The notes below the pieces were generated by a model that made no database searches, was not told the origin of the DNA, and saw only the letters and a program-made list of their open reading frames with translations. A stretch of DNA of 64,000 nucleotides from an uncultured virus (IMG/VR IMGVR_UViG_3300015608_002806) (Duplodnaviria > Heunggongvirae > Uroviricota > Caudoviricetes). The stretch is taken from the IMG/VR virus record IMGVR_UViG_3300015608_002806; one strand, written 5' to 3'. This document shows positions 1-64,000 of this stretch, in pieces. Each line of letters begins with the position of its first letter. Within the stretch, counting starts at the first letter, position 1. Position numbers and translations under genes: made by a program.

Positions 1-26
1 TCTTTTTGAACAAAAGAAAAACACAA

Positions 27-123
27 CAATCCCCTCAAACAAAGGAATTGTGAATTGACTCTGAAAACTGGTCCGTCACTACCGTTTGCAAAGTAATTAC
101 AATTCCTTTGTTTGAAAGGATTG
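27..123. repeat. Imperfect inverted repeat (arms about 30 bp)
   Basis: caatcccctcaaacaaaggaattgtgaatt (~27-56) pairs with aattacaattcctttgtttgaaaggattg (~95-123). Confidence 0.65.
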
Positions 124-600
124 AAGTTTTGTGTTTGTTTTTAGATTTATACCGGAATTACCTCAATTGAGGCGCGCTTTATCTCAACAAACTCTACAAT
201 TGAGTCTTTTGTGAGAGAGTAGATCCTGAATCCACTAAAATCTACCCATTTTTGGGAGCTTTCATTCCAAAACAACACACTTTGACAAGTGTATTTGTTT
301 TTGTTCATAGAGACTATTTTACACACGTATGTGTTAGCCTCAGAACATGTATAGAGAAAGAAAGAATCGAAGGAAGCATTTTGCAATGTCTTTTTCATTT
401 GTTTGTTCCCTTCTGAAAATCAAACCCTCAAAAGACAATGCGACAACACCAGTCCTAGCCCTTTGGATTGGTTATTTTTTGTGCTGATTGCATTTACAAA
501 CCACGCAGCTTTCCAAGGCATTGACGAGGCTTGTAATTGGAGTGTTATCAACACAAAAACAATTGTCACATTGTCTTTTGAGAATCCGATTGTGACATTG

Positions 601-620
601 GGGGAACCGAATTGTTCCCC
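601..620. terminator. GC-rich hairpin just downstream of the 637..1293 gene; possible terminator
   Basis: ggggaac-cgaatt-gttcccc perfect 7-bp stem; no clear U-tract on the minus strand. Confidence 0.35.
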
Positions 621-636
621 CATTTGTCATCTTGGA

Positions 637-1293
637 TCACTCGGCAATGTCTTCCGAATCCTCCGAATCCTCGACCAGATCATCGTTATTGAGGCTTTCG
701 AGATATTCGCTCATAGTTTCCAAACCGCGAACAATCGCGGGCTGGAGACGCTTGGAGACTTCACGACCATCCAAACCGAGATCGATCAGTTGATTCACGA
801 GGGTTTCAAGAGCCTTGCGATTGCCCGAACCTTCACGAATCGACTCGGAATCCGAGGATCCCCACGCATAGAGGAAATCCGCAAACTTGCGGAGGTGACC
901 ATCGGGAGCAAATGCGGCGAGATTCTGTCCCACGGGAAGATCCCCGCAAAAGATCTCACGACCCTTCTGGCGGAAGTTTCCGAAAGCATCCTCGATTCGA
1001 GAGAGATCCCGATTCTCTCCCTTCTCGCGATCATTGCGAACCTGAAAAGGTCCGAAAGCCTTGCACGCGAGCATGAACATTTCGGCATTCTTAGCGAGCT
1101 TGGTTTGCACCTTGCTCGAACGACGGATCGTTTCCTTCTCCCTTTCGTGCTTCTCCCATTGTGCGTCCACCTGCGCCTGGAGATCCGAATCACTAAGATT
1201 CGGATTCATGCCACGCAAAAGCGTCGTGGCAGTATTGTAGAAAACTTCCTTCTCGCTCTTCGGACCACGCTTGCGACCAATAACGTTCGACAT
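637..1293 (-). CDS. Hypothetical protein (basic N-terminus, acidic C-terminus) in a GC-richer segment
   Basis: 218-aa ORF with ATG preceded by SD-like AAAAGGA; protein-like composition, unlike the overlapping antisense ORF. Confidence 0.65.
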   Translation of the reverse strand: MSNVIGRKRGPKSEKEVFYNTATTLLRGMNPNLSDSDLQAQVDAQWEKHEREKETIRRSSKVQTKLAKNAEMFMLACKAFGPFQVRNDREKGENRDLSRIEDAFGNFRQKGREIFCGDLPVGQNLAAFAPDGHLRKFADFLYAWGSSDSESIREGSGNRKALETLVNQLIDLGLDGREVSKRLQPAIVRGLETMSEYLESLNNDDLVEDSEDSEDIAE

Positions 1294-2189
1294 TTTGAAT
1301 TGTCCTTTTGTTTGAATTGCTCGTCTACCTGAATTGTGGAATTGAACCGCAATCCCACAAATTAGAACCTAATCCTTGCCTTTTTGGGCATTTCCTAGTT
1401 GTCCACACTAGGCGTCTTTTCCACGTCTGCAAACAAGCCCCAAAACGAGCTTGACGGACATTGCAGAACGCTTATTGATCTTTGTATACCGGATTAGATC
1501 CTAAGTTGTGAAGTTGGGTTTCGTGGGGGAAGGGCGTTTCCCGTTCCCCTGCACGCATACCTTACGAACCGCCTTTCGAGCGTCAAGCCTTCAACGCTCT
1601 TTTCTTTTGGCACGGCCCTTGCAGGCCGAAACCGTTATTGATCCTACAGAGTTTCCTGATACTTATATCCCTGGATCCTCTCATAAGGCCATCGGGTTTC
1701 GGTTCCCTGGAATGCACGATTCCAGAGAATGATTGTTGCGAGCCTGTAACCGCATGATCTCGCAGCTTCATTCTTCGATTCCCCCTTGAGAATCGCGAAG
1801 TTGAACATGGAGATCACCGCGAAGCGTTGAGCGTTTTTTTCGAGATTGAAGGGATCCCCACGCTTGATCCGGGGATAACCCGTCACGTCATGGGAGGGAA
1901 GGTCATTGCTCTTTTCCATGTTGAACCTCACACGGGAATTGTGATTCTGGATCATTTTACCTTATCCTTTGTTTGGATGGTTTGGGTTTCCATCCCCCAT
2001 GCCTGAATGATAGGCACCGTGGATTCGTTCNNNNNNNNNNNNNNNNNNNNNNNNNNNNNNNNNNNNNNNNNNNNNNNNNNNNNNNNNNNNNNNNNNNNNN
2101 NNNNNNNNNTCCCTCATGCTGGGAAGATAGGATCCCGTCCAACGCCGACAAGGGAGCCAATACGGTTTCAGTGGGTTTCAGTGGGAGAT

Positions 2190-3270
2190 CAATATAGAGA
2201 ACAATTAGGAACAATGAATGAATATGAATGAATGTGTACATGTAGATATGTGTATGTGTATATATATGAATATATAAGTAAATATTCAGGTAAGAGTTTT
2301 GTAATGTGGTCAAATGTGAAGCAATTGTAATTGTGTGTAAGTATGTGTAATTGTAAAGGATGCAATGATGAATGGTTATAAATGGTTAGGATGATATGTT
2401 TATGATTGGTGAGGGATATCAACACCTTACACCACCTCTTGATTATTAGATACCCATTCAATTGCAATGTATGTGTAACCATTTGTATTTCTTTGTAATA
2501 TCTCATTACGGAATGTGAATCCTTGTGAAGGGGGGGGGGAGAGGGGAGAGGGGGAGACCCCTCCCAAATACGCACCCCATTTTTCCAAATTATAAAACTC
2601 TCCAATATTTATTACATGTTTTGTCATTGCTGTGTATATAATTGTAATGATTTGTATTTGTTTGTAATAATGCTGTAATTGTTTGTATTGGTTGTATGTG
2701 TGCTGTAATGATCCCTGTTTCCCCATCATTCATTCAATCATCCCCATAGCCCCCCTGAATATCAATTGTGGATTTGATATCCCCCATCATGACCCATCCC
2801 CATCATTGATGTTGTGGCACCACCCAAATCAATTGTTTTATATTGATTTCAGGCATTGCATTCATCCCATCAATTCATTGAATTATTATATATGTGGATT
2901 GTTTATATAAATCATTTATTGTATTGCATATACATATACATATACATATAACAGCACATAATATATATACCATTCATTATAATACCAGCAATTATAATAT
3001 AAACCATTACAATATATATAATATATGATAACAATATTGTAATTTTGATAAAAAAAAATCTTGATAAGTCTCAGAATATAAAATTCTTAATTACCAAGGG
3101 TGAAAATTAAATTGTAATTGTTGTAATATTAATTGTAATTTATTTATTAATACTGAATTTAATTACTTGATCCTGTCATGTTAACGCTGTAATTCACCGT
3201 GTCATGTTAAGTCTTATAATAAGAATTCAATATATTATACATTACAACCAATATACAACATAATTATGGG
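2190..3270. other. Long low-complexity non-coding region with a G-tract; candidate origin, terminal or regulatory region
   Basis: Only spurious-looking ORFs; TATG/TGTA-type low complexity; G10 plus G4/G5 runs at 2530-2554; G-rich before ~2555, with C-runs after. Confidence 0.5.
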
Positions 3271-3277
3271 GATTTTA

Positions 3278-3682
3278 TTAAAAATGAAAAAATTTCTTAT
3301 ATTCATAATTTATATCAAAATAATCCTCTTCTTCTTTCCACAATGTTGAAACATCATTATCATCATTATTTTTTTTGTATAAATAAATATATTGTGTTTG
3401 TTTTAAATCTGATTTTTGAATATATATCCAAATTTCATTTGGTAATCTATTGTTTCCTTTTCTTGTAATATATTGATCATTTATTGTCCATGATATTGTA
3501 ATAATATTATAATATCCATATTCACCTGATTCAGAATATGTTATTAATGTTGGTTTGTCATCATTTGTATTCTGATTAATGATGGTGGGGGAAAATTCAA
3601 AATAATCACCATCAGATGCTTGTCTAATATTAAATTTATCATAATACAATTGATATGTTTTTAATGTTGTATTTATTTTCAT
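3278..3682 (-). CDS. Divergent M(K/I)INT...YFDIN family protein (family B)
   Basis: Starts MKINT; has PTLITY..G...ISW and LPNEI motifs; ends EDYFDINY. Confidence 0.8.
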   Translation of the reverse strand: MKINTTLKTYQLYYDKFNIRQASDGDYFEFSPTIINQNTNDDKPTLITYSESGEYGYYNIITISWTINDQYITRKGNNRLPNEIWIYIQKSDLKQTQYIYLYKKNNDDNDVSTLWKEEEDYFDINYEYKKFFHF

Positions 3683-4069
3683 TTATTTGACTCTTATTCC
3701 ATTTTTCCAATATTCTTGTCTTGTTGTATTTCCATCTTCATTATATACAATAATGGCAGGACCATTATCGTTATGACGTTTACCGTTTATATACCATGAT
3801 TTATATGCAACATTTCCATTTTCATAATATGAAATATAAGCAGGACCGTTCTCATTATGACGTTCATTATTTATACACCATTCTTTGTATTGAATATTTC
3901 CATTTGAATCATATACAATAACAGCAGGGCCATTCTCGTTATGCCATTTATTATTTTCATTTTTCCATATTAATTCAATTGTATATCCATCATTATTTAT
4001 TTGTGACGGTGGATTATATTTAATTCCATCAATTATTGTGTCTATTTTATAGAATGTATTTATGATCAT
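3683..4069 (-). CDS. HNENGPA-repeat (MORN-variant-like) protein, 3 repeats (family A)
   Basis: 128 aa; conserved N-cap MIINT.YK.DTIIDGIKYNPPS, 28-aa repeats, C-cap QEYWKNG. Confidence 0.9.
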   Translation of the reverse strand: MIINTFYKIDTIIDGIKYNPPSQINNDGYTIELIWKNENNKWHNENGPAVIVYDSNGNIQYKEWCINNERHNENGPAYISYYENGNVAYKSWYINGKRHNDNGPAIIVYNEDGNTTRQEYWKNGIRVK

Positions 4070-4076
4070 TTATTTA

Positions 4077-4460
4077 TTAATTCCAATTATTAAAATTTAT
4101 ATCAAAATATTTCTCTATTTGATGAACAATCTCAGTCATATATTCATATATCGAATAAGAAAATCTGTTTCCATCTGAAATATATATACTATTTGCTTTG
4201 CTGTAGGATCTTTTGAAATAAAAGAATCCAATAAATCCTTGATCTTTAATGAAATTCTCAACCTTTATCCATTCTATAAGAATGTCTCCATTTTTGTGAA
4301 ATACAAATTTTGTTGGTAAATCTTTATTTAATCTTTCTTTATTTTGATCATTTACAAATGTGAATCTTGTAAATTTTGGACAGCTATAAACATCAATTTC
4401 CTCATTTGATAATATTGGGTGTTGAAGTTGTAATATTTTTTGTTTTGTATTTATTTTCAT
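4077..4460 (-). CDS. Divergent M(K/I)INT...YFDIN family protein (family B)
   Basis: Starts MKINT; LPTKFVFHKNGDILIEW; ends KYFDINFNNWN. Confidence 0.8.
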   Translation of the reverse strand: MKINTKQKILQLQHPILSNEEIDVYSCPKFTRFTFVNDQNKERLNKDLPTKFVFHKNGDILIEWIKVENFIKDQGFIGFFYFKRSYSKANSIYISDGNRFSYSIYEYMTEIVHQIEKYFDINFNNWN

Positions 4461-4931
4461 TTATTTAATTTTTATTCCATTTTTCCAATATTCTTGTCTT
4501 ATTATGTTTCCATCTTCATCATATCCAATAATAGCAGGACCATTCTCGTTATGACATTTACCATTTATATACCATGATTTATATGAAACATTTCCATTTG
4601 AATAATATCTAATAACAGCAGGACCATTCTCGTTATGCAATTTATCATTTATCCACCATGATTTATATTTAACATTTCCATTTTCATCATATCCAATACG
4701 AGCAGGACCATTCTCGTTATGCCATTTATCATTTATCCACCATGATTTGTATTCAATATTTCCATTTAAATCATATACAATAACAGCAGGACCATTCTCG
4801 TTATGATATTTATTATTTTCATTTTTCCATATTAATTCAATTGTATATCCATCATTATTTATTTTCGATGGTGGATTGTATTTAATCCCATCAATTATTG
4901 TGTCTATTTTGTATAATGTATTTATGATCAT
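4461..4931 (-). CDS. HNENGPA-repeat protein, 4 repeats (family A)
   Basis: 156 aa; same caps and 28-aa repeats. Confidence 0.9.
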   Translation of the reverse strand: MIINTLYKIDTIIDGIKYNPPSKINNDGYTIELIWKNENNKYHNENGPAVIVYDLNGNIEYKSWWINDKWHNENGPARIGYDENGNVKYKSWWINDKLHNENGPAVIRYYSNGNVSYKSWYINGKCHNENGPAIIGYDEDGNIIRQEYWKNGIKIK

Positions 4932-4932
4932 T

Positions 4933-5283
4933 TTATTTATCCCATTTATTGAAATTTATATCTAAATAATTTTCAGTTTTGTTTTTGAATATTTGATCGC
5001 CAATAATATATTCATATTCACAAAAAAATTCATCATCATTTGATTTGGGATTATATATTTGAACATAATTGCATTTGTCTTGTCCTCTTTCAATATATTT
5101 TCCCGCTTTAAACCAAAGAAGTGCTATTAATTCATAATGACTTTCTTGTTCTATTCTTATAATAGATGGCTTGTTTGTGTCTATTTTATTATTATTGATA
5201 ACAATTATATCTGAGATAGGATGAAATTTTACATCCATTCCAGATAATAATTCATATGTTTTTGATGTTGTGTTTATTATCAT
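4933..5283 (-). CDS. Divergent M(K/I)INT...YFDIN family protein (family B)
   Basis: Start moved to MIINT at 5283 (ATGA overlap with the upstream stop); ends NYLDINFNKWDK. Confidence 0.78.
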   Translation of the reverse strand: MIINTTSKTYELLSGMDVKFHPISDIIVINNNKIDTNKPSIIRIEQESHYELIALLWFKAGKYIERGQDKCNYVQIYNPKSNDDEFFCEYEYIIGDQIFKNKTENYLDINFNKWDK

Positions 5284-5681
5284 TGTTCTGTATTCCAAAA
5301 TTGATAATTTATATCAAAATAATCCTCTGATACTGTCATCACCACTGTTGGTTTGTCTGCTGTTCCTTCTCTTATTTCATATATATATTTATTAATGTTT
5401 TTAAAAATACAATTTGGTTGATTTGGATTTTTTCGAGCTACGTATTTCACACCTTTCCACCAATAATCAGCAGGAATTCCTGGTGACATCCAAGACAATG
5501 AAACAAGTCCATTTGTACCAAAAACAAATACTGTGGGTAAATCTTGAAACAATCTTTGTTTTGTTGTTTCAGGATTAAATTTACACAAAGATACACTATC
5601 AATATTTTTTATTTGTAAACCTGGAATGGAAGATATATTATAATATATATTATTTATTTTATTTAATGTATTGATCAACAT
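5280..5681 (-). CDS. Divergent M(K/I)INT...YFDIN family protein (family B)
   Basis: Start moved to MLINT at 5681; LPTVFVFGTNGLVSLSW and QPNCI motifs; ends EDYFDINYQFW. Confidence 0.78.
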   Translation of the reverse strand: MLINTLNKINNIYYNISSIPGLQIKNIDSVSLCKFNPETTKQRLFQDLPTVFVFGTNGLVSLSWMSPGIPADYWWKGVKYVARKNPNQPNCIFKNINKYIYEIREGTADKPTVVMTVSEDYFDINYQFWNTEQ

Positions 5682-6030
5682 CTTTTTCAGCAACATCCTT
5701 TTGTTCTAAAACAAATCCACTTTTATCAAGCCAATATATTTTGTATACATTGTTTTCATCATCAAAATAAATTCTATTTGGTTTATTGTTTGATCTTATG
5801 TGATACATATCGCCATCAAACCATTCAATATTTATAATTTTTCCTAAATTAATATTAAATTCAACTATTGTCGGCCTATCATAATAAAAAAATATTTGCA
5901 TTTGTTCTTTATATGTTAAGAAATCAATATATTTTTTTTCTCCTGCTCCTGATATTTTAATATTCATTCTGCTAAACATATCTGTGTTATACATGATTCC
6001 AAATGTTTTTTTAAAGGTATTTATTTTCAT
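5659..6030 (-). CDS. Divergent MKINT family protein (family B, lacks YFDIN tail)
   Basis: Starts MKINT; RPTIVEF...GKIINIEW and KPNRIYF motifs. Confidence 0.75.
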   Translation of the reverse strand: MKINTFKKTFGIMYNTDMFSRMNIKISGAGEKKYIDFLTYKEQMQIFFYYDRPTIVEFNINLGKIINIEWFDGDMYHIRSNNKPNRIYFDDENNVYKIYWLDKSGFVLEQKDVAEKDVDQYIK

Positions 6031-6326
6031 TTATTAAATTGTTTCCTATATGTTTTGAAACATCCATTACAAATATTTCCATTTATTTTTTCTTGTTTGG
6101 GGAATGTATTTGAGCATTTTCTACAAACAAAGAAATGTATTTTTTCTTTTATAAAAGGTTCAGGATTTTTTATATGATCCCATGTTTCACCTTTTATTGC
6201 TTTTATTAAAGCAAAATATTCAACATTTAATTGTTTTGATATTTCTTTAATGTTTTTACCAGCCCATGCTTGTTTTCTGGCTTCAACAACAATGTCATAA
6301 TTTAATTTTTGATATTTATTTTTCAA
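6027..6326 (-). CDS. Small putative DNA-binding protein (HTH plus C-terminal CxxC..CxxC zinc ribbon)
   Basis: KL..DIV.EAR...IKEISKQLNV...IKGETWDHI resembles the HTH at the C-terminus of phage HNH endonucleases; CRKC...CNGC. Confidence 0.6.
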   Translation of the reverse strand: MKNKYQKLNYDIVVEARKQAWAGKNIKEISKQLNVEYFALIKAIKGETWDHIKNPEPFIKEKIHFFVCRKCSNTFPKQEKINGNICNGCFKTYRKQFNK

Positions 6327-6339
6327 AATTTTATCTCAT

Positions 6340-6726
6340 TTATTTAATTTTTCTTCCATTTTTCCAATATTCTTGTTTTCCTATATTTCCATTTGAATAA
6401 TATCTAATAACAGCAGGGCCATTTTCGTTATGTAGTTTGCCATTTATACACCATTCTTTGTATTGAATATTTCCGTTTTCATAATATGCAATAAAAGCAG
6501 GACCATTCTCATTATGACGTTCATTATTTATACACCATTCTTTGTATTGAATATTTCCATTTGAATAATATTGAATAAAAGCAGGACCGTTATCATTATG
6601 ATTTTTATCATTTTCATTTTTCCATATTAATTGAATTATATATCCATTATTAATTGTTTGTGATGGTAGATTGTATTTAATTCCATCAATTATTGTATCT
6701 GTTTTGTAAAGTGTATTTATGATCAT
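6340..6726 (-). CDS. HNENGPA-repeat protein, 3 repeats (family A)
   Basis: 128 aa; same caps and repeats. Confidence 0.9.
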   Translation of the reverse strand: MIINTLYKTDTIIDGIKYNLPSQTINNGYIIQLIWKNENDKNHNDNGPAFIQYYSNGNIQYKEWCINNERHNENGPAFIAYYENGNIQYKEWCINGKLHNENGPAVIRYYSNGNIGKQEYWKNGRKIK

Positions 6727-7062
6727 TTATTTTTCCATAATGGATAAAAGTCTATCAGGAGGCATTGGTACATAAATTAATTCACCATTTTTAACATGTA
6801 AATCTGTTGGTTTTTTATTATAAAACGCAATCAAAAACCACAATGAAGGATCATTATAGTATTTTGATGCTAATTTAAAAAATTTCTCACCAAATTTCCA
6901 AGTAATTGGAATTAAATTAAATTCCAATATTTCATCTTCTGTTGGATAATTATATTCTTTTGAAATATAATGTGTTATTGATTTCATTTCTCTTTGAGAG
7001 AGAAAAGAAGAATAAGATTCAGATTTTGTTATTTTTTCATCTCTTGATTCATTTCTATTCAT
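6727..7062 (-). CDS. LysM-like baseplate protein (P2 gpX / T4 gp53-like)
   Basis: GEKFFKLASKYYNDPSLWFLIAFYN...GELIYVP LysM-type pattern; lies downstream of tape measure and tube initiator. Confidence 0.72.
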   Translation of the reverse strand: MNRNESRDEKITKSESYSSFLSQREMKSITHYISKEYNYPTEDEILEFNLIPITWKFGEKFFKLASKYYNDPSLWFLIAFYNKKPTDLHVKNGELIYVPMPPDRLLSIMEK

Positions 7063-7067
7063 TTTTT

Positions 7068-7391
7068 TTACTCAATTGGCCATGGAATATTAGTTTCTTG
7101 TTCAAATTTTTTAACTGCTTCAATTGTTTTCTTTTCTTGCTCTATTAAGCTTTTTGAAACAAATCCTTCTTTTTGAGCCAAGAGAAAGAATTTTCTTTCT
7201 TCTTTTAAAGCATTAATAAATGCATCAATTTGAGATTTTGTTCCTTTTAATTTAATATTCTTATTTTCATTTAATTTTGAATTTTTAACAAACCACTTAA
7301 TCCATTCGCCAAATGTGGCAAGCCATGATTCATTTAATTCATCAGAATTATATGAATTTTCATTTTCAAAAATAATTGTAAATTTATTCAT
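7068..7391 (-). CDS. Hypothetical phage protein
   Basis: 107-aa co-oriented ORF ending FEQETNIPWP. Confidence 0.7.
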   Translation of the reverse strand: MNKFTIIFENENSYNSDELNESWLATFGEWIKWFVKNSKLNENKNIKLKGTKSQIDAFINALKEERKFFLLAQKEGFVSKSLIEQEKKTIEAVKKFEQETNIPWPIE

Positions 7392-7403
7392 TTTTTATTT
7401 TTC

Positions 7404-7706
7404 CTATTTAATCTTTATTCCGTTTTTCCAATATTCTTGTCTTATTATGTTTCCATCTTCATCATATCCAATAATAGCAGGACCATTTTCGTTATGTTCT
7501 TTACCATTTATATACCATGATTTATATTCAACATTTCCATTTGGATAATATTCAATAAAAGCAGGACCATTCTCGTTATGACATTTACCATTTTCTTTTT
7601 TCCACATTAATTCAATTACATTTCTGTAATTATTTATTTGTGATGGTGAATTGTATTTAATCCCATCAATTATTGTGTCTATTTTATATAATGTATTTAT
7701 TTTCAT
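7404..7706 (-). CDS. HNENGPA-repeat protein, 2 repeats (family A)
   Basis: 100 aa; same caps and repeats. Confidence 0.9.
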   Translation of the reverse strand: MKINTLYKIDTIIDGIKYNSPSQINNYRNVIELMWKKENGKCHNENGPAFIEYYPNGNVEYKSWYINGKEHNENGPAIIGYDEDGNIIRQEYWKNGIKIK

Positions 7707-8639
7707 TTATTTAATTCCGCTTTTTCTAAGTAAATTATTCATTGGATTATTCTTATTTGAAGGCTCAAAAGAATCAGCGTTTAACAAATCATGCGTGATC
7801 GAATCAGTAATTTCACCAGAGCGAATTGGATTTTCTATTGTTTGCGTTGGATTATCTGAAAATTCACCCTTGTTTACAACAAAACTTCTATTTAAACCAT
7901 ATGGGAAAATAATATCGGCTTGGCCTCCATCATTTGAATTTCCTGATGCTGAAGAGTCATCAAAACCTAATTGATGATTATGTAATACTCTATATGATAT
8001 TTGTATTTCAATTATCTTTGGATACATTGACAAAGCATCTCCTTTATCTGTTGCTTGACCTTGTTTTGTCATTCTATCAATATATCCACTATTAACTTCA
8101 ACATAGGTACCATATTGTAATAACATTTGAACGTTAAATCCACCATCAATAAAACCATACAATCCACCACCAGTTTTAACATCTTGTATTAAATTACCAA
8201 ATTTCAATCTTAACAACGGGGCTGCTTTAATGTCTGATATAGAGAGATTAGAAAAATTTTCTCCATTTTTAATTTGATATCCTGTTGTTGAAATTTTTGG
8301 ATACAAAAAATTTGTTAACATACTTATTTTTCTAAGATTTTCTCTAGCTGATTGTAAATCATGAGCTGGAATTCTCCATGTTAAATTGTATTTTCTTCTT
8401 GTTTTGGAAAAATTATAAATACCATCCATTTTTCCCCAAACATCTTCACTTTCCCAATCACTTTCATATTGGTCACTCATTGATTCGAGCATTGCCCAAA
8501 ACTCAACGGTTGGAACCCCATTGCTTGTTGATTTTTCTTGAATTGAATTAACATATTCAAATCTCAACAAAGCCATTCCTTCTTCGTGTGCTCTAATATA
8601 ATTTAAATCAAGATTCGATGATGATGTGTGTTTTGCCAT
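7707..8639 (-). CDS. Putative tail tube initiator / baseplate-tube junction protein
   Basis: Directly downstream of tape measure; tube-fold-like motifs (W...DVWGKMD.IY.F..T.R, APLLRLKFGNL, PKIIEI.ISY). Confidence 0.6.
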   Translation of the reverse strand: MAKHTSSSNLDLNYIRAHEEGMALLRFEYVNSIQEKSTSNGVPTVEFWAMLESMSDQYESDWESEDVWGKMDGIYNFSKTRRKYNLTWRIPAHDLQSARENLRKISMLTNFLYPKISTTGYQIKNGENFSNLSISDIKAAPLLRLKFGNLIQDVKTGGGLYGFIDGGFNVQMLLQYGTYVEVNSGYIDRMTKQGQATDKGDALSMYPKIIEIQISYRVLHNHQLGFDDSSASGNSNDGGQADIIFPYGLNRSFVVNKGEFSDNPTQTIENPIRSGEITDSITHDLLNADSFEPSNKNNPMNNLLRKSGIK

Positions 8640-11086
8640 TACAAATTGCTCCTACCGGAGACTGGATTAATATTATTAAGTTCTTTTAATGCAACCTTTC
8701 CAACTTCACGACCATCAATTTCAAGAGAAATTGATTGATTGGATTTATTGTTGGACAATGCATTCAATATAGATGACATATTTTTAATCAATTCAGCCAT
8801 TTGTGAATTGTCATTTGTTTTTGTGTTTGCTAATGTTATTATTTCTTTGTTTATTTCTTTAAATTTTTCAATATTTTCACTCTTTACTTGAGATACACCT
8901 TGTATTGTATTTCCAAGACCCGAAAGGAACACGCTCATTGCAGGGTTGACACCAGTTAGACTCAAAGAAGAAATTTGTTCAAACATTTTTGAAGCATTTT
9001 CCAAAGAATCATCAGAGATTGAACTAAATGATTTTGAAAAAGAACTAGCAACTTTTGTAATTGAATCAGCCAATTTACTCATTTTTGGTTCATAATCAGC
9101 CATGCCAACAATCTGCTTCATCATTTCAATTCTTTGTTTTTCTTTTGATAAACCAGAAAAACCTTCATCAACCTCTTTAATTGCTTTACCAAATCCCCAA
9201 ATAGCAAGAGATATCAACCCAATTGAAGCAGCTGCATAAAAAGCACCCTGTAGAACATTGTAAGTTATTGCTTTTAATGCTCCAGCTATTTTTGAAACCA
9301 ATTTAGAAAATCCAGAACCAACTTTATCTGCAACGTTTACAACCACTTCTCCTGTGGCTTCAATTGGTTTTTTTAATCCCTTTAATTTATCGATGAATCC
9401 AGAAAAAAATGAAAATATTTTTCCTTTGAACATCATTACAATTAATCCAACAGTAATCAATCCAGTTCCGTATCCATGAGTAATTTTATCAAGCAACAAG
9501 AAAGCATCAGCAATCCATCCAATAACAGTCACAATTGGTCTAACAACCACAGCAAATGCTCTCATTATTGCCTGCAATTTTTCCATTATACTAGCAGTAT
9601 CGGCAGCTCTTTCTCTTGCTTCTTCCTCTGAAACCGCATTTGCCATCAAAGATCTTCTGTAGTCCTCCAAGGAACCAGTAAATATCTTGGTTGCAGTTTC
9701 CATGTTGGAAATACCAGCAGCATTGGCTACTGCTTGTTTTTCTTGTGCATTCAATGCTGTCCACACTTTACCAGAGGCATTAAACATTTTAATTAAAGTT
9801 TCAACCCTTTCATTTTCGCTCATTTTCATCATTTGAATCGTGTTCAAATAAGGGCCACCCAAAATAGCATTCAATCTGGCCACTTTGGGAACCGCTTCAT
9901 CAAAAGAATCGTAACCAGCAACAACATCAAGAAGCTCAGAAGTTTCGAGCCTCAATGATTTTGCTTGTGCTGTTAATTTTAAAAAAACATCCTTTGCTGA
10001 TTCGCCTCTTTTAACCAATTTTGGCATTGATTCATTGAAATCAGAAACAGCTTTGGTTAAAGTGATACCAAGAGAATCAGCCATGCCTCTTAATTGAGAA
10101 TTGAATTTCTTGACTCCTTCATCGCTAGTCTTCAGTGTTTCTTTTAATATTGATACTTCTTTAGCGTAATCATTTGTTGAAACACCTAATTTTTCCATTA
10201 TTATAGCAGAATTCAAATATGTTTTTTGTTGCTCTTCACTCAACAAAGAAAATGATTTAAATTCTGTCAATAAAGACCTAACAGAAGACGCAACATCTTC
10301 AGCTGAAACAGCAAGATCTCTATTGTTCTCATAAGCTGAAAAAATTAAATCATTGTGTTTTCCAATAATTCCTGTTGATCTCTCAAATGAATTAATAGCA
10401 GAATCCCACGCAATAACTTGTGCATAAGTTGATTCTATTGTTTTTGAAAAAACATTATCCAACAAATTAAGTGGATTAAATAATTTTTTAATGGTTTCAA
10501 TGGTGTTCAAAACAGCCATTGAAAATGCCGGTATTGTTTCTGTGGCTCCTTCTTGTAATGGTTTAAAGAAAGATTGAAACATTGAATTGCTTCTGTCCTC
10601 AACAAGCAAAACTCGGCTAACAAAGCTCTTAACGCTGCTCTCTTGTTCTTGAGAAAGTTTTTTTAATGCTTCTAAATTTTCAGTGGAAAGAGCAAGCTTT
10701 TTTTCGTTTTGTAGATTTTCTGCTCTTAATCTTGCAAGCTCATTATCAGCGTTTTGTTTTTTTTCATTTGCATCGTCAGCTTCATCCTTAACAAGATCCT
10801 CAAGTATCTTTCTTTGTTCGAGCATTGCTTTATTGGTTGCAATAATTTTTCTTCTTAATTCTATATTTGAATCCAATTGATTTTGATAATATTCACCAGC
10901 TGTACGACTCAATCTTTCAATAACTTCATCATTTTTAAAACCATTATTCATGTTATCAATAAATTTATTTGTTTCTTGAATGATGTTATTTATTTTTTTA
11001 AATTCTGTTTGAACAGTTTCGCTATATTCTTTAACAGATTCTGTTAATTCATTAATTAAAGCTTTTTGTTCATTATTGATATCCAT
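8639..11086 (-). CDS. Tape measure protein
   Basis: 815 aa, helical and Ala-rich, with hydrophobic segments and a C-terminal ISLEIDGREVG motif; follows tube and chaperone genes. Confidence 0.82.
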   Translation of the reverse strand: MDINNEQKALINELTESVKEYSETVQTEFKKINNIIQETNKFIDNMNNGFKNDEVIERLSRTAGEYYQNQLDSNIELRRKIIATNKAMLEQRKILEDLVKDEADDANEKKQNADNELARLRAENLQNEKKLALSTENLEALKKLSQEQESSVKSFVSRVLLVEDRSNSMFQSFFKPLQEGATETIPAFSMAVLNTIETIKKLFNPLNLLDNVFSKTIESTYAQVIAWDSAINSFERSTGIIGKHNDLIFSAYENNRDLAVSAEDVASSVRSLLTEFKSFSLLSEEQQKTYLNSAIIMEKLGVSTNDYAKEVSILKETLKTSDEGVKKFNSQLRGMADSLGITLTKAVSDFNESMPKLVKRGESAKDVFLKLTAQAKSLRLETSELLDVVAGYDSFDEAVPKVARLNAILGGPYLNTIQMMKMSENERVETLIKMFNASGKVWTALNAQEKQAVANAAGISNMETATKIFTGSLEDYRRSLMANAVSEEEARERAADTASIMEKLQAIMRAFAVVVRPIVTVIGWIADAFLLLDKITHGYGTGLITVGLIVMMFKGKIFSFFSGFIDKLKGLKKPIEATGEVVVNVADKVGSGFSKLVSKIAGALKAITYNVLQGAFYAAASIGLISLAIWGFGKAIKEVDEGFSGLSKEKQRIEMMKQIVGMADYEPKMSKLADSITKVASSFSKSFSSISDDSLENASKMFEQISSLSLTGVNPAMSVFLSGLGNTIQGVSQVKSENIEKFKEINKEIITLANTKTNDNSQMAELIKNMSSILNALSNNKSNQSISLEIDGREVGKVALKELNNINPVSGRSNL

Positions 11087-11100
11087 TTATATTTTCCCAC

Positions 11101-11109
11101 ATAAATAGC
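11101..11109 (-). promoter_or_regulatory. Candidate late-promoter motif CTATTTA upstream of tape measure
   Basis: GCTATTTAT on the minus strand ~15 bp before ATG; the same core occurs before the sheath gene and the 26773 gene. Confidence 0.35.
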
Positions 11110-11134
11110 AAAAAATCCAAGATTTCTCTTGGAT
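11110..11134 (-). terminator. Rho-independent terminator
   Basis: Minus strand ATCCAAGA-GAAA-TCTTGGAT followed by TTTTT. Confidence 0.7.
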
Positions 11135-11159
11135 CTTTTTAATAAATTTCAATTATTTA

Positions 11160-11390
11160 TTATTTTTTCATTTCATCATTTTTTCTTTGCACTCTATTAT
11201 TAATAAGCTCTTTATGATAGTTTCTTAATCCAATTGGAAGCCACAACAATTCATCCATTCTCCAATTGTGCTCGCAAATCAATTCATTAAAAACATAATG
11301 TATTGATGCATAATATTCATCAACATAAGCTAATGGTATAATCCAATCAGGAAAAAACCAATGACACCAATTACAAACATCATATTGCAT
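11160..11390 (-). CDS. Small tail/baseplate assembly chaperone (T4 gp51-like)
   Basis: W..DELLWLP..LR.Y..ELI pattern; lies between a gp26-like gene and tape measure. Confidence 0.55.
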   Translation of the reverse strand: MQYDVCNWCHWFFPDWIIPLAYVDEYYASIHYVFNELICEHNWRMDELLWLPIGLRNYHKELINNRVQRKNDEMKK

Positions 11391-11407
11391 TATATAATTA
11401 ATGTCAT

Positions 11408-12337
11408 TTATAGTTCTGGGTATAAAAAACGTGAAGAAATTGGTGCATCCATCTCCATTTCAATTTCACAATGATTGCACTTCCAATCTGAAACAATCTC
11501 GAATGATGGTTGAATTTTTTTGAGAGTCTTTTTGAAATGCCATAGATCTGCTGATTTTAAATTGTCATGAAGATCCATCTTTTGTTTGGTGGTTGGCTCC
11601 ATGTCATTAACAAAACGCACCAAATCGCAAAAAACGTGGGAGAAATCGACATTCTTGTCAACAGCAGTCATTTTCTCAATTTTGCAAATAACTTTTTGAT
11701 TTGAGACATATGTTGCAATTTTGAGCTTTGACACTGGTAAAACAAATTCAAAACAACCAGTTGTTTCATTGAAGTCAACACCAGACTGATCTGACAATGA
11801 AAAGTAACCATTTGATGATTTTTGTTTATTCAATGGAAAACTATATTTGTCTTTTTTTAGACATGATGGACATGTAATTTGAGCATCATAGTCCTCGCCA
11901 AAAGCTGAAATTCTTGCAGCAACGAGAATTGCGCTTCTGTCTGCATCACAAATTAAATCAAAATTATTTTCTTTTTTGAGTTCATCACTCAAAAGAAGTG
12001 ATTTAATAAAATTTGTTACAACAATACCTGATTTGATAAAATCTTTATTTGCAAGAATTTTTTCTTCTTTGCCTGATACTTCTTTAATTTCAATGTGGGT
12101 TTTGTTGTGAAGCGGATGATCAACAGAGTAAACCATGCCCTTTGATGGCAACTCTACCAAAATAGAAAAGGGTGGAAGATTCATTTCTTCATATTTTGAA
12201 TCTTTTGTTAGGGCTTCAATTGGTTCCGTGTATAATGTTTCTTGTTTTAATTGTTGTGTTTGTTCTTCTTTTTGCTTTAGAGATTCAGGCAACCCAAGAA
12301 TGTTCTTGAATTTATCCTGATTATTTCTTTCTGTCAT
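11408..12337 (-). CDS. Baseplate hub assembly protein / tail assembly chaperone (T4 gp26-like)
   Basis: VELPSKG..Y, EEKIL, DR.AILVAARI.AFG.DY...ITCPSC and C-terminal CNHC. Confidence 0.72.
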   Translation of the reverse strand: MTERNNQDKFKNILGLPESLKQKEEQTQQLKQETLYTEPIEALTKDSKYEEMNLPPFSILVELPSKGMVYSVDHPLHNKTHIEIKEVSGKEEKILANKDFIKSGIVVTNFIKSLLLSDELKKENNFDLICDADRSAILVAARISAFGEDYDAQITCPSCLKKDKYSFPLNKQKSSNGYFSLSDQSGVDFNETTGCFEFVLPVSKLKIATYVSNQKVICKIEKMTAVDKNVDFSHVFCDLVRFVNDMEPTTKQKMDLHDNLKSADLWHFKKTLKKIQPSFEIVSDWKCNHCEIEMEMDAPISSRFLYPEL

Positions 12338-12352
12338 ACAACCTCTTTAATA

Positions 12353-12907
12353 TTAAAAGACTTCAGGTTCAGCCCAATCGAATCTAAGTGTCATTTCAAT
12401 TGTTAAAATTTCATGACTTTTATAATCCAATGTTCCAAAATTTAATTTTGAAAACCAAGGATTTTTCAGTGTCCAAGTTTCAATAGGGTCGCCATTATGA
12501 TTTAATTGTGTAATTTTAACTTGACCAATTGCAGTAGCAGCTTCTTTTTTGGAAACTGTTCTCTCTGCGTTTTTACCAGTTTCATCTGTGCCAATCCACT
12601 TATTAGGAAAATAATAGCCTGAATCTTTCAACATTTTCATTAAAGCTCTTGCTACGTTTGGATTAACAGCATCATAAAATGTAAAATCAATTGGATCCCA
12701 TTTTACTTTGCCGGGGTAATAAAAGGTGTGATTGAGCCAATTGGCCTCTGCTTCACTTATTTGAGCAGATGGTTTCTTGGCAGCTGCCACCGCAAATCTT
12801 GGAATGACAGCACCTTCACCACCTTGACCTGTACCAATGTCAACAACGAATGTGTGTTGTCTTTTGGGTTCGCTTAAAACTGATGACCAAAAATTACCGT
12901 TTGCCAA
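12353..12907 (-). CDS. Tail tube protein (T4 gp19-like)
   Basis: EPKR..F, YPGKVKWDPI.FTFYD, IETWTL, FG.LDY, LRFDWA; follows sheath; TTG start with AGGAG SD. Confidence 0.88.
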   Translation of the reverse strand: MANGNFWSSVLSEPKRQHTFVVDIGTGQGGEGAVIPRFAVAAAKKPSAQISEAEANWLNHTFYYPGKVKWDPIDFTFYDAVNPNVARALMKMLKDSGYYFPNKWIGTDETGKNAERTVSKKEAATAIGQVKITQLNHNGDPIETWTLKNPWFSKLNFGTLDYKSHEILTIEMTLRFDWAEPEVF

Positions 12908-12928
12908 ATTAATCTTCTCCTAATGTAA

Positions 12929-15814
12929 TTATGTCAATTCAGAAAAACTTGCGCCTTGTGGTGTAATATTAAAATCAAGACCGATAAATTCAATAGCTTT
13001 TGTTGGTTTTACGAAAATTTTACCATATGCAATATTGTTGTCAATATTATCAGGCGTATTTGTTTTTTGATTAAACACTAATTTATATTCTTGAATTCCG
13101 TTATCAGACAAAACATTTTGTAGAATAGGATCTGCCAGAGAAACAAATCTATTCCACGTTACTGATGCATTGGCATCAAATACAACTTGTAATGCAATTT
13201 TAGAAATTGTTTTTTCAAGATACAACATAGCTCGTCTAACATTAATTCTATTAAGTGCAGAATTTGTTGATAATAGAGTCTTTTGTCCCCATACAACGAT
13301 TCCCGCATTTGAAACGTTTGAAATTGCATTGATTTTTGCATCATACAATTTATCTCTGTCTGATTGTCGAAGTTTCTTTACAAGAGAAACAACATTTAAA
13401 CCAGCATTTCCATTTGATACGTTGCCCCTTGAGAAACCAGCAGGAGCATAATAAGGAGCAGCAACAGCATCATTGTAGGCCAATGTTCCAAGAGCAATGA
13501 CAGACGGAGGAACAGGAACAAGAGCATTGTTTATTGAATCTCTAACGTTAACCCATGAAGAATAAGCAGCGGCATAAGAAGTGTTTAGCGCTCTTGCTTT
13601 CATGACATCCGCTGTTGTGTCAACGCTAAAGGTTCTTTGTGCAACACTATTTGCGTTCTCGCTTCTTGGTTGATAATCAGAGGCGCAATCAATAATTGCC
13701 ATTGCATCACCTCTGTCCTCACAAACGGCCATCAATCTATTTGTTATTGATGTATTTGTTACACCAGGAATTGCTGCGAGGTTGAATTCAACATCCTCTG
13801 GGTCAGAAATTATATCAATTGCTCTTTTTAATGTATTGAATTCATATGATGTTTTTTCGGTCACTGAATCCAGTGCTGTGTTTCTGAATGGTTCAATTTC
13901 TGTAACATCGAAGCCATCAAATCCACCAGCAAGAACGGTTGTAAAATTATTAAACCCAGCATCAAGAACAGTTTGATAAGATGAGCTATTTAATCCAGTT
14001 CCTGCTGCTCTTGCTCCTGAAACCCATTGGCCTTCTGTTGTTGAATCAGATAAATATCTTACATCATCCAATGTGAACACCCAAGAATATTGAGTTCCAT
14101 TTGAATCAGATGGTGCAAAGCTATCGACATTTGCTGGTTTAACTCTTAGAATGTCCTTAACTGATCTTGCAAACTTGCCGCTTGAATCATCAGTGTAAAC
14201 ACCAAAGTACGCTTGTGATGGTGATGCCAATGAACCTGACCGGGTGTCGGCTCTTAGTTGTAATTTTGGATAAATAACAGAGCCTGAGAAGTTGCCAGAT
14301 CCGCTTGGAATCATGAAAACGCCGTACTTAGTTGCAGCTTCAAGTTGAATTGGGTTATATGTTTGATTTGCACCTTTGACAAATGGTGTTTCTGCTGTTA
14401 GATTTGGTGAAATGGTCGCTGTAAAATAAGCTTTGAAATTGGTTGATCCAGATATAATTGAGAAGTTTTTGTATTGAACGGGACCATAAACACCGAATGG
14501 CAGAGATTGAGGAATAACGGTTTTATTCGCAACCTTGTCTGAAGCCTCAACTCTAATATATTTTGATCTGTTTTCAAACAAACCAAACTCATCATTCAAC
14601 AGGGTTGTGGTGTTGAATGAGGTATATTTGTCACCAATTTTAACACCAATATAATTTTCAGGATCATCTGGGTTCAAATTGCATCCAACAAATTGCTCGA
14701 CAATTTTTGGATATGCATCTGTGTCATCAATTTTTCTTACAACAACGTCAAATGAGCCATATGGTGTGACTTCTGTGTTGTCAGAAATTCTTATATTTCT
14801 TATTGAAATTTTAATATTTGATTGATTCCATTCACCAGAATCCAAGCTGTGAAACTTGAATAGTTTTGGCATTGTGGTTGGGGCAAATGTGGTTGTGGCT
14901 TCACCTGTCGAAAAATCTTGAGAGAAGAACCAACCAGTTTGTGCGTTTTGGCTATCAATTCTTCTATCTGAATGCTCTGGTGTTCCGCCTGATAATTGAA
15001 GTGCTAAAATAACACCGTTCCACTTTGTCGCGGCTCTTAATTGATCACATTCAGGTGAAGAATTTATGAAATCCTCAAATGACTCACCCAAGAAGTATTT
15101 CTTAACATCAGAAGCTGCATAAATTGAAGTATTTACAGCTGTTGGATTGGTGTTGAAAACCTTTCTAATGAATCTGTCACTTGATGGAGTGAAATTAAAT
15201 CTACTGTTTTCAACAGTTACACCATTTTCATCTCTAATGAGAACCTTGAACTCTCTATCTGCATTTGAATCCAAAAGACCTGAAGTTCCGCTGTAATAAG
15301 TATTTGTTCCAATTAATGTGCCTGACAATGCAATTGAACCAGTTTTAATGTACCAAATAGCGGCCAAAGTACCAGTGCATTGAGCGGAACCGGATGGAAA
15401 AACAAACAAACCATATGCACCACCAGTTGGATTAGCAGCATTAATTGAGCCAACCTTCCAACCAGCTTCACCAGAATCAGTTGTTGCTTCTGGGTGTTTA
15501 ACACCAAGCAATCTAACATAAGTGAGAGTGTTTGATGCTTTCAAAACAGCTTGAGCTGCATAAGCACCATAAATAGGACCAAGAATTTGATTGTCTCGCC
15601 ACACATCATTGACAGCATTTTGTGGGGTTGGTTCACCAAACACATCAACGAATTCAGCAAATGATGAAACCGTAACTGGTTTCATTGCTGGACCTCTTTG
15701 GGCTCGTCCTATTACTACTGTTCCAAGTTCTCCAGGAGTTGCAGGAATTTGTGAATTATCAATTTCTGCAATTTTGACACTGGGGGAAATGAATTTAAAT
15801 TTGTTTACTGGCAT
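12929..15814 (-). CDS. Tail sheath protein (T4 gp18-like)
   Basis: FISPSV...EID.S, GRAQRGP, VPPS, APAG..RG, WGQKTL, LNRINVRR, KPTKAIEFI.LDF. Confidence 0.95.
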   Translation of the reverse strand: MPVNKFKFISPSVKIAEIDNSQIPATPGELGTVVIGRAQRGPAMKPVTVSSFAEFVDVFGEPTPQNAVNDVWRDNQILGPIYGAYAAQAVLKASNTLTYVRLLGVKHPEATTDSGEAGWKVGSINAANPTGGAYGLFVFPSGSAQCTGTLAAIWYIKTGSIALSGTLIGTNTYYSGTSGLLDSNADREFKVLIRDENGVTVENSRFNFTPSSDRFIRKVFNTNPTAVNTSIYAASDVKKYFLGESFEDFINSSPECDQLRAATKWNGVILALQLSGGTPEHSDRRIDSQNAQTGWFFSQDFSTGEATTTFAPTTMPKLFKFHSLDSGEWNQSNIKISIRNIRISDNTEVTPYGSFDVVVRKIDDTDAYPKIVEQFVGCNLNPDDPENYIGVKIGDKYTSFNTTTLLNDEFGLFENRSKYIRVEASDKVANKTVIPQSLPFGVYGPVQYKNFSIISGSTNFKAYFTATISPNLTAETPFVKGANQTYNPIQLEAATKYGVFMIPSGSGNFSGSVIYPKLQLRADTRSGSLASPSQAYFGVYTDDSSGKFARSVKDILRVKPANVDSFAPSDSNGTQYSWVFTLDDVRYLSDSTTEGQWVSGARAAGTGLNSSSYQTVLDAGFNNFTTVLAGGFDGFDVTEIEPFRNTALDSVTEKTSYEFNTLKRAIDIISDPEDVEFNLAAIPGVTNTSITNRLMAVCEDRGDAMAIIDCASDYQPRSENANSVAQRTFSVDTTADVMKARALNTSYAAAYSSWVNVRDSINNALVPVPPSVIALGTLAYNDAVAAPYYAPAGFSRGNVSNGNAGLNVVSLVKKLRQSDRDKLYDAKINAISNVSNAGIVVWGQKTLLSTNSALNRINVRRAMLYLEKTISKIALQVVFDANASVTWNRFVSLADPILQNVLSDNGIQEYKLVFNQKTNTPDNIDNNIAYGKIFVKPTKAIEFIGLDFNITPQGASFSELT

Positions 15815-15841
15815 TTAAGTAAAATTCTCCAATTTCTGCTT

Positions 15842-15850
15842 TAAATAGTT
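15842..15850 (-). promoter_or_regulatory. Candidate late-promoter motif ACTATTTA upstream of sheath
   Basis: AACTATTTA on the minus strand in the short intergenic gap before the GGAG SD and ATG. Confidence 0.35.
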
Positions 15851-15883
15851 AAAAATAACTGACTATTATAATTAGCAATATTT

Positions 15884-16690
15884 TTATTTATTTTTTAAAT
15901 ATTCATCAATTGTGCCTTTAAAAACAAACTCTTTTTTAAGAACTATTTTTGCAACAGATTCACGAATAGATACAATTGGCTGTTCATTATTTTTGCTTTC
16001 TAATATGTATCCTTTTACTTTTATTGAAAATTTTGATTTAAAAAGTCTTTCTTCATCAGAAAAGTCATTGATATTATTGTCTGGCGAAAGTGATTGTTCA
16101 AAAAAACATTCGTAAGTCCAATCATTCCTTCTTTTAATAAAATAATTAATATTGCCATATTTTGTGATAAATGGAGACATAATTTCATTTATTTGTTGTT
16201 GAAAATTTGAAATAATAATTATTTCATAAGTTTTTTCTATAAATGTTGGCTGTGGAATTGTAATAAATTCATATACAATTTCTTTATTTTTAATTTTTGA
16301 ATTAGCTTTACCTGTTTTTTGAAATGAATTATTGTTTGCAAATTTAGCTGTGCTGTTTTGAGATATTCTTTTGGCTATTGTAATAGCGCCAGAATATGGA
16401 TCTTTTTGTGCAAATAAATTGACAGCCATATTCCCGTCGTGCTGGTCTGGTTTTTGGATATCTGTATTTGTAATTGATATTATTGGATATTTCAGTGTTC
16501 CTTTTTCATCTCGCGTATCAATACTGGCTTTTGACAAAACAGCACGTTCAGGGGTAGCAAAGACAACAGGGACTTTTTTCCATCCATCTATTTGATTACA
16601 AAAAACATTGACATCATTATTTATCCATTCATAAATAACAAAATCAAAATCTTCTAAAGAAGGTGCATAAATTGAAATTTCTTGACTCAA
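15884..16690 (-). CDS. Tail completion / sheath stabiliser protein (T4 gp15-like)
   Basis: KVPVVFATPER, YPIISI, QQINEI, F.IKVKGYI; directly upstream of sheath. Confidence 0.68.
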   Translation of the reverse strand: MSQEISIYAPSLEDFDFVIYEWINNDVNVFCNQIDGWKKVPVVFATPERAVLSKASIDTRDEKGTLKYPIISITNTDIQKPDQHDGNMAVNLFAQKDPYSGAITIAKRISQNSTAKFANNNSFQKTGKANSKIKNKEIVYEFITIPQPTFIEKTYEIIIISNFQQQINEIMSPFITKYGNINYFIKRRNDWTYECFFEQSLSPDNNINDFSDEERLFKSKFSIKVKGYILESKNNEQPIVSIRESVAKIVLKKEFVFKGTIDEYLKNK

Positions 16691-16694
16691 TTAT

Positions 16695-18959
16695 TTATCC
16701 CCTTATTGTACCTGTGGCTCCTAAATACGATAAAGCTGTTTCCCATGTAATTAATTGATCTCCATTAGAAAGGGATGGATAATCATCAGATCTGTATGGA
16801 AACATATACATTGAGTTGTACATTGGTGCCTCACTCCATTTTGAGCCCAATAAAGAGTTTGGACCATATGTGGAGCCTGATGTGGTTAATACATATAATC
16901 TATTATTTGAATTTCTAACATGATACGAATCAACAACATATCCATTTGGTGAACCAACAAACAAATCATCTGTTTTATCAAAATATGTAAATTTATAAAA
17001 TCCATCACCTGATGCTTGAGTAACAGCCAAGCAATCCCCAGTCTTTTTGCTATATAAATAAACATTATTAGATGAAGAATTTGCACCTGTTAAATTTTGT
17101 ATTCGACCAAATATATCATACGATATTGAATTATATGTATATATAAGTTCTGACTGAGCGTAGGATGAAGACAGCGTGTTGGCGTGTGAATAAATTGAAA
17201 ATGTTCTAGATAATGTGGGAATTAAATTATTTAATTTTGCATCTTGTTTAAATTTTCTAAAAAAGGAAGAATAATCATCCCATATATTTAAAAAGCACAT
17301 TTCTGATCCTAAAAATACGCTTTTTATATTTGTATAACATCCAGAAAAATTAAAAATATTTTCTTGCTTATCGAAAGTTAATGATGTGCCAGGACACATA
17401 GCGACGAGTGCGTTGTAATGCCATTTATATATTGATCCAAATGAATTTAAGTAATAATTATTTTCAGGTATGCTAGCTGAATTTGTTCCTGTAAATATAA
17501 CTGCAAAAACAGGATTGGTTTGCTGTGGTGTTATATTTAATTTAAAAATTGTTTTATTATGACAGTCTGAACCATTTGTATGTTTGTCGCTAATATAATT
17601 TAAACACAGCATTCCTTCGACATAAGGAACACACCTAAGCGATGAAGCTGTATTTCTAAACATTAAATTAATATTATTGTTTCCATTTGTAATTTTAAAA
17701 TTACTTGGTCTTAAGGAACCAGAGTGATTATCAAATCTTACAGAAAATGGCGTTGTTCTTTTTTGAGAAGTAACAAGATTGCCCTGAAATGGAAATGTTT
17801 GTTGTGTTTGTTCAATTACATCAAATAAGGGAGACAAGGTGGTTGTTGTTGAAATATTCCCTAAAAAAGCGCAATTTTTTGTTTCAATATTTCCAGGTTC
17901 ATTTGCTAAAAATGATATTTTTGTCCACGCGCCACTTGTTGGTTGGTTAGCTGAACCTAATTGATTTTCAATATTTAATTCTATTGGAAATATAACAGAA
18001 TTTAAAATTCTTGATGATAAATTTTCATCATATTCATATGTTAAATAACAAACTGGCTGATGATAATGCCATCTTGTTGCCACAAAGACGCTTTGAAGAA
18101 AATACAAGGATTTAGTACCCGAAAAACTTTCAGTTAAATCATTTCTTTTGAATAAATTGTAAATATTATTGGTTGAGCCCTGCACAAAACTTGGACTACT
18201 AAAAGACATCACCCCTATACCAAAAGAATTTGGCACATCGCTTCCTCTTATATTAAAAGAACAAGTTTGAGCAGTTATTGTGCTAACTGATATTGATGAA
18301 TTTATTTCTATAAAAAAATTTTTATAAACTATACCAGATTCAGGTAAAAATATATCAAATGCTGGTATTGGATTTATATCAAGTACTGAATGGGTTGGAC
18401 CTATTGGGTTGCCAATTGAGGCTGATACTTGAGAGCCTGTGTTTCCTTGGAGTGGTATTCTAATTGTTTTAATTTTTTTTGCAACGCCTGTGTCGTCATA
18501 CTTATATGTCACAATAGCTTTGCATGTTAAATTTACAGGATTTATTAATCCACCAATTGCTCCATTGCTTTGTGTAAAAGCAAATGTTGCAGTTAGTCCC
18601 TTTTCTGTTCCTGAAAGAAAATGTGTATTAAAATCATTAGTAGCATCGCACCATGTTTCAAAATTAAAATTTTCACCTGTGTCAGTAATGGAACAAGTTA
18701 ATCTATTGTTTGTATATGTTGCTGCTCCATCAAGTTTTGTCTGAACATTGAAACTATTTAAATTTGCTCTTAGTGTAGTATTACTGCTAGTATTAAGCCA
18801 ATTTATTTTTAAATAAACAGATTCAAACACTCTACTTGCTGTTTCTGGCAAATAAAGCAATTCAGGAACCCATTGTGCAACAATAAGCCCGGTTGAAGCA
18901 GACAAAGGGCCCGGAAGTGTTTCAAATCCCCATTCTATTGTTTTAATTCTTTCAGCCAT
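16695..18959 (-). CDS. Large hypothetical virion protein, beta-rich, with possible internal duplication
   Basis: 754 aa, Ser/Thr-rich; repeated (K/R)IKTI and TY.YD motifs; structural context. Confidence 0.6.
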   Translation of the reverse strand: MAERIKTIEWGFETLPGPLSASTGLIVAQWVPELLYLPETASRVFESVYLKINWLNTSSNTTLRANLNSFNVQTKLDGAATYTNNRLTCSITDTGENFNFETWCDATNDFNTHFLSGTEKGLTATFAFTQSNGAIGGLINPVNLTCKAIVTYKYDDTGVAKKIKTIRIPLQGNTGSQVSASIGNPIGPTHSVLDINPIPAFDIFLPESGIVYKNFFIEINSSISVSTITAQTCSFNIRGSDVPNSFGIGVMSFSSPSFVQGSTNNIYNLFKRNDLTESFSGTKSLYFLQSVFVATRWHYHQPVCYLTYEYDENLSSRILNSVIFPIELNIENQLGSANQPTSGAWTKISFLANEPGNIETKNCAFLGNISTTTTLSPLFDVIEQTQQTFPFQGNLVTSQKRTTPFSVRFDNHSGSLRPSNFKITNGNNNINLMFRNTASSLRCVPYVEGMLCLNYISDKHTNGSDCHNKTIFKLNITPQQTNPVFAVIFTGTNSASIPENNYYLNSFGSIYKWHYNALVAMCPGTSLTFDKQENIFNFSGCYTNIKSVFLGSEMCFLNIWDDYSSFFRKFKQDAKLNNLIPTLSRTFSIYSHANTLSSSYAQSELIYTYNSISYDIFGRIQNLTGANSSSNNVYLYSKKTGDCLAVTQASGDGFYKFTYFDKTDDLFVGSPNGYVVDSYHVRNSNNRLYVLTTSGSTYGPNSLLGSKWSEAPMYNSMYMFPYRSDDYPSLSNGDQLITWETALSYLGATGTIRG

Positions 18960-19275
18960 TATAATCCTTTATAAATAATTTCCAAATATCTAAAAAATTT
19001 TTAATATTACATTCGTCGCTTTCGTAGTATTCTTGATTGTTTAATTTATAATTAATATTATCCCCATTTCTGTTTATAATTAAACTTGAACCATTTTCTA
19101 AATTCCAAATTATTTCAAAAATCCAACCCCTATCGTAGAAACAATCTTTATTTTGTTTTTTCCACTTTCCAGAAATATTATAATTTAATCTATCTGGTTC
19201 TATCCAAATCAATCCAGCGGATTCAACTATTGATTGAAATCTATAAATACAATCATTTATAACATTAATTATCAT
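18952..19275 (-). CDS. Hypothetical protein
   Basis: 107-aa ORF overlapping both neighbours' stop/start. Confidence 0.65.
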   Translation of the reverse strand: MIINVINDCIYRFQSIVESAGLIWIEPDRLNYNISGKWKKQNKDCFYDRGWIFEIIWNLENGSSLIINRNGDNINYKLNNQEYYESDECNIKNFLDIWKLFIKDYNG

Positions 19276-21794
19276 AGTTTGATTAAATCCCTATAGTCTA
19301 CACCTATAAAATTTAAATTTTTTGCATTTGAAGATATTTTGTCGGGCACAACAGAACCAGACATATCAGAAGCTACCCAATAATGAATTAATTCATTTCC
19401 AAAAATTGTTTTTGCATCAGAAGATGTTGACCATTGTTGCAATTGAGATATTGTTGGTTTGGTTCCGGAAATTATTGCAGCAGCTATAAAATCATATGAC
19501 GCCATATAATTACTACTACAACTATTAACAATTGACCAGCCAGACATAATTTTGTTAAAATTATTATCCAATTCAGCACCAAATGAAATATGTGAAGCAG
19601 TTTGATTAGAAAGATAGGATGTTGTAATTGTTTGTGACAATATCAGTTGTCCATTTTGACAAACAAATAAATCACCCATTGATTTAGTGCCGCTATCAAA
19701 ATATTGATTTAAACAAAATATTGTATTTGAAGAACTATAAATGGGAATTAAAGATTCACCTGTGTTGAAATTTATAAAATCAAATGATTGTCTTGCTATT
19801 GAGCCTGAATAGTTTTTGAAATATCCATAAATAATTAATCTATCAAAAAAACTTGAAGTGTAAAAATTTTTATATTGTAATACAGAATATTTTTCACTAA
19901 ATGAAACAATATTTTCTGGAGTTGGTGTATTAATTGTATCTAATTTAACAATTCCACCCATGTTTTTAGCAACTTTCGTAGTGGTTCCAGTGGCAAATAA
20001 ATTATATATGAATGAAGCATACAGTGTAGTTCCACTTAGCATAATATCTTCGCAATAATTTCCAGAAATCCAACATGGTCGCCATGTTGAATCTAATTGT
20101 CCATCGTTTAAATTTATTTTTGCAATATTTAAAGAACTTGCTGAATTTACTGTTGTAAAATCCCCGCCAATAAACATGCTGGAACTATCATATATTTGAA
20201 TATTTTCAACTTGATCATCGCAATTCGCTGTGAATGAAGCAGAAATAGCACCTGTTGTTGAATTAAGCATTACTATATTCATTTTTTGTGAACCAGAAAC
20301 TCTATCGAACCGCCCACCAATATATAAGAATTGATTGTATACAATTATATTATTAATTATGTTAAATGCTGTAAAACCACTCCTGGTAATATTTGGATTA
20401 AAAAATGTTAACGCACCCGTTGTTGAATCGCAAGAAGCAATTCCATTCCGTGCAGTTCCAGATACTGTTTGAAATACTCCTCCAAAAAACAATGTATTTC
20501 CAGAAAGACTTAATTTTTGGACTTGATTATCTGGATCTGGATCAAAGTTTGTTAAGTTTCCGGTATTTTTATTTATTGACGCCAATTTTCGTCTAGCTGT
20601 TCCTGATATATTATTAAATGCCCCAGCAACAAACAAAGTATCGCCAGATAAAAGCAAGTCACTTACTGTATTATCTGCACCCGGATCCCAATCTAGTAAA
20701 TTTAAATATTTATCATATTTTGCAAGTCTTGACCTTGGTTTTCCTGATGCTGACAGGAAATTTCCACCTATATATATATTTCCATCATTATCAATAATTG
20801 TTTTATAAATTGTCATATTATGATCTGTATATATATTTAAATATTCATTATTTCCAGTCATATAAGATGAAGATTCTTGTCCAATTAATGTATAGTCAAT
20901 ATATGAGGATGAATTTGGTATATTGAATAATCTATTAAAAGTTGAACCAGTTACAGATGAACCAGAGGAAAAAACTCTAAAAAAATTACCAGCAGGTATG
21001 GGATTTCCACATTGTGCTGTTTTTAATAAAACAGAATATTGTCCGTTTGTATTGGATCCAGAATCAAGATATGTTGTGTTTTGTAATGCGTTTTCTGCGT
21101 ATGCATACGTTGTCAATCCATCAAGTTTGATGTATTCGTATTCATCTGTGTTTGTAACAAAAGGAATTGAGTAAGGATTTGTTAAATATGTTCCACTTAA
21201 TGTTTCTCTTGCTCCGGTTCCAATTGTTATATAATAATCTTCTTTTCTTTCTAGTGTTCCTGTTATATTAATATATAGATTTTTATTGGAATTTGCCCAA
21301 GAACAACTATATATTGGTGGATTTAATTGTTTATTGAGCGGCAAAAATGTAATTGCATTTTCTGTATTTGTTGTATACATTGAATAATTAAAATAAATAA
21401 CAATACTTCCGCTTCTTGATATATTTTTTTGTCCAGCTGCAACACTGGAACTTGATACCAAATAAAGCAACCCATCGCCAGGACCACTTCCTGAACTTGG
21501 ATTTGGATCTTCTTCTGTAAAATAATCCCAAGATTTTACAGATAAAATTGGTTTGCCTGCTGATGTTATTGAACCAGTTTGCAAGTAAACGGAATATGGC
21601 TTGCAATAATCCAATGAAGCAGTTGGAGACAATAAAATCAAAGTGTCTCCACCTGACCAAGAAACAGTCGCACCAATGTTATTGCCAGCTGAATCATAAA
21701 CGGCAATTCTGCTATTCACAGATGATGTGTTCATAGCATAAAAGAATTTGACATCAAAAGATGATGTTATTGAAATTTGTATTGGTGCTGGCAT
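19272..21794 (-). CDS. Virion protein with Ig-like (Big_5-type) domains and beta-propeller repeats
   Basis: F.YAMNT.S...SWS...L.L.P Ig-like units; repeated IYIGG.F..VSG..R..LA units. Confidence 0.7.
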   Translation of the reverse strand: MPAPIQISITSSFDVKFFYAMNTSSVNSRIAVYDSAGNNIGATVSWSGGDTLILLSPTASLDYCKPYSVYLQTGSITSAGKPILSVKSWDYFTEEDPNPSSGSGPGDGLLYLVSSSSVAAGQKNISRSGSIVIYFNYSMYTTNTENAITFLPLNKQLNPPIYSCSWANSNKNLYINITGTLERKEDYYITIGTGARETLSGTYLTNPYSIPFVTNTDEYEYIKLDGLTTYAYAENALQNTTYLDSGSNTNGQYSVLLKTAQCGNPIPAGNFFRVFSSGSSVTGSTFNRLFNIPNSSSYIDYTLIGQESSSYMTGNNEYLNIYTDHNMTIYKTIIDNDGNIYIGGNFLSASGKPRSRLAKYDKYLNLLDWDPGADNTVSDLLLSGDTLFVAGAFNNISGTARRKLASINKNTGNLTNFDPDPDNQVQKLSLSGNTLFFGGVFQTVSGTARNGIASCDSTTGALTFFNPNITRSGFTAFNIINNIIVYNQFLYIGGRFDRVSGSQKMNIVMLNSTTGAISASFTANCDDQVENIQIYDSSSMFIGGDFTTVNSASSLNIAKINLNDGQLDSTWRPCWISGNYCEDIMLSGTTLYASFIYNLFATGTTTKVAKNMGGIVKLDTINTPTPENIVSFSEKYSVLQYKNFYTSSFFDRLIIYGYFKNYSGSIARQSFDFINFNTGESLIPIYSSSNTIFCLNQYFDSGTKSMGDLFVCQNGQLILSQTITTSYLSNQTASHISFGAELDNNFNKIMSGWSIVNSCSSNYMASYDFIAAAIISGTKPTISQLQQWSTSSDAKTIFGNELIHYWVASDMSGSVVPDKISSNAKNLNFIGVDYRDLIKL

Positions 21795-21803
21795 ATTTGG
21801 GTA

Positions 21804-22742
21804 TTAGCTAGTGTACGAACCAGAAACAATGTCATCGTCTTCGACAAAGAAACTAAAGACATATGGAGAACCAAGTGTCATTGAGAAAGTTGTTGAAGAG
21901 GTTGCTGGCAATGTCACAATATATGGTTCAGAGTACAACAAGTGACCTGCTGTTGCTGACAATGTTAATCTAGTATCACCATTTGACCATGTTTTGGTAC
22001 AATTTACTCCAGTTAGATTGTGGTCTGTCCAAGTAAGATTGTTAACTGTTGCTGTTAGCATTGGGAAATTAAAGTCAATCACAACAGTTCCAGTAATGGA
22101 GAATTCATAACCACCATCTTCTGGTGTTGTTCCAGAGACAATGCTTACTTGTTGTGCTGTTGTTACTCCCCACAATGTTGCGGTTGGAATATAGTATGAA
22201 TTTGTTGCGGTTGATCCTGTGCCAAATGTGATATAATATGGTTCGCACCAATTTAAAGTTGGCGTGGGATCTATTACAAGAATTGTGTCGCCACCGCTCC
22301 ATGTTTTAGAATGAGCAACCGGATTGCCGCTCTTGTCAACAAATGAAAACGATGCAGAAACAGTAGCTGTATCCATTGCATATGCAAAAGTTGCTGTAAA
22401 ATTACCAGAAACAGAAACATTAGCAGCATTATTTACTGGACTAAATGTAGTAATAATAACAGGAGGATCTTCTGTGTAAAATGAATAAGTTTTATCTGAA
22501 AGAATTGGTTTTGATGCCGAAGTTACACAGCCAGACAATATTACTACACTGTACGCCTCATTGTAATGAAGCGTACTCACAGGATCTAAAGTTAATCTTG
22601 TGTTTCCAAGTGACCAACCTTTGCTGACAGATACTGCACTTTGATTTCCATCTTTAACAGATGATGATAAATTAACTGACGCTGTGTGCATGGCGTAATT
22701 AAAATCCACTATAAAACTTGATGTAATGCCAATTCTTGCCAA
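21804..22742 (-). CDS. Virion protein with three tandem Ig-like (Big_5-type) domains
   Basis: Three F.(Y/F)(A/P)M.TA.V...K.WS.G.T.L...Y units; TTG start with AGGAG SD. Confidence 0.72.
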   Translation of the reverse strand: MARIGITSSFIVDFNYAMHTASVNLSSSVKDGNQSAVSVSKGWSLGNTRLTLDPVSTLHYNEAYSVVILSGCVTSASKPILSDKTYSFYTEDPPVIITTFSPVNNAANVSVSGNFTATFAYAMDTATVSASFSFVDKSGNPVAHSKTWSGGDTILVIDPTPTLNWCEPYYITFGTGSTATNSYYIPTATLWGVTTAQQVSIVSGTTPEDGGYEFSITGTVVIDFNFPMLTATVNNLTWTDHNLTGVNCTKTWSNGDTRLTLSATAGHLLYSEPYIVTLPATSSTTFSMTLGSPYVFSFFVEDDDIVSGSYTS

Positions 22743-22776
22743 TTTTTAATTCTCCTGTATTAATTATATGATTTTT

Positions 22777-23640
22777 TTAAACAGTAAAAACTCTATTAAT
22801 TATTTCATCTTCTGCTGATGCTGTAAAGAATACCAGTGTATAATTTTGCGTTAAAGATGCTCCATTTAGTGCTTTTAGTCCAGTTTTAATTGTTAAAATA
22901 AATGTTTCATTTGCTATTAGATCATTTAAAGGATTTACGTACATTGTTTGATAATTTGATGACCACACAATGATAAAATCCACAGAATTTCCAGATGAAT
23001 CCTCAAGTGTTACATTTCCTGATGATGTAGATGAATTAATTCCAAAATTAAAAACAATTTGTATGTCACTAGACACATCAGATATAAACGCTCCATTTGT
23101 TGGAGTTGTTGAGGATATAATTAATGAATATTGTCTACTTTTTGATGTAATTGTTGATTCTGATAGTTGTGGAGGGTTTCTTGATTTAACACAATGAGCA
23201 GATATTTGCACTTTAAAATCAATTTGACCAAACATTTCATCTGGTTCAAATAATTTAATTATTTCATGATATTCATTGTTGTAAAATATAATATCTCCTT
23301 CTCGAACCCATAATTCTTGATCTTCGCGTATTCTTCTATTGTGAAAATGAACAATTATTTTGGAACGTCTATCTATACCAAAATTAGTTGTTTTGCTATC
23401 ATTGTCTTCATATTCAATTAATGCATATATCCTAATCGGTTTTAGATATACTTTATTTATTGATTCTCCATAGATTGGATGAACATTTGTTGACATTAAA
23501 TCAACAGGAAAATACATAATTTGCTGACCAATTACTCGTTCAATAACCTCATCTGCAACTTGTTTTTGAAAATCACGTTCTGGTTGATTTAAAAAAGTTG
23601 GAGGGGGTGGACTACTATTTCTATTCCATTCATTGCTCAT
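22777..23640 (-). CDS. Neck / head-closure protein (T4 gp14-like) with C-terminal Ig-like domain
   Basis: HPIYGESINK, FGID, VREGD.I..N.EYHEI; C-terminal STTP.NGA...IVFN...L.ANETF.LTI..G Big_5-like domain. Confidence 0.7.
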   Translation of the reverse strand: MSNEWNRNSSPPPPTFLNQPERDFQKQVADEVIERVIGQQIMYFPVDLMSTNVHPIYGESINKVYLKPIRIYALIEYEDNDSKTTNFGIDRRSKIIVHFHNRRIREDQELWVREGDIIFYNNEYHEIIKLFEPDEMFGQIDFKVQISAHCVKSRNPPQLSESTITSKSRQYSLIISSTTPTNGAFISDVSSDIQIVFNFGINSSTSSGNVTLEDSSGNSVDFIIVWSSNYQTMYVNPLNDLIANETFILTIKTGLKALNGASLTQNYTLVFFTASAEDEIINRVFTV

Positions 23641-24869
23641 TAATCAATCTCAAGCATTCGTTTTTTTGGTGGTTTATTTTGCGGTGTTTGTTGATTTTGC
23701 TTTTCGCCCATAACAGCTTTTTGAAACTCTTTTTTTGAAATATTATCAAATATTAATTGTAATTTTGTTGTTAAGTTGACTAAATGTTTAATATTTATTT
23801 TTAATTTAAAATTAGTTACAGCATAATTGCAACAATTTTCAATAAAATCAAGAAAAATTTTATCAAATTCTTCCATTAAATCAGCTATTCCAAACATTAA
23901 TTTATTAACACCAAAATTAGGACTATCTGTAAGTTTATTTATTTTTATTACATTTAATGAAAATTCTAAATTTTTAATTTGATTTTTAATCATTCCTGTA
24001 AACGTATGAACAACATGATTTTCCATATTTGATAAAAATAATTGCTCTTTTGATATATTTTTTAAATCATTAATATTTTTGTCAAATTTACTGCCTTCTA
24101 AATATTCCTTTGTGTATGCTTCAATTTCTATGGGATCATTGTAGTATCCATACGAGTATTCTATTATTTTTTCAATAGTTTTTTTATTAGGAAACAACAC
24201 ACCAAGAAAATTACTATGATTACCAATAAGAGTGCCACCATTTTTAAAGTAATAAAATGGAACCTCTTCTTCTTTTATTGCACCATTGGAAAACATTACA
24301 ATTGATTTTATTTTTTTATTTTCATCATTTATTTTTTTTTGTGTTTCTTGTGCGTCAAAAGTTTGCGATGAGTGAGTGACTTCATGTGCGATTAGTTCTT
24401 TTATTTTTTTAACAATGTGCAAAAATGGTTGTTTATTTATTTTTAATTGATTGTTTTCAACAGAAAATAATTCTTTTCCTATTAAAAATCTTAAATTCAT
24501 GTTTCTTTCTTCTTTCTTGTCAGAAGGAATAAACGAACCAGTAATATCAGTTTTATCTAGAGATATTTCAAATTTAACAATAACATTATTGATATTATTT
24601 CTTTTTTGATTTCTTGTTAAAAGCTGTTTTGTATTTATTTTTTTTGATTGATTATCAATTTGCCATTCTGGTGGCATATTATTTAAATCTATAATATATT
24701 TTGAAGATTTATTTACAGCTAATTCCAATCTTTTTAATTCTAAAACATTTAATTGATTTGATTTTCTTATAAAAGCATGAAGCCATGATTGAAAAATTTG
24801 TACACAAATTCTTGACAATGCCAAATTTATTGGAGCATCTTTTTTAATTTCATTAATTATTTGTTTCAT
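23640..24869 (-). CDS. Putative zincin-like metalloprotease (HExxH)
   Basis: IAHEVTHSSQ with downstream YYNDPIEIEAY. Confidence 0.55.
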   Translation of the reverse strand: MKQIINEIKKDAPINLALSRICVQIFQSWLHAFIRKSNQLNVLELKRLELAVNKSSKYIIDLNNMPPEWQIDNQSKKINTKQLLTRNQKRNNINNVIVKFEISLDKTDITGSFIPSDKKEERNMNLRFLIGKELFSVENNQLKINKQPFLHIVKKIKELIAHEVTHSSQTFDAQETQKKINDENKKIKSIVMFSNGAIKEEEVPFYYFKNGGTLIGNHSNFLGVLFPNKKTIEKIIEYSYGYYNDPIEIEAYTKEYLEGSKFDKNINDLKNISKEQLFLSNMENHVVHTFTGMIKNQIKNLEFSLNVIKINKLTDSPNFGVNKLMFGIADLMEEFDKIFLDFIENCCNYAVTNFKLKINIKHLVNLTTKLQLIFDNISKKEFQKAVMGEKQNQQTPQNKPPKKRMLEID

Positions 24870-25420
24870 TTAATTCTTGTTCCATTTTCCCAATATTCTT
24901 GTCTTATTATGTTTCCATCTTCATCATATCCAATAATAGCAGGACCATTATCGTTATGATATTCATCATTTATAAACCATGATTTATGTTTAACATTTCC
25001 ATTTGGATAATATTCAATAATAGCAGGACCATTTTCGTTATGTTCTTTACCATTTATATACCATGATTTATATTCAACATTTCCATTTGGATAATATCTA
25101 ATAACAGCAGGACCATTATCGTTATGACATTTATCATTTATCCACCATGATTTATATTCAACATTTCCATTTGGATAATATCCAATAATGGCAGGACCAT
25201 TTTCGTTATGTTCTTTACCATTTATATACCATGATTTATATTCAACATTTCCATTTGGATAATATCTAATAACAGCAGGACCATTCTCGTTATGATATTT
25301 ACCATTTTTATTTCTCCATTCTAATTCAATTGCATATCCATAATTAACTAATTCCGATGGTGGATTATATTTAATTCCATCAATTATTGTATCTGTTTTA
25401 TATAATGTATTTATGATCAT
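24866..25420 (-). CDS. HNENGPA-repeat protein, 5 repeats (family A)
   Basis: 184 aa; same caps and repeats. Confidence 0.9.
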   Translation of the reverse strand: MIINTLYKTDTIIDGIKYNPPSELVNYGYAIELEWRNKNGKYHNENGPAVIRYYPNGNVEYKSWYINGKEHNENGPAIIGYYPNGNVEYKSWWINDKCHNDNGPAVIRYYPNGNVEYKSWYINGKEHNENGPAIIEYYPNGNVKHKSWFINDEYHNDNGPAIIGYDEDGNIIRQEYWENGTRIK

Positions 25421-26644
25421 TTATTTTAACCATATACCTAAAGGTATATTTCTCATTGTGTCTTGAGCATTTTCAGCCATTTCTTTTTGTTGTTTGGCTA
25501 GTTCATTATATTTTAATTGTTCAAGATCATCCATTAACATTTTAATTAAATCATCTTTCATCTTATCAGATCTTGTTCTTAATTGATCTGAATTAAGTTT
25601 AATTGAATTTTTTGGCAATGGGATTGGATCATATTTTCCTCTAATAAAAGATAGAGTTTCCATGCAATTTGCCAAGCAATATTCTCTAATAAAATGTTTA
25701 CCCATTGAATTAATGTTTTCATATGGTATATTAGCAAATGGCAAAGTATTAATATTATTAATGCCATTTACTGTGCTTCCTGATAATGCTGGGTTTGAGT
25801 CATCCCAAGGATCAGTTCTTAGAGAAAATCTAAACCACATTTTTGGTGGAGAACCAATGGTTGGAATTGGGAAAATTCTTATTTTGTTGTTTATTATTTC
25901 ATAAGAATAATGTGATGTCCTTGTCCACAAAGCGTCTTCAAACGCAGCGGCTTGCATCTTTGTTTGATAAACAGGAGTCAAAAAGAAAGTAGAATCATTT
26001 GCATATTGACCATATGCACCCCATGCCCCAATAACATTGAATTGACCATAATAACCAAAAAATCTCCACATTGATTGTGGGGTCTTATAAAAAACGTCTC
26101 TAACAATAACCCTTGTTCCAGAAATTGTGCCAGAATAAGAAGAAGACATCAATATTTGTTGCAAATCATAATCTTGTTGGCCTTGTAAAATATCAAAAGA
26201 TGCTGAATATATGGGTTTTGTTCCACCAACACCAGCCTCATGAGAAAAAGCTTCAGCTATTGTTCTTGCATAACCAAGAGAAAAATTAGGATATTTAAGA
26301 GATATGCTTTCTCCGCTTGTCAATTCGCCATCTTGATTAAATGTACCAGTTGATGCACCCAAGGCAACCAATAAAATATTTTTTGCTTGATGATTATTGA
26401 TTATTTTAGAATATTGAAGAACAGCATCCTCATATGCATTGTAAACATTGGATGTTTCTAGCTCAATATCAAGAATGTTGCCGCCTAATTTGTAATGAAC
26501 ATAAGCCACAGCATCCACGCAACCAGAAATAAATGCAGAGGATGAATAAATTCCAAAAGCCAACAAAGAAGAAACCTCAGAGTGAGTTCCTGTTGATGGA
26601 AGAATTTTTGCTGATAGCTGTGAAACAGGTGAGAGTGTTGGCAA
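25421..26644 (-). CDS. Neck / head-tail adaptor protein (T4 gp13-like)
   Basis: KLGG.ILDIEL, QQDYDL, YEIINNKIRIFPIP, FIREYCLA...L..IRGKY..IP.P...LN; likely TTG start at 26644 after GGAG (ORF track starts 26689). Confidence 0.75.
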   Translation of the reverse strand: MPTLSPVSQLSAKILPSTGTHSEVSSLLAFGIYSSSAFISGCVDAVAYVHYKLGGNILDIELETSNVYNAYEDAVLQYSKIINNHQAKNILLVALGASTGTFNQDGELTSGESISLKYPNFSLGYARTIAEAFSHEAGVGGTKPIYSASFDILQGQQDYDLQQILMSSSYSGTISGTRVIVRDVFYKTPQSMWRFFGYYGQFNVIGAWGAYGQYANDSTFFLTPVYQTKMQAAAFEDALWTRTSHYSYEIINNKIRIFPIPTIGSPPKMWFRFSLRTDPWDDSNPALSGSTVNGINNINTLPFANIPYENINSMGKHFIREYCLANCMETLSFIRGKYDPIPLPKNSIKLNSDQLRTRSDKMKDDLIKMLMDDLEQLKYNELAKQQKEMAENAQDTMRNIPLGIWLK

Positions 26645-26772
26645 TTTATTATAATTCTCCTGTCTAATTATAACATTTTTAATGTACAAAAATATTTTTA
26701 TAAAAATATTATTTTTTAAACTATTTAATTTAGCAGAATTAACATATCAAACATCACTGAGGGAGGGCCTCC

Positions 26773-27039
26773 TTGAAAAGAATTTTGGTTCCTGTTTTTT
26801 TCCTCTTGTTTTCCTGTGTAACAGGAAATGATGTTGATATTGATTCAAATATCACAATAAATATTGATTTATGTGAATTGATTGATTCAATTCAAGAAGA
26901 ACCACAAGATTATAAAACTGATTCTGATCTTTATTCTGAATGGTCAAGCTGCAATTATAATTCACAATGCGCAACTGATTTGTGTATTTGTAATACTTGT
27001 ATTGATATATTGCATATCATACAATATGGAGAACAATAA
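26773..27039 (+). CDS. Small putative lipoprotein with Cys-rich C-terminus
   Basis: MKRILVPVFFLLFSC lipobox-like signal; CNYNSQCATDLCICNTC; GGGAGG SD and upstream ACTATTTA. Confidence 0.65.
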   Translation: MKRILVPVFFLLFSCVTGNDVDIDSNITINIDLCELIDSIQEEPQDYKTDSDLYSEWSSCNYNSQCATDLCICNTCIDILHIIQYGEQ

Positions 27040-27176
27040 TGCGTTTATTTATTAAATGTATAATGTGGTTGTGTTTGGGTTGTTTTTGTTTGTCTTTTAT
27101 TTGTGGTGGAAAATTTTCCAATGCTGAAAACTTTATTTTGCTTGGTGGTCTTTGTGCTATTTATTTAAAAATGTAA
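27039..27176 (+). CDS. Small 45-aa membrane protein (not in the ORF track)
   Basis: TAATG coupling to the previous gene; MRLFIKCIMWLCLGCFCLSFICGGKFSNAENFILLGGLCAIYLKM has two hydrophobic segments. Confidence 0.5.
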   Translation: MRLFIKCIMWLCLGCFCLSFICGGKFSNAENFILLGGLCAIYLKM

Positions 27177-28139
27177 TTAGTTAAATTTAAATAAAGTTAA
27201 ATGTCTTTCGGTTTGTCCATCTTCTGTTAATCCTGACACTTTATTCCATTCTTCTACATGAGAGCAAATTTCTGTCTTTAAACCATATGGATATATGGAT
27301 AGATTTATTGGGCGAAATCCACATCCATTAAAAATTTCCTCATCTGTTAAATCTTCATTTTTTAATAAATTTTTATGATGTGTTGCCAATACATATTTTG
27401 CTCCACTTTTTTTAAAATTTATCAAGGTTTTAAATACATTTTCATTAGAAAAATGAAAAAATATATCTCTTGCTATTATTAAATCAGCATATGGCAAAAT
27501 TTGTTCAATCATATCAAATTCTTCAAAATAATATTGATTATAATTTTTTTTATTTCTGTCAATTGCATATTTATTTATGTCAAACCCACAATATTCTACA
27601 TTTTGTAAATTTATTTTAAAAGCCCAATTTTCAAAAAGACCACATGGACAATCATTTATTTTTTTTATATTATATTTGTTTATTAATTTATTAATAAAAT
27701 CTATTGTTCCCATTTCTTCAACATAATAGAGTTCGCTCCCCAATCCTTGGGGGCATTCTTTGTCTAAAGCTAATAAATAAGCATCTTCAAATGCTTTTTT
27801 AATATTATTTAAGTTTTGTATTCTTCCATATTTATCTTCTAACCTAACAACGTCATCAAGATGATTCGATGACCATTCATAAACACAAGAATCTTGCACA
27901 GCTTTTAATCTATGAATTGTACCAGCAGGAATTGCAACCATTTCATCAGGAGAAAGATGCTTAATTTCTGAATTGATTTCAAGCTCAATGTGACCAGTTT
28001 TAAGCATCATAAACTCATCTTTTTCTTTGTGATATTGTTTAGAAAGAGATTCACCTGCATTTATATATAATTTTTTAAACACAAGATGTTTTCCAATTGT
28101 TTGAATAATTTCTTTTCCCCAAGGCTTAATTACTTCCAT
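27177..28139 (-). CDS. Cupin (mannose-6-phosphate isomerase type II-like) fused to a class I SAM-dependent methyltransferase-like domain
   Basis: KPWG.E...LSKQYH..KDE...IPAGTIHRL...DDVVRLED.YGR; then DCPCG, Y.GFDI, ADLII.RD..FH. Confidence 0.72.
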   Translation of the reverse strand: MEVIKPWGKEIIQTIGKHLVFKKLYINAGESLSKQYHKEKDEFMMLKTGHIELEINSEIKHLSPDEMVAIPAGTIHRLKAVQDSCVYEWSSNHLDDVVRLEDKYGRIQNLNNIKKAFEDAYLLALDKECPQGLGSELYYVEEMGTIDFINKLINKYNIKKINDCPCGLFENWAFKINLQNVEYCGFDINKYAIDRNKKNYNQYYFEEFDMIEQILPYADLIIARDIFFHFSNENVFKTLINFKKSGAKYVLATHHKNLLKNEDLTDEEIFNGCGFRPINLSIYPYGLKTEICSHVEEWNKVSGLTEDGQTERHLTLFKFN

Positions 28140-28151
28140 CTTTCCTCTTTT

Positions 28152-28877
28152 TTATGTGTTTTGTTCTGGTTTAAATGATTGTAAATCCATTGATAAAAAT
28201 TCTTTTATTGGAATTTTTTTTGAATAATTGTCTCTAAAATATACATTTTCTATTGGTATTGCTGACCATTGTAATAATTTTTTAAATAAATCTTTTGATT
28301 GAAAGTCAAAATCACTTAATTCATAATTTTTATGATTTAAATTATTAAATTTACTATTTAGTAATTGTCCATATTTTTCCGGCATATATTTTTGACGAAC
28401 TGCTAAAATAAATAATTTTTGCAAATTATCAAAAATAAAAACATTGTTAGATAAATTGATAACAAAATCAGAAATATTGTCTTCCAATATTTTCCCAATA
28501 ATTAGTGATAAATTATCATGAATTGAATATATTGAAGTTAAATTATTATTATATACACAAATAAAACTAACATAAAGTCTAAATTTTGAATCATATTTAA
28601 TTTTTGCTTTATTGTTAAATTTATCATTAAATGTTTTTACAATAGATGGCATATGTTTTAATATATTATTTACATTAAAATCATGTTCAACACTATAAAT
28701 AGATGTCAACAATATTTCAACATTTTTTTCATTTTTATATAAAATATCACCAATTTTATTTTCAAATCCAAAAATATTAAATTTTGGTATTTCTATATTT
28801 AATAGATGGCAATCCCAATTTAAAGATGGTGCATTTGTTAAAAAACAATTAACAATATTTTTAGTTGTCAAAATCAT
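28152..28877 (-). CDS. Hypothetical protein
   Basis: 241-aa co-oriented ORF. Confidence 0.65.
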   Translation of the reverse strand: MILTTKNIVNCFLTNAPSLNWDCHLLNIEIPKFNIFGFENKIGDILYKNEKNVEILLTSIYSVEHDFNVNNILKHMPSIVKTFNDKFNNKAKIKYDSKFRLYVSFICVYNNNLTSIYSIHDNLSLIIGKILEDNISDFVINLSNNVFIFDNLQKLFILAVRQKYMPEKYGQLLNSKFNNLNHKNYELSDFDFQSKDLFKKLLQWSAIPIENVYFRDNYSKKIPIKEFLSMDLQSFKPEQNT

Positions 28878-28885
28878 TAATTAAA

Positions 28886-29344
28886 TTATCCATTTTCACA
28901 TATACCACTTCCTGTCAATGCAAACATGTCATATGAGCTAATAAATGTTTCTTCTGCGGAGATTCTAAAAGCACCAATATTTGTATGAGGATTTAATTTG
29001 CAAATAAATACCTCTTTACATTTAATATTAAATGTTTGTGAATTTGTACCAGAAGGAAGCGGCACGAAATGATTGTCTCTTATTTGAGGATAAGGAAAGG
29101 TTCCTGTTGGTTCTGGGCCAAAAAAAACAGCAATTGGTGAAGTTCCAACTGCTGAACCCGTTGGGAACACATCGGTGGCATTAATGTTGTATACAGTAAA
29201 TGCTTTTGTTACAAACGGAAATGTAACTTTTATGTATCCTGTATTTGCTGGAATTATGGTTGCTGTGATCCAAGGATGACCTGAAACCTGATAGGCACTA
29301 ACTGTTCCAAGTCCTGGTTTGCCTGATGGTGATGCTAAGCTCAT
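28886..29344 (-). CDS. Hypothetical virion protein
   Basis: 152 aa; GLG.VSAYQVSG.PW, FPFVTK; structural composition. Confidence 0.65.
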   Translation of the reverse strand: MSLASPSGKPGLGTVSAYQVSGHPWITATIIPANTGYIKVTFPFVTKAFTVYNINATDVFPTGSAVGTSPIAVFFGPEPTGTFPYPQIRDNHFVPLPSGTNSQTFNIKCKEVFICKLNPHTNIGAFRISAEETFISSYDMFALTGSGICENG

Positions 29345-29587
29345 TTATTTGTCTTCCTTAATTTGTAATTGTTTTTTCAATACTCTTTTTTTTTCTCTTT
29401 TTATAGCTCTTCGTTTTTCTTCTTTTTGTATTTCAGATTTTTTCTTAAATCTTGTTGAATCAACGAAATCCATTATAACTTTACTACGTTGAACTTTTTT
29501 CATGAATCTTCTTATTAATTTAGACTCATCTTCATTTTTATCTTCTCTCTTTGTTACTTCAACATTTATACATTTATTTTTGCTCAT
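29345..29587 (-). CDS. rpsU: Phage-encoded ribosomal protein bS21-like
   Basis: V.V....NED.SKLIRRF.KKV.RS.VI.D......F.KKSE..K...RRA.KR matches the bS21 pattern; 80 aa, highly basic. Confidence 0.75.
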   Translation of the reverse strand: MSKNKCINVEVTKREDKNEDESKLIRRFMKKVQRSKVIMDFVDSTRFKKKSEIQKEEKRRAIKREKKRVLKKQLQIKEDK

Positions 29588-29600
29588 ATTTTCCTTTTAT

Positions 29601-30059
29601 TTATTTTTTAAATTTTTTAGCAAACATATTCATAATAGCAGTATCAGCTTCCACTTTTTCTGGTGCTGATGCGTCTATCATTGGTTCATTCATTAAATCA
29701 TTTAATGATGAAAATTGTTTTGTTTCTGAAACTTGCTTTGGTGACATTACAGATTCTATTGGTACAATATTTTCATTAAAAATATTTAAACCTGATGCAT
29801 CAACATTGGATGGTTTATGTTTAATAATTTTTTTCCATTTATCAAATTCTGATATTGTATTTGTTTTATTTGTTTGTTGGGGGGCAATGGTTCTTTTTTC
29901 TTCAATTGGTTGAAGATTTGAATTTTCCACAGAAGAAATAACTTTTGTTGCTTTGTATGCTTCAAGAATAATTTTTGATATAAGATCATCCTCTTGAAGA
30001 ATCTCTTTGACCATTTCTTTTATTACATCTTTAAGTTGTGATTTTGATTTTATTTCCAT
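29601..30059 (-). CDS. Hypothetical protein, possibly internal head protein
   Basis: N-terminal KSQLKDVIKEMVKEIL.E motif; adjacent to prohead protease. Confidence 0.65.
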   Translation of the reverse strand: MEIKSKSQLKDVIKEMVKEILQEDDLISKIILEAYKATKVISSVENSNLQPIEEKRTIAPQQTNKTNTISEFDKWKKIIKHKPSNVDASGLNIFNENIVPIESVMSPKQVSETKQFSSLNDLMNEPMIDASAPEKVEADTAIMNMFAKKFKK

Positions 30060-30061
30060 TT

Positions 30062-30631
30062 TTAAACCATTAAAATGTCATTCATTAATCTAAATATTTT
30101 TTCTGTTTTGGGTGTATATATTTTTGATTCTTTTATCATGAAAGCACCTGATGTACTTGGTTCTTGTACAAGATCGAAGCAAATTAAACGATAATCACTG
30201 TTTACAACAATTGTATCACCCTCTGTTGTGGTTGAACCAAATCCACGAGATGAAATACCAAGAGTTATGCCATCTTCAATTAATGCTTGTGCCTCTTTTC
30301 CTTTGCTAGTGTTTAGTAATTTAATTTTGCCACAAACATCATCACCATCCCACCAAATTTTTTCGACAACATGAGAAGCATCGGCTAAATTCACAGAAAG
30401 ACTTGACGGATGATCAAGAGCACCCAACGCTCTTTTTTCTTGAATTAATAATTGATAATTTTCTATTTCTCTTAAAAGAACTTTTTTTTCATAAATTCTT
30501 CCATTGCCATTTTTAACATTTGCTCTTTGCATAACACCAGAAAGATAAATATTTTGTTTTTTTGTTACAGGATCTGTTTCTTTAACAATGCTAGATGGAT
30601 CTATTTTTACATATTCTAAAAGAGGTTCCAT
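30062..30631 (-). CDS. Prohead core protein protease (T4 gp21-like)
   Basis: NGNGRIY, ALGALDHP, ASHVV, LGISSRGFGS, FDLVQEPST.GAF. Confidence 0.93.
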   Translation of the reverse strand: MEPLLEYVKIDPSSIVKETDPVTKKQNIYLSGVMQRANVKNGNGRIYEKKVLLREIENYQLLIQEKRALGALDHPSSLSVNLADASHVVEKIWWDGDDVCGKIKLLNTSKGKEAQALIEDGITLGISSRGFGSTTTEGDTIVVNSDYRLICFDLVQEPSTSGAFMIKESKIYTPKTEKIFRLMNDILMV

Positions 30632-30637
30632 TTTTAT

Positions 30638-30895
30638 TTATTCCTTTACTGAAGGATTGTTTGCTTGGAATAAATCTTTTAATTTTAATCCGGTTGAATC
30701 CAATTTCATTTCTTTTTCAAAGAAAACAAAAGCTTCTTCTATTTTGTTTTTAACAAAAGAATCTTGTGAATTTGAATATATTTCACCAAGAATAAAAATT
30801 GTTTTTTCAATTGGATTTGATCTTTGCTCAAGCAAAATTTCTGTTTCTTCTTTTATTATTTGCTTTAATACTGATTCTTTAATATTTACTTTCAT
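30638..30895 (-). CDS. Hypothetical protein, possibly internal head protein
   Basis: MKVNIKESVLKQIIKEE N-terminal motif. Confidence 0.65.
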   Translation of the reverse strand: MKVNIKESVLKQIIKEETEILLEQRSNPIEKTIFILGEIYSNSQDSFVKNKIEEAFVFFEKEMKLDSTGLKLKDLFQANNPSVKE

Positions 30896-30897
30896 TT

Positions 30898-31224
30898 TTA
30901 TTCCTCTTCTTTGTTTATTTTTTTACCATTTTTCCAATATTCTTTGTTTATTATTGAACCATCTCTTCTGTAAAGAATAAAAGTAGGACCGTTTTCATTG
31001 TGCAAAAATCCTTCAGAATTATACCATTTTTTTAAAAGAACTTGCCCTGTTTTATAAAAATGTATTATTGATGGTCTATTTTGTTTTATAAATTTTTCTT
31101 TATTTAAATATTCTTGATCTTTAAAATCTACCATAATAGCGTTTTCTGTTGTAGAAACGCTTCCTTCAATATAAGACAATCCACTATATATATTATCAAT
31201 TTTTAAAAAAGTAAGTATATTCAT
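30898..31224 (-). CDS. Divergent single-repeat HNENGP protein (intermediate between families A and B)
   Basis: RPSIIHFYKTGQVLLKKW followed by LHNENGPTFILY...KEYWKNGKKI. Confidence 0.8.
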   Translation of the reverse strand: MNILTFLKIDNIYSGLSYIEGSVSTTENAIMVDFKDQEYLNKEKFIKQNRPSIIHFYKTGQVLLKKWYNSEGFLHNENGPTFILYRRDGSIINKEYWKNGKKINKEEE

Positions 31225-31249
31225 ATATTATTTTTTTTGTTCTTGTAAT

Positions 31250-31804
31250 TTATTTAATTTGTTTTCCATTTTTCCAATATTCTTGTTTTGTTATTTTTCC
31301 ATTTCCATCATATTCAATAATGGCAGGACTATTCTCATTATGGCGTTTACCATTTATGTACCATGATTTGTATTTAATGTTTCCACTTGAATAATATGAA
31401 ATATAAGCAGGACCATTCTCATTGTGGCATTTACCATTCACAAACCATGATTTATATTCAATATTTCCATTTTGATCATATCTAATAATAGCAGGACCAT
31501 TTTCATTATGCAGTTTATTATTTATCCACCATTCTTTATATTTAACATTTTTATTTTCATCATAATAAATAACAGCAGGGCTATTTTCATTATGGCGTTT
31601 ACCATTTATGCACCATTCTTTATATGAAACATTTCCATTTTGATCATATTGAATAACAGCAGGACCATTTTCGTTATGATGTTCACCATTTTCATTTTTC
31701 CATATTAATTCAATTGAATATCCATCATTATCTATTTCCGATGGTGGATTGTATTTAATCCCATCAATTATTGTATCTGTTTTATAGAATGTATTTATGA
31801 TCAT
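31250..31804 (-). CDS. HNENGPA-repeat protein, 5 repeats (family A)
   Basis: 184 aa; same caps and repeats. Confidence 0.9.
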   Translation of the reverse strand: MIINTFYKTDTIIDGIKYNPPSEIDNDGYSIELIWKNENGEHHNENGPAVIQYDQNGNVSYKEWCINGKRHNENSPAVIYYDENKNVKYKEWWINNKLHNENGPAIIRYDQNGNIEYKSWFVNGKCHNENGPAYISYYSSGNIKYKSWYINGKRHNENSPAIIEYDGNGKITKQEYWKNGKQIK

Positions 31805-31806
31805 AA

Positions 31807-32292
31807 TTATAAATTATATCCATAAAATGTGTCACTATATGTTGAATATCTTGGCATTGTTCCATCTTCTGATTTTTGAGGTATTTCTCCTAATTCTGTT
31901 GAATTTTCATCAGATGGATCTGTTAATTCATCCTCAAATTCTTCTTTTCCTTGCATTGCTCTGTTGTAATATTCTTTTTCAATAACCAAAAATTCATATA
32001 ATGTTTTAAGAACAACATTTAACGCTTTTAACTCTTTAGAATCTGCATATGTCGCTTCTGTACTTTTATAAACAGCCCCACCTCTAACTGAGGCTGGATC
32101 CACCAATCCTTTTTCAACAAGAAAATCAAACATTTTTTTTGAAGCTAAAAATATTTCCTCATCAATCTTTTCTGCTTTTGGTGTTGTTAAGATTTTATTT
32201 GATTGTGGTGATACAAAAATCAAAAGTTTTGGATGATCATATATAATTAAATTATTGTCAAGAGTTTTTCTTATATTTAATTTAATTTTCAT
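31807..32292 (-). CDS. Hypothetical protein (head region)
   Basis: 161 aa with acidic C-terminus STELGEIPQ. Confidence 0.7.
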   Translation of the reverse strand: MKIKLNIRKTLDNNLIIYDHPKLLIFVSPQSNKILTTPKAEKIDEEIFLASKKMFDFLVEKGLVDPASVRGGAVYKSTEATYADSKELKALNVVLKTLYEFLVIEKEYYNRAMQGKEEFEDELTDPSDENSTELGEIPQKSEDGTMPRYSTYSDTFYGYNL

Positions 32293-32675
32293 TTAATTCT
32301 TATTCCATTTTCCCAATATTCTTGTCTTATTATGTTTCCATCTTCATCATATCCAATAATAGCAGGACCATTTTCATTATGCAATTTATCATTTATATAA
32401 CATTCTTTATATGCAACATTTCCATTTTCATCATATTCAATATAAGCAGGACCATTTTCATTGTGGCATTTACCATTTGCGCACCATAATTTATATGAAA
32501 TATTTCCATTTGGATAATATGAAATAATAGCAGGACCATTGTCGTTATGTAAATTATTATTTTGATTTTTCCATGTTAATTCAATTGATTGTCCATAATT
32601 AAATATTTTCGATGGCGGATTGTATTTAATCCCATCAATTATTGTGTCTGTTTTGTATAATGTATTTATGATCAT
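32289..32675 (-). CDS. HNENGPA-repeat protein, 3 repeats (family A)
   Basis: 128 aa; same caps and repeats. Confidence 0.9.
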   Translation of the reverse strand: MIINTLYKTDTIIDGIKYNPPSKIFNYGQSIELTWKNQNNNLHNDNGPAIISYYPNGNISYKLWCANGKCHNENGPAYIEYDENGNVAYKECYINDKLHNENGPAIIGYDEDGNIIRQEYWENGIRIK

Positions 32676-33728
32676 TTATTTATTAAAAAGTTTTTTATAC
32701 AAAATAACAGCTTCATGTTCGTCTGCTAAATTTTTTTCACACATTTGACTATAATAATGAGGGTTTTCTGTTAAATGATCTGCAACAATTTCTTTTACAA
32801 TTTGCAAATTCTTTGTATGTTCTTTTTCAATTATTTGACCTATTTGCACCTCTCTCTGGTCAAAAGATTTTAAATTTTTATTATCACCAGCACCACCTGG
32901 AACAACATCTTCTTTTATTTCTGATACGAGAAGTTGTGTTTTTAATAATGTTTCAATCATTTTTTCTGATATATTTTTTGTTTTTTTAAAAGACGATAAT
33001 TTTTCTATGATTTGATCAAATTTTTCAGAAAACATTTGATTTTCTTTAAAAATTAAATTATTTCTATTTTTTGAAATAAAATCACAAATATTTAAAATTT
33101 CTTCATTTAAATAAATAATAAAATCTGCTGTGTTCTCTCCAAAAGAACCAATGTATTTTGAAATAAGTTTTTTTTGTTCTGGCAATAATTCTTTATATTT
33201 TTTATTAAATTTTTCTGTTAATTTCATAAATACAATATTGTCAATATAATCAAGTTCTTGATTTTCAGATTTTAATTTTTCTTCAAATAATGGTAAAATT
33301 TTATTTGTAATATTTAATCTCTCTGTTAAAGATAATGAATCATCAAGATACGAATATAAATTCATTAATATTTTATATTCTGGAACAAAGGAAGAAAATA
33401 CATTTTGGCCAAATTTTTTATCTATATCTGATAATAGTTTTGTTTGTTCGTTGAAAATTTTTGTTTTATTAAACTTTTTATATTCATCTTTAGCTATTTC
33501 TAATATTTTTTGATTTGAAAAAGAATCTTTATTTTTAAAATTATCTTTATATGATAAAATTTCAAAATAAAGATTTATTTCTTTGCCCAATTCAGTATTT
33601 TCACCAAAATACTTAGAAAACATTTCAGAAATTTCATTGTGTTTTGAGATATTTCCATTTAAAAAAGCTTCAGATTGTTCTCTCAAAAGAATTTCAAAAA
33701 CAATAAATGTATTTCTTTTTTTATTCAT
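32676..33728 (-). CDS. Portal-adjacent hypothetical protein with C-terminal DUF5661-like domain
   Basis: Likely start MNKKRNT at 33728; KFNKKY..L..EQK.L...YI; C-terminal EKEHT...EIVADHL.ENPHYY. Confidence 0.65.
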   Translation of the reverse strand: MNKKRNTFIVFEILLREQSEAFLNGNISKHNEISEMFSKYFGENTELGKEINLYFEILSYKDNFKNKDSFSNQKILEIAKDEYKKFNKTKIFNEQTKLLSDIDKKFGQNVFSSFVPEYKILMNLYSYLDDSLSLTERLNITNKILPLFEEKLKSENQELDYIDNIVFMKLTEKFNKKYKELLPEQKKLISKYIGSFGENTADFIIYLNEEILNICDFISKNRNNLIFKENQMFSEKFDQIIEKLSSFKKTKNISEKMIETLLKTQLLVSEIKEDVVPGGAGDNKNLKSFDQREVQIGQIIEKEHTKNLQIVKEIVADHLTENPHYYSQMCEKNLADEHEAVILYKKLFNK

Positions 33729-36700
33729 CTTCGTTTCCGTCCTCTTTCTTTGGCGTATAATTATCTTCCAGATATTTAACAAAAGAATTTTGTATATTAT
33801 TTTTTATAATTATACTCTTATTTTCATTTATTAAAGTCATTGTCTTTAAAATATCATTAACTTCATCATCTTGCTTATTATTTTCTGGAATTATGCCCAT
33901 TGAAAGAGATTTAAGACCCATTGCGCCCTGGAATACATTGCGATAATTGTTTGAACTAGCCATTTGATTATATTTGGATTTTAATTGTTTGACTCTTGGA
34001 ACGGATGATTGTCTAGAATCATGACCAACTTTTGTGTACGCTTTTCCATTTGCGTTTGGGCTCATATACGTTTCATTTCTCTTTGCTTCGTTCCCTGTTT
34101 TTGTTTCAATGTCAGAACCAGATTCGCCACCAACATCAGCTTTTAGTTGTTCTATTTCATCCGCTGAAGGTGATGCCATCAATGTGTCTGATGTTGGACC
34201 TGTTGAATCTTCAGGTTCAGAAATACCAGCAGAGGCAAAGTCATCACTAGGCATTCCGCCGCCAGCAGGACCACCACCATCTGATGTGTTCATTTCTGAT
34301 AATTGTTGCATCAAAATTTCTCTCTTTATATCAGAGAACAATCCACTAATTTGTTCTTGTATTTCAATATCAGACATACCAAAAATTTTCTTATAAATGT
34401 ATTCTTTTGAGAAAAATCCTTCTGCTAATGAAGAAGCAACCTCTGATCTGAGTCTGAGGTGCTCCAATTCTTGCATTTCAGCAATTTTGCTTGGATTATT
34501 AAGTTTAATGTCAAAATCCAATAAATCTTTGCCTCTAAATCCAATTGCCCACAAATGAATTGTTGCAATCTTTTTTAATTCAGCAACAATTGAATTTTGG
34601 ATTCTCATAATTGTTTTACCAAACATGAGATCTTTTTGAGCAAGAGACATCTTGTCTTCAACTGTGTCAGATTGGGCAAGATAAGCTCCAGGAATCTTGA
34701 GGCCCGAGAACAATTTATCTTTAAAATACTTTATGTCATCAATTGCATCAACGAGCTGACCAGATTGAAGTGTGTCAATTTTTGTTGGTGAATCTTTACC
34801 GCGTACTGGGAGGTAGAAATCTTTCTCAATTGAATTGGTAATTAATAGTCCTGACTTGCTTATTGTCCCATCATTACAATGAGTTAAAACAGCAAAGTTG
34901 TGTCTGTCTTGTTCTCCATTTGGTCCCTCGACCGTCATACAATAAACATCTTCTTGTTTTTCTAAAATTTCTAGTTTTTTCACTTTGTGATTTATTACAC
35001 GACCACCACCAGGAAACTCCATATCTGGTTTGATTTTTTTGTAAAAATCTCTGTAATCAGAAAAACCATATTTTTGAATAATTGATCTAATTTTTGCCCT
35101 GTGAACTGATGTAAATTTTTTGACATTATTGTTGAGTTTAAGTATTAAATCATTAAAATATTTATCATTTGTCAAAATATCACAAAGTTTTTCAACTGAA
35201 ATATAACTATCAGAATTTTTGATTATATCTTGGATATAATTTAAAACATCTTCATTAAAGTTGAAGCTCATTTTTTGGCGGGTTTTTGTTGTATCGCCCT
35301 TCCAAAAATCTTTTTTTAATTCGCTTCTAATTTTATTATGTTCTTTATGAAGATCTGAATTATTATAATCAATAATATATTTTTTAAGATTAAGTGATGG
35401 ATATCTTTCCTTTGATGCTTTTGAATGGGCTTCGGATTTATTCCATTTTATAATGTTTTGTTTTCCAATTTGTGCATGGTATTCACTGTGTTCTTTGTTT
35501 GTCATCCATTCTAACAATGATGGATCATTATTTAAAGCATCAAAAGGTTTTTCTTTTGTTCCTTTATGGTGTATTACCAAAAAATCACCTTCATTTTTTA
35601 TATCTTGTTTCTTAATTTCTTTTTCTTTTGACAAAACATCATTAGCCACAAATCTATGAGTAAAAATATATTTTCCTTCTTTTGGATCATAAACTTTGTA
35701 ATATTGTTTTTTATTTTGGTTACTGTATTTTTCTTGCTCTCTATAAAAAGGCATTAATGAATCATTTTCTTTTAATTCATCAGCTCTAACTTTGGTCCCA
35801 TCTCTTAGAATAAATGGATGTTCTGGTGCTGAATCAATATATGTATCATCATCCAAAACAACTCTAATTAATTTGTTTGCTGTATAGTTTTTTCCACACC
35901 AAACAACCTTTCCTGGCAGGAGATTGTGTTGTTTGTCGTGAATTGAATGAACCCAATTTGTTTTGCCAGAATCATATTCTTTTGCTAATTCTTCAATTGT
36001 AATATTTCTTCCGTCCAACAAAGGAATAATTGAATTTTTAGAGATGGGAAAGGTTGGATTGTAACGTCTGTCAGCTCTTCCTGTTTCTGTATCAATAATG
36101 GTATTTTCTTTTATGTTTGATATAATTTTATTAATATAACTTTCAACATCTTCTGGTGCTATTGATGCAACATCAATATAAAAAACACGTCTTTCGCTAC
36201 TGCGAACCATTCTATACCCAATAACATAATTTTCCATTAAATCTAGTTGTCGCCAAATTCTTCTAATGCCATTTAATACAGAAATTCCATATGGAAGATA
36301 TTTGTCATCACCAAGAATTCTAAAATGAGCAACCTGCCAATTTTCAAAAGCCTGTCCGCCAGAATTCCATTGGAATCTTACATAATTAGGATTTTTTTCA
36401 TCTAAACCCTCCATTCTTTCAATTTCAGAAGGTCTAAATCCTATAAAAGAAGTAATACCAATTTTTTCTTCAATATTAAAATAAATGAAAAGATCACCCA
36501 TTTTACAAAGCGAACGAACCCATGAAAAAAGATTATCATGCACATTTAATATATTATAAAACAAATGATTTAGATTATCTTTAATTTCATCATTATTGGT
36601 TAATATTTTAACCATTGGAGAAAATTCAGAATATGCTGTTATTTCAGATGCATAAATGTCCAAAGCACTGGATACTTCTGGTGAACTAAGATCTATTGTT

Positions 36701-36999
36701 TCAAATTCCATGTAACGCTCAAGTCTTCCCATTTGAGCAACAGATCTTGTATAAAGATAGTCTATTGGGCTTGAAGATGAAGATTTCTTAAATGGCAATC
36801 CACCAGCTGAAAAGAATTTATATTTATTTAAATCTTTTCTCTTGTTTAGTAATGGATGTGGTGTTTTATAATTAGCCAACCCACCACTTAACAATCTTGT
36901 CAGATCTTTATATAGTTTATGTTGTGGATTATAGGGATTATCAGCAACTTGTGGTTTTTTTGCTTTTTCGTTAAAGTATCTTGATTTAATTGGTGGCAT
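33721..36999 (-). CDS. Portal protein (T4 gp20-like) containing an intein
   Basis: PEVSSALDIYA, WQVAHFR, LPYG.S.L, YRMVRSSERRVFYIDV, DFYLPVRG, IDDIKYF..KLF.GLKIP. Confidence 0.93.
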   Translation of the reverse strand: MPPIKSRYFNEKAKKPQVADNPYNPQHKLYKDLTRLLSGGLANYKTPHPLLNKRKDLNKYKFFSAGGLPFKKSSSSSPIDYLYTRSVAQMGRLERYMEFETIDLSSPEVSSALDIYASEITAYSEFSPMVKILTNNDEIKDNLNHLFYNILNVHDNLFSWVRSLCKMGDLFIYFNIEEKIGITSFIGFRPSEIERMEGLDEKNPNYVRFQWNSGGQAFENWQVAHFRILGDDKYLPYGISVLNGIRRIWRQLDLMENYVIGYRMVRSSERRVFYIDVASIAPEDVESYINKIISNIKENTIIDTETGRADRRYNPTFPISKNSIIPLLDGRNITIEELAKEYDSGKTNWVHSIHDKQHNLLPGKVVWCGKNYTANKLIRVVLDDDTYIDSAPEHPFILRDGTKVRADELKENDSLMPFYREQEKYSNQNKKQYYKVYDPKEGKYIFTHRFVANDVLSKEKEIKKQDIKNEGDFLVIHHKGTKEKPFDALNNDPSLLEWMTNKEHSEYHAQIGKQNIIKWNKSEAHSKASKERYPSLNLKKYIIDYNNSDLHKEHNKIRSELKKDFWKGDTTKTRQKMSFNFNEDVLNYIQDIIKNSDSYISVEKLCDILTNDKYFNDLILKLNNNVKKFTSVHRAKIRSIIQKYGFSDYRDFYKKIKPDMEFPGGGRVINHKVKKLEILEKQEDVYCMTVEGPNGEQDRHNFAVLTHCNDGTISKSGLLITNSIEKDFYLPVRGKDSPTKIDTLQSGQLVDAIDDIKYFKDKLFSGLKIPGAYLAQSDTVEDKMSLAQKDLMFGKTIMRIQNSIVAELKKIATIHLWAIGFRGKDLLDFDIKLNNPSKIAEMQELEHLRLRSEVASSLAEGFFSKEYIYKKIFGMSDIEIQEQISGLFSDIKREILMQQLSEMNTSDGGGPAGGGMPSDDFASAGISEPEDSTGPTSDTLMASPSADEIEQLKADVGGESGSDIETKTGNEAKRNETYMSPNANGKAYTKVGHDSRQSSVPRVKQLKSKYNQMASSNNYRNVFQGAMGLKSLSMGIIPENNKQDDEVNDILKTMTLINENKSIIIKNNIQNSFVKYLEDNYTPKKEDGNEDE
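34834..36048 (-). mobile_element. Intein (~405 aa) with HNH homing endonuclease, class 3-like
   Basis: Block A PISKNSIIPLLDG, block B APEHPF, HNH (HRFVA...IHHK...NN...L...EH..YH), block F DVYCMTV..HNF, ends ITN/S; N-terminal junction uncertain by 1 codon. Confidence 0.88.
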
Positions 37000-37010
37000 T
37001 ATTTTTCTCT

Positions 37011-38663
37011 TTATTTAATAAATATAGATTTTTGTAAATTTTTATCATCTCTTGGTTTTCTTGGTCCCAAAACCCATGAAATATTTTCAACACCTGTTGG
37101 AGTTTCTATTTGATAAGGATTAACTATTTGAGATTTTTTTTGTTCATCTGGTAACCCAAAATAATCGAATTTTTTATTACTTGTTAATCTTTGATTTTGA
37201 TAATAATTTGTTACAGCATCACTTAATAACATCTTTCGAGATGAACCTATTGCAAAATGTTGTAATAAATAACAACCTATAGCATAAGTCATAACCAAAT
37301 CATCATTTTTGCCATTTTTTGCTTCTGGTTTCCCTCTGCTTCCATAAACAAAAGATTCAGCTTCTTCAACCAATCTTTCTGATGTTGGTATAATCAATCT
37401 GTTTCTAATATAATGCTCCAGTCTTTCGATTGCAATGGGTCGAGTCTTAACGTTTGTATTAAACCCCAAATCAAGGTTTGGCAAGCTGTCATCAAAATAT
37501 CCACAACAATGTTCTTCAGTTGATTTGTTATAATGATAAATATTCTTATATGAACATTCCACAATTCTTCTTAAAACAGCAAACCCAGTGTGCATGTTTT
37601 CAACACAAATTATTGCTGTATTGTATCTATATCCTATAATCATTAATAAGTCAGCTAATGAATCAGGTTTGACTTTTGCTTTGAATTCACATACAATTTG
37701 TAAAGTATTTAAATCAAAAACAACAGCAGTTGAATAATCTTTGCCAGTTCCTGAACTAACATCGCTGGTGATTAAATATTTATGATCCTTGTTTGGTTTT
37801 TCCCATGTCCACAAAGCTCGGTCTGTCTCGCTTTTTTGCTCTGGATTTACAATATTTTTTCTCAAAAATTGAATATCATCAGGATCAATAACTGTTTCCC
37901 CTGATTGTTGAAAATTGCAACCATATTCTTGACTAAATTTAACCTTTCCAATTTGTTTAATTGTGTCTTCGTACCATTTTTCATCTCTGTCTGGATGAAC
38001 TTGCCAATCTAATTTAATTGCATTGAAATCAGATTCATTTGTTTCTGTTTTTGACCACATGTCGTAGAAGAAATTGCTCATACCATATGCTGTTGAGTTA
38101 ATTATTGCAGAACCTCCACCTGTGTTTAGAGCAGGGAAAGCTGATTCTGTCCAAATTTTTTCAAGATGATCAATTTGTGCAGCTTCATCAATGATAAACA
38201 AAGATGGAGTGTAACCACGACCAGCATCTTCTGTTGGCGCTAGAGCTTTAACACGAGATCTTGTGTTCAATTCAACCGTGTGAACGTTGTTAAAAATGAT
38301 TTTGGCACCCAAAGCCTCCATCACCCAAGGAGAAATAAAATCAAATGCATATTTAATTTTACGCACGAATTCTTTGGAATCCTCTTCGGTCAGAGAGATA
38401 ACCAGAACAACTTTATCTTGGTGGAAAAGCATGTACCAAGCAATATATGCAGCCATTAATGTGGACAAACCAAGCTGCCGAGACTTCAAAACTATATTAA
38501 ATCTATTAGAAACAAAGGAGTTCAAGCACTCCTCTTGGAATGGATAAAGCTCAAATAATGCCTTTCGTCCGCCGCTCTGGATGTATACATGATTTTTTAT
38601 AAAATATATTGGATCTTGACATTTTTTTAGCTCAGATAATATAAATTTTTTATCAAAAGCCAT
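37011..38663 (-). CDS. terL: Terminase large subunit (T4 gp17-like)
   Basis: LYPFQ, Walker A KSRQLGLST, Walker B IIDEAA, F.QEY.C.F, nuclease DVSSG.G.DYS and DDLV. Confidence 0.95.
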   Translation of the reverse strand: MAFDKKFILSELKKCQDPIYFIKNHVYIQSGGRKALFELYPFQEECLNSFVSNRFNIVLKSRQLGLSTLMAAYIAWYMLFHQDKVVLVISLTEEDSKEFVRKIKYAFDFISPWVMEALGAKIIFNNVHTVELNTRSRVKALAPTEDAGRGYTPSLFIIDEAAQIDHLEKIWTESAFPALNTGGGSAIINSTAYGMSNFFYDMWSKTETNESDFNAIKLDWQVHPDRDEKWYEDTIKQIGKVKFSQEYGCNFQQSGETVIDPDDIQFLRKNIVNPEQKSETDRALWTWEKPNKDHKYLITSDVSSGTGKDYSTAVVFDLNTLQIVCEFKAKVKPDSLADLLMIIGYRYNTAIICVENMHTGFAVLRRIVECSYKNIYHYNKSTEEHCCGYFDDSLPNLDLGFNTNVKTRPIAIERLEHYIRNRLIIPTSERLVEEAESFVYGSRGKPEAKNGKNDDLVMTYAIGCYLLQHFAIGSSRKMLLSDAVTNYYQNQRLTSNKKFDYFGLPDEQKKSQIVNPYQIETPTGVENISWVLGPRKPRDDKNLQKSIFIK

Positions 38664-39169
38664 TAATCTTTATCTTTAAACAGATATTTATTTCTCTTAA
38701 GAACCTCATCTCTATAATCTTCTACATCATCATTTGATTCTTCAAATTTAGATTTTAATCCTTCAATTTCATAGACTTTTGTAAATGTTTTTAGCTCTCT
38801 AATAAGAGAAATAGTATCAGTTCTTTCCTTTGTTTCGCCAACCTCTTTTAACGTTAATGTTTTGTCTGATAATTTTTTGTATTCAGTTTTAAGTTTTGAT
38901 ACAAATTCTTTCATTGCTGCCTCTGCATCATTTTCAAATTTAATTTTTGGCAGCAATGGATTGTGAGTTTCCATTTGATACATGATTATAACTTTATTAT
39001 CAAAGCATCTTACACCAAAAGCACTATTTATACCAAAATCTTTATATGGATTTTCTCCATCTTCTTTTCTTTTGTTTGTTTTTGCAACATGACATTTTGA
39101 ATTTTCAAATGCCTGCATTATATGTCTGCATGTGTCAATTAACTTTTTATTGCCATTATCTTTTATCAT
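38663..39169 (-). CDS. Hypothetical protein
   Basis: Likely ATG at 39169 after AAGGA; TAATG coupling to terL. Confidence 0.7.
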   Translation of the reverse strand: MIKDNGNKKLIDTCRHIMQAFENSKCHVAKTNKRKEDGENPYKDFGINSAFGVRCFDNKVIIMYQMETHNPLLPKIKFENDAEAAMKEFVSKLKTEYKKLSDKTLTLKEVGETKERTDTISLIRELKTFTKVYEIEGLKSKFEESNDDVEDYRDEVLKRNKYLFKDKD

Positions 39170-39455
39170 TAGTTTTTCCTTCAATATTAATAATATAACA
39201 TTTTTCACACGAATTATATTTTATATAGTGCATTTTGTCATTATTTAATAAAATAATTTTTTTACAAAAAATACAATTATTTGTTTTTATTTCTATTTTT
39301 TTGGATTTTATTTTTTGTTCTGATAACCATTTATAAAATTTTTTATCATTTTCTTCTGTTTGTTTTACAGATTCAATTTCTTGCAAAAGTTCATGTCCAA
39401 ATGCTTTTTCAATAAAAATGTCAATATCAGAAAGTTCATTATTTGATTGCTTCAT
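39156..39455 (-). CDS. Small zinc-finger hypothetical protein
   Basis: CIFC...CEKC; likely ATG at 39455. Confidence 0.6.
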   Translation of the reverse strand: MKQSNNELSDIDIFIEKAFGHELLQEIESVKQTEENDKKFYKWLSEQKIKSKKIEIKTNNCIFCKKIILLNNDKMHYIKYNSCEKCYIINIEGKTNDKR

Positions 39456-39873
39456 ATGTAGAGTATGCAATTACAGTAATAACAACACCAATTCCAAAAA
39501 ATATTACATTATCATATTTTTCAAAAAAAGTTTGTTTTTCTTTGTACGCCAATTTTTCTATTGTTTTTAAAGAATTACTTGTTGTATCAAGTAATTTATT
39601 GTAATTTTCTTTTTGTTCTTCTATTCTCTTATTTGCATTTTCTAATTTTTCAACTGTTGAATTGTATTCTATATCAAGCCTAATATACCTAAGTCTTTCG
39701 GTTTCCGAAAAAAGAACACCTAAATAATATTCTCCATCTAATTTAATTGTAACATCGCCTATTGGCTCAAATTCTGTTTTTGGCTCTTGGGCTATAGCAG
39801 TCTTTGTTACAATTAAAAATATAAAAAAAACAATAAATTTATTGAAATTTCTTAATAGATTTGTGAAAATCAT
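39439..39873 (-). CDS. Secreted/membrane coiled-coil protein, spanin-like
   Basis: Signal peptide (TAIAQE), coiled coil, C-terminal TM; third gene of a holin-led cluster. Confidence 0.5.
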   Translation of the reverse strand: MIFTNLLRNFNKFIVFFIFLIVTKTAIAQEPKTEFEPIGDVTIKLDGEYYLGVLFSETERLRYIRLDIEYNSTVEKLENANKRIEEQKENYNKLLDTTSNSLKTIEKLAYKEKQTFFEKYDNVIFFGIGVVITVIAYSTYEAIK

Positions 39874-40180
39874 TTAATTTTTTATTCCTTTCTTTTTTTG
39901 AAATACTTGTGTCTTGAACGATATTATCTAATTCTTTTAGTTTTTGTTCTTTTTTCTCTTCAATTACTTTATTTTGTACTTCAAATTTTGCTTTTTGTTC
40001 AATTTCTTTTGATTTAATATCTTCTATTTTGTTTTCTGTTTTAGAAATTTCATCAACAATTTTTGTATTAACATTTGAAAACATTGGAATTAAGAATGTG
40101 AAGAAATAACCTATTGCTAATATGGCAATTATAATATACAATATATTTTTTTTAAAAAAAGATTTTATCTTATCCAACAT
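39839..40180 (-). CDS. Membrane-anchored coiled-coil protein, i-spanin-like
   Basis: N-terminal TM (ILYIIIAILAIGYFF) then charged coiled coil. Confidence 0.55.
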   Translation of the reverse strand: MLDKIKSFFKKNILYIIIAILAIGYFFTFLIPMFSNVNTKIVDEISKTENKIEDIKSKEIEQKAKFEVQNKVIEEKKEQKLKELDNIVQDTSISKKERNKKLNDFHKSIKKFQ

Positions 40181-40439
40181 CTTTCTTTTCCAAAATTTCT
40201 TCTTTAAGATTTTTTAATTTAGATAGCGTACCTTGCTGCCATCTAATTGCCATGTCTGCAAATCCTTCAACTCCAACATACGCCACAGCAATAGCTGCCC
40301 AAGAATTTTCTGTAACTTTATCAAAAATTAACAAAATTGTTGCAATTAAAAAAACCAATAATTTTCTTGAAATAAATTTTGACAAATTTGTATCAAGCCA
40401 TTGTTTAACACGAGCCATTACCATTATTACCTCTCTCAT
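40170..40439 (-). CDS. Putative holin
   Basis: 89 aa, two TM helices, KFISRKLLV and YVG.EG.AD motifs, charged C-terminus. Confidence 0.6.
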   Translation of the reverse strand: MREVIMVMARVKQWLDTNLSKFISRKLLVFLIATILLIFDKVTENSWAAIAVAYVGVEGFADMAIRWQQGTLSKLKNLKEEILEKKDVG

Positions 40440-40445
40440 TAATTA

Positions 40446-41384
40446 TTATAATTTTGATAAAATTATAAATTCTAATAAATCTGTTTTTGTTCCAATTGGT
40501 TTAGCTTCGTTTTTCTTTTCTAAAATTTGCTCTTTTGTCATTTCCCCAAGATCTTTGAATGGGAAAACATCTATTTTGTATACAGGAATATTGAAATCAA
40601 TTAATTTATTAATAATTTTAATTGAAGAGTCTTCTGCATCAAGATCTAAACCCAAATAAACAGGTGTTTTATTTTCTATTATTTTATTAAATAACAATGA
40701 TGAACTCATCAATGTTTTGCCTAATATTGGAATAGAATTATCACATTTGATTGCATCAAAAACACCTTCAACTATTGTAACTGGCTTATTCCAATCAATC
40801 ATTAAATCATTAAAAATGATATTTTTTGATTTTTTAGAATTAAAATATGATAAATTAGAATTTCCTGTGTAGTCTCTTCCTACAAAATAATTCAATTTGC
40901 CATTTAATGAATAAGATGGAACAATTATTCTATTTCTATAATTGCCAGAATCACAAAATCCGATTTTCCATTTATATATTTGCTCATATGAAATATGGCG
41001 ATTCACAAGATACTCAATCGGTGCTTGTGATTTATTTGATAATTTATTTGATGCTAATGTGTGGAAACCATCAGGCAAAACAATTGGCTTGTCTTCAAAA
41101 ACAGGTTTTTCTATAAATAAATCATCAAATTCTTCAATTTTTATATTGTCTTTAAGTTCTTTCCACAGTGAAATAGTTTGTTTGTTTCCAAATTTATATA
41201 CTAAATTTGTTAATGAATTTCCAACCAAACCACAACCAAGCCAACATTTGTATTTGTTTTTCTCAATTGATATTGAGAGTTTTGGTCTGTAATGATTGCA
41301 ATTAGGACAAAAAAATAAATATTCAGAACCTTGTGGTTTGCATTCGCCTAATATTTTTTCAAGAATTTGAATTTTCTCGTTCAA
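40446..41384 (-). CDS. DNA primase (zinc-binding plus TOPRIM; T4 gp61-like)
   Basis: CPNCNH...CWLGC, YL..R.I, RIIVP, GRD, IVEGVFDA, LDLDA, KDLGE. Confidence 0.9.
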   Translation of the reverse strand: MNEKIQILEKILGECKPQGSEYLFFCPNCNHYRPKLSISIEKNKYKCWLGCGLVGNSLTNLVYKFGNKQTISLWKELKDNIKIEEFDDLFIEKPVFEDKPIVLPDGFHTLASNKLSNKSQAPIEYLVNRHISYEQIYKWKIGFCDSGNYRNRIIVPSYSLNGKLNYFVGRDYTGNSNLSYFNSKKSKNIIFNDLMIDWNKPVTIVEGVFDAIKCDNSIPILGKTLMSSSLLFNKIIENKTPVYLGLDLDAEDSSIKIINKLIDFNIPVYKIDVFPFKDLGEMTKEQILEKKNEAKPIGTKTDLLEFIILSKL

Positions 41385-41937
41385 GGGCTCCTCCGCTAAC
41401 AGCTATAATAACGGCATCGCTACAATCAAATGCGCAATCTTTCCAAAGGTTTTTGTAAGCCCCGCGACTGTATTTTTCCTTAGATGAGAAAAAATTTGAG
41501 AAATTTTTAAAATTATTTAAACAATATTGAAAACAAAGTCTTTTATCTAATTTGACTTTATCTAATTTAATAAGCTCTGGATCTTTTAAAACAATTTTTT
41601 TAATTAATAAAATTCTTTTTGCTGAAGAATTTGGTACATAATATGGTTTTATGGCAAAGTCTTTATATATATTACTAAGCAAAGCAAAATTAAATCTTAT
41701 TAATACTTTAATTGTTTCTGCTGATGATTGTTTCGGTATTACAACTAATGGCTCTTCAACATAAACTTTTGTAATATTATTTTTATTAATTAAATCTTTT
41801 AATATTTTATATGAAAAATCTATTTTTTCATATATATCATCGCCTATTGGTTCAATATATTGAATATGAATAATTTCTTTACCTGAATAAACACAACACC
41901 CAATACAATTTGTACTTATATCCAAACCTAAAATCAT
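41359..41937 (-). CDS. RuvC-like Holliday junction resolvase
   Basis: MILGLDISTNCIG, VYVEEP, D.SDA acidic RNase H-fold motifs. Confidence 0.8.
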   Translation of the reverse strand: MILGLDISTNCIGCCVYSGKEIIHIQYIEPIGDDIYEKIDFSYKILKDLINKNNITKVYVEEPLVVIPKQSSAETIKVLIRFNFALLSNIYKDFAIKPYYVPNSSAKRILLIKKIVLKDPELIKLDKVKLDKRLCFQYCLNNFKNFSNFFSSKEKYSRGAYKNLWKDCAFDCSDAVIIAVSGGALERENSNS

Positions 41938-43760
41938 TATACACCTCTTGCTATATGTTTAAATTTATTAAATTTTGAAGCTAAATTGGATTCAGAATCA
42001 AATTTATTTTTTGCAAAATTATTATATCCTTGCAATGGAGTGGTTGGAGTATAAAAAGATTTGTAAAACCCTTGCCACAAATCTTGCGACATATCTGAAA
42101 AGAATGTATTTTTTGTGTCTTCTAAATATTTTTTAATCTCTTTTTTAAGTTCTATAAATTCATTTGGTTGAACTGGTATTCTGTTTTCGATATTATCAAT
42201 AACAAAATCAGATGGATGATATTGTTGATTATATTTGTTAATATAATATTTAACTAAATTATTATATCTATAATATAAAATTTTTCTACATTTTTCTAGT
42301 TTTTGATCAACCTCATCAACAAATGATTCATCAAAATGATCAACGAATTTATTTAATGAATCTTGTACAAAAGAAACAACAGCTAAAATTGGTTCACATG
42401 TTTGATCTTTTGCTTTTTGTGTAATATCATCAACCATTTTTAATTTTTCTCTGAAAAAATTAGGAACACCACCTGTTTCTTTATAAGATTGATGCATTTT
42501 TTTTCTAAATTCAAAAATGTTATTGTTAAATTTATTATTTATATTTTGTGCAAATAAAATAATTTGTTCATTGAATTTAATTTTTTCATCAGTTGTCAGC
42601 AATGGAGCTGAACCGTTTACCCAATTGTCATATCTTGATTTATCTTTATATCTAACATCATTTTGAATTTTATTAAAAATTGTATCTTGTATTGTTGAAG
42701 TAAAGCTATATAAATCTTTTAAATAAGAATTACAAATATCTATAATTCTACCATGAGAAACATTTTCCGCAGCAATTCTGGTTGATTTTTTATCATATTT
42801 TTGTTTTAAATATTTTTCAAAAGATAAAACAATATGAGAAATTTTATTTAAATTTTCTTTAATTGCTTTTACTTGAAATGCAAAAGTGTCTGGCGTGGAT
42901 GAATCACCGCGAGCAGATAAAACAAAATCAACGATATCTTTATTTTCTGCTAGTGCTTGTTGTGTGCTTAAAATTATAGTATTTAAATTAGAAGTAATTT
43001 TATTTTTAATAGTTTTTAATGCCAATTGTAATTTGTGGTCTGATTTAAATAAATGTTTATATTTTTCTTGAAAATAAGAAACATAATGTTCTTTAATTGT
43101 CAGAGATATATTTGCGATATATGAATCATCTGTTATGTTTTCAGGCAAAAAAACTTTTTCATATAAAATAACAAATTTTTTCCACAGTTGATTAACTTCA
43201 ACATCTGATAATAAAAAGTTTTTTTTAATAATTTTACCAATTTCAATATTCATTTCAGAAATAAATTTAGGAAATTCATTGCTTCTAATTCTATTAAGAA
43301 GCTTATTGTTGTATACTTGTTGATGCCTTAATGCTTTTTTGATTGCCGAAATTGAACCCTTTAAACTAACTGTTGTTCCATCGCCGTTCCAATATTTATG
43401 TAAAGAATAATAATATTCATTTATTAGATTAATTTGAGCATTTATCTCTGGAGAACAATGTGTCATTTGTGTTCTATTGTGTTTTATAAAGGTTGAAAAT
43501 TGTTCGGGAAGATTAAAGTCTTTTAAATATAAATCTCTAATTGTCTTAAACCATTCATTTTCAGCTCCTGCACTATCATTTTGATCGCTTTTTGGATCAA
43601 TTATTTTTTCAATTCTTTTACCAAATGTTTGGAAAAGTCTAGTTAGTCTTCTTAGAATATATTCAATAGCTTGAGGTTCATTTTTTGCTAAAATTTCACC
43701 ACGAACCTCAAATAACAATTGTTCTTGAATTATTTTTAAAATTTCTTTTTTTGAAAGCAT
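41937..43760 (-). CDS. Large helical hypothetical protein, possibly head-internal
   Basis: 607 aa; N-terminal KKEILKIIQEQLLFE motif. Confidence 0.7.
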   Translation of the reverse strand: MLSKKEILKIIQEQLLFEVRGEILAKNEPQAIEYILRRLTRLFQTFGKRIEKIIDPKSDQNDSAGAENEWFKTIRDLYLKDFNLPEQFSTFIKHNRTQMTHCSPEINAQINLINEYYYSLHKYWNGDGTTVSLKGSISAIKKALRHQQVYNNKLLNRIRSNEFPKFISEMNIEIGKIIKKNFLLSDVEVNQLWKKFVILYEKVFLPENITDDSYIANISLTIKEHYVSYFQEKYKHLFKSDHKLQLALKTIKNKITSNLNTIILSTQQALAENKDIVDFVLSARGDSSTPDTFAFQVKAIKENLNKISHIVLSFEKYLKQKYDKKSTRIAAENVSHGRIIDICNSYLKDLYSFTSTIQDTIFNKIQNDVRYKDKSRYDNWVNGSAPLLTTDEKIKFNEQIILFAQNINNKFNNNIFEFRKKMHQSYKETGGVPNFFREKLKMVDDITQKAKDQTCEPILAVVSFVQDSLNKFVDHFDESFVDEVDQKLEKCRKILYYRYNNLVKYYINKYNQQYHPSDFVIDNIENRIPVQPNEFIELKKEIKKYLEDTKNTFFSDMSQDLWQGFYKSFYTPTTPLQGYNNFAKNKFDSESNLASKFNKFKHIARGV

Positions 43761-44975
43761 TTACGAATCCAAAGTCAATTTAAAACAATATGACTCATTT
43801 TCTTTTTTAAGAATTGGTGTTGCTAATTTAGCAACAGCATAATGTTTTTTGTCAGCATTGTAAAGATTTATATAAGATATAAATGTTTGTTTTTGAAATT
43901 TATTATATTTTTCTTCAGACCATGAAGCAGATGGAATATTTTTAATTAATAAATTATCATTTTCACAAAATGAATATTGTGTATAGCTGGCACTTAATGT
44001 TTGTTGTCCCCACTCTATATATGATGGATTGGTTGTACTATTAAGTTTTCCAGCAGGAGCTTTGCAAAAAATTGTTTTTGTATTAATTGTTGTGGTTCCT
44101 CTGAACTTAATATAATAATCTGAATAATTTATATCTGTGTCTGTTAGTGATGATGGTGCTGCTCCAAAGTGATATGGGTTTAAACGACTATCTGGGCCTT
44201 GGGAGCCTTCATAGTAAAAATATTCTGTATCAAGATCGACAGTTTCAAAAAATAAAAACGTACCTTCATCATATAAAACCATTCCCATAGTGCTTCCTGT
44301 ATATGATGGATTATATAATGAATAAGTTAATCTTAATAATCCATCGCCATATAAATCTTCTGCTGTTGCCACTAATTTTTTATTTGCATAAAAAGATAAA
44401 TAAGTAGATTTTTTTTGAATAGATGAACCAAAATATGCCCTTGGCAACATCAGCACAGTAAATCCATATGTATACAAATAATTAATAACACTTTCATGAT
44501 CAATAAGTGGAAAAAAAGAACCACTATATGCAAAAAATGCATTATTAAATTTCCATAAATTTTTATATTTTAATATTGAATTTTTTAAGGCTGTAAATTT
44601 AACATATAAAGAAGAATCACTAACTAAATCATATTGAGGTCTTAAATACCATCTTTGATGTTTTAATTGAGACAAATAGGATCCTGTAACCAAATCACCA
44701 TATTCAATATTGTTTTCATTATTTGGTGATGACATAAATCCAACCAAATCTGATGTTTTGGGCGACAATGGGTAAATTATTTGATCTGCATTGTCTCTGC
44801 GAACGGTTCCACCATTAATTGGATAAACAATAATTGAAGATGTTAAAACAGATGGCGCTTCTTCAATTTTTCTATCAACATAAACACCTGATTGCATAAT
44901 TGCAATCTCTTTTAAGGGATTAAGTTCAATTATGTTATCATAAATATCATCATCTGTAAATTTAAAATATGACAT
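43761..44975 (-). CDS. Baseplate / tail-associated structural protein
   Basis: C-terminal IFC....LN.TTNP...FISYINLY......AVAKL.TP.LK domain, paralogous to 46346..47362. Confidence 0.65.
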   Translation of the reverse strand: MSYFKFTDDDIYDNIIELNPLKEIAIMQSGVYVDRKIEEAPSVLTSSIIVYPINGGTVRRDNADQIIYPLSPKTSDLVGFMSSPNNENNIEYGDLVTGSYLSQLKHQRWYLRPQYDLVSDSSLYVKFTALKNSILKYKNLWKFNNAFFAYSGSFFPLIDHESVINYLYTYGFTVLMLPRAYFGSSIQKKSTYLSFYANKKLVATAEDLYGDGLLRLTYSLYNPSYTGSTMGMVLYDEGTFLFFETVDLDTEYFYYEGSQGPDSRLNPYHFGAAPSSLTDTDINYSDYYIKFRGTTTINTKTIFCKAPAGKLNSTTNPSYIEWGQQTLSASYTQYSFCENDNLLIKNIPSASWSEEKYNKFQKQTFISYINLYNADKKHYAVAKLATPILKKENESYCFKLTLDS

Positions 44976-45445
44976 TATTTAATTTTTATTCCATTTTTCC
45001 AATATTCTTGTTTTATTATATTTCCATTTTGTTCATATTCAATATAAGCAGGACCATTGTCGTTATGTAATTTATCATTTATATACCATGATTTATATGC
45101 AACATTTCCATTTGGATAATATTCAATAAAAGCAGGACCATTCTCGTTATGACGTTCATTATTTATCCGCCATTCTTTGTATTGAACATTTTTATTTCGA
45201 TAATATTGAATACAAGCAGGACCATTCTCGTTGTGATATTTACCATTTATGCACCATTCTTTATATAAAACATTTCCATTTTGATCATATTGAATATAAT
45301 CAGGGCCATTTTCATTATGATATTCACCATTTTCATTTTTCCATTGTAATTCAATTGTATATCCATCATTATTTATTTGTGACGGTGGATTATATTTAAT
45401 TCCATCAATTATTGTATCTGTTTTGTAGAATGTATTTATGATCAT
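44975..45445 (-). CDS. HNENGPA-repeat protein, 4 repeats (family A)
   Basis: 156 aa; same caps and repeats. Confidence 0.9.
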   Translation of the reverse strand: MIINTFYKTDTIIDGIKYNPPSQINNDGYTIELQWKNENGEYHNENGPDYIQYDQNGNVLYKEWCINGKYHNENGPACIQYYRNKNVQYKEWRINNERHNENGPAFIEYYPNGNVAYKSWYINDKLHNDNGPAYIEYEQNGNIIKQEYWKNGIKIK

Positions 45446-45861
45446 TTATTTTTATGAATTTTGTTTTCTATCCGATCAAGTCTATCATTTAATACATTCC
45501 AAAATTTTTGATTAATTTCATCTTGAGTTGTTAAAATTGTATTAGCTTTTTCAATTTGAATTTGTTGAGATTGTATTAAATCAACCAAATTAGAATTTAT
45601 TTTTTCTAATTTTAAAATCTTTTCATCTCTTATGTTGTCTTTGTAACCTGATAAAATATTATATGATTCAATTACACCAATTTTAATAATTGCCTCTTCT
45701 GAGTTCTTTTTTGCAATATCAATATCACTAATATAGCCTTTTGCATTAAAGCCCCAACCAAATATTAGCATAAATATACCAAAAATGCCAGGAACAACAG
45801 TCAACAAAATCCACGCAATTGATTTAATAATTTTTTCTTTTTTTGTGACTTTTTGTTTCAA
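45442..45861 (-). CDS. Membrane-anchored coiled-coil hypothetical protein
   Basis: N-terminal TM segment; C-terminal RLDRIENKI. Confidence 0.65.
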   Translation of the reverse strand: MKQKVTKKEKIIKSIAWILLTVVPGIFGIFMLIFGWGFNAKGYISDIDIAKKNSEEAIIKIGVIESYNILSGYKDNIRDEKILKLEKINSNLVDLIQSQQIQIEKANTILTTQDEINQKFWNVLNDRLDRIENKIHKNK

Positions 45862-45873
45862 AACATTTTTTCC

Positions 45874-46335
45874 TTATATAAATTGCATATTAAATTTTTC
45901 ATTATATGGATTGGATTTTTGAGTCCATACTTCAAAAATATATCCTTTTTCTTCACAGAATTTATTAGCTGCTGCAAATTTTGCAATGTTTATTTATGCA
46001 TCAATTAAAGACAAAGGTTTTACTTCAATGATTTTATTGATTCCATTCTTGTAAATTACATGAATATCAGGTATATAATTTCTGTTTTTTGATTATTTGA
46101 ATAATATAAATTTTCATGATATTTTTTTGAATAAATTTTTCTACATTCATCAGAACATGTTATTTTGTGATCAATTCGGGCCTTAAATTCATTATTGCAA
46201 ACAATGCATATTTTTGTATATTTCATTTTTGTTAACCTCTGTAAAAAACAGAGTAGTTATTTGCGCAGTTGAAATCAAGATTAAAATTTAGTTTTTTTGA
46301 AAAAATGCATATTGACCTGTAACTTGCTTGTTTCA
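45874..46335 (-). pseudogene. Degraded zinc-ribbon plus TnsA-like / T4 gp4-like PD-(D/E)XK endonuclease
   Basis: Manual translation: KICIVCNNEF...TCSDEC, frameshift, RNYIPDIHV...IIEVKPLSLIDA*INIAKFAAA..FCEEKGY.FEVWT; in-frame TAA at 45994-45996. Confidence 0.75.
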
Positions 46336-46345
46336 TTAAAAAAAA

Positions 46346-47362
46346 TCACCAATCTATCCGTGCTTTGATGGTAAAAGATTGGTCTGTTCCCTTTCGCAAG
46401 GGCTCTGACAGTTTGCCAACACCCATTGGTTCGTTGTCAGCAGCATAAAGAATTACGCCACATGGATATGTTACACATGGATCATCATTTACAGATTTTA
46501 TTCTAATCTTTGAAGAAGAAAGAAATGTTGGATTGCTTGAATAATTAAATTCATCTGGTCCTATGTCGCAAAAAACAATTGTTGAATTGATTTTAACGGT
46601 ATTTAAGAATGATAATGTCTTAATTCTTCTAAAAACACCATCGCACATTGATGGAATATTTGTTGCAGATAAAGCAGCATCCATTGTTGGCGTAGAACCA
46701 GTGAAAAATCCAGATGCACCAGCAAATAAAGAGGCGGTCAAAACAACAACACCAGCTTGATAAAATATAACACCAACTTTATGTGCTGCTGATGCTGTCA
46801 TTGTTATGTAAGACCAATCACCAGCCGCTGCATTGGTAAAATATGTTGATGTTGCTTGCATGTCGGAAAATGTAGCTGGTGCATATGGTGCAACAAATGT
46901 TCCAGATGTATAAGCAATCATTGAAAATGTACCGCGTTTTATTTCATCTTTATAAAGCAATCTGGTAAAATTCAAGAAAATACATTCATGCAATTTTGTT
47001 CCACCACCAAGAATGTTGCCATCCTCATCAAATCTAAGAATTGTTCCTGTTATATCTGTACCCATCAATACTTTTGCCATTTCTTGATAAACCATTATTT
47101 TTTTGTCATTATCAGTATTGTTTGATGAAGAGTATGGACTTGATGGAGAATAACCAATTGTGCAATCTAATAGTTTATTTGACGAAGAAGAAAGATATGG
47201 ATAATCATAAGCTGAAACAAACATTCGATGTGAAAAATATTTAATATTTTCATTATTGTATGTTCCTGATATAATTGATCCAGTAATGGGAATTGATTCA
47301 TTTACTAGATTTTGTGTACGAATTATTCTATTTTCAGGAATTCTTTTATAGATTGAACTCAT
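46346..47362 (-). CDS. Baseplate / tail-associated structural protein
   Basis: C-terminal VFC....EFNYSSNPTF...GVGKLSEPLRK...IKARIDW; many SGT/TGS motifs. Confidence 0.65.
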   Translation of the reverse strand: MSSIYKRIPENRIIRTQNLVNESIPITGSIISGTYNNENIKYFSHRMFVSAYDYPYLSSSSNKLLDCTIGYSPSSPYSSSNNTDNDKKIMVYQEMAKVLMGTDITGTILRFDEDGNILGGGTKLHECIFLNFTRLLYKDEIKRGTFSMIAYTSGTFVAPYAPATFSDMQATSTYFTNAAAGDWSYITMTASAAHKVGVIFYQAGVVVLTASLFAGASGFFTGSTPTMDAALSATNIPSMCDGVFRRIKTLSFLNTVKINSTIVFCDIGPDEFNYSSNPTFLSSSKIRIKSVNDDPCVTYPCGVILYAADNEPMGVGKLSEPLRKGTDQSFTIKARIDW

Positions 47363-47375
47363 TTGTTATCTCCAA

Positions 47376-48272
47376 TTATTGCTTCTTAAGAAATCTAACA
47401 GGAATATCAATAGAATATCCAGTTAATTGACCTTCAATTCTGATATTTGTATCAATATAATAATATGATGTCGAACCAATTGTAACTGATCCGCCAAATG
47501 TTGTAAAAAGATAATTATTTGAATTAATATTCAAACTTGCTTTAACTCCAAATTTAAATATTGTTCCACGAGGACCAGCAATAGCCGAAAGACCTTTTGT
47601 ATTTGTTATATCTAGCACATATTCTGGATTGGCGCCATAAGAAAAGAAATATGTTGCCTCTTTATTTGAATCAATATAAGAAACAGAAGAAACTCTTGGT
47701 GCTCCTGATGGTGTTACTATTTCGCCAAGTCTTGAATCAATTCTAATTGTATATTGTGTTTCCTTAAGATCTGTTTCAAGTGGAATTTGTGGGTCAATTT
47801 CAGATGTATCTAGTCCTTGCTCTGTAATAATAGGTGTTCTTTGAGCTGTTGCTGCTGTTTGTCCGTCAATTATACCAGCGCCCAACCCCAAAGCAGAAAT
47901 AGTGTCTTGATTTACTGTAATAATATAATATCCAGCACTTGAATATGTTCCACCACCAGGACCAAGTGTTGGTGAATTTTTAATAATTGGCAAATAAAGC
48001 AAATCATTTCTTGGAACTGAAATTAATTTGCTTCCATTGTAAGCATCACCATCTGTAAAAGCTTCCATAATTGGAGTTGTTAGCAAATTTATATCATAAT
48101 ATGCTGATCCTGATGCATGATTCTTATTATAAAGAGAATAATCTATTTCTGTGTCAATTAATGCAAATTTGACAATTTTAAATGAACCATTTTGAGCAGC
48201 CAATCTTGCTCTACCTTCAGCAGTCAACACACAATCTACTATAATATTTGAATCATTGGGAAGAAATGACAT
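47376..48272 (-). CDS. Baseplate / tail-associated structural protein
   Basis: N-terminal VD.VLT.EGR.RLA...F.I.KFAL.D.EIDY motif (tail-fibre/baseplate N-terminal type). Confidence 0.65.
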   Translation of the reverse strand: MSFLPNDSNIIVDCVLTAEGRARLAAQNGSFKIVKFALIDTEIDYSLYNKNHASGSAYYDINLLTTPIMEAFTDGDAYNGSKLISVPRNDLLYLPIIKNSPTLGPGGGTYSSAGYYIITVNQDTISALGLGAGIIDGQTAATAQRTPIITEQGLDTSEIDPQIPLETDLKETQYTIRIDSRLGEIVTPSGAPRVSSVSYIDSNKEATYFFSYGANPEYVLDITNTKGLSAIAGPRGTIFKFGVKASLNINSNNYLFTTFGGSVTIGSTSYYYIDTNIRIEGQLTGYSIDIPVRFLKKQ

Positions 48273-48298
48273 TTAAATTTTACCTCTTTTTATAATTA

Positions 48299-51052
48299 TT
48301 AATTATTTATATCATTTTTATTGAATTTAAGATTTATTTTTACGCATTTATTGGTGTGCTTTGATGTAATTTTAAGTTGATATTGTTTATTATATATACT
48401 AAATGGTAAAAGTCCAACATTATTGCTGTCATAATTATATGTTTTTTGAAACAATGATGGAGATATTTTCAAATATTTCTTAAAATATTTTTCTTTTTGT
48501 TTATTTTGTCCAGGTTTCATTTCAAAAACATCAAATTCTTGATATATAAATCCATCATTATTTATAGTTGTAACTTTATATATTTCAGTTGGATTTGATA
48601 TATTTTCATGAACGTCAACGGATCTAAATGTATAATAAAATGTTTTTCCATATTCATTTAGTTCTGTTAATGTTGATTGTGTTTTGAAGTTTATTTTTTT
48701 ATAAAATTTAAAATCTGTCCATTTTGTTGGCTCAAAATCAATTTTAAAAATTTCAAAACTTTCAATCCCGCCCTCATCTTTAAACCAAACTTTCATATCT
48801 GTACTGTTTTGTGCAACAATTTGCTTTACAAATTTTTCAACATCAGAAGAAAGTATAAATTTAGGTTTTTCTCTATAGTTTCCAACAGTTGGCTGAAATG
48901 CAAAAACAAATTCTGGATTATTTATAAAATCAACAAAAGATATTGATGGTGCAGGAGGTGGTTTGTCAATTACTCTTGTTGTTTTTTCATCAGAATAAAG
49001 TGTTTCTATAATTTTGATTTCTGGATAAAAATGTACATTAAATTCATATATTTCTTTTTCTTGTTCTTTATTTATTGAATTTTCAGATTCTTCTGCATTT
49101 GAATCTGGTTTAACTTGAGGTCTTCCATCAATATCACCAACTGGAAAATTGGCATCAACTGGTAGCATTCTAGGTATTTTAGTTGTTGATTCTGCATTCA
49201 AACCGGTTGGTTTTATCATTTTAATTGCAGATTTCTTTTTTAAAGTTTTTGGTATTTTTGACTCAGATTCTTCATCGCTACTTGCACCCCATTCATCTGA
49301 TGGTTTTATTTCAAAATCAAAATTATCTTCTTGTTCATTGCCTGAGTTTGGTATAAAATTCAAATTACGAATAACATTTGATTCTTGTTCTTGTTTATTT
49401 TTTGGAGGAATATATTTATGATATTCATATTTTGTTCCATAAACTAGATTCCAAGCATATATTTTATATTTATAATCTTTTCCATATTTAACCTGTGTAT
49501 CAATGAAATTTTCAATTTGTAAATTTGGAATATTTAAAACAAAAAATGTCTGAATTAAATTATTAGACGAGTCTCGTTTTTCAATTTTAAAACATAAAAC
49601 TTCTGTTTTTGCTAATTCTCCATTTATTATTTGTTCATAAGTTCTAAAATTTGATTTTATTAATTCATTATACTTAATATTGGAAGTCAATAAATTAATA
49701 AAGTCCATTTCAGAAATATTAATTTCATCATTATCATTTGATATAGTTTTACTTGGATCAAAAAATACAATTTGTTTAGATTGCTCAATTGATTCACTTG
49801 TATTTTGTGTTACTGATTCAGGTTTTGAAAAAACAAATTTTTTAGCAACATTATTGGTATTATCAGATAAATCCTCCATGATATTATCAAACCAATTATT
49901 AAAATTAATCATTAATAAATTTTCATTACCATCTGAAAATTTGATTTTTTCTTGTGTTACATCTTTTATAATTTGATAAAATGTATTTTTGATCACAAAA
50001 TCATTATTTGTATTTTGTTGTGATTTTATCAATAAATCAGAATTAATAAAATCCTGAAAGGCTTTAACTGCAATATTGTTTTTTATTAACCATGTCATAA
50101 ATGGCGAGTTTAAATCCGAATAAAATTCTAAATCTACATACATTGGAAATTGCCCAGCAAGTGCATTTAATCGTTTTATAGCCTCTGGATCAATTATATT
50201 TGACACAGATATACCTAATCGCTTCTCAATTGTCTCAATTAAATTTACAGCTGTACTATTAAATGTTTGTCCATATGCATTATAATAATCTAAAACACTT
50301 AATGCTTCATTTGTTGTATCAATAATGTTTCCGCCTAAAGATAGATTTCCGTTAAGTGTAATTAATTTATCAAAATTTTTATATGCATTTTTATATGCAG
50401 AATTATTAGATTCAATTGATGTAGAATCAAAATCCGATTGAGTTATCGAGTCTAATATAGATTTGTCTTTAACTAAAGAAAAAATATAAAAATTAGGCAA
50501 TGCTGTTTCTGGAATTGAATTACCAATTAAATTAAAAAGTTTTTCATATGATTCTATATAAAAATTATAAAATGAATTAATTTTAAAATATTTTGTATTT
50601 ATTTGCTCATTATATTCAACTAATTGATCAGTTTTAAAATTAAAATCAGATGTTTTTCCTGAAAACAAATAATTTTTTAATGTTTTTCTATCTCTAAGTT
50701 CTATTTCGAAATCACCTTCTGACACAGGATCAATATCTTTTTTATTTGTATTTTTTTTATCATAATAAACAACATTTTGCAATGTATTAAATTTGGAATC
50801 ATTTTTATTTTTTTCACCAACAACAATTTTTACTTTTTGTATAAAAAGTAATTTATTTGCATCAATAAGTTGTGGTTTGTCAAAATAAAATTTTGATAAA
50901 TTATATAATTTATTATTTTTAATTTTATGAGAATAAATTTTATCACCATCAAAATCATACACTCTTCCAAATAAATCACGAACAAAATCATTTGATGATT
51001 TTATATGATCATTAAAAACATACAATATTTTTGATATTGATTTATCTGCCAT
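48299..51052 (-). CDS. Large hypothetical protein (probably structural)
   Basis: 917 aa; FIDTQVKYGKDYKYKIYA and YYTFRSVD.H.N.SNP fibronectin/Ig-like segments. Confidence 0.65.
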   Translation of the reverse strand: MADKSISKILYVFNDHIKSSNDFVRDLFGRVYDFDGDKIYSHKIKNNKLYNLSKFYFDKPQLIDANKLLFIQKVKIVVGEKNKNDSKFNTLQNVVYYDKKNTNKKDIDPVSEGDFEIELRDRKTLKNYLFSGKTSDFNFKTDQLVEYNEQINTKYFKINSFYNFYIESYEKLFNLIGNSIPETALPNFYIFSLVKDKSILDSITQSDFDSTSIESNNSAYKNAYKNFDKLITLNGNLSLGGNIIDTTNEALSVLDYYNAYGQTFNSTAVNLIETIEKRLGISVSNIIDPEAIKRLNALAGQFPMYVDLEFYSDLNSPFMTWLIKNNIAVKAFQDFINSDLLIKSQQNTNNDFVIKNTFYQIIKDVTQEKIKFSDGNENLLMINFNNWFDNIMEDLSDNTNNVAKKFVFSKPESVTQNTSESIEQSKQIVFFDPSKTISNDNDEINISEMDFINLLTSNIKYNELIKSNFRTYEQIINGELAKTEVLCFKIEKRDSSNNLIQTFFVLNIPNLQIENFIDTQVKYGKDYKYKIYAWNLVYGTKYEYHKYIPPKNKQEQESNVIRNLNFIPNSGNEQEDNFDFEIKPSDEWGASSDEESESKIPKTLKKKSAIKMIKPTGLNAESTTKIPRMLPVDANFPVGDIDGRPQVKPDSNAEESENSINKEQEKEIYEFNVHFYPEIKIIETLYSDEKTTRVIDKPPPAPSISFVDFINNPEFVFAFQPTVGNYREKPKFILSSDVEKFVKQIVAQNSTDMKVWFKDEGGIESFEIFKIDFEPTKWTDFKFYKKINFKTQSTLTELNEYGKTFYYTFRSVDVHENISNPTEIYKVTTINNDGFIYQEFDVFEMKPGQNKQKEKYFKKYLKISPSLFQKTYNYDSNNVGLLPFSIYNKQYQLKITSKHTNKCVKINLKFNKNDINN

Positions 51053-51054
51053 TT

Positions 51055-53884
51055 TTAACCTTTACCTTTTTGTGGTACTACTAGTTTTGACTTACTTTTT
51101 GATCTGTCTCTTATTTCTTTAAAATTTTCTGTTTGTGTTTGNNNNNNNNNNNNNNNNNNNNNNNNNNNNNNNNNNNNNNNNNNNNNNNNNNNNNNNNNNN
51201 NNNNNNNNNNNNNNNNNNNNNNNNNNNNNNNNNNNNNNNNNNNNNNTTTGATCTTTCACACCGTCATTTGAATTTCTAAAATCATTTACCCCATCCTGAT
51301 CATTTCTGTTTAAACCTGGATTTGGAGGTCGTGATTCTGAACCGCGACCATTGCCACCCTTGGTCGGAAAATCTCTGTTGGATGGAGGATTTGATGGCGG
51401 TATAAAAATATCTTGTACTTGATCTGCGCCACTTGATTCTCGGTTTGAACCCTCCTGTGAATTTGAATTTGGAGGTCGTGATTCTGAACCGCGACCATTG
51501 CCACCCTTGGTCGGAAAATCTCTGTTGAAATCTTCTGTGGTCGTTTCATCTCTAATAACATCTTCTTGAGCAGGCTGATCCTCAATTGGCGTAAAATCTT
51601 CAACTATTGTTTCATCGTTAATTTGTAAATTTTTATTTTTAGATAAAACATTTCTATTTTTAAAATTTATAAAATTTGTATCTGAAGAAATAGATTTTAA
51701 TGCTTCTAATATAGAAGTTCTAACTGGATTTAGAAAATTTTTATTTTGCAATACTTCATCATTTATAAAATTATTATTTTTTGTTTTTTCATTTTCACTA
51801 TTATCAAAATTAATCCAAAAATATTCATATAGCAATTTAAAATCTTTTAAATAATTATTTTCATTTAAGTTCAATACATCATTAAGATATCTTGTTGTTC
51901 TACATAAAATTTTTCCATTATTTTTCAATAATATATTTGAATCCAATAATTTCCAAATTTCTTCTTTTGTTTTTTTATTATAATCATTTAAATACTCTAT
52001 TTTAAAAATAAATTTATTCATTAAATATGAAAATAATGTTGTAATTGAAATATTTAATGAATTTGAATTAAAAACATGATATGGTAAACCATTTTCGACT
52101 TGAATGTCATATAATTTATTATTTAAATCTGAATCTTTGAAAATCCATGAAAATGAAGAAATTTGTGAGGTTTTAAAATCTTTTTTTTCTGTTGTTTTAA
52201 TTTTATCTTGAATATTATCTTTTTTTATGCTGTTTAATATATTTGATTTATTTTTTGAAATATTCAATAAAGATATATTTGTTATATTAATTAAGTTATT
52301 ATATAAAAATAAATTATAAAAATCATTATTTTCAATATTGTTAATATTGGTTATATAATTTGAATATAATTCATTTAATTCATTTATATTAATTTTTTTA
52401 AAAGATTGAAATAATGATATGTGTTTTTTTATATATTCTATATACATAGGGCTAAAAAACCCAATAGAATCGGGATCTATATCAGTGTATTGTAAATTAA
52501 ATTTACTTAATTCAAAAGATAATCTGTTTCTAAACATTTGTTCACTCATTTCGGTGTCAGGAGAACAAATTTTAAAAATTAAATTAGAGTCATTGTGAAG
52601 TGTGTTAATTTCAAAATCTAATTCTTTATTAATGTTTGAATTATTTATATCAATAAAATTTTTTATTTTAAAACACAAAAACAAAATAAGATTTTTTATA
52701 TAGAGTATATCATCATCAGATATATTTCTTGCAAAAAAATTAAAAAAATCATTTTTATCAATTTTGTTGATGCACAATATATTATTTGATTCAATAAATG
52801 TATTAATAATATCATCAATATATAAATTGGAAATTTTAAAAATTGTATTATAAAAATCAGAATTAAATAAATTACTTTTCAAATCATACATATCAGAATA
52901 TTGTATAAATGATTCAATATAATTTATTTTATTTAATTGAGTCATTAAATCATTATATATATTTTTCATTAACAATATTGATTCATCTTTATAAAATAAT
53001 TTAACATAATATTTTTTATTTTCATAAATTTCGTCTTTAAATTCAACAAATATATTTGAGATATAATTTGATGTTTTGTAGTTAGTAAAATTTTTATATT
53101 TATCAAATATATGAATATAATCAGGCATTAAACTAGAAATATTTTTATATTTTTTATCTAAAACATCAGGAAAAACACATGTTTCTTTTAAAATAGATTC
53201 AAAATCAATAAAAAATATATTGTGGATTAAATTATTATATTCATATGATTTCATCATATCTGAAACAAAATTATTCAGATGATTATTTTTTCCTTCATTT
53301 AATTGTTTAAATTCAAAAAAATTATTATCTATAATTTTTTTAGACACAATATCATTTACAATTTTGTTATTATCAATAATATTTTCATAATATGAAATAA
53401 ATATTTTATTTTCTGATATTTTTTTCTGATCTATATAAACAATAATAAAATAAGTTAAATAACTTAAATCTGATATATTTTTGGATAATTTAAATTTAAA
53501 ACTTTTTTGAGCAAAAAGAAAATTTGAATTATTTAAAGATTTCGTATAAATTTTATCAAAATTACAATCTAATAAAGACATATCTGTTCCTATAAATTCT
53601 CTGCCAGCAATAAAAATACTATTATTACTTGTTTTTTGATTCAAAAGATCAGAAAGTATTTCTGGTTTATTATTTTTTTCAACTGCCGAAAGCACTGAAA
53701 TCATATCTTTTTTAGATGTAATTTCTATTACTTTAACTCTTGCCGATGAAAGAAAATTTTTATCATAAATAAATGATTTATTAAAATCATTATTTATATG
53801 TTCTGATGATAAATTGATTTTAAGCTCAATCTCATTTTTAGAATGAATTATAGCTTTATGTATATTAGGAATTATATTTAACAT
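51055..53884 (-). CDS. Large N/K/I-rich hypothetical protein with a disordered, repeat-containing C-terminus (spans an assembly gap)
   Basis: ORF runs into the N gap; beyond it an open frame (QTQTENFKE...KGKG*) ends at 51055 next to the following ATG, more plausible than the track's 51119. Confidence 0.6.
51320..51527. repeat. Perfect 61-bp direct repeat (51320-51380 and 51467-51527)
   Basis: Encodes NRDFPTKGGNGRGSESRPPN twice. Confidence 0.85.
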
Positions 53885-54669
53885 TCTGTTGTGTCTTCAT
53901 TATTATAAATTAAATCTCTTATTTGTTGTTGTTTATCTGGTGGCAATGAGAGAAAATCAATACTATTTTTTATATAATTATCAACTTCTATAAAAAAAGA
54001 ATATTCTATATTATCTTGTTGTATTTCAGTATCTTCAAATATTTCTTCAATATTATCTGATATATATTGTTCAATATTATTATCATAAAAATATAATTCT
54101 TTATTTTTAAGAGGTTGATCTAATTTAATTTCTTTAAATTGCAAAGAAAAATTTTCTTTTTCATTTAAACCATTTAATTCTTCAATTTCTAATAAAATAA
54201 AATCATCATTTATCCATTTTTTGTTCAAAACATCAAAATCATGTTGCATTTCTATTGTTAGAATTGGTATTTTTTGACCATATTTTGAATTTGTTTCAAA
54301 ATATAAAGAAGAAGTAAAATATCCAGACAAAGCTTTTATAGAAAAAGCTGGATATTTATTATTACCAATTTCAGAGCTTCCAATAAATGTGTGATTCATT
54401 TCTGTATCAATTTTTGATGGTTTAGATTTTGCTAAAAACATACCAACAGAGATTGGTATTGGTATTTGTTTTAATCGTTCTTGATCTTGAATTGAATCAA
54501 CTCTAGTAAATTTTGACTGAGTTATATCCATATATTTAGAATCATAAATTATATCGGTGTCGTGAAAAGAATAATAAACAAATTTTAAAGAACCAGAGTT
54601 TAAAGCCTCTCTTCCTTCTGGTGTTAGTTCAATATTTATTACATCACTTTTTTTATCAAAAAAATCCAT
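53878..54669 (-). CDS. Structural protein with N-terminus paralogous to 47376..48272
   Basis: IELTPEGREAL..G.LKF.YYSF.D.DIIYD. Confidence 0.62.
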   Translation of the reverse strand: MDFFDKKSDVINIELTPEGREALNSGSLKFVYYSFHDTDIIYDSKYMDITQSKFTRVDSIQDQERLKQIPIPISVGMFLAKSKPSKIDTEMNHTFIGSSEIGNNKYPAFSIKALSGYFTSSLYFETNSKYGQKIPILTIEMQHDFDVLNKKWINDDFILLEIEELNGLNEKENFSLQFKEIKLDQPLKNKELYFYDNNIEQYISDNIEEIFEDTEIQQDNIEYSFFIEVDNYIKNSIDFLSLPPDKQQQIRDLIYNNEDTTEC

Positions 54670-57600
54670 TAATCATATCCAATTTCTGATTCTATTTTTA
54701 GAAGTTCTATTAGACTAAAATTATCATAAGGCCAATTATAACCATAATTTTCAAATTGAACTTTGTTATTATTTGCTCTTTGTTTTGATTTAAAAACCAA
54801 CCAATCACAATTATCTTTTATAATATCTTTAATTATAGGATAATCATCTGATGAAAGAGTAATTGATTTTTGATAAAATTCATGATCTATTGATATTTTT
54901 GGCATACAATTTTGCCAAATTCTTGAAAGATCTTCTCTATCTAATTCTGATGTGGATTCTGCAAAAATCATAAAATATGATTTATTTGATAAACCATAAA
55001 CATTATCCAAATGAGGTGGAACAATATACTCTCTTAAATATTCCTTATTTTTAATTGCCAATTCTGAATTTTCATCAATTTCATAAAATGAATTTGATTT
55101 TTGATCAAATGGAATTAAGCAAATAAGTTCTTTTATTATTTTGCTATCTTTAAGCCTGCAAAGATTTACAGATTTTTTTGATTTATCAAATCCACACACA
55201 TCAAGCAAAGATCCGTAATTTGTTGTATCATAAAAAGATGATGTTCCATATGTATTGCGCCATCTATGATTTCCTGTAATTTCTATTAAATTTAATCTTA
55301 ATCCTTTATTTTCACTAGGTATTTCTCCATATTGTAACCACATACCTGTTTCTGATAATTTAATATTATTAAAAACACCAGTGTGGTAGCTGGTTATATG
55401 AGTATAATCAAGATAAGGAAATTCTGCTTTTCCAGATATATTCCATGTATAATTTGCAACTGACTTATGAACATCTTGTTTAATTGAAAAAATATTAAAT
55501 ATCTTGTCTAATGTTTGATAATTTGATTCAATACCAAAAGAAGGAACATCAACCATTGGTATAACACCAGAACACACATCATAAACAACATCTTCTTCAT
55601 ATGAAAAGGTTGCAGAACTAAAAATTTCTGCAATAGAATATTGCCTTGTTTCACTTGGCACAAAATCAATCTTTAATCTTGGAAATGTTTTTGATGTTAC
55701 TGTTATATTGTGTCCATCAGTTGGATAATTCATTCTTTTTAAATATGGAGGCAAATATGGACAATTAACATAAGAAACAGTATAAGAACCTGTATATGTA
55801 CTAGATTTTCTTCCAAATGGACCAAATGAATTTATTGTTGAAAGACCGCTTGATTGTTTATAATATTTTTCTACTGGTGAATCTGGTGATATAACATTAA
55901 AATTATATAAGTCATTTATTTTTAATTCCATTGAATATGTTAAACTTTTTGACATTATTTTAAATTCAGACTCTTTCGCTGATTCAAAATATGAAAGATC
56001 TTCATTTTTCATAAAAAATACATTAGATTCTTTGATAAAGTTTTTTATTATAGAGCGATATCTATTATCATCTTGTGTTCCTGTGTAAACAGAATAAGCA
56101 GATGAATCATAATAAGAACCAAGTCTAATTTGGTACATTTTGCTGTGTATATCATATAAGTTTTCAAAATCTAGAGCACCAGATAACCAATACCCTTCAT
56201 TGTCAGAAGAAACGCTAGGTAATGAATCAAATATTTTAGGAAATTGTAATGGTAATCCACTTCTAATTGAATTATACAACAATCCAGGAGCTGCAAAATG
56301 TGTGTATAATGGCCAGACAGAACCTGAATACTCTAAAGAAGAAGAAAAAACTGATGCTATTTCTAGTGTTTTTTGTACAGGATAGAAGTTTTTATATGGT
56401 CTTAATTTATTGACCATATTAAATTTAAATTTAATGTATTTAGGTTCTTTGTTTTCAATTGAATGTAAATTAAATGTTGTTAAAGAAGAACTAAGAGTTG
56501 AACCAGTTATTTGAAATAAATCTACATTTTTCAGAGCATTTGACCATCCAATAGCAAATGGATTATATAGATCAGCAAATTGTGTAGACAATCTGTGACT
56601 AGATATATCTAAATTTCCGCTAACTGTTAATTTAGCAGGACCGCCATAACCAGAATTTTGAATTGTACCTGTTAAATCAGATGTATGCCAATATATTGAA
56701 GGAATTGTTCCAGTCCAAATGGAATTATATTTATTTTTTAAATTAAATCCAACACCAGCGCTTGACAATGAAGCTATTTCTTGACTTGTTAAAGCATAAT
56801 CAAAATAAGCAATATTTGCAAAATTAAATTGAGCTAAATCATCTGTCATTAATATGAATTTATCACCATGAGCTGATGAAAAAGTAGATGTTTGCTGGGT
56901 CCCTATTAATGTTCCATTTATATAATATAATAAATTACCATTATTTATTGTAATGGTATTATAGACCCAAGTATTTGATATTGCTTCTCCTATAGAAGCA
57001 GACAAACCATCAGCAGTCAAAGCAAGTGTTATTCCATTTGGGTCTGAAGAGTAATATGGCCATGGTTCAAAATCAAGCAACATCAATCCATCAAAAAAAG
57101 CCAATGGGTGATCATAGACTCCATGTGTGTTATTTATCCAAAAACTTATCGTTCTGTCATTTCCAGAAAATGTAATTGAACTTGACACCTCTAAAGCACA
57201 ATCATAACTTAATGATTTACCAACTGGTTCTGGTTTATAATAAAAAACATCAGAAATATAAGAATTTTTTAATGGTAAATTGCTAGATGTAATAATATTA
57301 TTAAGACTAAATTCAGGAATTTGAGAGTAATCAATATATTTTGTTTTAATATTTTGTACAAATTCATCATCTGAATCAAAAAAAGGAGGAGCTGGAAATG
57401 TAGAAGATTCATACTGAGGAGAGCCAATTAATAAAGAAACTGGATACACATTAGGGAAAGTCCATCTTAATTCTCCAAATCTTTTAATGCTATCAAAATT
57501 AGACTGAGAATAATTAATGGCTGATATATAGTACCCAGATAAATCAAGATGCCATGATGAACCAGTAGCATATCGATATGTAAGTCCAATAGGATAATCT

Positions 57601-58949
57601 TCTGTAAATCTTTCTTCAAAATATTCAGATACGAATGTGCCTGAATCTTTTTTTCTTATATCAGGATTACTATTCCAATATGGAAATGACCATCCTGGTC
57701 GTGTTCTTGTTTTATCTAAAGATAATGTTCTATTGTTTGGAAAACATGTTTGATTTAATGCAATATTGTTTGCATTAATATCTTTAAATAACATTAAAGA
57801 TTTATTTATTTGTTCATTTATATTTGACCTAACATTATATGCTTTATTTAAAGCAATATTTGCAAAACCTAATGTTGAAACAGAAATATTTATTTGTCTT
57901 TTGTTATTATTTGAATCAATAAATTTAGAAGAAATTGATAAATTTGTTGAATCAATTGTTGGCTCAATAAATGAAGAATAAGAATTTTTGTCTTTATTAC
58001 CAAATATATCATTAAATTTATTTTTATTTAAAACATAATATAAATTATCTTCTCTATCTTTTTGTAATTTATTTATATTTGTTATATGAGATTTGTTATA
58101 ATGTTTTTCCAAAAAATACGAAGCAGATTGTCCATTTGCTTCATGAATCCAATTAAACCAACTACCAGTTAAATCTATTTTTGAATTAGAACACGAAAAA
58201 AATGGAATATTATAACTTCCAGAAATTATTGAAGAACCAGTTGTAAAAAGCCAATGCACAAAACTATCTACGCTTCCTGATAATTTTGGAAATAAAGATT
58301 TTATCCAATTAACGCTTTCATTATAATATGGTATTGCTGACAATACATGATTATTTGAATTTATAGACCCTGTTATTACAGTATTTCCATTTTGAACAAT
58401 AGCATATCGCGGATTTTTATTGACTTTATGAAAAGATGCTGTGTTATTGCCAAGTATTCCATCATAAGGTCCGTCGGCGTGATTTGTAGAAAGCTCTGAT
58501 ATAATTTCTCTTTGTTGTAAATTTCTATAAGGAAGAGCTGTATATGGAGAATATTCTCCAGATTCAATGTCTAAATATGAATCTGATGATGATTGAGGAT
58601 CTCCAGGAGAAGAAAATTTTAAAACAAAAATATTTTCAATTTTATTTCTAATAGGCAAAGAAAACACTGACGAAGAACCAACAGATGTTCTTGTTGATAC
58701 ATCAAATCCGCCAGTCATAACAAAATCACTATTTTGATTTTTTCTGCCAATAATCAATATTGGTTCATAGTTTCTAAATTGATTTTTATATTTTTTTCCA
58801 AAAATACTACCAGAAGAAAAAACTGTAACTGTTGAACCAGAATTTGTATTTGTTGTAGCGGTTCCAGATAAAGTTGCTGAATACGGTAAATCCAACGAAC
58901 CAGTCGTTGAAAAAACATATGTAACATCATTTGAGCCAGTGTTTTGCAT
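54669..58949 (-). CDS. Very large virion protein with LamG/concanavalin-like domain (baseplate or fibre)
   Basis: 1426 aa; TISFWIN...NTWV...T......YYING...FDYALTSQEI LamG pattern; C-terminal YNWPYDNFSLIEL. Confidence 0.68.
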   Translation of the reverse strand: MQNTGSNDVTYVFSTTGSLDLPYSATLSGTATTNTNSGSTVTVFSSGSIFGKKYKNQFRNYEPILIIGRKNQNSDFVMTGGFDVSTRTSVGSSSVFSLPIRNKIENIFVLKFSSPGDPQSSSDSYLDIESGEYSPYTALPYRNLQQREIISELSTNHADGPYDGILGNNTASFHKVNKNPRYAIVQNGNTVITGSINSNNHVLSAIPYYNESVNWIKSLFPKLSGSVDSFVHWLFTTGSSIISGSYNIPFFSCSNSKIDLTGSWFNWIHEANGQSASYFLEKHYNKSHITNINKLQKDREDNLYYVLNKNKFNDIFGNKDKNSYSSFIEPTIDSTNLSISSKFIDSNNNKRQINISVSTLGFANIALNKAYNVRSNINEQINKSLMLFKDINANNIALNQTCFPNNRTLSLDKTRTRPGWSFPYWNSNPDIRKKDSGTFVSEYFEERFTEDYPIGLTYRYATGSSWHLDLSGYYISAINYSQSNFDSIKRFGELRWTFPNVYPVSLLIGSPQYESSTFPAPPFFDSDDEFVQNIKTKYIDYSQIPEFSLNNIITSSNLPLKNSYISDVFYYKPEPVGKSLSYDCALEVSSSITFSGNDRTISFWINNTHGVYDHPLAFFDGLMLLDFEPWPYYSSDPNGITLALTADGLSASIGEAISNTWVYNTITINNGNLLYYINGTLIGTQQTSTFSSAHGDKFILMTDDLAQFNFANIAYFDYALTSQEIASLSSAGVGFNLKNKYNSIWTGTIPSIYWHTSDLTGTIQNSGYGGPAKLTVSGNLDISSHRLSTQFADLYNPFAIGWSNALKNVDLFQITGSTLSSSLTTFNLHSIENKEPKYIKFKFNMVNKLRPYKNFYPVQKTLEIASVFSSSLEYSGSVWPLYTHFAAPGLLYNSIRSGLPLQFPKIFDSLPSVSSDNEGYWLSGALDFENLYDIHSKMYQIRLGSYYDSSAYSVYTGTQDDNRYRSIIKNFIKESNVFFMKNEDLSYFESAKESEFKIMSKSLTYSMELKINDLYNFNVISPDSPVEKYYKQSSGLSTINSFGPFGRKSSTYTGSYTVSYVNCPYLPPYLKRMNYPTDGHNITVTSKTFPRLKIDFVPSETRQYSIAEIFSSATFSYEEDVVYDVCSGVIPMVDVPSFGIESNYQTLDKIFNIFSIKQDVHKSVANYTWNISGKAEFPYLDYTHITSYHTGVFNNIKLSETGMWLQYGEIPSENKGLRLNLIEITGNHRWRNTYGTSSFYDTTNYGSLLDVCGFDKSKKSVNLCRLKDSKIIKELICLIPFDQKSNSFYEIDENSELAIKNKEYLREYIVPPHLDNVYGLSNKSYFMIFAESTSELDREDLSRIWQNCMPKISIDHEFYQKSITLSSDDYPIIKDIIKDNCDWLVFKSKQRANNNKVQFENYGYNWPYDNFSLIELLKIESEIGYD

Positions 58950-58950
58950 T

Positions 58951-61900
58951 TTATCTTATTTTCAGAATCTTTTGAGGATATATACCATTTTGTTCTTGGG
59001 CTTTCCATGTAAATTTTCCAATTTTTTCACCTCTTTGTGATTCTGCCCATTGGTTTTGCATTGCTGCTGTATTAATTATGCGACCATCAAAATTATATTC
59101 TTTTGTTTTGATAAATGATTCATAATATTTTACTTTATTTCTTTCAAGAATATGACTTTCTATTACATTCAAAACACCTTGAGATGAATTCATAGAAGCA
59201 GGTATTATTTGTCTAATAATTTCAGAAATAGAATTGTCAAACCATTTATAATATCTTAAATACGAGTCCACTTTTTTAACATTATTTAATTTTGAAAAGA
59301 AAAATTCTCTTATTTTTTCCAAAGATTTATATGAGTGTCTATATTTTTCGTATTCATTTCCTATTAAATCATTAAATTCCTCTGTTGAATGAAATAAATT
59401 TAAAATTTCTTCATTTATTACACTATACATACTATTTTCGATTGTATAATAAAATTTTGAAGGATGTTTTTGTTTATCAAAATAATAACTTTCATCATCA
59501 TCAATTTGTATAAAATCTGATCCATTAAAATTTCCAATTTCTCTATTTTTACCAACTACAACATAGTTGTTATCAATCATTGAATCATCATTTACATTAA
59601 ATCCATATCCCTTTCCTGTAATTTTTTTATCAAAATGATAAGCATAATCACTTTCATCTGTAATACTATTATGTAGATAAGAAGTTCCAGAAATCAATGA
59701 TTCAACATATAAATTTCCATTAGAATTAGAACCAGTAATATTTTCAAAATCCCATACCATAATTGGTGTCATATAATTAGGTAAATAAAGCTGAGGTATT
59801 CCTGTGCCATAAGCGGTATTATTATATTCAGCAACATTTTGAATAATATTAAATGGTCTTGAAGATGATATAGTTCCGTAATTAAAAACATCAATTGCAT
59901 GATTTTTTAAAATATCAACATCGAATGTGTTGACATATATTTTTGATGAAATAAATTTTGCTAATGTTGGACAAACAACAGAACCTGTGAAATTTGTTCT
60001 ATATGCACCAATGAATGGTTTTTTATCCATTGCCATCCATTGTGATATTGTAAAATTTGGATATCCTTCAAAAGTATTTTGATCAATAGTAGCAGAAATA
60101 ACAAAACTATCAACAATTTCTCCACCAGCAACTTTGTTTCCATATAAAAACAAACAATTATTATATTCATTTGGATATGAACTAAATATTAAATCAGAAG
60201 ATCTTGTTGCTTGTAATGCAAGAGTCCATTGAGTATCACTGTAAACATCCAAATATTCTGTTTCTGCTGATTTTATGCCATTTCCACCAGATAATCTTAA
60301 TATAAATTTAGCTTTTGATGAATTTTTTTCTTTTTTAGAAATAAAAATTATTGATGAACTGCAAAATGTTCCATCATATTTTTCTGTATTTGTTTCATTT
60401 GTATTTTGAAACCACGTTCCATTACCCTCCAAATAATAACCAACAGGAATTAAACCAAATAAAGACGCAGATGTATATGATTCAGGAATTTGTCGATAAA
60501 ACAAATCCAATTCATTGTCAAATTTTGGAAAATTTATTGTTGTCTCAAAACACAGTCCGCCGCTATCATTTTCATTTGTATTAAAAGGAATATATGCAAT
60601 TTCATCTCCAATATTTTCATTTAAAACATGAGAAAATACATTACAATTAATATTATTGTAATTATTTAACCCAGATAAATCTAAAAATTTCTTTTTTCTC
60701 AATGTAATATTTCTGTTATTTGTTATTTTAAATTTTTCTTTATCTGAATAAATTTTTATTTTCAACAAATCATCATCAACACCAAAAGATCGGAAAACAT
60801 TTCTAAATGACTCTTGCGTTCCTTTTGATTTATAAATTGATAATAAATTATTATATATATTTTTATATATATGTGATTTAATTTTTTCTATATTTCTTTC
60901 AAATATTATTCTTTCGTCTTTATTGTTAAAATATTCATTTTCAGATATTGTTGAAAAAATATCTGAAACTAATAAACCATGACTTTCAAGAAGTCTAGAT
61001 GCTACTTCAAAATTATAAGAACCTGATTCTAAATAATTTACATTTCTAACTTTTGTTAATTCTGAAATTTCTAGAAAAATTTCATCAAATTTAGAACCAA
61101 CAATATGAGAAAGTTTCATCAGATCTTGATTTGTGTCATAATCTTCATCTTGAATGTGTTGTGGAAATAAATTTAAAAATGAATTACCATTTTTATTATC
61201 ATATTCTTGACCAATATCTGAATAATATGATTGTGTATACAATACATCTGTATGAAAATTATAAATTATTGGATCTTGTTGTTCATATAGTCCATAATCA
61301 ATATATGCGGAACCAGTATTTCTAAAATTTGATGAATATCCAATAAAATATCCATTAGTATTTCTTCCAGAGTAATCTAAAATATTTGCATCAATTGATG
61401 ATGTTTGTGTTATTCCTTCATTGAATTTATAATAAACACCCAATGATGAAGAAATTATTTCATTGTCTGAATTTGTACCTCCATAAACATTGCAATACCA
61501 ATTCTTTTTTATTTCCTCTTCTGTTAATGCTCTTTTCCAAAATCTAAAATCATCAATATATGTATCGTATAATGGATTATATCCATCAGACAATGATGAA
61601 CTGCAAACAGAACCTATTGTTCCTGTTAATGAAATTAATTGACCCAAAACAAGTCCAGTTTGATTGTTTGTTATTGTTGTGTTGCTTTTTTGACCATTTA
61701 TCCATAAACTTAATACAGATTTATGACCTGAGCTATTTGTATAGCTAACAACAGCTGTGATTTGTTTCCATCCTAATCCTAACAGTTTAAATGTACCACT
61801 GTTTCCTGTAAAAATATCAGTTGAACCATTTTCAGCACCTAAGCTTGCGTTACCTGCAATATAATTGCTAATGTTCCATGTGTATAAATTTAGACAATTA

Positions 61901-62505
61901 ATTGGATTGCCAATAGAGCCAGAATTTGTCCATAAACTAACAAGCGCCTCATAATCAGTTGATTGTCTTGATTTATATCCATCTTTTTTAACCCAGAACT
62001 GAACAGTAAAACCATCTTCAGGATAGAAACCCAAATTAATATCTCTTGTTGATGATAAATAAATATTATCTACATTTAATCCACTTTGAGACATTTGAAT
62101 ATATCTTGTGTTTGTATATTTTTTAAATATTGAAGAAACAGTATCTGTTAATGATCCTATATTTGTATCAAAATATATACATCCTCTTGATTTTGGATAA
62201 ATATTTTCATATATATAATCATCCACATAAGATGAAGATATATGCCATTCAATTATTTCTTTTTGTGAGCCGTCATATGGAAATGTATTGTATATTCTTG
62301 AAAAAGAATTATTGTAATATTCTTTTGCTAAACCAAATTTAACAAAATTATCAGGAATTGAAAAATTTATATTTGGAAAATTCTTTTTTTTATAAGAATT
62401 TGCAGCAACAATTAGACCAGTGCTTTCAATAGATGAAGTAAATTCATCTAATGATGTATTTGTTTGTATTGCTTTAGATTCTTCAAAAAGTGATTTAATA
62501 CTCAT
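58951..62505 (-). CDS. Large baseplate wedge-like protein with LamG domain
   Basis: FTVQFWVK...LWING...IDDFRFWKRALT.EEI; FDEI...I, YKSKGT..S......FG (P2 gpI / T4 gp7-like); VIE.HILERNK. Confidence 0.7.
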   Translation of the reverse strand: MSIKSLFEESKAIQTNTSLDEFTSSIESTGLIVAANSYKKKNFPNINFSIPDNFVKFGLAKEYYNNSFSRIYNTFPYDGSQKEIIEWHISSSYVDDYIYENIYPKSRGCIYFDTNIGSLTDTVSSIFKKYTNTRYIQMSQSGLNVDNIYLSSTRDINLGFYPEDGFTVQFWVKKDGYKSRQSTDYEALVSLWTNSGSIGNPINCLNLYTWNISNYIAGNASLGAENGSTDIFTGNSGTFKLLGLGWKQITAVVSYTNSSGHKSVLSLWINGQKSNTTITNNQTGLVLGQLISLTGTIGSVCSSSLSDGYNPLYDTYIDDFRFWKRALTEEEIKKNWYCNVYGGTNSDNEIISSSLGVYYKFNEGITQTSSIDANILDYSGRNTNGYFIGYSSNFRNTGSAYIDYGLYEQQDPIIYNFHTDVLYTQSYYSDIGQEYDNKNGNSFLNLFPQHIQDEDYDTNQDLMKLSHIVGSKFDEIFLEISELTKVRNVNYLESGSYNFEVASRLLESHGLLVSDIFSTISENEYFNNKDERIIFERNIEKIKSHIYKNIYNNLLSIYKSKGTQESFRNVFRSFGVDDDLLKIKIYSDKEKFKITNNRNITLRKKKFLDLSGLNNYNNINCNVFSHVLNENIGDEIAYIPFNTNENDSGGLCFETTINFPKFDNELDLFYRQIPESYTSASLFGLIPVGYYLEGNGTWFQNTNETNTEKYDGTFCSSSIIFISKKEKNSSKAKFILRLSGGNGIKSAETEYLDVYSDTQWTLALQATRSSDLIFSSYPNEYNNCLFLYGNKVAGGEIVDSFVISATIDQNTFEGYPNFTISQWMAMDKKPFIGAYRTNFTGSVVCPTLAKFISSKIYVNTFDVDILKNHAIDVFNYGTISSSRPFNIIQNVAEYNNTAYGTGIPQLYLPNYMTPIMVWDFENITGSNSNGNLYVESLISGTSYLHNSITDESDYAYHFDKKITGKGYGFNVNDDSMIDNNYVVVGKNREIGNFNGSDFIQIDDDESYYFDKQKHPSKFYYTIENSMYSVINEEILNLFHSTEEFNDLIGNEYEKYRHSYKSLEKIREFFFSKLNNVKKVDSYLRYYKWFDNSISEIIRQIIPASMNSSQGVLNVIESHILERNKVKYYESFIKTKEYNFDGRIINTAAMQNQWAESQRGEKIGKFTWKAQEQNGIYPQKILKIR

Positions 62506-62724
62506 TTATTTAATTCTTATCCCATTTTCCCAATATTCTTGTCTTGTTATATTTCCATCTTCATCATATACAATAATGGCAGGACCATTCTCGTTATGAA
62601 AATGACCATTTTCATTTTTGCATATTAATTCAATTGTATATCCATCATTATTTATTTTCGATGGTGGATTGTATTTAATTCCATCAATTATTGAATCAAT
62701 TTTGTATAATGTGCTTATTATCAT
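62506..62724 (-). CDS. HNENGPA-repeat protein, 1 repeat (minimal family A member)
   Basis: 72 aa: N-cap, single repeat and C-cap. Confidence 0.88.
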   Translation of the reverse strand: MIISTLYKIDSIIDGIKYNPPSKINNDGYTIELICKNENGHFHNENGPAIIVYDEDGNITRQEYWENGIRIK

Positions 62725-63992
62725 TATTTTACTAAAAATTTAAAACTAAATGGTAATTCTTTTTTATGATTATCAATTATATTAAGAAATTTTATTTTAT
62801 ACATATAATTTGGCTCAAATAATGACATATTCAAATCAAAATAATTGCCCTCTGAATTGTAAGATAATTTTGTAAATTCAACAGTTCCAGTTCCATATGG
62901 TATAACATTATATCCATCAATTAATTTATCAACTTTATAATATAAATTCTCTAATATTTCATTTATTTGTTTTTCTTGATATGTTAAATAATAATTAGGT
63001 TTCCAATTTTTTCTAGTAATAGAAAGTTTTAATCTTGGTTTTTCTATTATTGAATATTCCTGTTTTAAATTTTTTATATTTACAACAAACTCTTCATCAA
63101 CAGAATAAGAATCATCCATAAAATTTTTCATTTCTATTGAAGAATTATAATAATTTTCAGAACCAGAAAACCAAAAATCATATATTGTTCCTGTTAAATT
63201 TGTATAAAAAGAACAAGAATATACTCCAGTTTTACAATAACCACCTGTAAATGTTTCAAATGCTGGTGCTTGTCCAGATGAATTTGTGTAAATAGACATA
63301 TAAATAGAACCTGTTCCTATTGATGGAATATTTTTTAGCACGCCTCTAATATAATTATAAAAATAAATAGTATTTATGTTTTCAATTCCTGCATTTGATG
63401 CAGATGTGAAACAATTAATTCTATCATCTTCAATACAATCATTCCATCTTGCTTCAATATATGGTCGTAAATAAAAAAACTCTGACGTTCTTGAAAAGAA
63501 TTTTTTATTATAATAACTTTGTGTTGTGTTCTGATATGATGATGAAAACAATACAGCAAATCCATTATTTTGCACTGTTCCTGAAATTAAAGCTCTAACC
63601 ATTGAAGAAATATCAACATAAAAATCTTCAGAGCCAGATGAAAAAAATTGTTGAACAGAATACGTTGAAGACAACAAATCTCCACCAGGAGTTGTCCACA
63701 ATACATTGTCTGATGATGATAACCAATTAGCAGACCCAAGATCTGTAAAATTATATTGATCTTGTCCAGAACCTTCTGTAAAAGATTTATTCAACAAAGT
63801 AGCAATCAAAATATAATCTTTTGGAAGAGTTTCGGCATGTCTTGCATTAGACAGTTTTAAATAATATTCAGCTGAAGCTGGTATAGTCTGTGCATTTATA
63901 TCAGCTATTATTTCATTGATTGGAAAATGCAATAAAATTCTGCTTTGTTTATTTAAAAAACTTGCGGTTTCTAGTCCGTTTTGATTCCACAA
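62724..63992 (-). CDS. Structural protein with DNRLRE-like domain (5' end probably outside the window)
   Basis: SRILLHF, W.TPGGD, N.GF.V, KKFFSR, PYIEARW.D; C-terminal FTKLSY..EGNYF.L.M..F.P...Y. Confidence 0.62.
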   Translation of the reverse strand: MWNQNGLETASFLNKQSRILLHFPINEIIADINAQTIPASAEYYLKLSNARHAETLPKDYILIATLLNKSFTEGSGQDQYNFTDLGSANWLSSSDNVLWTTPGGDLLSSTYSVQQFFSSGSEDFYVDISSMVRALISGTVQNNGFAVLFSSSYQNTTQSYYNKKFFSRTSEFFYLRPYIEARWNDCIEDDRINCFTSASNAGIENINTIYFYNYIRGVLKNIPSIGTGSIYMSIYTNSSGQAPAFETFTGGYCKTGVYSCSFYTNLTGTIYDFWFSGSENYYNSSIEMKNFMDDSYSVDEEFVVNIKNLKQEYSIIEKPRLKLSITRKNWKPNYYLTYQEKQINEILENLYYKVDKLIDGYNVIPYGTGTVEFTKLSYNSEGNYFDLNMSLFEPNYMYKIKFLNIIDNHKKELPFSFKFLVK

Positions 63993-64000
63993 AACAAAAG

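What the first reader, a model, noticed from the sequence alone, without database searches (positions are those of the whole stretch)
3683..62724. Nine dispersed, quantised HNENGPA-repeat genes: a candidate self-spreading, diversifying cassette system in a phage
Seen: nine intact paralogues (3683-4069, 4461-4931, 6340-6726, 7404-7706, 24866-25420, 31250-31804, 32289-32675, 44975-45445, 62506-62724) share near-identical N- and C-caps at DNA level. They differ by exact 84-bp units, giving 72/100/128/156/184 aa (1-5 repeats). They are scattered singly among tail, neck, head and baseplate genes rather than in one tandem block, all co-oriented with the operon. No transposase, recombinase or reverse transcriptase is recognisable in the window. 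Known: HxxxGPA/MORN-variant beta-hairpin repeats occur in phage and giant-virus proteins. Inference: a recently and repeatedly mobilised mini-gene that forms a modular binding-protein repertoire (for example anti-defence or immunity-like binders), or a selfish coding element.
Basis: partly seen in the sequence, partly recalled or inferred. Interest (0 to 1): 0.92.

Follow-up and report, generated by a model that had tools for sequence, protein, structure and literature searches.

The report
Dispersed MORN-like repeat gene family, phage
An uncultured, AT-rich tailed phage carries a dozen or more small genes built from one to five copies of a 28-residue beta-hairpin unit, wedged between its structural genes; they look like an old, diversifying set of binding proteins and not like an actively jumping element.

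Summary
Nine intact minus-strand ORFs of 72/100/128/156/184 aa share a 42-aa N-cap, 1-5 HNENGPA motifs spaced exactly 28 aa (84 bp) apart, and a C-cap. Three independent IMG/VR assemblies reproduce eight of them without indels.

"Near-identical" is overstated. Caps are 80-97% identical in DNA, and same-length copies are 81-85%.

Related phages have no family member. At 7 of 9 sites the flanking genes abut directly in relatives, so the copies are lineage-specific insertions at stop/start junctions.

Nothing indicates current mobility:
- Synonymous divergence is about 0.2-0.4.
- No mobility enzyme or terminal repeats were found.
- Both loci examined are occupied in strains from three studies each.

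The proteins model as a MORN-like beta-hairpin sheet (pLDDT 88.9). Six fixed positions per unit and the second half of the N-cap show dN/dS above 1. The scaffold and first 22 residues are under purifying selection. Units are mosaic between genes.

The leader MxINT heads 14 ORFs, including a second small-protein family.

Verdict: a diversifying binder family with unknown targets. It is a new variant of a known kind.

The parts
3683..4069 (-). HNENGPA-repeat gene c3683, 128 aa, 3 motifs
   Evidence: reproduced in G002; environmental orthologue P0012 has the same length
4461..4931 (-). HNENGPA-repeat gene c4461, 156 aa, 4 motifs
   Evidence: reproduced in G002
6340..6726 (-). HNENGPA-repeat gene c6340, 128 aa, 3 motifs
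   Evidence: reproduced in G002; site empty in G007; orthologue P0017 has the same length
7404..7706 (-). HNENGPA-repeat gene c7404, 100 aa, 2 motifs, MKINT start
   Evidence: reproduced in G001 and G002; site empty in G007 and L046
24866..25420 (-). HNENGPA-repeat gene c24866, 184 aa, 5 motifs; internal two-unit (168-bp) duplication
   Evidence: reproduced in G001 and G003; site empty in G007, G005 and L049; the only copy tested that passes the Pfam MORN_2 cutoff
31250..31804 (-). HNENGPA-repeat gene c31250, 184 aa, 5 motifs
   Evidence: reproduced in G001; lies in a five-gene block absent from G005
32289..32675 (-). HNENGPA-repeat gene c32289, 128 aa, 3 motifs
   Evidence: reproduced in G001; lies in a five-gene block absent from G005; orthologue P0003 has the same length
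44975..45445 (-). HNENGPA-repeat gene c44975, 156 aa, 4 motifs; its ATGA supplies the stop codon of the upstream gene
   Evidence: reproduced in G001; site empty in G008 and G009; contigs of runs X1, X6 and X9 enter it from the flank
62506..62724 (-). HNENGPA-repeat gene c62506, 72 aa, 1 motif (N-cap joined directly to C-cap), MIIST start
   Evidence: site empty in G008 and G009; not covered by an independent assembly; P0008 has the same caps but is 128 aa
30898..31224 (-). Diverged family member, 108 aa (MNILT start, HNENGPT motif, C-cap KEYWKNGKKI)
   Evidence: hhalign against A1: probability 98.5%, E 2.7e-15
3278..3682 (-). Second small-gene family (A3) member, 134 aa, MKINT leader
   Evidence: (A1 against A3 hhalign: probability 92.5%, E 4.8e-7)
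4077..4460 (-). A3 family member, 127 aa, MKINT leader
4933..5283 (-). A3 family member, MIINT leader (start taken at 5283)
5280..5681 (-). A3 family member, MLINT leader (start taken at 5681)
5659..6030 (-). A3 family member, 123 aa, MKINT leader

Best explanation
This is a lineage-specific multigene family of small, soluble MORN-like beta-hairpin repeat proteins in an uncultured AT-rich myovirus.

Each gene has three parts: a conserved N-terminal leader and cap, a variable number (1-5) of 28-residue hairpin units, and a C-cap.

The family arose in this phage lineage after it split from its sequenced relatives. It probably began in the accessory array at 3.3-7.7 kb. It was then copied into stop/start junctions between structural and replication genes. 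There each copy is co-transcribed, and probably translationally coupled, with the late operon (inferred).

Length differences come from unequal recombination or slippage between the 84-bp units. Sequence diversity comes from positive selection at six surface positions per unit and in the second half of the N-cap, reshuffled by short-tract recombination between the dispersed copies.

The products most likely act as a repertoire of binding proteins that share one docking or leader end and differ in their binding faces (inferred). Their targets are unknown. The family is not an active mobile element today.
For: Anatomy:
- Nine ORFs have exact 28-aa spacing, and the 84-bp arrays contain no indels.

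Insertion, not ancestral:
- 0 of 7 related phage records searched (G005-G011, 12-152 kb) hold any family member at E <= 0.01. The same search finds the family in G001-G004.
- In G007 the neighbours of c24866, c7404 and c6340 are 2-12 nt apart.
- In G005 the gene before c32289 overlaps the protease start by ATGA, so a five-gene block with two copies is missing.
- In G008 and G009 the neighbours of c62506 directly abut (2 nt in L077). In place of w45442 plus c44975 there are only 16-23 nt.

Old, not recent:
- Same-length copies are 81-85% identical in DNA.
- dS is 0.42 in N-cap codons 1-22, 0.26-0.32 in the units and 0.20 in the C-cap.
- GC content of the copies (25-27%) equals that of the phage.

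Native to the operon:
- Gaps to neighbouring genes are -4 to +25 nt.
- 22 of 60 junctions in the window have gaps of -4, -1 or 0, so the copies follow the phage's own packing style.

Fold:
- AlphaFold2 gives pLDDT 88.9 and pTM 0.82, all beta-hairpins.
- The Foldseek top matches are MORN1, radial-spoke MORN proteins, SET7/9 and junctophilin, at E 1e-3 to 1e-2 and TM 0.4-0.48.
- Pfam MORN_2 is the only family matched.

Selection:
- The same six hypervariable positions are found in both halves of a split sample, with omega 2.6 (bootstrap P(omega<=1) = 0.067) and 5.0 (P = 0.007). The remaining positions give 0.29-0.46.
- N-cap codons 23-42 give omega 6.8 (bootstrap lower bound 2.3). Codons 1-22 give 0.11.

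Shuffling:
- The two halves of a unit have different nearest neighbours in other genes, some at 100% identity.
- Exact shared tracts reach 83 nt between genes that are about 83% identical overall.
- The PHI test on N-cap + first unit + C-cap had 0 of 2000 permutations as low as observed.

Unit-number change:
- c24866 contains a 168-bp two-unit duplication at 92% matches.
- Environmental protein P0008, from a 119-kb contig, has c62506's caps (98% and 100%) but 128 aa instead of 72.

Shared leader:
- M[IKL]I[NS]T occurs 14 times in the six-frame translation, always at a minus-strand ORF start. Shuffled windows give a mean of 0.44 (max 2 in 100), and G007 has none.
Against: - No function was tested. 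'Binder' rests on fold, the selection pattern and analogy.
- Structural matches are weak. Foldseek gives no match below E 1e-3, and VIA-align's best Z of 7.6 is in the range the tool itself calls common.
- Only 1 of 4 copies tested passes Pfam's MORN_2 cutoff.
- The dN/dS estimates use non-independent pairs, few synonymous sites and a recombining alignment. One split-sample bootstrap includes omega = 1.
- The PHI test is not significant for the caps alone (p = 0.36 and 0.43). Its positive result depends on treating first units as positionally homologous.
- The relatives with empty sites are distant (29-77% protein identity). The timing and direction of each event are therefore inferred by parsimony, and loss in relatives is not formally excluded.
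- Most repeat-number variants come from 521-800-bp short-read contigs, which may be collapsed or chimeric. c62506 itself has no independent assembly, so its 72-aa form could be a collapse.
- Late expression and translational coupling are inferred from position only.
Confidence: 0.7

Rival explanations
1. An active, self-spreading coding cassette: a selfish mini-gene that still copies itself into new gene junctions. It would use a recombinase encoded elsewhere in the genome, or the microhomology AAATAAATG found at both of its boundaries.
For: - Homology ends exactly at the ORF boundaries.
- 7 of 9 sites are empty in relatives.
- Most copies are bounded on both sides by the same A-rich stop/start words, TAAATG or ATGA.
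- Only about a third of the estimated genome is in the window, so an enzyme could lie outside it. CheckV rates the 44-kb fragment at 24% complete.
- One strain (run X6) has about 750 extra bases in the intergenic gap next to c44975.
Against: - No two copies are more than 85% identical over their full length, and dS is about 0.2-0.4.
- No transposase, integrase, homing endonuclease or reverse transcriptase was found in 64 kb.
- No inverted or direct terminal repeats extend beyond the phage's ordinary junction words, which 22 of 60 junctions share.
- Synonymous sites of the conserved leader vary freely, so the conserved element is the peptide and not a DNA site.
- Both loci examined are occupied in strains from three studies each.
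- Strong purifying selection acts on the scaffold.
Confidence: 0.08
2. YwqK-type immunity or antitoxin proteins: each copy neutralises a different host or competitor polymorphic toxin or abortive-infection effector, as databases suggest when they name relatives 'YwqK family antitoxin'.
For: - Relatives in the protein collection are named 'antitoxin component YwqK' by JGI.
- The nearest Atlas clusters carry that automatic name and are 95% viral.
- Diversifying surfaces fit an arms race with variable toxins.
- A small HTH_3 protein lies beside two family members just outside the window.
Against: - No NCBIfam model, YwqK or otherwise, reaches its cutoff, and PADLOC gives no hit.
- No toxin-like neighbour is recognisable next to any of the nine copies, and the neighbours differ at every site.
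- The names are automatic transfers through the MORN_2 repeat.
- Placement in the late operon is odd for a protein needed early in infection, unless it is packaged.
Confidence: 0.12
3. Virion accessory or assembly proteins: small beta-hairpin modules that decorate or chaperone the neighbouring structural proteins, or bind host surface glycans. Their aromatic-rich repeats would act like cell-wall or glucan-binding repeats.
For: - All copies are co-oriented with, and packed into, head, neck, tail and fibre-like gene clusters.
- Structural look-alikes include single-layer beta-sheet domains of phage baseplate and spike proteins, and sugar-handling proteins, at Z 5-7.6.
- Invariant Y/W/N positions occur in every unit.
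Against: - There is no common neighbour among the nine sites.
- Relatives build virions without any family member, so the proteins are not needed for assembly.
- The structural matches lie in the range the tool calls common.
Confidence: 0.1
4. Assembly artefact: the dispersed copies or their quantised lengths result from short-read mis-assembly of a repeat.
For: - Logan contigs of four runs all break inside the copies, and several chimeric joints link c44975 to c62506.
- Environmental 128-aa variants on 521-800-bp contigs look like collapsed or chimeric forms.
- c62506 has no independent assembly.
Against: - Three IMG/VR contigs from different records reproduce eight copies with identical unit numbers and unique flanks, with at most one gap in 17-44 kb.
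- Every copy has its own N-cap 'barcode' and is an intact ORF fitted in frame between different genes.
- Flank-to-copy junctions are seen in contigs of several studies.
Confidence: 0.03

Closest known systems
MORN-repeat proteins (Pfam MORN_2 PF07661; solved examples MORN1 6T69/6T4R/6T4D, SET7/9 1H3I, junctophilin-2 9UO9/7RXE, radial-spoke MORN proteins)
   Same: Tandem beta-hairpin units form an elongated sheet. MORN_2 is the only Pfam family matched, and all the best Foldseek matches are MORN proteins. The known examples are protein or lipid interaction modules (general knowledge, and PMC5753266 passages).
   Different: The unit is 28 residues with the signature HNENGPAxIxYxxNGNxxYKxW. PMC5753266 Table 1 gives the canonical MORN repeat as 23 aa. 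Only 1 of 4 copies tested passes the Pfam cutoff. There is no sequence match to any solved chain. TM-scores are 0.4-0.48. The proteins here are tiny, stand-alone, phage-encoded and multi-copy.
Repeat-domain multigene families of giant viruses and large phages
   Same: These are lineage-specific expansions of small repeat-protein genes with variable unit number, thought to be interaction modules. Earlier notes of this scan describe dispersed, unit-shuffling MORN-like families that are missing from close relatives in other large phages (unchecked AI notes, not evidence).
   Different: Here the copies lie inside the late structural operons at stop/start junctions, without their own promoters or terminators. 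They share a conserved N-terminal leader with a second small-protein family, and they use a 28-aa unit. Two searches of the held paper library for such a family in a tailed phage returned nothing relevant (one search gave only the giant-virus review).
T4 internal proteins with a capsid targeting sequence (IPI, IPII, IPIII, Alt)
   Same: A set of otherwise diverse small phage proteins shares only a short conserved N-terminal leader. [quoted passage not shown] Here 14 ORFs of two families share MxINTxxK. The peptide is under purifying selection (omega 0.11) while its synonymous sites vary. AlphaFold leaves residues 1-8 unstructured.
   Different: No sequence relation was tested or claimed. Cleavage by the prohead protease and presence in virions are untested. 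The bodies here are one repeat family, not unrelated folds.
PeSL regulatory cassettes and mini-circles of T4-type phages (PMC2839356 abstract read; PMC4122927 search listing only)
   Same: Small non-essential genes are moved and shuffled between related phages by recombination at short repeated boundary sequences, without any transposase. This is the nearest documented route for cassette-like gene movement in large myoviruses.
   Different: PeSLs are promoter plus stem-loop terminator modules lying in intergenic DNA. The copies here have gaps of -4 to +25 nt to their neighbours, which leaves no room for such modules. The repeated boundary is only the phage's ordinary stop/start word. No circles were looked for.
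YwqK immunity protein of the B. subtilis YwqJ LXG toxin (PMC8321402, search listing only) and MORN2 expansions in Fusobacterium (PMC4222103, search listing and start of abstract only)
   Same: Both share the MORN_2 repeat type. Database names of relatives come from YwqK. The Fusobacterium case shows that this repeat family can expand to many copies in one genome.
   Different: There is no toxin partner and no curated-model hit. The context is phage structural operons, not bacterial toxin loci or secreted virulence factors.

Membership tests
Pfam MORN_2 (PF07661) repeat proteins | Score at or above the gathering cutoff (29.6 bits) | tested here: inconclusive
   Of 4 copies tested, c24866 scores 30.0 bits (passes), c3683 18.5 and c7404 19.1 (fail), and c62506 has no hit.
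Pfam MORN_2 (PF07661) repeat proteins | Beta-hairpin repeat sheet fold like solved MORN proteins | tested here: inconclusive
   The model has pLDDT 88.9 and is all hairpins. The Foldseek top matches are all MORN proteins, but at E 1e-3 to 1e-2 and TM 0.4-0.48. VIA-align gives MORN4 Z 6.3 and SET7/9 Z 6.7, below the level the tool regards as distinctive.
YwqK-family antitoxin / immunity proteins | Match to a curated family model | tested here: not met
   NCBIfam scan of 4 copies: no YwqK model listed, and only sub-threshold chance hits.
YwqK-family antitoxin / immunity proteins | Adjacent cognate toxin gene | tested here: not met
   The neighbours of the nine copies are all different. They are structural proteins or proteins of unknown function, and none matches a toxin family in Pfam, PHROGs or PADLOC.
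Autonomous or non-autonomous mobile element (IS, MITE, integron cassette, homing element) | Associated transposase, integrase, homing endonuclease or reverse transcriptase | tested here: not met
   None was found among 59 (PHROGs) and 51 (Pfam) window proteins. The only related hit is a RuvC-like resolvase. The rest of the genome was not available.
Autonomous or non-autonomous mobile element (IS, MITE, integron cassette, homing element) | Conserved terminal repeats, recombination site or target-site duplication outside the ORF | tested here: not met
   Similarity falls to background within about 6 nt upstream and at the stop codon. The boundary words are the phage's ordinary junctions.
Autonomous or non-autonomous mobile element (IS, MITE, integron cassette, homing element) | Near-identical copies and presence/absence polymorphism among close strains | tested here: not met
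   Full-length identity between copies is at most 85%. Contigs from three studies each enter c44975 (X1, X6, X9) and c62506 (X1, X5, X9) from the flank. The other seven loci were not examined in other strains.
PeSL-type shuffling cassettes of T4-type phages | Flanking promoter plus stem-loop terminator modules | tested here: not met
   Gaps to neighbours are -4 to +25 nt, leaving no room for such modules. No promoter or terminator scan was run.
Diversity-generating retroelement targets | Reverse transcriptase and a template repeat, with adenine-specific variation | tested here: not met
   No reverse transcriptase is present in the window. The variable codons keep their third-position A or T, as read from the alignment. 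There was no formal test, and the rest of the genome was not seen.
T4-type internal proteins with a capsid targeting sequence (works-like comparison only) | Short N-terminal leader shared by otherwise divergent small proteins | tested here: met
   14 ORFs of two families start with M[IKL]I[NS]T, against 0.44 expected by shuffling. The leader has omega 0.11 with dS 0.42.
T4-type internal proteins with a capsid targeting sequence (works-like comparison only) | Packaging into the prohead, cleavage by the prohead protease, ejection with the DNA | not testable with these tools
   This needs virion proteomics. Three family genes do lie between the portal and prohead protease genes.

The most novel reading that the evidence does not exclude
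The conserved, unstructured N-terminal leader (MxINTxxK...) may be a packaging or targeting peptide, analogous to the T4 capsid targeting sequence. It heads the nine HNENGPA genes and a second small-protein family. Under this reading the phage loads its virions with a repertoire of a dozen or more injected repeat binders. Their hypervariable faces would neutralise different host defence or toxin proteins on entry. This would be a phage-borne, germline-encoded 'binder library' kept diverse by positive selection and by unit shuffling between dispersed copies.
Probability: 0.18. Interest if true: 0.8.

Novelty: new variant of a known kind. Interest (0 to 1): 0.5.

Why it matters
Large phages carry many small genes of unknown function. 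This case shows a clear evolutionary pattern. One beta-hairpin repeat scaffold was copied into at least nine junctions between essential genes. It is kept intact by selection, resized in exact 28-residue steps, and diversified at fixed surface positions.

If the targets are host defence or toxin proteins, the family would be a natural library of compact binders. It would also be a new class of phage counter-defence.

The shared leader offers a testable handle on how phages address accessory proteins, for example into the capsid. The precise, translation-coupled insertion into stop/start junctions also illustrates how accessory genes can colonise core operons without disrupting them.

Tried and rejected
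- **Own genome:** not held. The nearest records G001-G003 turned out to be the same phage at 99.7-99.98% identity, so they give assembly support but no divergence information.
- **Phage GenBank collection:** megablast of 20 kb found no match. By protein, the nearest cultured phages have only 26-30% sheath identity. Host and taxon remain unknown.
- **Cap-bearing relatives:** IMG/VR held only the same phage plus one 40% relative. JGI metagenome contigs gave 10 loci; nine match at 28-41% identity and one is an 18-residue piece at 61%. GTDB genomes held none. The second protein search found only 9 cap-bearing proteins, all 127-128 aa, so no wider length distribution could be drawn. P0009-type relatives are not in IMG/VR.
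- **Read laying:** Logan contigs break inside the copies, so neither the unit numbers nor c62506's 72-aa form could be confirmed or refuted. The many 'joints' between c44975 and c62506 have short sides and are most likely repeat-induced chimeras.
- **Structure of the second family (A3):** pLDDT 54.3, too poor to search with.
- **Single A3 members against A1:** weak or insignificant (E 0.26, 0.003, 5e-4). Only the profile-profile comparison supports kinship.
- **Sequence search of solved structures:** no match.
- **PADLOC and NCBIfam:** nothing above cutoff.
- **Rfam on the window and on the GC-rich island:** nothing above gathering scores, and only chance miRNA-like hits on simple repeats.
- **DGR-type mutagenesis:** considered and rejected. 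No reverse transcriptase is present, and the third codon positions are constant.
- **PeSL-type cassettes:** rejected because there is no intergenic room.
- **Recent foreign acquisition:** rejected because the copies' GC content equals the phage's.
- **This scan's notes:** nothing for this genome or sequence.
- **Supplementary files of the cited papers:** not consulted.

Full report
**What is there**

The window is the structural and replication core of an AT-rich (about 28% GC) contractile-tailed phage. Almost all genes lie on the minus strand. Recognised genes:
- tail sheath, 12929-15814
- tail tube, 12353-12907
- baseplate proteins
- portal, 33721-36999
- large terminase, 37011-38663
- prohead protease, 30062-30631
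- primase, 40446-41384
- RuvC-like resolvase, 41359-41937

The nearest cultured phages share only 26-30% sheath identity. The same phage turns up in wastewater, river and related metagenomes: 20 runs from 13 studies hold part of a test stretch.

Nine intact ORFs lie at the stated coordinates. They align throughout.

Each consists of a 42-aa N-cap, 1-5 HNENGPA motifs exactly 28 aa apart, and a 30-aa C-cap. This gives 72, 100, 128, 156 and 184 aa. Tandem Repeats Finder reports period 84 with 0% indels in seven of them. It also reports a 168-bp period (92% matches) in c24866, which is a two-unit duplication.

DNA similarity begins about 6 nt before the ATG and ends at the stop codon. The flanks are at background.

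Three IMG/VR contigs from three records are the same phage (99.66-99.98% identity). They reproduce eight of the copies with the same unit numbers, with at most one gap in 17-44 kb. c62506 lacks such support.

- N-cap: 80-93% DNA identity.
- C-cap: 80-97% DNA identity.
- Same-length genes: 81-85% in DNA and 69-75% in protein.

**The family is wider than nine genes**

- w30898-31224 is a diverged member (hhalign probability 98.5%).
- Contig G002 runs 1.8 kb past the window's left end. It carries a 190-aa and a P0022-like (230-aa) HNENGPA protein with other N-termini, beside a small HTH_3 protein.
- Five further small ORFs (3278, 4077, 4933, 5280, 5659) form a second family. They are 27-32% identical to one another. 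As a profile, this family matches the first over its N-terminal 91 columns (hhalign probability 92.5%, E 4.8e-7). Single members do not match convincingly.
- Both families start with M[IKL]I[NS]T. The motif occurs 14 times in the six-frame translation, always at a minus-strand ORF start. Shuffled windows give a mean of 0.44 (max 2 in 100), and relative G007 has none.

**The copies are insertions into a conserved backbone**

Seven related phage records (G005-G011, 12-152 kb) hold no family member at E <= 0.01. The same search finds the family in G001-G004.

Site by site:
- **G007** (sheath 64% identical, w25421 homologue 77%): the genes that flank c24866 are 12 nt apart. The gene before c7404 is followed after 2 nt by the w6727 and w7068 homologues, and then directly by the next gene. 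The c24866, c7404 and c6340 sites are therefore empty.
- **G005:** the gene before c32289 overlaps the protease start by ATGA. The whole five-gene block 30638-32675, with two copies and w30898, is missing.
- **G008 and G009:** the neighbours of c62506 directly abut (2 nt in L077). Only 16-23 nt stand in place of w45442 plus c44975.

That makes 7 of 9 sites. The other two copies lie in the accessory array at 3.3-6 kb, which has no counterpart in these relatives.

The relatives are distant, so gain in this lineage is a parsimony inference.

**The copies are not recent and show no sign of current movement**

- Synonymous divergence is 0.42 in N-cap codons 1-22, 0.26-0.32 in the units and 0.20 in the C-cap. 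Environmental strains differ from the window by only a few percent.
- GC content of the copies equals that of the phage.
- No transposase, integrase, homing endonuclease or reverse transcriptase is recognisable. About two thirds of the genome was not available.
- The boundaries are the phage's ordinary stop/start words. 22 of 60 junctions in the window have gaps of -4, -1 or 0, and the copies' gaps to their neighbours are -4 to +25 nt. This leaves no room for their own promoters or terminators, so co-transcription and translational coupling with the late operons are inferred.
- Logan contigs from three studies run from the unique flank into c44975 (X1, X6, X9). Contigs from three studies do the same for c62506 (X1, X5, X9). 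These loci are therefore occupied in strains a few percent apart.
- All contigs break inside the copies, so unit numbers could not be checked this way.

**What the proteins look like**

AlphaFold2, run on a 13-sequence alignment, gives a confident model (pLDDT 88.9, pTM 0.82) of consecutive beta-hairpins. Residues 1-8 are below pLDDT 50.

Fold and family evidence:
- Foldseek's best matches are all MORN proteins (MORN1, radial-spoke proteins, SET7/9, junctophilin), but weakly: E 1e-3 to 1e-2, TM 0.4-0.48.
- An exhaustive VIA-align search gives single-layer beta-sheet domains at Z up to 7.6, which the tool calls a common level.
- Pfam finds only MORN_2, and only the 184-aa copy passes the cutoff.
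- There is no sequence match to any solved chain.
- NCBIfam and PADLOC give nothing.
- Database relatives number 478 at E <= 0.001. Some are named 'YwqK antitoxin', and the nearest Atlas clusters are mostly viral.

**How the family evolves**

Within the 21 internal units, nine positions are invariant. Variation is concentrated at positions 8, 10, 13, 18, 23 and 28.

A split-sample test finds the same six positions in both halves. dN/dS in the held-out halves:

| Held-out half | omega at the six positions | Bootstrap P(omega<=1) | omega at other positions |
|---|---|---|---|
| First | 2.6 | 0.067 | 0.46 |
| Second | 5.0 | 0.007 | 0.29 |

The N-cap splits sharply. Codons 1-22 give omega 0.11 with high dS. 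Codons 23-42 give omega 6.8, with a bootstrap lower bound of 2.3.

Because the leader's synonymous sites vary freely, what is conserved is the peptide and not a DNA site.

Units are mosaic:
- The first 48 nt and the last 36 nt of a unit often have different nearest neighbours in other genes, some at 100% identity.
- Exact shared tracts reach 83 nt between genes that are about 83% identical overall.
- A PHI test on N-cap + first unit + C-cap is significant (0 of 2000 permutations). It is not significant on the caps alone (p = 0.36 and 0.43).

Unit number changes too:
- P0008, from a 119-kb contig, has c62506's caps but 128 aa.
- P0004 has c24866's caps but 128 aa.
- P0003, P0012 and P0017 match c32289, c3683 and c6340 in length.
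- All of these except P0008 and P0003 come from contigs under 3 kb (P0004 and P0012 under 800 bp), so collapse or chimerism cannot be excluded.

**Most likely mechanism**

Shown:
- The family is lineage-specific and dispersed.
- The copies sit at insertion sites that are empty in relatives.
- The copies are old.
- The fold class is a beta-hairpin repeat sheet.
- Selection is site-specific.
- Units are mosaic between genes.

Inferred:
- Copies spread from the accessory array by illegitimate or short-homology recombination at A-rich stop/start junctions.
- Lengths change by unequal exchange between 84-bp units.
- The proteins are made late.
- They act as binders with a common N-terminal docking or leader end and individual binding faces.

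The targets are unknown.

The boldest reading that the data allow is that the leader works like the T4 capsid targeting sequence. PMC3012670 (section 6, passages read) describes that sequence as the only conserved feature of the diverse, defence-countering T4 internal proteins. Three family genes lie between the portal and the prohead protease. I put this reading at about 0.18.

**Comparison with what is known**

- Repeat-protein multigene families, MORN included, are documented in giant viruses (PMC5753266, passages read).
- MORN2 expansions are documented in Fusobacterium (PMC4222103, search listing only).
- Cassette shuffling without a transposase is known from PeSL modules in T4-type phages (PMC2839356, abstract read). 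The copies here lack such modules.
- Earlier AI notes of this scan describe similar dispersed MORN-like families in other large phages. I did not test those notes, and they are not evidence. They do suggest that the kind recurs.
- Two searches of the held paper library found no description of such a family in a tailed phage.

I therefore rate this a new variant of a known kind. Its distinctive features are the 28-aa unit, the shared leader across two families, and seamless insertion into late operons.

Noticed in passing
window 1-3000 (peak 600-1800): A GC-rich island (45-53% GC in a 25-28% GC phage) with no clean gene structure. It contains a 218-aa ORF (637-1293, minus strand) with no Pfam or PHROG hit, and several short imperfect tandem repeats between 2367 and 3051. 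There is no Rfam family above threshold. Contig G002 differs from the window by a 40- versus 79-nt stretch at about 2030-2110. This may be a foreign insert or a large non-coding element.
   Followed up: partly
window 29345-29587 (-): An 80-aa ORF resembles ribosomal protein S21 (Pfam PF01165, 26.5 bits, just under the 27.0 cutoff). It lies in the head module, and a homologue is present in relative L049.
   Followed up: no
window 6727-7391 compared with G007 32589-33253 and L046: The order of the two small baseplate-region genes w6727 and w7068 is swapped relative to G007 and L046. In the window the pair is bracketed by copies c7404 and c6340. This is a possible rearrangement linked to the family.
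   Followed up: no
window about 46087 (intergenic gap 45861-46346): A 6.4-kb Logan contig of run X6 carries about 750 extra bases here that the window lacks. Relatives G008 and G009 have only 16-23 nt between the flanking genes. This looks like an insertion hotspot; the extra sequence could not be read.
   Followed up: no
window 16695-22742: A block of about 6 kb encodes a 754-aa protein, a 107-aa MIINV-start ORF, and Big_5 Ig-like / beta-propeller proteins (19272-21794, 21804-22742). It is absent from G007, where the w22777 and w15884 homologues are adjacent. It is probably a lineage-specific fibre or adhesin module.
   Followed up: no
window: 3' ends of the copies (for example 3683-3700, 62506-62525): The C-cap coding sequence ends ...AATGGAATAAnAATTAAATAA. 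This places GGA about 15 nt before the next gene's ATG. It resembles the AAGGAAT(N7-8)ATG spacers at the empty junctions of G007, so the inserted gene may restore a ribosome-binding site for its downstream neighbour.
   Followed up: no
L023:284-523 (G002, beyond the window's left end): A 79-aa HTH_3-like protein (19 bits, below cutoff) lies between two HNENGPA-repeat genes that lack the MIINT cap.
   Followed up: partly
window 27177-28139 (-): A cupin / mannose-6-phosphate-isomerase-like domain is fused to a methyltransferase-like domain, inside the head gene cluster.
   Followed up: no
proteins P0007, P0009, P0011, P0015, P0024, P0075 (JGI metagenomes): Another lineage carries multi-copy proteins with almost the same HNENGPA unit placed at the N-terminus, and one constant C-terminal tail. 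Lengths are 158 versus 214-216 aa, a difference of two 28-aa units, and several lie on one 23-kb contig. The quantised-repeat design therefore recurs with a different constant end.
   Followed up: partly

Follow-up and report, generated by a model that had tools for sequence, protein, structure and literature searches.

MORN1, MORN4 and the junctophilins (PF02493), together with proteins of the bacterial variant MORN_2 (PF07661), are built of β-hairpin repeats in an elongated sheet, and one description of MORN repeats gives the hairpins a groove lined by aromatic residues (PMC7725318). MORN2-domain expansions described in Fusobacterium and Helicobacter comprise many paralogs with a variable number of repeats, for which recombination between repeats has been proposed as the diversifier (PMC4222103). 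Among viruses, the amoebal giant viruses are described as carrying ankyrin, MORN, FNIP and LRR repeat families that are thought to act by protein-protein interaction (PMC5753266).

The 64,000-nt stretch of DNA analysed here (the window) comes from a large AT-rich T4-like myophage; sheath, tube, TerL, a gp20-type portal and a gp21-type protease (Peptidase_S77 at 30062-30631) are detected in it. Small genes in it, at least 14 of them and all related, encode MORN-type β-hairpin repeat proteins. We judge these genes to be an ordinary multigene repeat family, which evolves in the usual way for repeat-protein families, and not a new diversity-generating system. The diversity of the family is probably produced by gain and loss of units, recombination between paralogs, and faster replacement at a few positions.

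Eight genes, all on the minus strand, share a canonical architecture in which a 41-aa N-cap is followed by one to four internal units of 28 aa each and then by a C-terminal unit of 31 aa. The gene at 7404..7706 (100 aa) has one internal unit in addition to the C-terminal unit. The 128-aa proteins are encoded at 3683..4069 (N-cap, two internal units and C-terminal unit), 6340..6726 and 32289..32675, and the 156-aa proteins at 4461..4931 (N-cap, three internal units and C-terminal unit) and 44975..45445. Proteins of 184 aa are encoded at 24866..25420 (four internal units and the C-terminal unit) and 31250..31804. Tandem Repeats Finder (TRF) reports 84-nt arrays free of indels in seven of the eight, including the genes at 3683 (array 3728-3956), 4461, 6340, 24866 and 32289. 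A divergent 108-aa member at 30898..31224 (minus strand), matched in a tblastn-type search, retains one recognisable unit (LHNENGPTFILYRRDGS...EYWKNGKKI); with the 29 units of the canonical genes this makes the 30 units that a sequence-only reading of the window had counted. The remaining members, also on the minus strand, are more distant. Three are “MKINT” relatives, at 3278..3682 (134 aa, without canonical repeats), 4077..4460 (127 aa, aligned with the canonical family by hhalign with a probability of 83% and E = 8.6e-6) and 5659..6030 (123 aa). In the other two, at 4933..5283 and 5280..5681, the start is an internal ATG (MIINTTSK... and MLINTLNK..., respectively).

The AlphaFold2 (AF2) model of the 31250-31804 protein (pLDDT 92.5, pTM 0.84) displays a regular strand pattern, in which each unit contributes two strands and a mini-hairpin, while residues 1-10 lie outside the fold (pLDDT 52). 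The top 16 ranks of a Foldseek search with the model are all MORN proteins (probability 0.99-1.00, TM 0.26-0.45), the best matches being MORN1, junctophilin and radial-spoke MORN proteins (E 5e-6 to 1e-3). The predicted fold is therefore that of MORN-like β-hairpin repeats, an elongated twisted sheet with an aromatic ladder formed by the conserved residues I10, Y12, V/I18, Y20 and W23. The YEGEW and LxY ladder motifs of MORN proteins correspond to YKxW and IxY in the phage family. The period is 28 aa (84 nt) in all arrays rather than the 22-23 residues of MORN_2 and other MORN proteins, because the connecting loop (HNENGPA) is longer; the unit is a MORN hairpin whose connecting loop exceeds the usual length by ~5 residues. 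Against the PF07661 (MORN_2) gathering score of 29.6 bits, the 24866 protein scores 30.0, the 32289 protein 29.1 and the other six canonical proteins 18.5-21.0, and the 30898 protein gives no match, so that one of nine proteins reaches the gathering score. A sequence search found no solved structure of the unit, and Pfam has no dedicated model for it; searches of NCBIfam, PADLOC, PHROGs (for the family), Rfam and the PDB by sequence, and a tRNA search, returned nothing informative. Nevertheless, the 28-residue unit is very common, with 16,488 cluster representatives matching it at E ≤ 0.001, and viruses account for many of the nearest clusters. Little of this large family has been characterised, and its frequent labels are YwqK-like or MORN variant.

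With column 1 assigned to the residue preceding HNENGPA, columns 2, 3, 5, 7, 10, 12 and 26 are invariant in the 29 units of the eight canonical genes. The most variable are column 19 (nine residue types), columns 11 and 1 (eight each), column 14 (seven), column 9 (six) and column 24 (five). The sequence-only reading had singled out columns 1, 9, 11 and 24. These are indeed variable and its residue lists are correct for 9, 11 and 24, but the phenylalanine listed for column 1 is absent from the 29 units, and columns 14 and 19, which are equally variable, were missed. Its placement of the variation on one β-sheet face fits part of the set: strand alternation and the parity of conservation suggest that columns 9, 11 and 19 point away from the aromatic ladder, but columns 14, 24 and 1 lie in turns or in the connecting mini-hairpin. 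The variable codons hold their third base (T in the NNT codons of column 9, and A in the NNA codons of columns 14 and 19 and, in 28 of the 29 units, of column 11), while the first two bases vary among up to nine codons.

The patchwork of shared blocks that had been proposed holds for every block quoted, each being present in exactly the genes named. NGNIQYKEWCINNERHNENGPA is found in 3683 and 6340, YYPNGNVEYKSWYINGKEHNENGPAIIGY in 7404 and 24866, IQYDQNGNV.YKEWCINGK in 31250 and 44975, and IIGYDEDGNIIRQEYW in 4461, 7404, 24866 and 32289. The first three occupy an equal residue offset in both genes, which makes them positionally homologous and not scattered. The DNA of the blocks differs by 0-1 nt in 48-87 nt, beside 123-nt N-terminal regions that are 81-92% identical in the same pairs. 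Exact tracts of 95, 83, 75 and 70 nt occur among the genes; the 83-nt tract is common to 7404-7706 and 24866-25420, and the 95-nt tract lies in a two-unit duplication of 168 nt inside 24866-25420. The ranking of segment identities flips between pairs: N-cap and unit 1 are 82% and 95% identical, respectively, for 7404/24866, and 93.5% and 77% for 3683/44975; the nearest paralog of 44975-45445 changes from segment to segment.

The PHI test for recombination gives p = 0.0005-0.0015, and its application to the units suggests recombination inside them as well. In AU tests, the trees of other segments are rejected in five of six cross-tests (p = 0.001-0.04; the sixth, p = 0.074). Segment distance matrices are uncorrelated (Mantel r = -0.16 for N-cap versus C-terminal unit), and a stricter test restricted to the N-cap and the C-terminal unit is marginal (p = 0.07). 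Apart from this marginal result, the comparisons of segments support recombination or gene conversion between dispersed paralogs, as the sequence-only reading had proposed. Such exchange would leave near-identical DNA blocks in otherwise diverged genes, and 84-nt units would be gained and lost in register, including by tandem duplication of two units. We also note that “unit 1” may lack positional homology across all genes.

A third process, in which amino acids are replaced faster at a small number of strand and turn sites facing away from the ladder, may add to these two, and here the preferred reading has to be weighed against structural constraint with a relaxed surface only, that is, duplication, unit indels and neutral drift of exposed sites with no diversifying selection. 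We regard this alternative as possible but rather unlikely. It draws on the observation that 173 units from distant relatives likewise vary most at columns 9, 11, 14 and 19 (Spearman rho 0.54 between the variability profiles), and much of the pattern is consequently a general property of exposed positions in the fold. Global omega is 0.356. In site tests, which use 28 codons and a tree of poor resolution with high bootstrap for the C-terminal-unit clade only, a fixed synonymous rate gives omega of 4.25, 3.5, 2.3, 2.2 and 2.05 at columns 1, 14, 11, 19 and 24, respectively. When the synonymous rate is free, positive results are limited to columns 11, 14 and 19 (p = 0.013-0.024), none of which stays significant after Bonferroni correction for 28 columns, and with phase-shifted units column 11 alone falls below 0.05. 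In favour of the alternative, nominal p values at positive columns lie at 0.01-0.09 under a free synonymous rate, the synonymous rate at column 1 is equally raised (alpha 8-18), and columns 9 and 24, where omega does not significantly exceed 1, are compatible with neutrality. Recombination within units is known to inflate tests of this kind.

Neutral drift accounts less well for the point estimates of omega, which for columns 11, 14 and 19 fall at 2.2-3.5 whichever analysis is used. When 25 topologies were resampled, the share of trees with omega above 1 at p < 0.05 was 100% for column 1, 88% for column 11, 84% for column 14, 68% for column 19, 40% for column 24 and 8% for column 9. Among ten independent closest unit pairs, pN at the six variable columns is 0.240 as compared with an overall pS of 0.093, a 2.6-fold excess (Fisher p = 0.0009). 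The retention of the third codon base while the first two change likewise argues against relaxed constraint alone. Taken as moderate evidence, these sequence comparisons suggest that columns 11, 14 and 19 undergo replacement at more than the synonymous rate, and we infer that selection, not relaxed constraint, lies behind the variable columns. Diversifying selection had been proposed for columns 1, 9, 11 and 24; column 11 passes, and the other three do not, for the reasons given above. Among viral contigs, searches for the DNA of related copies recovered this phage and three distant contigs and no others; the metagenome and genome collections yielded nothing.

A second alternative, which we consider doubtful, is that the proteins are packaged in the prohead core, like the internal proteins IPI-III of T4, with the MxINT..K tag targeting them to the capsid and the variable face engaging host defence after ejection. 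The N-terminus M-x-I-N-T-x-x-K is kept in 13 of 14 genes and altered in 30898 (MNILTFLK). These first eight residues are the best conserved, even in “MKINT” relatives of 16% identity, with codon differences that point to constraint at the protein level, and they belong to the segment that the model leaves outside the fold. A short N-terminal tag common to otherwise divergent proteins, together with a gp21-type protease, is also the arrangement of T4-type internal proteins. T4 keeps its prohead-core genes between gp20 and gp21, and in the window the interval from the gp20-type portal to the gp21-type protease contains three genes of the family. However, the T4-type cleavage motif is L/I-x-E, and direct inspection of the sequences found none after the N-terminus; moreover, most of the family genes are elsewhere, adjoining tail, baseplate and replication genes. 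An extended form of the idea, to which we give slightly less credence still, would see a phage repertoire of capped MORN-type binders, kept diverse by paralog exchange and by selection opposite the ladder, sent into the prohead by MxINT..K, and carried in along with the DNA to counteract a varied set of host defence or toxin proteins.

That the patchwork is an assembly artefact, produced by chimeric joins across repeated DNA, is very improbable. Some database homologues on 500-800 bp contigs do resemble chimeras of window genes (7404 joined to the end of 24866 in P0001, and a three-unit 24866 in P0004), and a run of N interrupts a further copy in one related assembly. Three separately assembled contigs nevertheless carry all eight canonical genes with only 4 bases different from the window, all of them in N-caps, and the longest exact repeat is 95 nt, with unit identity averaging 77%. 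Chimeras in the window were rejected on this concordance. Differences between assemblies do occur: the 5′ end of 7404-7706 differs at 3 bases from two other assemblies (K2I, I9T), and 17 SNPs and a 3-nt indel separate 3278-3682 from its counterpart in another assembly. A search for a donor of the latter variant stretch matched its own locus only, and none was found among the sequences compared for the clustered changes in homologue P0003.

Least probable of all is that the variable columns are written by targeted mutagenesis, such as that of a diversity-generating retroelement (DGR), and this was rejected. Variation that touches only the first two positions of a codon and leaves the third base fixed, as at column 9 with NNT throughout, does recall DGR variable codons, but adenine mutagenesis would randomise the third-position A that is invariant at columns 14 and 19 and kept in all but one unit at column 11. 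No reverse transcriptase was found among 50 proteins (PHROGs) and 35 proteins (Pfam) of the window, which is about a third of a genome estimated from completeness at about 185 kb, and contigs from three other independent assemblies of the phage carry identical repeat units.

Relatives are labelled in their sources as YwqK-type immunity or antitoxin proteins (COG2849), and the nearest ESM Atlas clusters bear the name, which appears only as such a label; no family called YwqK family antitoxin was matched in NCBIfam at E ≤ 0.01 by five window proteins and three relatives. Unlike such antitoxins, no family copy adjoins a toxin domain in the PHROGs and Pfam scans, the neighbours being structural, replication or unknown genes. 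On the preferred reading of a diversifying multigene family, the proteins are putative protein-binding modules, probably made together with the late structural genes; going by the YwqK-like labels on relatives, the likeliest guess is that their targets are host or phage proteins in conflict systems. The comparison with DARPins and lamprey VLRs, drawn by the sequence-only reading as a “library”, is apt for the architecture, in which caps enclose internal units that differ in number between proteins, with variation falling on a few positions per unit. The fold is different, however, and the copies are stable across assemblies with no somatic or programmed assembly; the programmed diversification implied by a library was not found, and we use the comparison as an analogy only. 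The Fusobacterium and Helicobacter MORN2 proteins are described as bacterial proteins with units of 22-23 aa and, for the most part, a signal peptide, in contrast to the small phage proteins, which lack a signal peptide and keep a fixed N-cap and C-terminal unit (PMC4222103). The repeat families described in amoebal giant viruses are likewise virus-encoded and multigene, but belong to eukaryotic viruses and differ in repeat types and scale (PMC5753266). The copies in this one phage, at least 14 in number, make up a compact series found in nature, which runs from 1 to 5 units while the caps stay fixed and few positions vary, and which can be used to ask what the proteins bind and whether phages deploy them in host conflicts. 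Their evolutionary pattern is typical of repeat-protein multigene families.

Eight canonical repeat genes (3683-4069, 4461-4931, 6340-6726, 7404-7706, 24866-25420, 31250-31804, 32289-32675 and 44975-45445, hereafter named by their starts) encode a 41-aa N-terminal segment (N-cap), followed by 28-aa units and a 31-aa terminal unit. They hold 29 units, and one more is recognisable in the divergent gene 30898-31224. TRF detects 84-nt arrays without indels in seven of the eight genes, and a 168-nt super-period of 92% identity in 24866-25420. When columns are counted from the residue preceding HNENGPA, seven (2, 3, 5, 7, 10, 12 and 26) are invariant, and 19, 11, 1, 14, 9 and 24 are the most variable. 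The patchwork, variable family described by the sequence-only reading is thus real: its four quoted blocks are all found in the genes it named and its four hypervariable columns are correct, although the F it listed before H is absent and columns 14 and 19 were overlooked.

The same reading attributed the patchwork to gene conversion among dispersed copies, and several lines of evidence support such mosaic exchange. The quoted blocks differ by 0-1 nt in 48-87 nt, while identity between these genes over their N-terminal 123 nt is 81-92%. The closest paralog shifts along the genes: 7404 and 24866 share 82.1% identity in the N-cap and 95.2% in unit 1, and 3683 and 44975 share 93.5% and 77.4%, respectively. 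In the terminal unit, 4461, 7404, 24866 and 32289 group together at 91-95%, a grouping without counterpart in the N-cap. The longest exact matches span 95 nt within 24866, 83 and 75 nt between 7404 and 24866, and 70 nt between 24866 and 32289. The PHI test on N-cap, unit 1 and terminal unit gave p = 0.0015 and 0.0005 with two window sizes; applied to the alignment of units, it gave p = 0.0005 with a small window, and only 0.004 (all units) and 0.15 (internal units) with a larger one. By the AU test, the terminal-unit and unit-1 trees are both rejected for the N-cap (0.0075 and 0.040, respectively), as are the N-cap and terminal-unit trees for unit 1 (0.003 and 0.001); for the terminal unit, the unit-1 tree is rejected (0.032) and the N-cap tree is not (0.074). 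N-cap and terminal-unit distances are uncorrelated (Mantel r = -0.16). A mosaic test limited to these two segments, which unit indels cannot confound, gave a marginal p value (0.07). With these caveats, the best reading is that paralogs exchange DNA on top of unit gain and loss. We also note that synonymous change in all repeat genes clusters where one unit joins the next and at the codons of the invariant HNENGPA (columns 1-8 and 24-27, site alpha up to 18), with none at central strand codons; this unevenness may reflect exchange boundaries inside units.

Diversifying selection, also proposed earlier, is plausible at columns 11, 14 and 19 but unproven. Simple counting gave a pooled pN/pS of 0.93 among units, with synonymous sites strongly biased, and the GY94+F3x4 model gave a global omega of 0.356. 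Custom per-site likelihood code, which matches the IQ-TREE likelihood, gave with a fixed synonymous rate omega values of 4.25, 3.5, 2.3, 2.2, 2.05 and 1.2 for columns 1, 14, 11, 19, 24 and 9, which exceeded 1 at p < 0.05 in 100, 84, 88, 68, 40 and 8% of 25 resampled topologies, respectively; these estimates rest on a weak tree in a recombining family. When the synonymous rate was freed per site, only columns 11 (p = 0.013), 14 (0.024) and 19 (0.021) stayed positive; synonymous rates are also high at columns 1 and 24 (alpha 17.9 and 5.2). Units re-cut at block boundaries show a similar column pattern with weaker p values, and ten independent closest unit pairs have pN of 0.240 at the six variable columns versus an overall pS of 0.093 (Fisher p = 0.0009). 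The direction at columns 11, 14 and 19 is consistent, and the evidence statistically moderate. In 173 units of distant relatives, too, these columns vary most (rho 0.54); much of the pattern therefore comes from the fold. Variable codons change in their first two bases and keep the third, and their invariant third-position A contradicts adenine mutagenesis; the window proteins scanned included no reverse transcriptase.

Compared with three other assemblies, the window differs at 9, 12 and 32 positions, none inside any of the 29 units, which rules out the genes as assembly artefacts and indicates that they are static on the time scale separating these samples, in a comparison whose power is low given so little divergence. 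Four differences fall in N-caps (K2I and I9T in 7404, 3 bases; L20P in 6340, 7 nt from a contig end), and all shift toward the paralog consensus. Elsewhere, another assembly carries, within 200 nt (3347-3546, gene 3278-3682), 17 SNPs and an additional codon (nine amino-acid changes), with only a handful of differences in the rest of the 17-kb overlap; the variant stretch matched no other paralog in the window. All 12 differences from G002, one of the assemblies, lie within 232 nt (9239-9470) of a gene for an 815-aa tape-measure-like protein (8639-11086). P0003, a database homologue 98% identical to the 32289-32675 protein, differs only by three changes, at columns 11, 12 and 15 within a five-residue stretch of unit 2 (at least 4 nt); the sequences compared contained no donor for them.

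The AF2 model of the 31250 protein (70-sequence alignment) has a pLDDT of 92.5 and a pTM of 0.84, and Foldseek places it closest to MORN1, junctophilins and radial-spoke MORN proteins; a sequence search found no solved structure. DSSP assigns to each unit a strand (columns 9-12), a five-residue turn (13-17), a second strand (18-22), a break at W23, a mini-hairpin (24-25, NG turn, 28-1) and the HNENGPA loop. Judging from how residues alternate along strands and pair across hairpins, columns 9, 11 and 19 would point away from I10, Y12, V18 and Y20, column 14 would sit at the hairpin tip, and columns 24 and 1 would oppose each other in the mini-hairpin.

The minus strand carries all long ORFs of the window, where tail sheath, tail tube, baseplate hub, large terminase, primase, a T4-type prohead protease (Peptidase_S77) and a T4-type portal (gp20) were recognised with PHROGs and Pfam. 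The portal gene (33721-36999, minus strand) is interrupted by an intein, Intein_splicing at residues 325-693 dividing the Portal_T4 match in two. Big_5 Ig-like domains in three consecutive proteins and Laminin_G_3 in two very large ones (1426 and 1184 aa), encoded at 19272-23640 and 54669-62505, probably mark tail or fibre components. Flavobacterium phages are the closest cultured relatives by terminase (35% identity). Viral contig G001, 99.98% identical to 6662-51141, has an estimated completeness of 24%, so the genome is roughly 185 kb. GC content is ~25-35% except for a 46% island (1-2100) in a phage of roughly 27%; its overlapping ORFs (403-1332, plus; 637-1293, minus) matched no Pfam or PHROG family, and 79 nt (2031-2109) are replaced by 39 nt in another assembly.

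Distant homology links five adjoining small ORFs starting MKINT or MIINT to the family (hhalign probability 83%, E 8.6e-6), so the window has at least 14 family members. Ten of 14 family genes begin right after the upstream stop (…AATAA ATG) without a Shine-Dalgarno-like sequence, and even the most divergent members keep M-x-I-N-T-x-x-K at the N-terminus, with some codon differences. G003, another assembly, has two more repeat genes with different N-terminal regions just beyond the window's left edge (19697-20269 and 20861-21311), one with a run of N within its repeats. The distant viral contig G004 has an open frame (4-4239) of 1437 aa or more, full of similar 28-aa units, and further such frames of 200-394 aa. 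The repeat is widespread, with 478 near-length proteins and, at E <= 0.001, 16,488 cluster representatives; some relatives have RING or DUF4116 domains or overlap DUF6745, and the closest ESM Atlas clusters are mostly viral, auto-named YwqK-family or MORN-variant. PHROGs, NCBIfam and PADLOC searches with the family gave no matches.

Matches to MORN_2 are weak, one of nine proteins reaching the Pfam cut-off, and the 28-aa period differs from the 22-23 aa of MORN_2. In MORN hairpins, the YEGEW and LxY aromatics stack in a groove able to bind partners (PMC7725318), and YKxW and IxY take their roles here; the function of the repeat proteins is one that we infer. The likeness to VLR- or DARPin-style libraries holds for architecture and is beyond that analogy only. 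Fusobacterium and Helicobacter offer a published parallel to the phage family in their MORN2 expansions, for which recombination between repeats is proposed (PMC4222103), as do giant viruses in their repeat-protein families (PMC5753266).

What the first reader, a model, noticed from the sequence alone, without database searches (positions are those of the whole stretch)
3683..62726. Repeat genes occupy AAATAAATG stop/start junctions, with the motif present on both flanks
Seen (coding strand): the 5' junction is exactly AAATAAATG for six copies (starts 4069, 6726, 7706, 25420, 32675, 45445). It is a one-A variant for two (AAATAAAATG at 4931, AAATAATG at 62724) and divergent only at 31804. The 3' ends read AAATAAATG (3683, 4461, 6340, 62506), AAATAATG (44975) or AAATGA overlaps (24866, 32289). 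Removing a copy such as 62506-62724 would leave a clean, translationally coupled junction. An unoccupied AAATAAATG junction exists at 29342-29350. Inference: crossover or target-site duplication at a Lys-stop-Met motif, a 'safe harbour' that breaks no ORF and preserves translational coupling. Caveat: such junctions are common in AT-rich phages.
Basis: partly seen in the sequence, partly recalled or inferred. Interest (0 to 1): 0.85.

Follow-up and report, generated by a model that had tools for sequence, protein, structure and literature searches.

The report
Repeat genes wedged between phage genes
A T4-like phage carries about ten copies of a small repeat-protein gene, each slotted exactly between the stop of one gene and the start of the next, and related phages lack them at the same spots, so this looks like a tidy way of spreading a gene family without breaking neighbouring genes.

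Summary
Nine co-oriented copies of one gene lie on the minus strand. Each has a 43-aa head, 0-4 units of 28 aa and a 29-aa cap (72-184 aa), with a MORN-type beta-hairpin fold. They sit in the late operons of an AT-rich T4-like phage with almost no spacer. AAATAA directly precedes the start codon in 6 of 9 copies, against 2 of 50 independent other genes (p=5e-5). None of the 9 has a Shine-Dalgarno core, against 22 of 52 other genes.

New here:
- A tenth, diverged copy and five remote paralogues.
- Two syntenic relatives (64% terminase or sheath identity) lack the gene at all six comparable sites. Three of these sites are clean, with both flanking orthologues kept.
- Relative site A reads AAAAAATAATG, as if the bare ATG-to-TAA reading frame had been removed.
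- Three further contigs of related phages show no copy.

The copies are lineage-specific insertions at (AAAT)n-GA stop/start junctions. There are no inverted ends, no fixed-length duplication and no recombinase in the window. Target preference judged from the relatives is not significant (3/6 vs 5/28, p=0.13).

Best reading (about 0.5): short-homology recombination at the junction, filtered by translational coupling. This resembles PeSL cassette shuffling in T4-type phages. Circular intermediates could not be tested.

The parts
3683..4069 (-). repeat gene, 128 aa (head + 2 units + cap)
   Evidence: The 5' flank is TAATAAATAA|ATG. The upstream gene stops 7 nt earlier. The 3' end is AAATAA|ATGAAAATAAATAC.
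4461..4931 (-). repeat gene, 156 aa (3 units)
   Evidence: With 3683..4069 and the paralogues 3278, 4077 and 4933 it forms an alternating tandem array.
6340..6726 (-). repeat gene, 128 aa (2 units)
   Evidence: The 3' AAATAAATGA is followed by a non-functional ATGAGATAA and a 13-nt gap.
7404..7706 (-). repeat gene, 100 aa (1 unit)
   Evidence: It starts ATGAAA in the window but ATGATC in the 99.98%-identical contig G001, within a cluster of four differences at 7681-7726 that spans the 5' junction.
24866..25420 (-). repeat gene, 184 aa (4 units; units 1/3 are 98.8% identical and 2/4 90.5%, a recent 2-unit duplication)
   Evidence: Pfam MORN_2 30.0 bits against a cut-off of 29.6. Ends in an AAATGA overlap.
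31250..31804 (-). repeat gene, 184 aa (4 units); the one copy without the 5' motif
   Evidence: The relative's orthologous upstream gene ends CTATAA, also without the motif.
30898..31224 (-). diverged tenth family member, 108 aa
   Evidence: Matches the repeat protein at E=2e-14 and 44% identity in the identical contig G001. Translation. Absent from G002 together with 31250..31804.
32289..32675 (-). repeat gene, 128 aa (2 units)
   Evidence: Empty site in G002 reads TCAAATGAAAATTAA.
44975..45445 (-). repeat gene, 156 aa (3 units)
   Evidence: Empty site in G002 reads AAAAAATAATG.
62506..62724 (-). repeat gene, 72 aa (0 internal units)
   Evidence: A 128-aa protein with the same head (1 difference) and an identical cap exists in another assembly (P0010).
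3278..6030 (-). array holding five remote paralogues (3278..3682, 4077..4460, 4933..5283, 5280..5696, 5659..6030), which share the start M-[KIL]-I-N-T, interleaved with two repeat genes
   Evidence: Start pattern ATGAWMATAARYAC: 13 minus-strand matches, all at starts of these genes and of the repeat genes; 14 matches on both strands against 2.2 expected. BLASTP links within the group. hhalign against the repeat family: probability 82.7%, E=9.5e-6 over 85 columns.
29342..29350 (-). unoccupied AAATAAATG stop/start junction (S21-like gene to 152-aa gene)

Best explanation
The window is part of an AT-rich (about 27% GC) T4-like myovirus. Its lineage has recently multiplied one small gene. The gene encodes a MORN-type beta-hairpin repeat protein: a 43-aa head, 0-4 units of 28 aa and a 29-aa cap.

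Each copy is a bare reading frame running from ATG to AAATAA, with no promoter, spacer or ribosome-binding site of its own. New copies arise when the phage's own recombination or replication machinery joins the gene's ends to an A-rich stop/start junction of the backbone (...AAATAA, ...TAATG, ...AAATGA). The gene's 3' end is AAATAA, followed by ATGA in a tandem or circular form. The homology used is 4-10 nt.

The result is backbone-AAATAA|ATG...AAATAA|ATG-backbone, or a slipped AAATGA form. Only inserts that leave both neighbours intact survive. The copy is then translated by termination-reinitiation after the upstream gene, and the downstream gene stays coupled.

After insertion the copies keep exchanging sequence by gene conversion, and they gain or lose 84-nt units.

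Shown: the copy structure, the junction sequences, their statistical excess, absence of the copies in relatives, absence of Shine-Dalgarno cores, and exchange between copies.
Inferred: the direction of change (gain), the use of short homology, any circular intermediate, and translation by coupling.

The protein's role is inferred only from its form. An invariant scaffold with six hypervariable positions per unit suggests a diversifying binding module expressed with the late genes.
For: Phage identity: T4-type terminase, sheath, tube, baseplate, portal and prohead-protease families.

Architecture: head 43 aa + n x 28 aa + cap 29 aa, with n = 0-4 in 9 of 9 copies. In the 21 internal units, 9 positions are invariant and 6 are hypervariable (7, 9, 12, 17, 22, 27).

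Fold: AF2 model with mean pLDDT 88.7, built of beta-hairpins. The best Foldseek matches are MORN proteins: SET7/9, MORN1 and radial-spoke proteins. Pfam MORN_2 scores 30.0 bits.

Junction statistics:
- AAATAA before the start: 6/9 vs 2/50, p=4.7e-5.
- Upstream neighbours ending AAATAA: 6/9 vs 7/44, p=0.004.
- Gap 0: 7/18 vs 2/43, p=0.0018.
- Shine-Dalgarno core: 0/9 vs 22/52, p=0.012.

Empty sites: A, B and C in G002, with both flanking orthologues present; D, E and F in G003. The repeat protein finds no match in G003 (63 kb), G004 (128 kb), G005 (152 kb) or G006 (15 kb).

Orthologous upstream genes in the relatives already end AAATAA at A, D and F. Site C, where the relative has CTATAA, is the one window copy without the motif.

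In G002, 8 MORN-like genes of the same superfamily have ordinary spacers, mostly purine-rich and Shine-Dalgarno-like by eye. They lack AAATAAATG, and 7 of the 8 cluster in an accessory region. The abutting form is therefore a derived trait of the expanded subfamily.

Copies are 82-88% identical in DNA. Mean dS is 0.22 and dN/dS is 0.58. Backbone orthologues in the relatives are only 22-79% identical in protein.

Exchange between copies: four clustered differences at 7681-7726 across the 5' junction of the 7404 copy. Proteins from other assemblies combine the head of one window copy with the cap of another, or differ in unit number (P0002, P0004, P0010, P0018).
Against: - Homology of 4-10 nt is very short, and no experiment or read evidence shows that it is used.
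- Within single copies the flanking direct repeat is not above shuffled expectation in this low-complexity DNA.
- Judged from the relatives, targets ending AAATAA are 3/6 vs 5/28 (p=0.13). At B and E the relative's upstream gene does not end AAATAA.
- At D, E and F the downstream neighbour differs between window and relative, so those three are not clean empty sites.
- The relatives are distant (64% identity in conserved proteins), so junction sequences may have drifted.
- Gene conversion between copies makes the low dS an unreliable clock.
- No tandem junction between two repeat genes, and no circle, was found. The pattern scan of IMG/VR returned only the two junctions between a repeat gene and a paralogue already known in the same phage.
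- No remnants of the repeat gene lie at other junctions.
Confidence: 0.5

Rival explanations
1. Selection filter only. Copies are placed by random illegitimate recombination with no preference for the motif. Only inserts lying exactly between a stop and a start survive in tightly packed late operons. The AAATAAATG look then follows from the gene's own ends (ATG..., ...AAATAA) plus the commonness of Lys-TAA gene ends in AT-rich DNA.
For: 13 of 53 non-repeat genes end AAATAA. In the relatives 8 of 34 orthologues do. The preference judged from relatives is not significant (p=0.13). Flanking repeats of single copies are not above shuffles. The upstream genes show no extended similarity to the repeat gene's 3' end beyond AAATAA (Mann-Whitney p=0.11).
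Against: Upstream neighbours end AAATAA in 6/9 cases vs 7/44 (p=0.004). In two copies (4069, 45445) the AAATAA is present although it is not the upstream gene's stop, so a bare need for a stop codon does not explain it. The junction variants AAATGA, AAATAATG and AAATAAATG differ by whole or part AAAT units, as expected from crossovers or slippage inside the motif.
Confidence: 0.25
2. The genes are ancestral at these sites and were lost from the relatives. Their similarity to each other reflects concerted evolution by gene conversion, not recent spread.
For: Gene conversion between copies is seen. Deletion between the flanking AAATAA(ATG) repeats would also leave clean junctions. G002 carries 8 more distant family members, one of them in the same structural block.
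Against: It requires exact loss at all 6 comparable sites in two relatives. The family is also absent from the four contigs G003-G006, about 358 kb in all. G002's family members have their own spacers and lie at other places.
Confidence: 0.08
3. The gene is a true mobile element. An enzyme encoded elsewhere in the phage or host (nuclease, transposase or recombinase) recognises AAATAAATG and inserts the cassette with a target-site duplication or by homing.
For: Nine or ten dispersed copies sit at one kind of site. The motif is on both flanks in several copies. The sites are empty in relatives.
Against: There are no inverted ends. The duplicated length varies from 4 to 10 nt. No transposase, integrase or homing-nuclease family appears in the 56 window proteins scanned; PHROGs covered 28 of these genes. 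The only nuclease-associated feature is an intein in the portal gene. The rest of the genome is not held, so a trans-acting enzyme cannot be excluded.
Confidence: 0.07
4. Chance. The motif is only AT-rich low-complexity sequence and carries no information.
For: The coding strand is A-rich. Seven minus-strand AAATAAATG occurrences lie at no called gene start, not counting the one just after the 6340 copy.
Against: 0 of 100 shuffles reach the observed count. The excess lies specifically at junctions flanking repeat genes (p=4.7e-5).
Confidence: 0.03

Closest known systems
PeSL (promoter-early stem-loop) cassette shuffling and mini-circles in T4-type phages (Arbiol et al. 2010, PMC2839356; abstract and passages read)
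   Same: The phages are T4-type. Small non-essential reading frames are present or absent between close relatives. They are bounded by short repeated signals, which are proposed to act as recombination patches and target insertion to harmless intergenic spots. A circular intermediate is proposed, and for PeSLs it was shown by inverse PCR.
   Different: PeSLs are roughly 50-bp transcription signals (a sigma-70-like promoter plus a terminator hairpin). They lie in hyperplastic early regions and make each cassette transcriptionally independent. Here the patch is a 4-10-nt translation signal (stop/start junction). The cassette has no promoter, terminator or ribosome-binding site. It sits inside late structural operons, and one gene family occupies all the sites.
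Mycobacteriophage mobile elements MPME1/2 (described in PMC3029335; passages read)
   Same: Very small elements (439 bp) carrying one short reading frame, present or absent between nearly identical phages.
   Different: MPMEs have inverted terminal repeats and add 6 bp at one end, and they can land inside genes. The copies here have no inverted ends and sit exactly between genes.
MORN_2 / YwqK-type repeat proteins (Pfam PF07661)
   Same: Pfam MORN_2 hit just above the cut-off. Metagenome homologues were named 'antitoxin component YwqK' by their source. The predicted hairpin-repeat fold resembles solved MORN proteins.
   Different: No partner toxin gene lies nearby. The 28-aa period, the conserved M-I-I-N-T head, the phage late-operon setting and the ten-fold copy number are particular to this case. 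That YwqK pairs with the YwqJ deaminase toxin is recalled and comes from no call here.
Repeat-containing multigene families of large viruses (MORN, ankyrin etc. in amoebal giant viruses; PMC5753266, search listing only)
   Same: Lineage-specific expansion of a repeat-protein family within one viral genome.
   Different: Those are eukaryotic viruses with independently expressed genes. No stop/start junction placement is reported in what I saw (title and start of abstract only).

Membership tests
MORN_2 repeat / YwqK-like proteins | Sequence match to Pfam PF07661 above the gathering score | tested here: met
   The 184-aa copy scores 30.0 bits against a cut-off of 29.6, E=3.8e-7. This is marginal. 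The 72-aa copy gave no hit.
MORN_2 repeat / YwqK-like proteins | Stacked beta-hairpin repeat fold like solved MORN proteins | tested here: inconclusive
   The AF2 model (pLDDT 88.7) is all hairpins. The top Foldseek rows are MORN proteins, but E is 0.0086 or worse and TM 0.37-0.43. A profile search against PDB sequences found 0 hits.
YwqJK-type toxin-immunity pair | Adjacent cognate toxin gene | tested here: not met
   No toxin or deaminase family in the 56 window proteins scanned with Pfam. PADLOC gave 0 hits for the 5 proteins scanned.
Transposon / IS / MITE-like element (including MPME) | Terminal inverted repeats | tested here: not met
   The best inverted match between the ends is 4-8 nt in 9 of 9 copies. 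It is at or below the shuffled mean in eight; the 31250 copy (8 nt against a mean of 6.1) stays within the shuffled maximum of 12.
Transposon / IS / MITE-like element (including MPME) | Fixed-length target-site duplication | tested here: not met
   The shared flank varies: AAAT, AAATAA, AAATAAATGA or none.
Transposon / IS / MITE-like element (including MPME) | Transposase encoded in the element or the genome | tested here: inconclusive
   None in the window. The rest of the genome is not held.
PeSL regulatory cassettes of T4-type phages | Flanking promoter plus stem-loop terminator | tested here: not met
   14 of 18 flanking junctions have a gap of -4 to +2 nt, which leaves no room for such signals. 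No promoter or terminator scan was run.
PeSL regulatory cassettes of T4-type phages | Indels between relatives bounded by the repeated signal | tested here: met
   Empty sites A-F in G002 and G003, at or beside AAAT-type junctions.
PeSL regulatory cassettes of T4-type phages | Circular excision products | not testable with these tools
   This needs reads or inverse PCR. The contig pattern scan found only junctions already known.
Integron gene cassette | attC recombination site and an integron integrase | tested here: not met
   No integrase family in the window. No inverted-repeat structure at the 3' ends.
Free-standing homing endonuclease gene (seg/mob type) | The inserted reading frame encodes a nuclease domain | tested here: not met
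   The repeat proteins hit only MORN_2 above a curated cut-off; other rows are sub-threshold.
Moron | Own promoter and terminator flanking the inserted gene | tested here: not met
   No spacers. A Shine-Dalgarno core is present in 0 of 9 copies.

The most novel reading that the evidence does not exclude
The copies are cassettes of a previously undescribed kind: a bare reading frame that excises and re-inserts, probably as a mini-circle whose only joint is AAATAA|ATGA, at translational stop/start junctions. The translation signal itself would serve as the recombination site. No integrase is involved, so the cassette is expressed and harmless wherever it lands. The phage would use this to seed a fast-diversifying set of MORN-type binding proteins into its late operons. 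The conserved but disordered M-I-I-N-T head (pLDDT below 50 for residues 1-9) is shared with the remote paralogues and with G002's MRLNI genes. It could be a common targeting leader, for example for packaging into the capsid, as in the T4 internal proteins (that parallel is recalled, not tested).
Probability: 0.2. Interest if true: 0.8.

Novelty: new variant of a known kind. Interest (0 to 1): 0.55.

Why it matters
How phages gain genes inside tightly packed, translationally coupled operons without damaging them is only partly understood. The best-documented case uses repeated transcription signals (PeSLs). This locus offers a natural series of nine or ten insertions of one gene, with matching empty sites in relatives. 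Here the only shared boundary is the stop/start signal itself.

If short A-rich stop/start junctions do act as landing pads, gene boundaries in AT-rich phages would be recombination hot spots by their sequence alone. That would help explain why phage mosaic joints so often coincide with gene ends.

The gene family is also a compact example of a diversifying repeat protein: an invariant scaffold, six hypervariable positions per unit, and a variable unit number. Its target is unknown.

Tried and rejected
- Near-identical contigs are no use for empty sites. G001 (44,480 nt) is 99.98% identical to the window with no gaps. The 21,311-nt and 18,535-nt contigs are 99.6-100% identical with the same copies.
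- megablast of window 8000-24000 against the GenBank phage collection: no match.
- Single-protein scans of IMG/VR: the 409-aa neighbour found only the same phage. The 1184-aa neighbour found nothing, so the 62506 site could not be compared.
- Metagenome scan with the repeat family alignment: 0 confirmed of 137 stretches. Metagenome scan with the prohead protease: 11 loci, all short or distant and none covering a repeat site.
- L021 (43% match) is a different 21-22-aa MORN-type repeat protein in an unrelated context. BK070118.1, a Helicobacter equorum prophage record, gave one weak match (33.7%) and was not followed further.
- Footprints of the repeat gene's 3' end in the last 30 nt of upstream genes: not significant (median 9.5 vs 8.0, p=0.11).
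- Remnants of the repeat gene at other junctions: none better than E=0.002 in low-complexity DNA.
- Tandem junctions between two repeat genes, or circle junctions, in IMG/VR contigs: only the two known junctions between a repeat gene and a paralogue in the same phage.
- A T4-late-promoter-like reading of ATAAATAC in the first codons: the long spacers upstream of structural genes show no shared motif of that kind by eye. Dropped. TATAAATA as the T4 late promoter is recalled.
- Read-through fusion to the upstream protein: only 4 of 9 copies are in frame with the upstream gene (gap 0), near the one-third expected. Dropped.
- Rfam: 0 families in the window. tRNAs: 0. NCBIfam: only sub-threshold rows.
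- Earlier notes of this scan: none for this genome. The one sequence look-alike is unrelated.
- Literature searches found no description of this gene family or of stop/start-junction cassettes. That is the whole basis for saying I did not find it in print.

Full report
**What the window is.**
From about 3278 to the end, all genes lie on the minus strand. GC is 21-37% per 4-kb block, about 27% over most of the window. PHROGs and Pfam identify a T4-type structural and packaging module:
- large terminase, 37011..38663
- portal, 33721..36999
- prohead protease, 30062..30631
- tail sheath, 12929..15814
- tail tube, 12353..12907
- baseplate protein, 11408..12337
- primase, 40446..41384

The closest named phages are distant. 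The terminase is 34.8% identical to Flavobacterium phage vB_FspM_immuto, and megablast finds nothing. The window's own assembly is not held.

**The repeated gene.**
Nine reading frames share one plan:
- a 43-aa head (MIINTLYKTDTIIDGIKYNPPS...H)
- 0, 1, 2, 3 or 4 units of 28 aa (consensus NENGPAVIRYYPNGNVEYKSWYINGKRH)
- a 29-aa cap ending ...QEYWKNGIKIK

This gives lengths of 72, 100, 128, 156 and 184 aa. Across the 21 internal units, nine positions never vary. Six positions (7, 9, 12, 17, 22, 27) are highly variable.

The 184-aa copy just passes Pfam MORN_2 (30.0 bits, cut-off 29.6). An AlphaFold2 model of the 128-aa copy, built with 16 aligned sequences, has mean pLDDT 88.7 and consists of stacked beta-hairpins. 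Only residues 1-9 fall below pLDDT 50. Its best Foldseek matches are MORN proteins (SET7/9 N-domain, MORN1, radial-spoke proteins), but they are weak, with E of 0.0086 or worse. A profile search of PDB sequences finds nothing.

Copies are 82-88% identical in DNA. Over head plus cap, mean dS is 0.22 and dN/dS is 0.58. All copies are intact. These are therefore working genes under partial constraint.

- A tenth, diverged member lies at 30898..31224 (108 aa; E=2e-14; translation).
- Five further genes at 3278-6030 begin M-[KIL]-I-N-T, as the repeat genes do. The start pattern ATGAWMATAARYAC has 13 minus-strand matches, all at starts of these 14 genes; on both strands there are 14 matches against 2.2 expected.
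- These five link to each other by BLASTP. They link to the repeat family by profile comparison (probability 82.7%, E=9.5e-6 over 85 columns).
- The relative G002 has eight MORN-like genes. Six of them begin MRLNI, MKLNI or MRINI with different codons. The head is therefore a protein-level signature, not a DNA site.

**Checking the junction claim.**
The excess is real:
- AAATAAATG occurs 23 times against 8.6 expected.
- AAATAA directly precedes the start in 6/9 repeat genes. The same holds for 2/50 other genes once the three genes that merely follow a repeat gene are set aside (p=4.7e-5). Counting the tandem pair once gives 5/8 vs 2/50 (p=2.3e-4).
- Upstream neighbours end AAATAA in 6/9 cases against 7/44 for other genes (p=0.004).
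- Exact abutment occurs at 7/18 flanking junctions against 2/43 others (p=0.0018).
- No repeat gene has a 4-nt Shine-Dalgarno core within -18..-3, against 22/52 other genes (p=0.012).

Two details show that the motif is more than "Lys-stop-Met". At 4069 and 45445 the AAATAA is present although the upstream gene stops elsewhere. After the 6340 copy the motif's ATG starts no gene. The junction forms are AAATGA, AAATAATG, AAATAAATGA and AATAAATAAATG. They read as one to three AAAT units followed by GA or G.

**Empty sites in relatives.**
IMG/VR contig G002 (38,655 nt; terminase 64% identical) is collinear with window 28886-51052.
- Site A: the orthologues of 45442..45861 and 43761..44975 overlap by one base, reading ...GATAAAAAATAATGTAC... 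The window has ...AAAAATAA|ATGATC...ATTAAATAA|TGTCAT... The difference is exactly the reading frame from ATG to TAA, flanked by AAATAA.
- Site B: the relative reads ...TCAAATGAAAATTAAAC..., and the window reads ...AATAAATAA|ATGATC...ATTAAATGAAAATTAAAT... This fits a crossover within AAAT.
- Site C: the relative has a 12-nt spacer with a ribosome-binding site after ...CTATAA. The window has ...TTATAA-TT-ATG, then the 184-aa copy and the 108-aa member. This is the one copy without the motif.

Contig G003 (63,037 nt; sheath 64% identical) is collinear with window 6727-26689. It has no repeat gene after the orthologues of 25421..26689 (site D; both end TTAAAATAA), 7707..8639 (site E; the relative ends GGAGAATAA) or 6727..7062 (site F; the relative ends AACAAATAA). 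At D, E and F the downstream neighbour differs from the window's, so these three sites are less clean than A-C.

The repeat protein finds no match in G003, G004 (128 kb), G005 (152 kb) or G006 (15 kb). G002 has its own, more distant MORN-like genes (9 matched stretches; 8 genes). They have ordinary spacers and no AAATAAATG. Seven of the eight cluster at 31-38.6 kb, and one sits in the structural block at a place that is unoccupied in the window.

**Limits of the target-preference argument.**
Using the relatives as a proxy for the state before insertion, orthologues upstream of the six sites end AAATAA in 3/6 cases against 5/28 for other orthologues (Fisher p=0.13; binomial p=0.074). For single copies, the direct repeat shared by the two flanks is not above shuffled expectation in this A/T-rich DNA. 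The last 30 nt of the upstream genes show no extra similarity to the repeat gene's 3' end (p=0.11). No remnants of the gene lie at other junctions. The window therefore proves an association between the gene and the motif. It does not yet prove that the motif guides insertion.

**What it is not.**
- There are no terminal inverted repeats.
- There is no fixed-length duplication.
- No transposase, integrase or nuclease family appears in the 56 proteins scanned.
- There is no room for promoter or terminator signals.

It therefore fails the tests for an IS or MITE-like element (including the mycobacteriophage MPMEs; passages read in PMC3029335), an integron cassette, a homing-endonuclease gene and a moron.

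**Ongoing exchange.**
- The 99.98%-identical contig G001 differs from the window at only 9 positions. Four of these cluster at 7681-7726, across the 5' junction of the 7404 copy, and change its start from ATGATC to ATGAAA.
- Proteins from other assemblies look like alleles of window copies with other unit numbers: P0002 against the 24866 copy, and P0010 against the 62506 copy. Others have the head of one copy and the cap of another (P0004, P0018). Still others have unrelated heads on the same units and cap (P0019, P0029, P0030). Their genomic context could not be seen.
- Within the 24866 copy, units 1/3 (98.8%) and 2/4 (90.5%) show a recent two-unit duplication.

**Mechanism.**
The best-supported account is short-homology recombination between the gene's ends and A-rich stop/start junctions. 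Selection then keeps only inserts that leave the neighbours intact and coupled. The copy would be translated by reinitiation after the upstream stop.

The closest documented parallel is PeSL-mediated cassette shuffling in T4-type phages. There, repeated promoter and terminator signals bound the indels between phi1 and RB49, and mini-circles were shown by inverse PCR (PMC2839356, abstract and passages). Here the boundary is a translation signal about one fifth as long, the cassette has no signals of its own, and one family fills all the sites.

The rivals are, in order: selection alone, ancestral presence with loss, a dedicated enzyme, and chance. Each is weighed in its own section.

**Function.**
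Function is inferred from form only. The protein is a hairpin-repeat binding scaffold with hypervariable positions and a variable unit number. It is co-transcribed with late genes and has a conserved, probably disordered head. Some metagenome homologues were labelled YwqK-type antitoxin by their source, but no partner toxin is nearby.

**Verdict.**
I file it as a new variant of a known kind, namely short-signal cassette shuffling in T4-type phages. Interest 0.55.

Noticed in passing
window 33721-36999 (-): The portal gene encodes 1092 aa, against 688 aa in relative G002, where it aligns as two blocks. Pfam finds an intein splicing domain over residues 325-693 inside the T4-type portal. This is probably an intein, perhaps with an endonuclease insert.
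   Followed up: partly
window 29345-29587 (-): An 80-aa protein matches ribosomal protein S21 just under the Pfam cut-off (26.5 vs 27 bits). It has orthologues at the same place in G002, L042 and L065.
   Followed up: no
window 3347-3546, 9239-9470, 1997-2008: Differences between the window and near-identical contigs are clustered: 18 differences, including a 3-nt indel, within 200 nt of the paralogue 3278..3682, and 12 within 230 nt of 8639..11086. They look like short recombination tracts between strains.
   Followed up: no
window 6727-7391 vs G003 32589-33253: The two small genes 7068..7391 and 6727..7062, which lie between two repeat copies, are in the opposite order in relative G003.
   Followed up: no
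window 26690-27176 and 2734-3277: These are two long stretches (487 and 544 nt) with no convincing reading frame. The second holds TATATG-type simple repeats and a G-rich end. The first 3.3 kb of the window is more GC-rich (37%), and its reading frames on both strands have no family match.
   Followed up: no
proteins P0019, P0029, P0030 (other assemblies): The same 28-aa units and cap are joined to unrelated N-terminal domains of about 50-120 aa. This suggests the repeat array also moves as a domain.
   Followed up: no
window 11087-11159 and 15815-15883: The spacers before the 8639..11086 gene and the sheath gene contain hairpin-plus-T-run sequences that look like terminators by eye. No promoter or terminator scan was run.
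   Followed up: no
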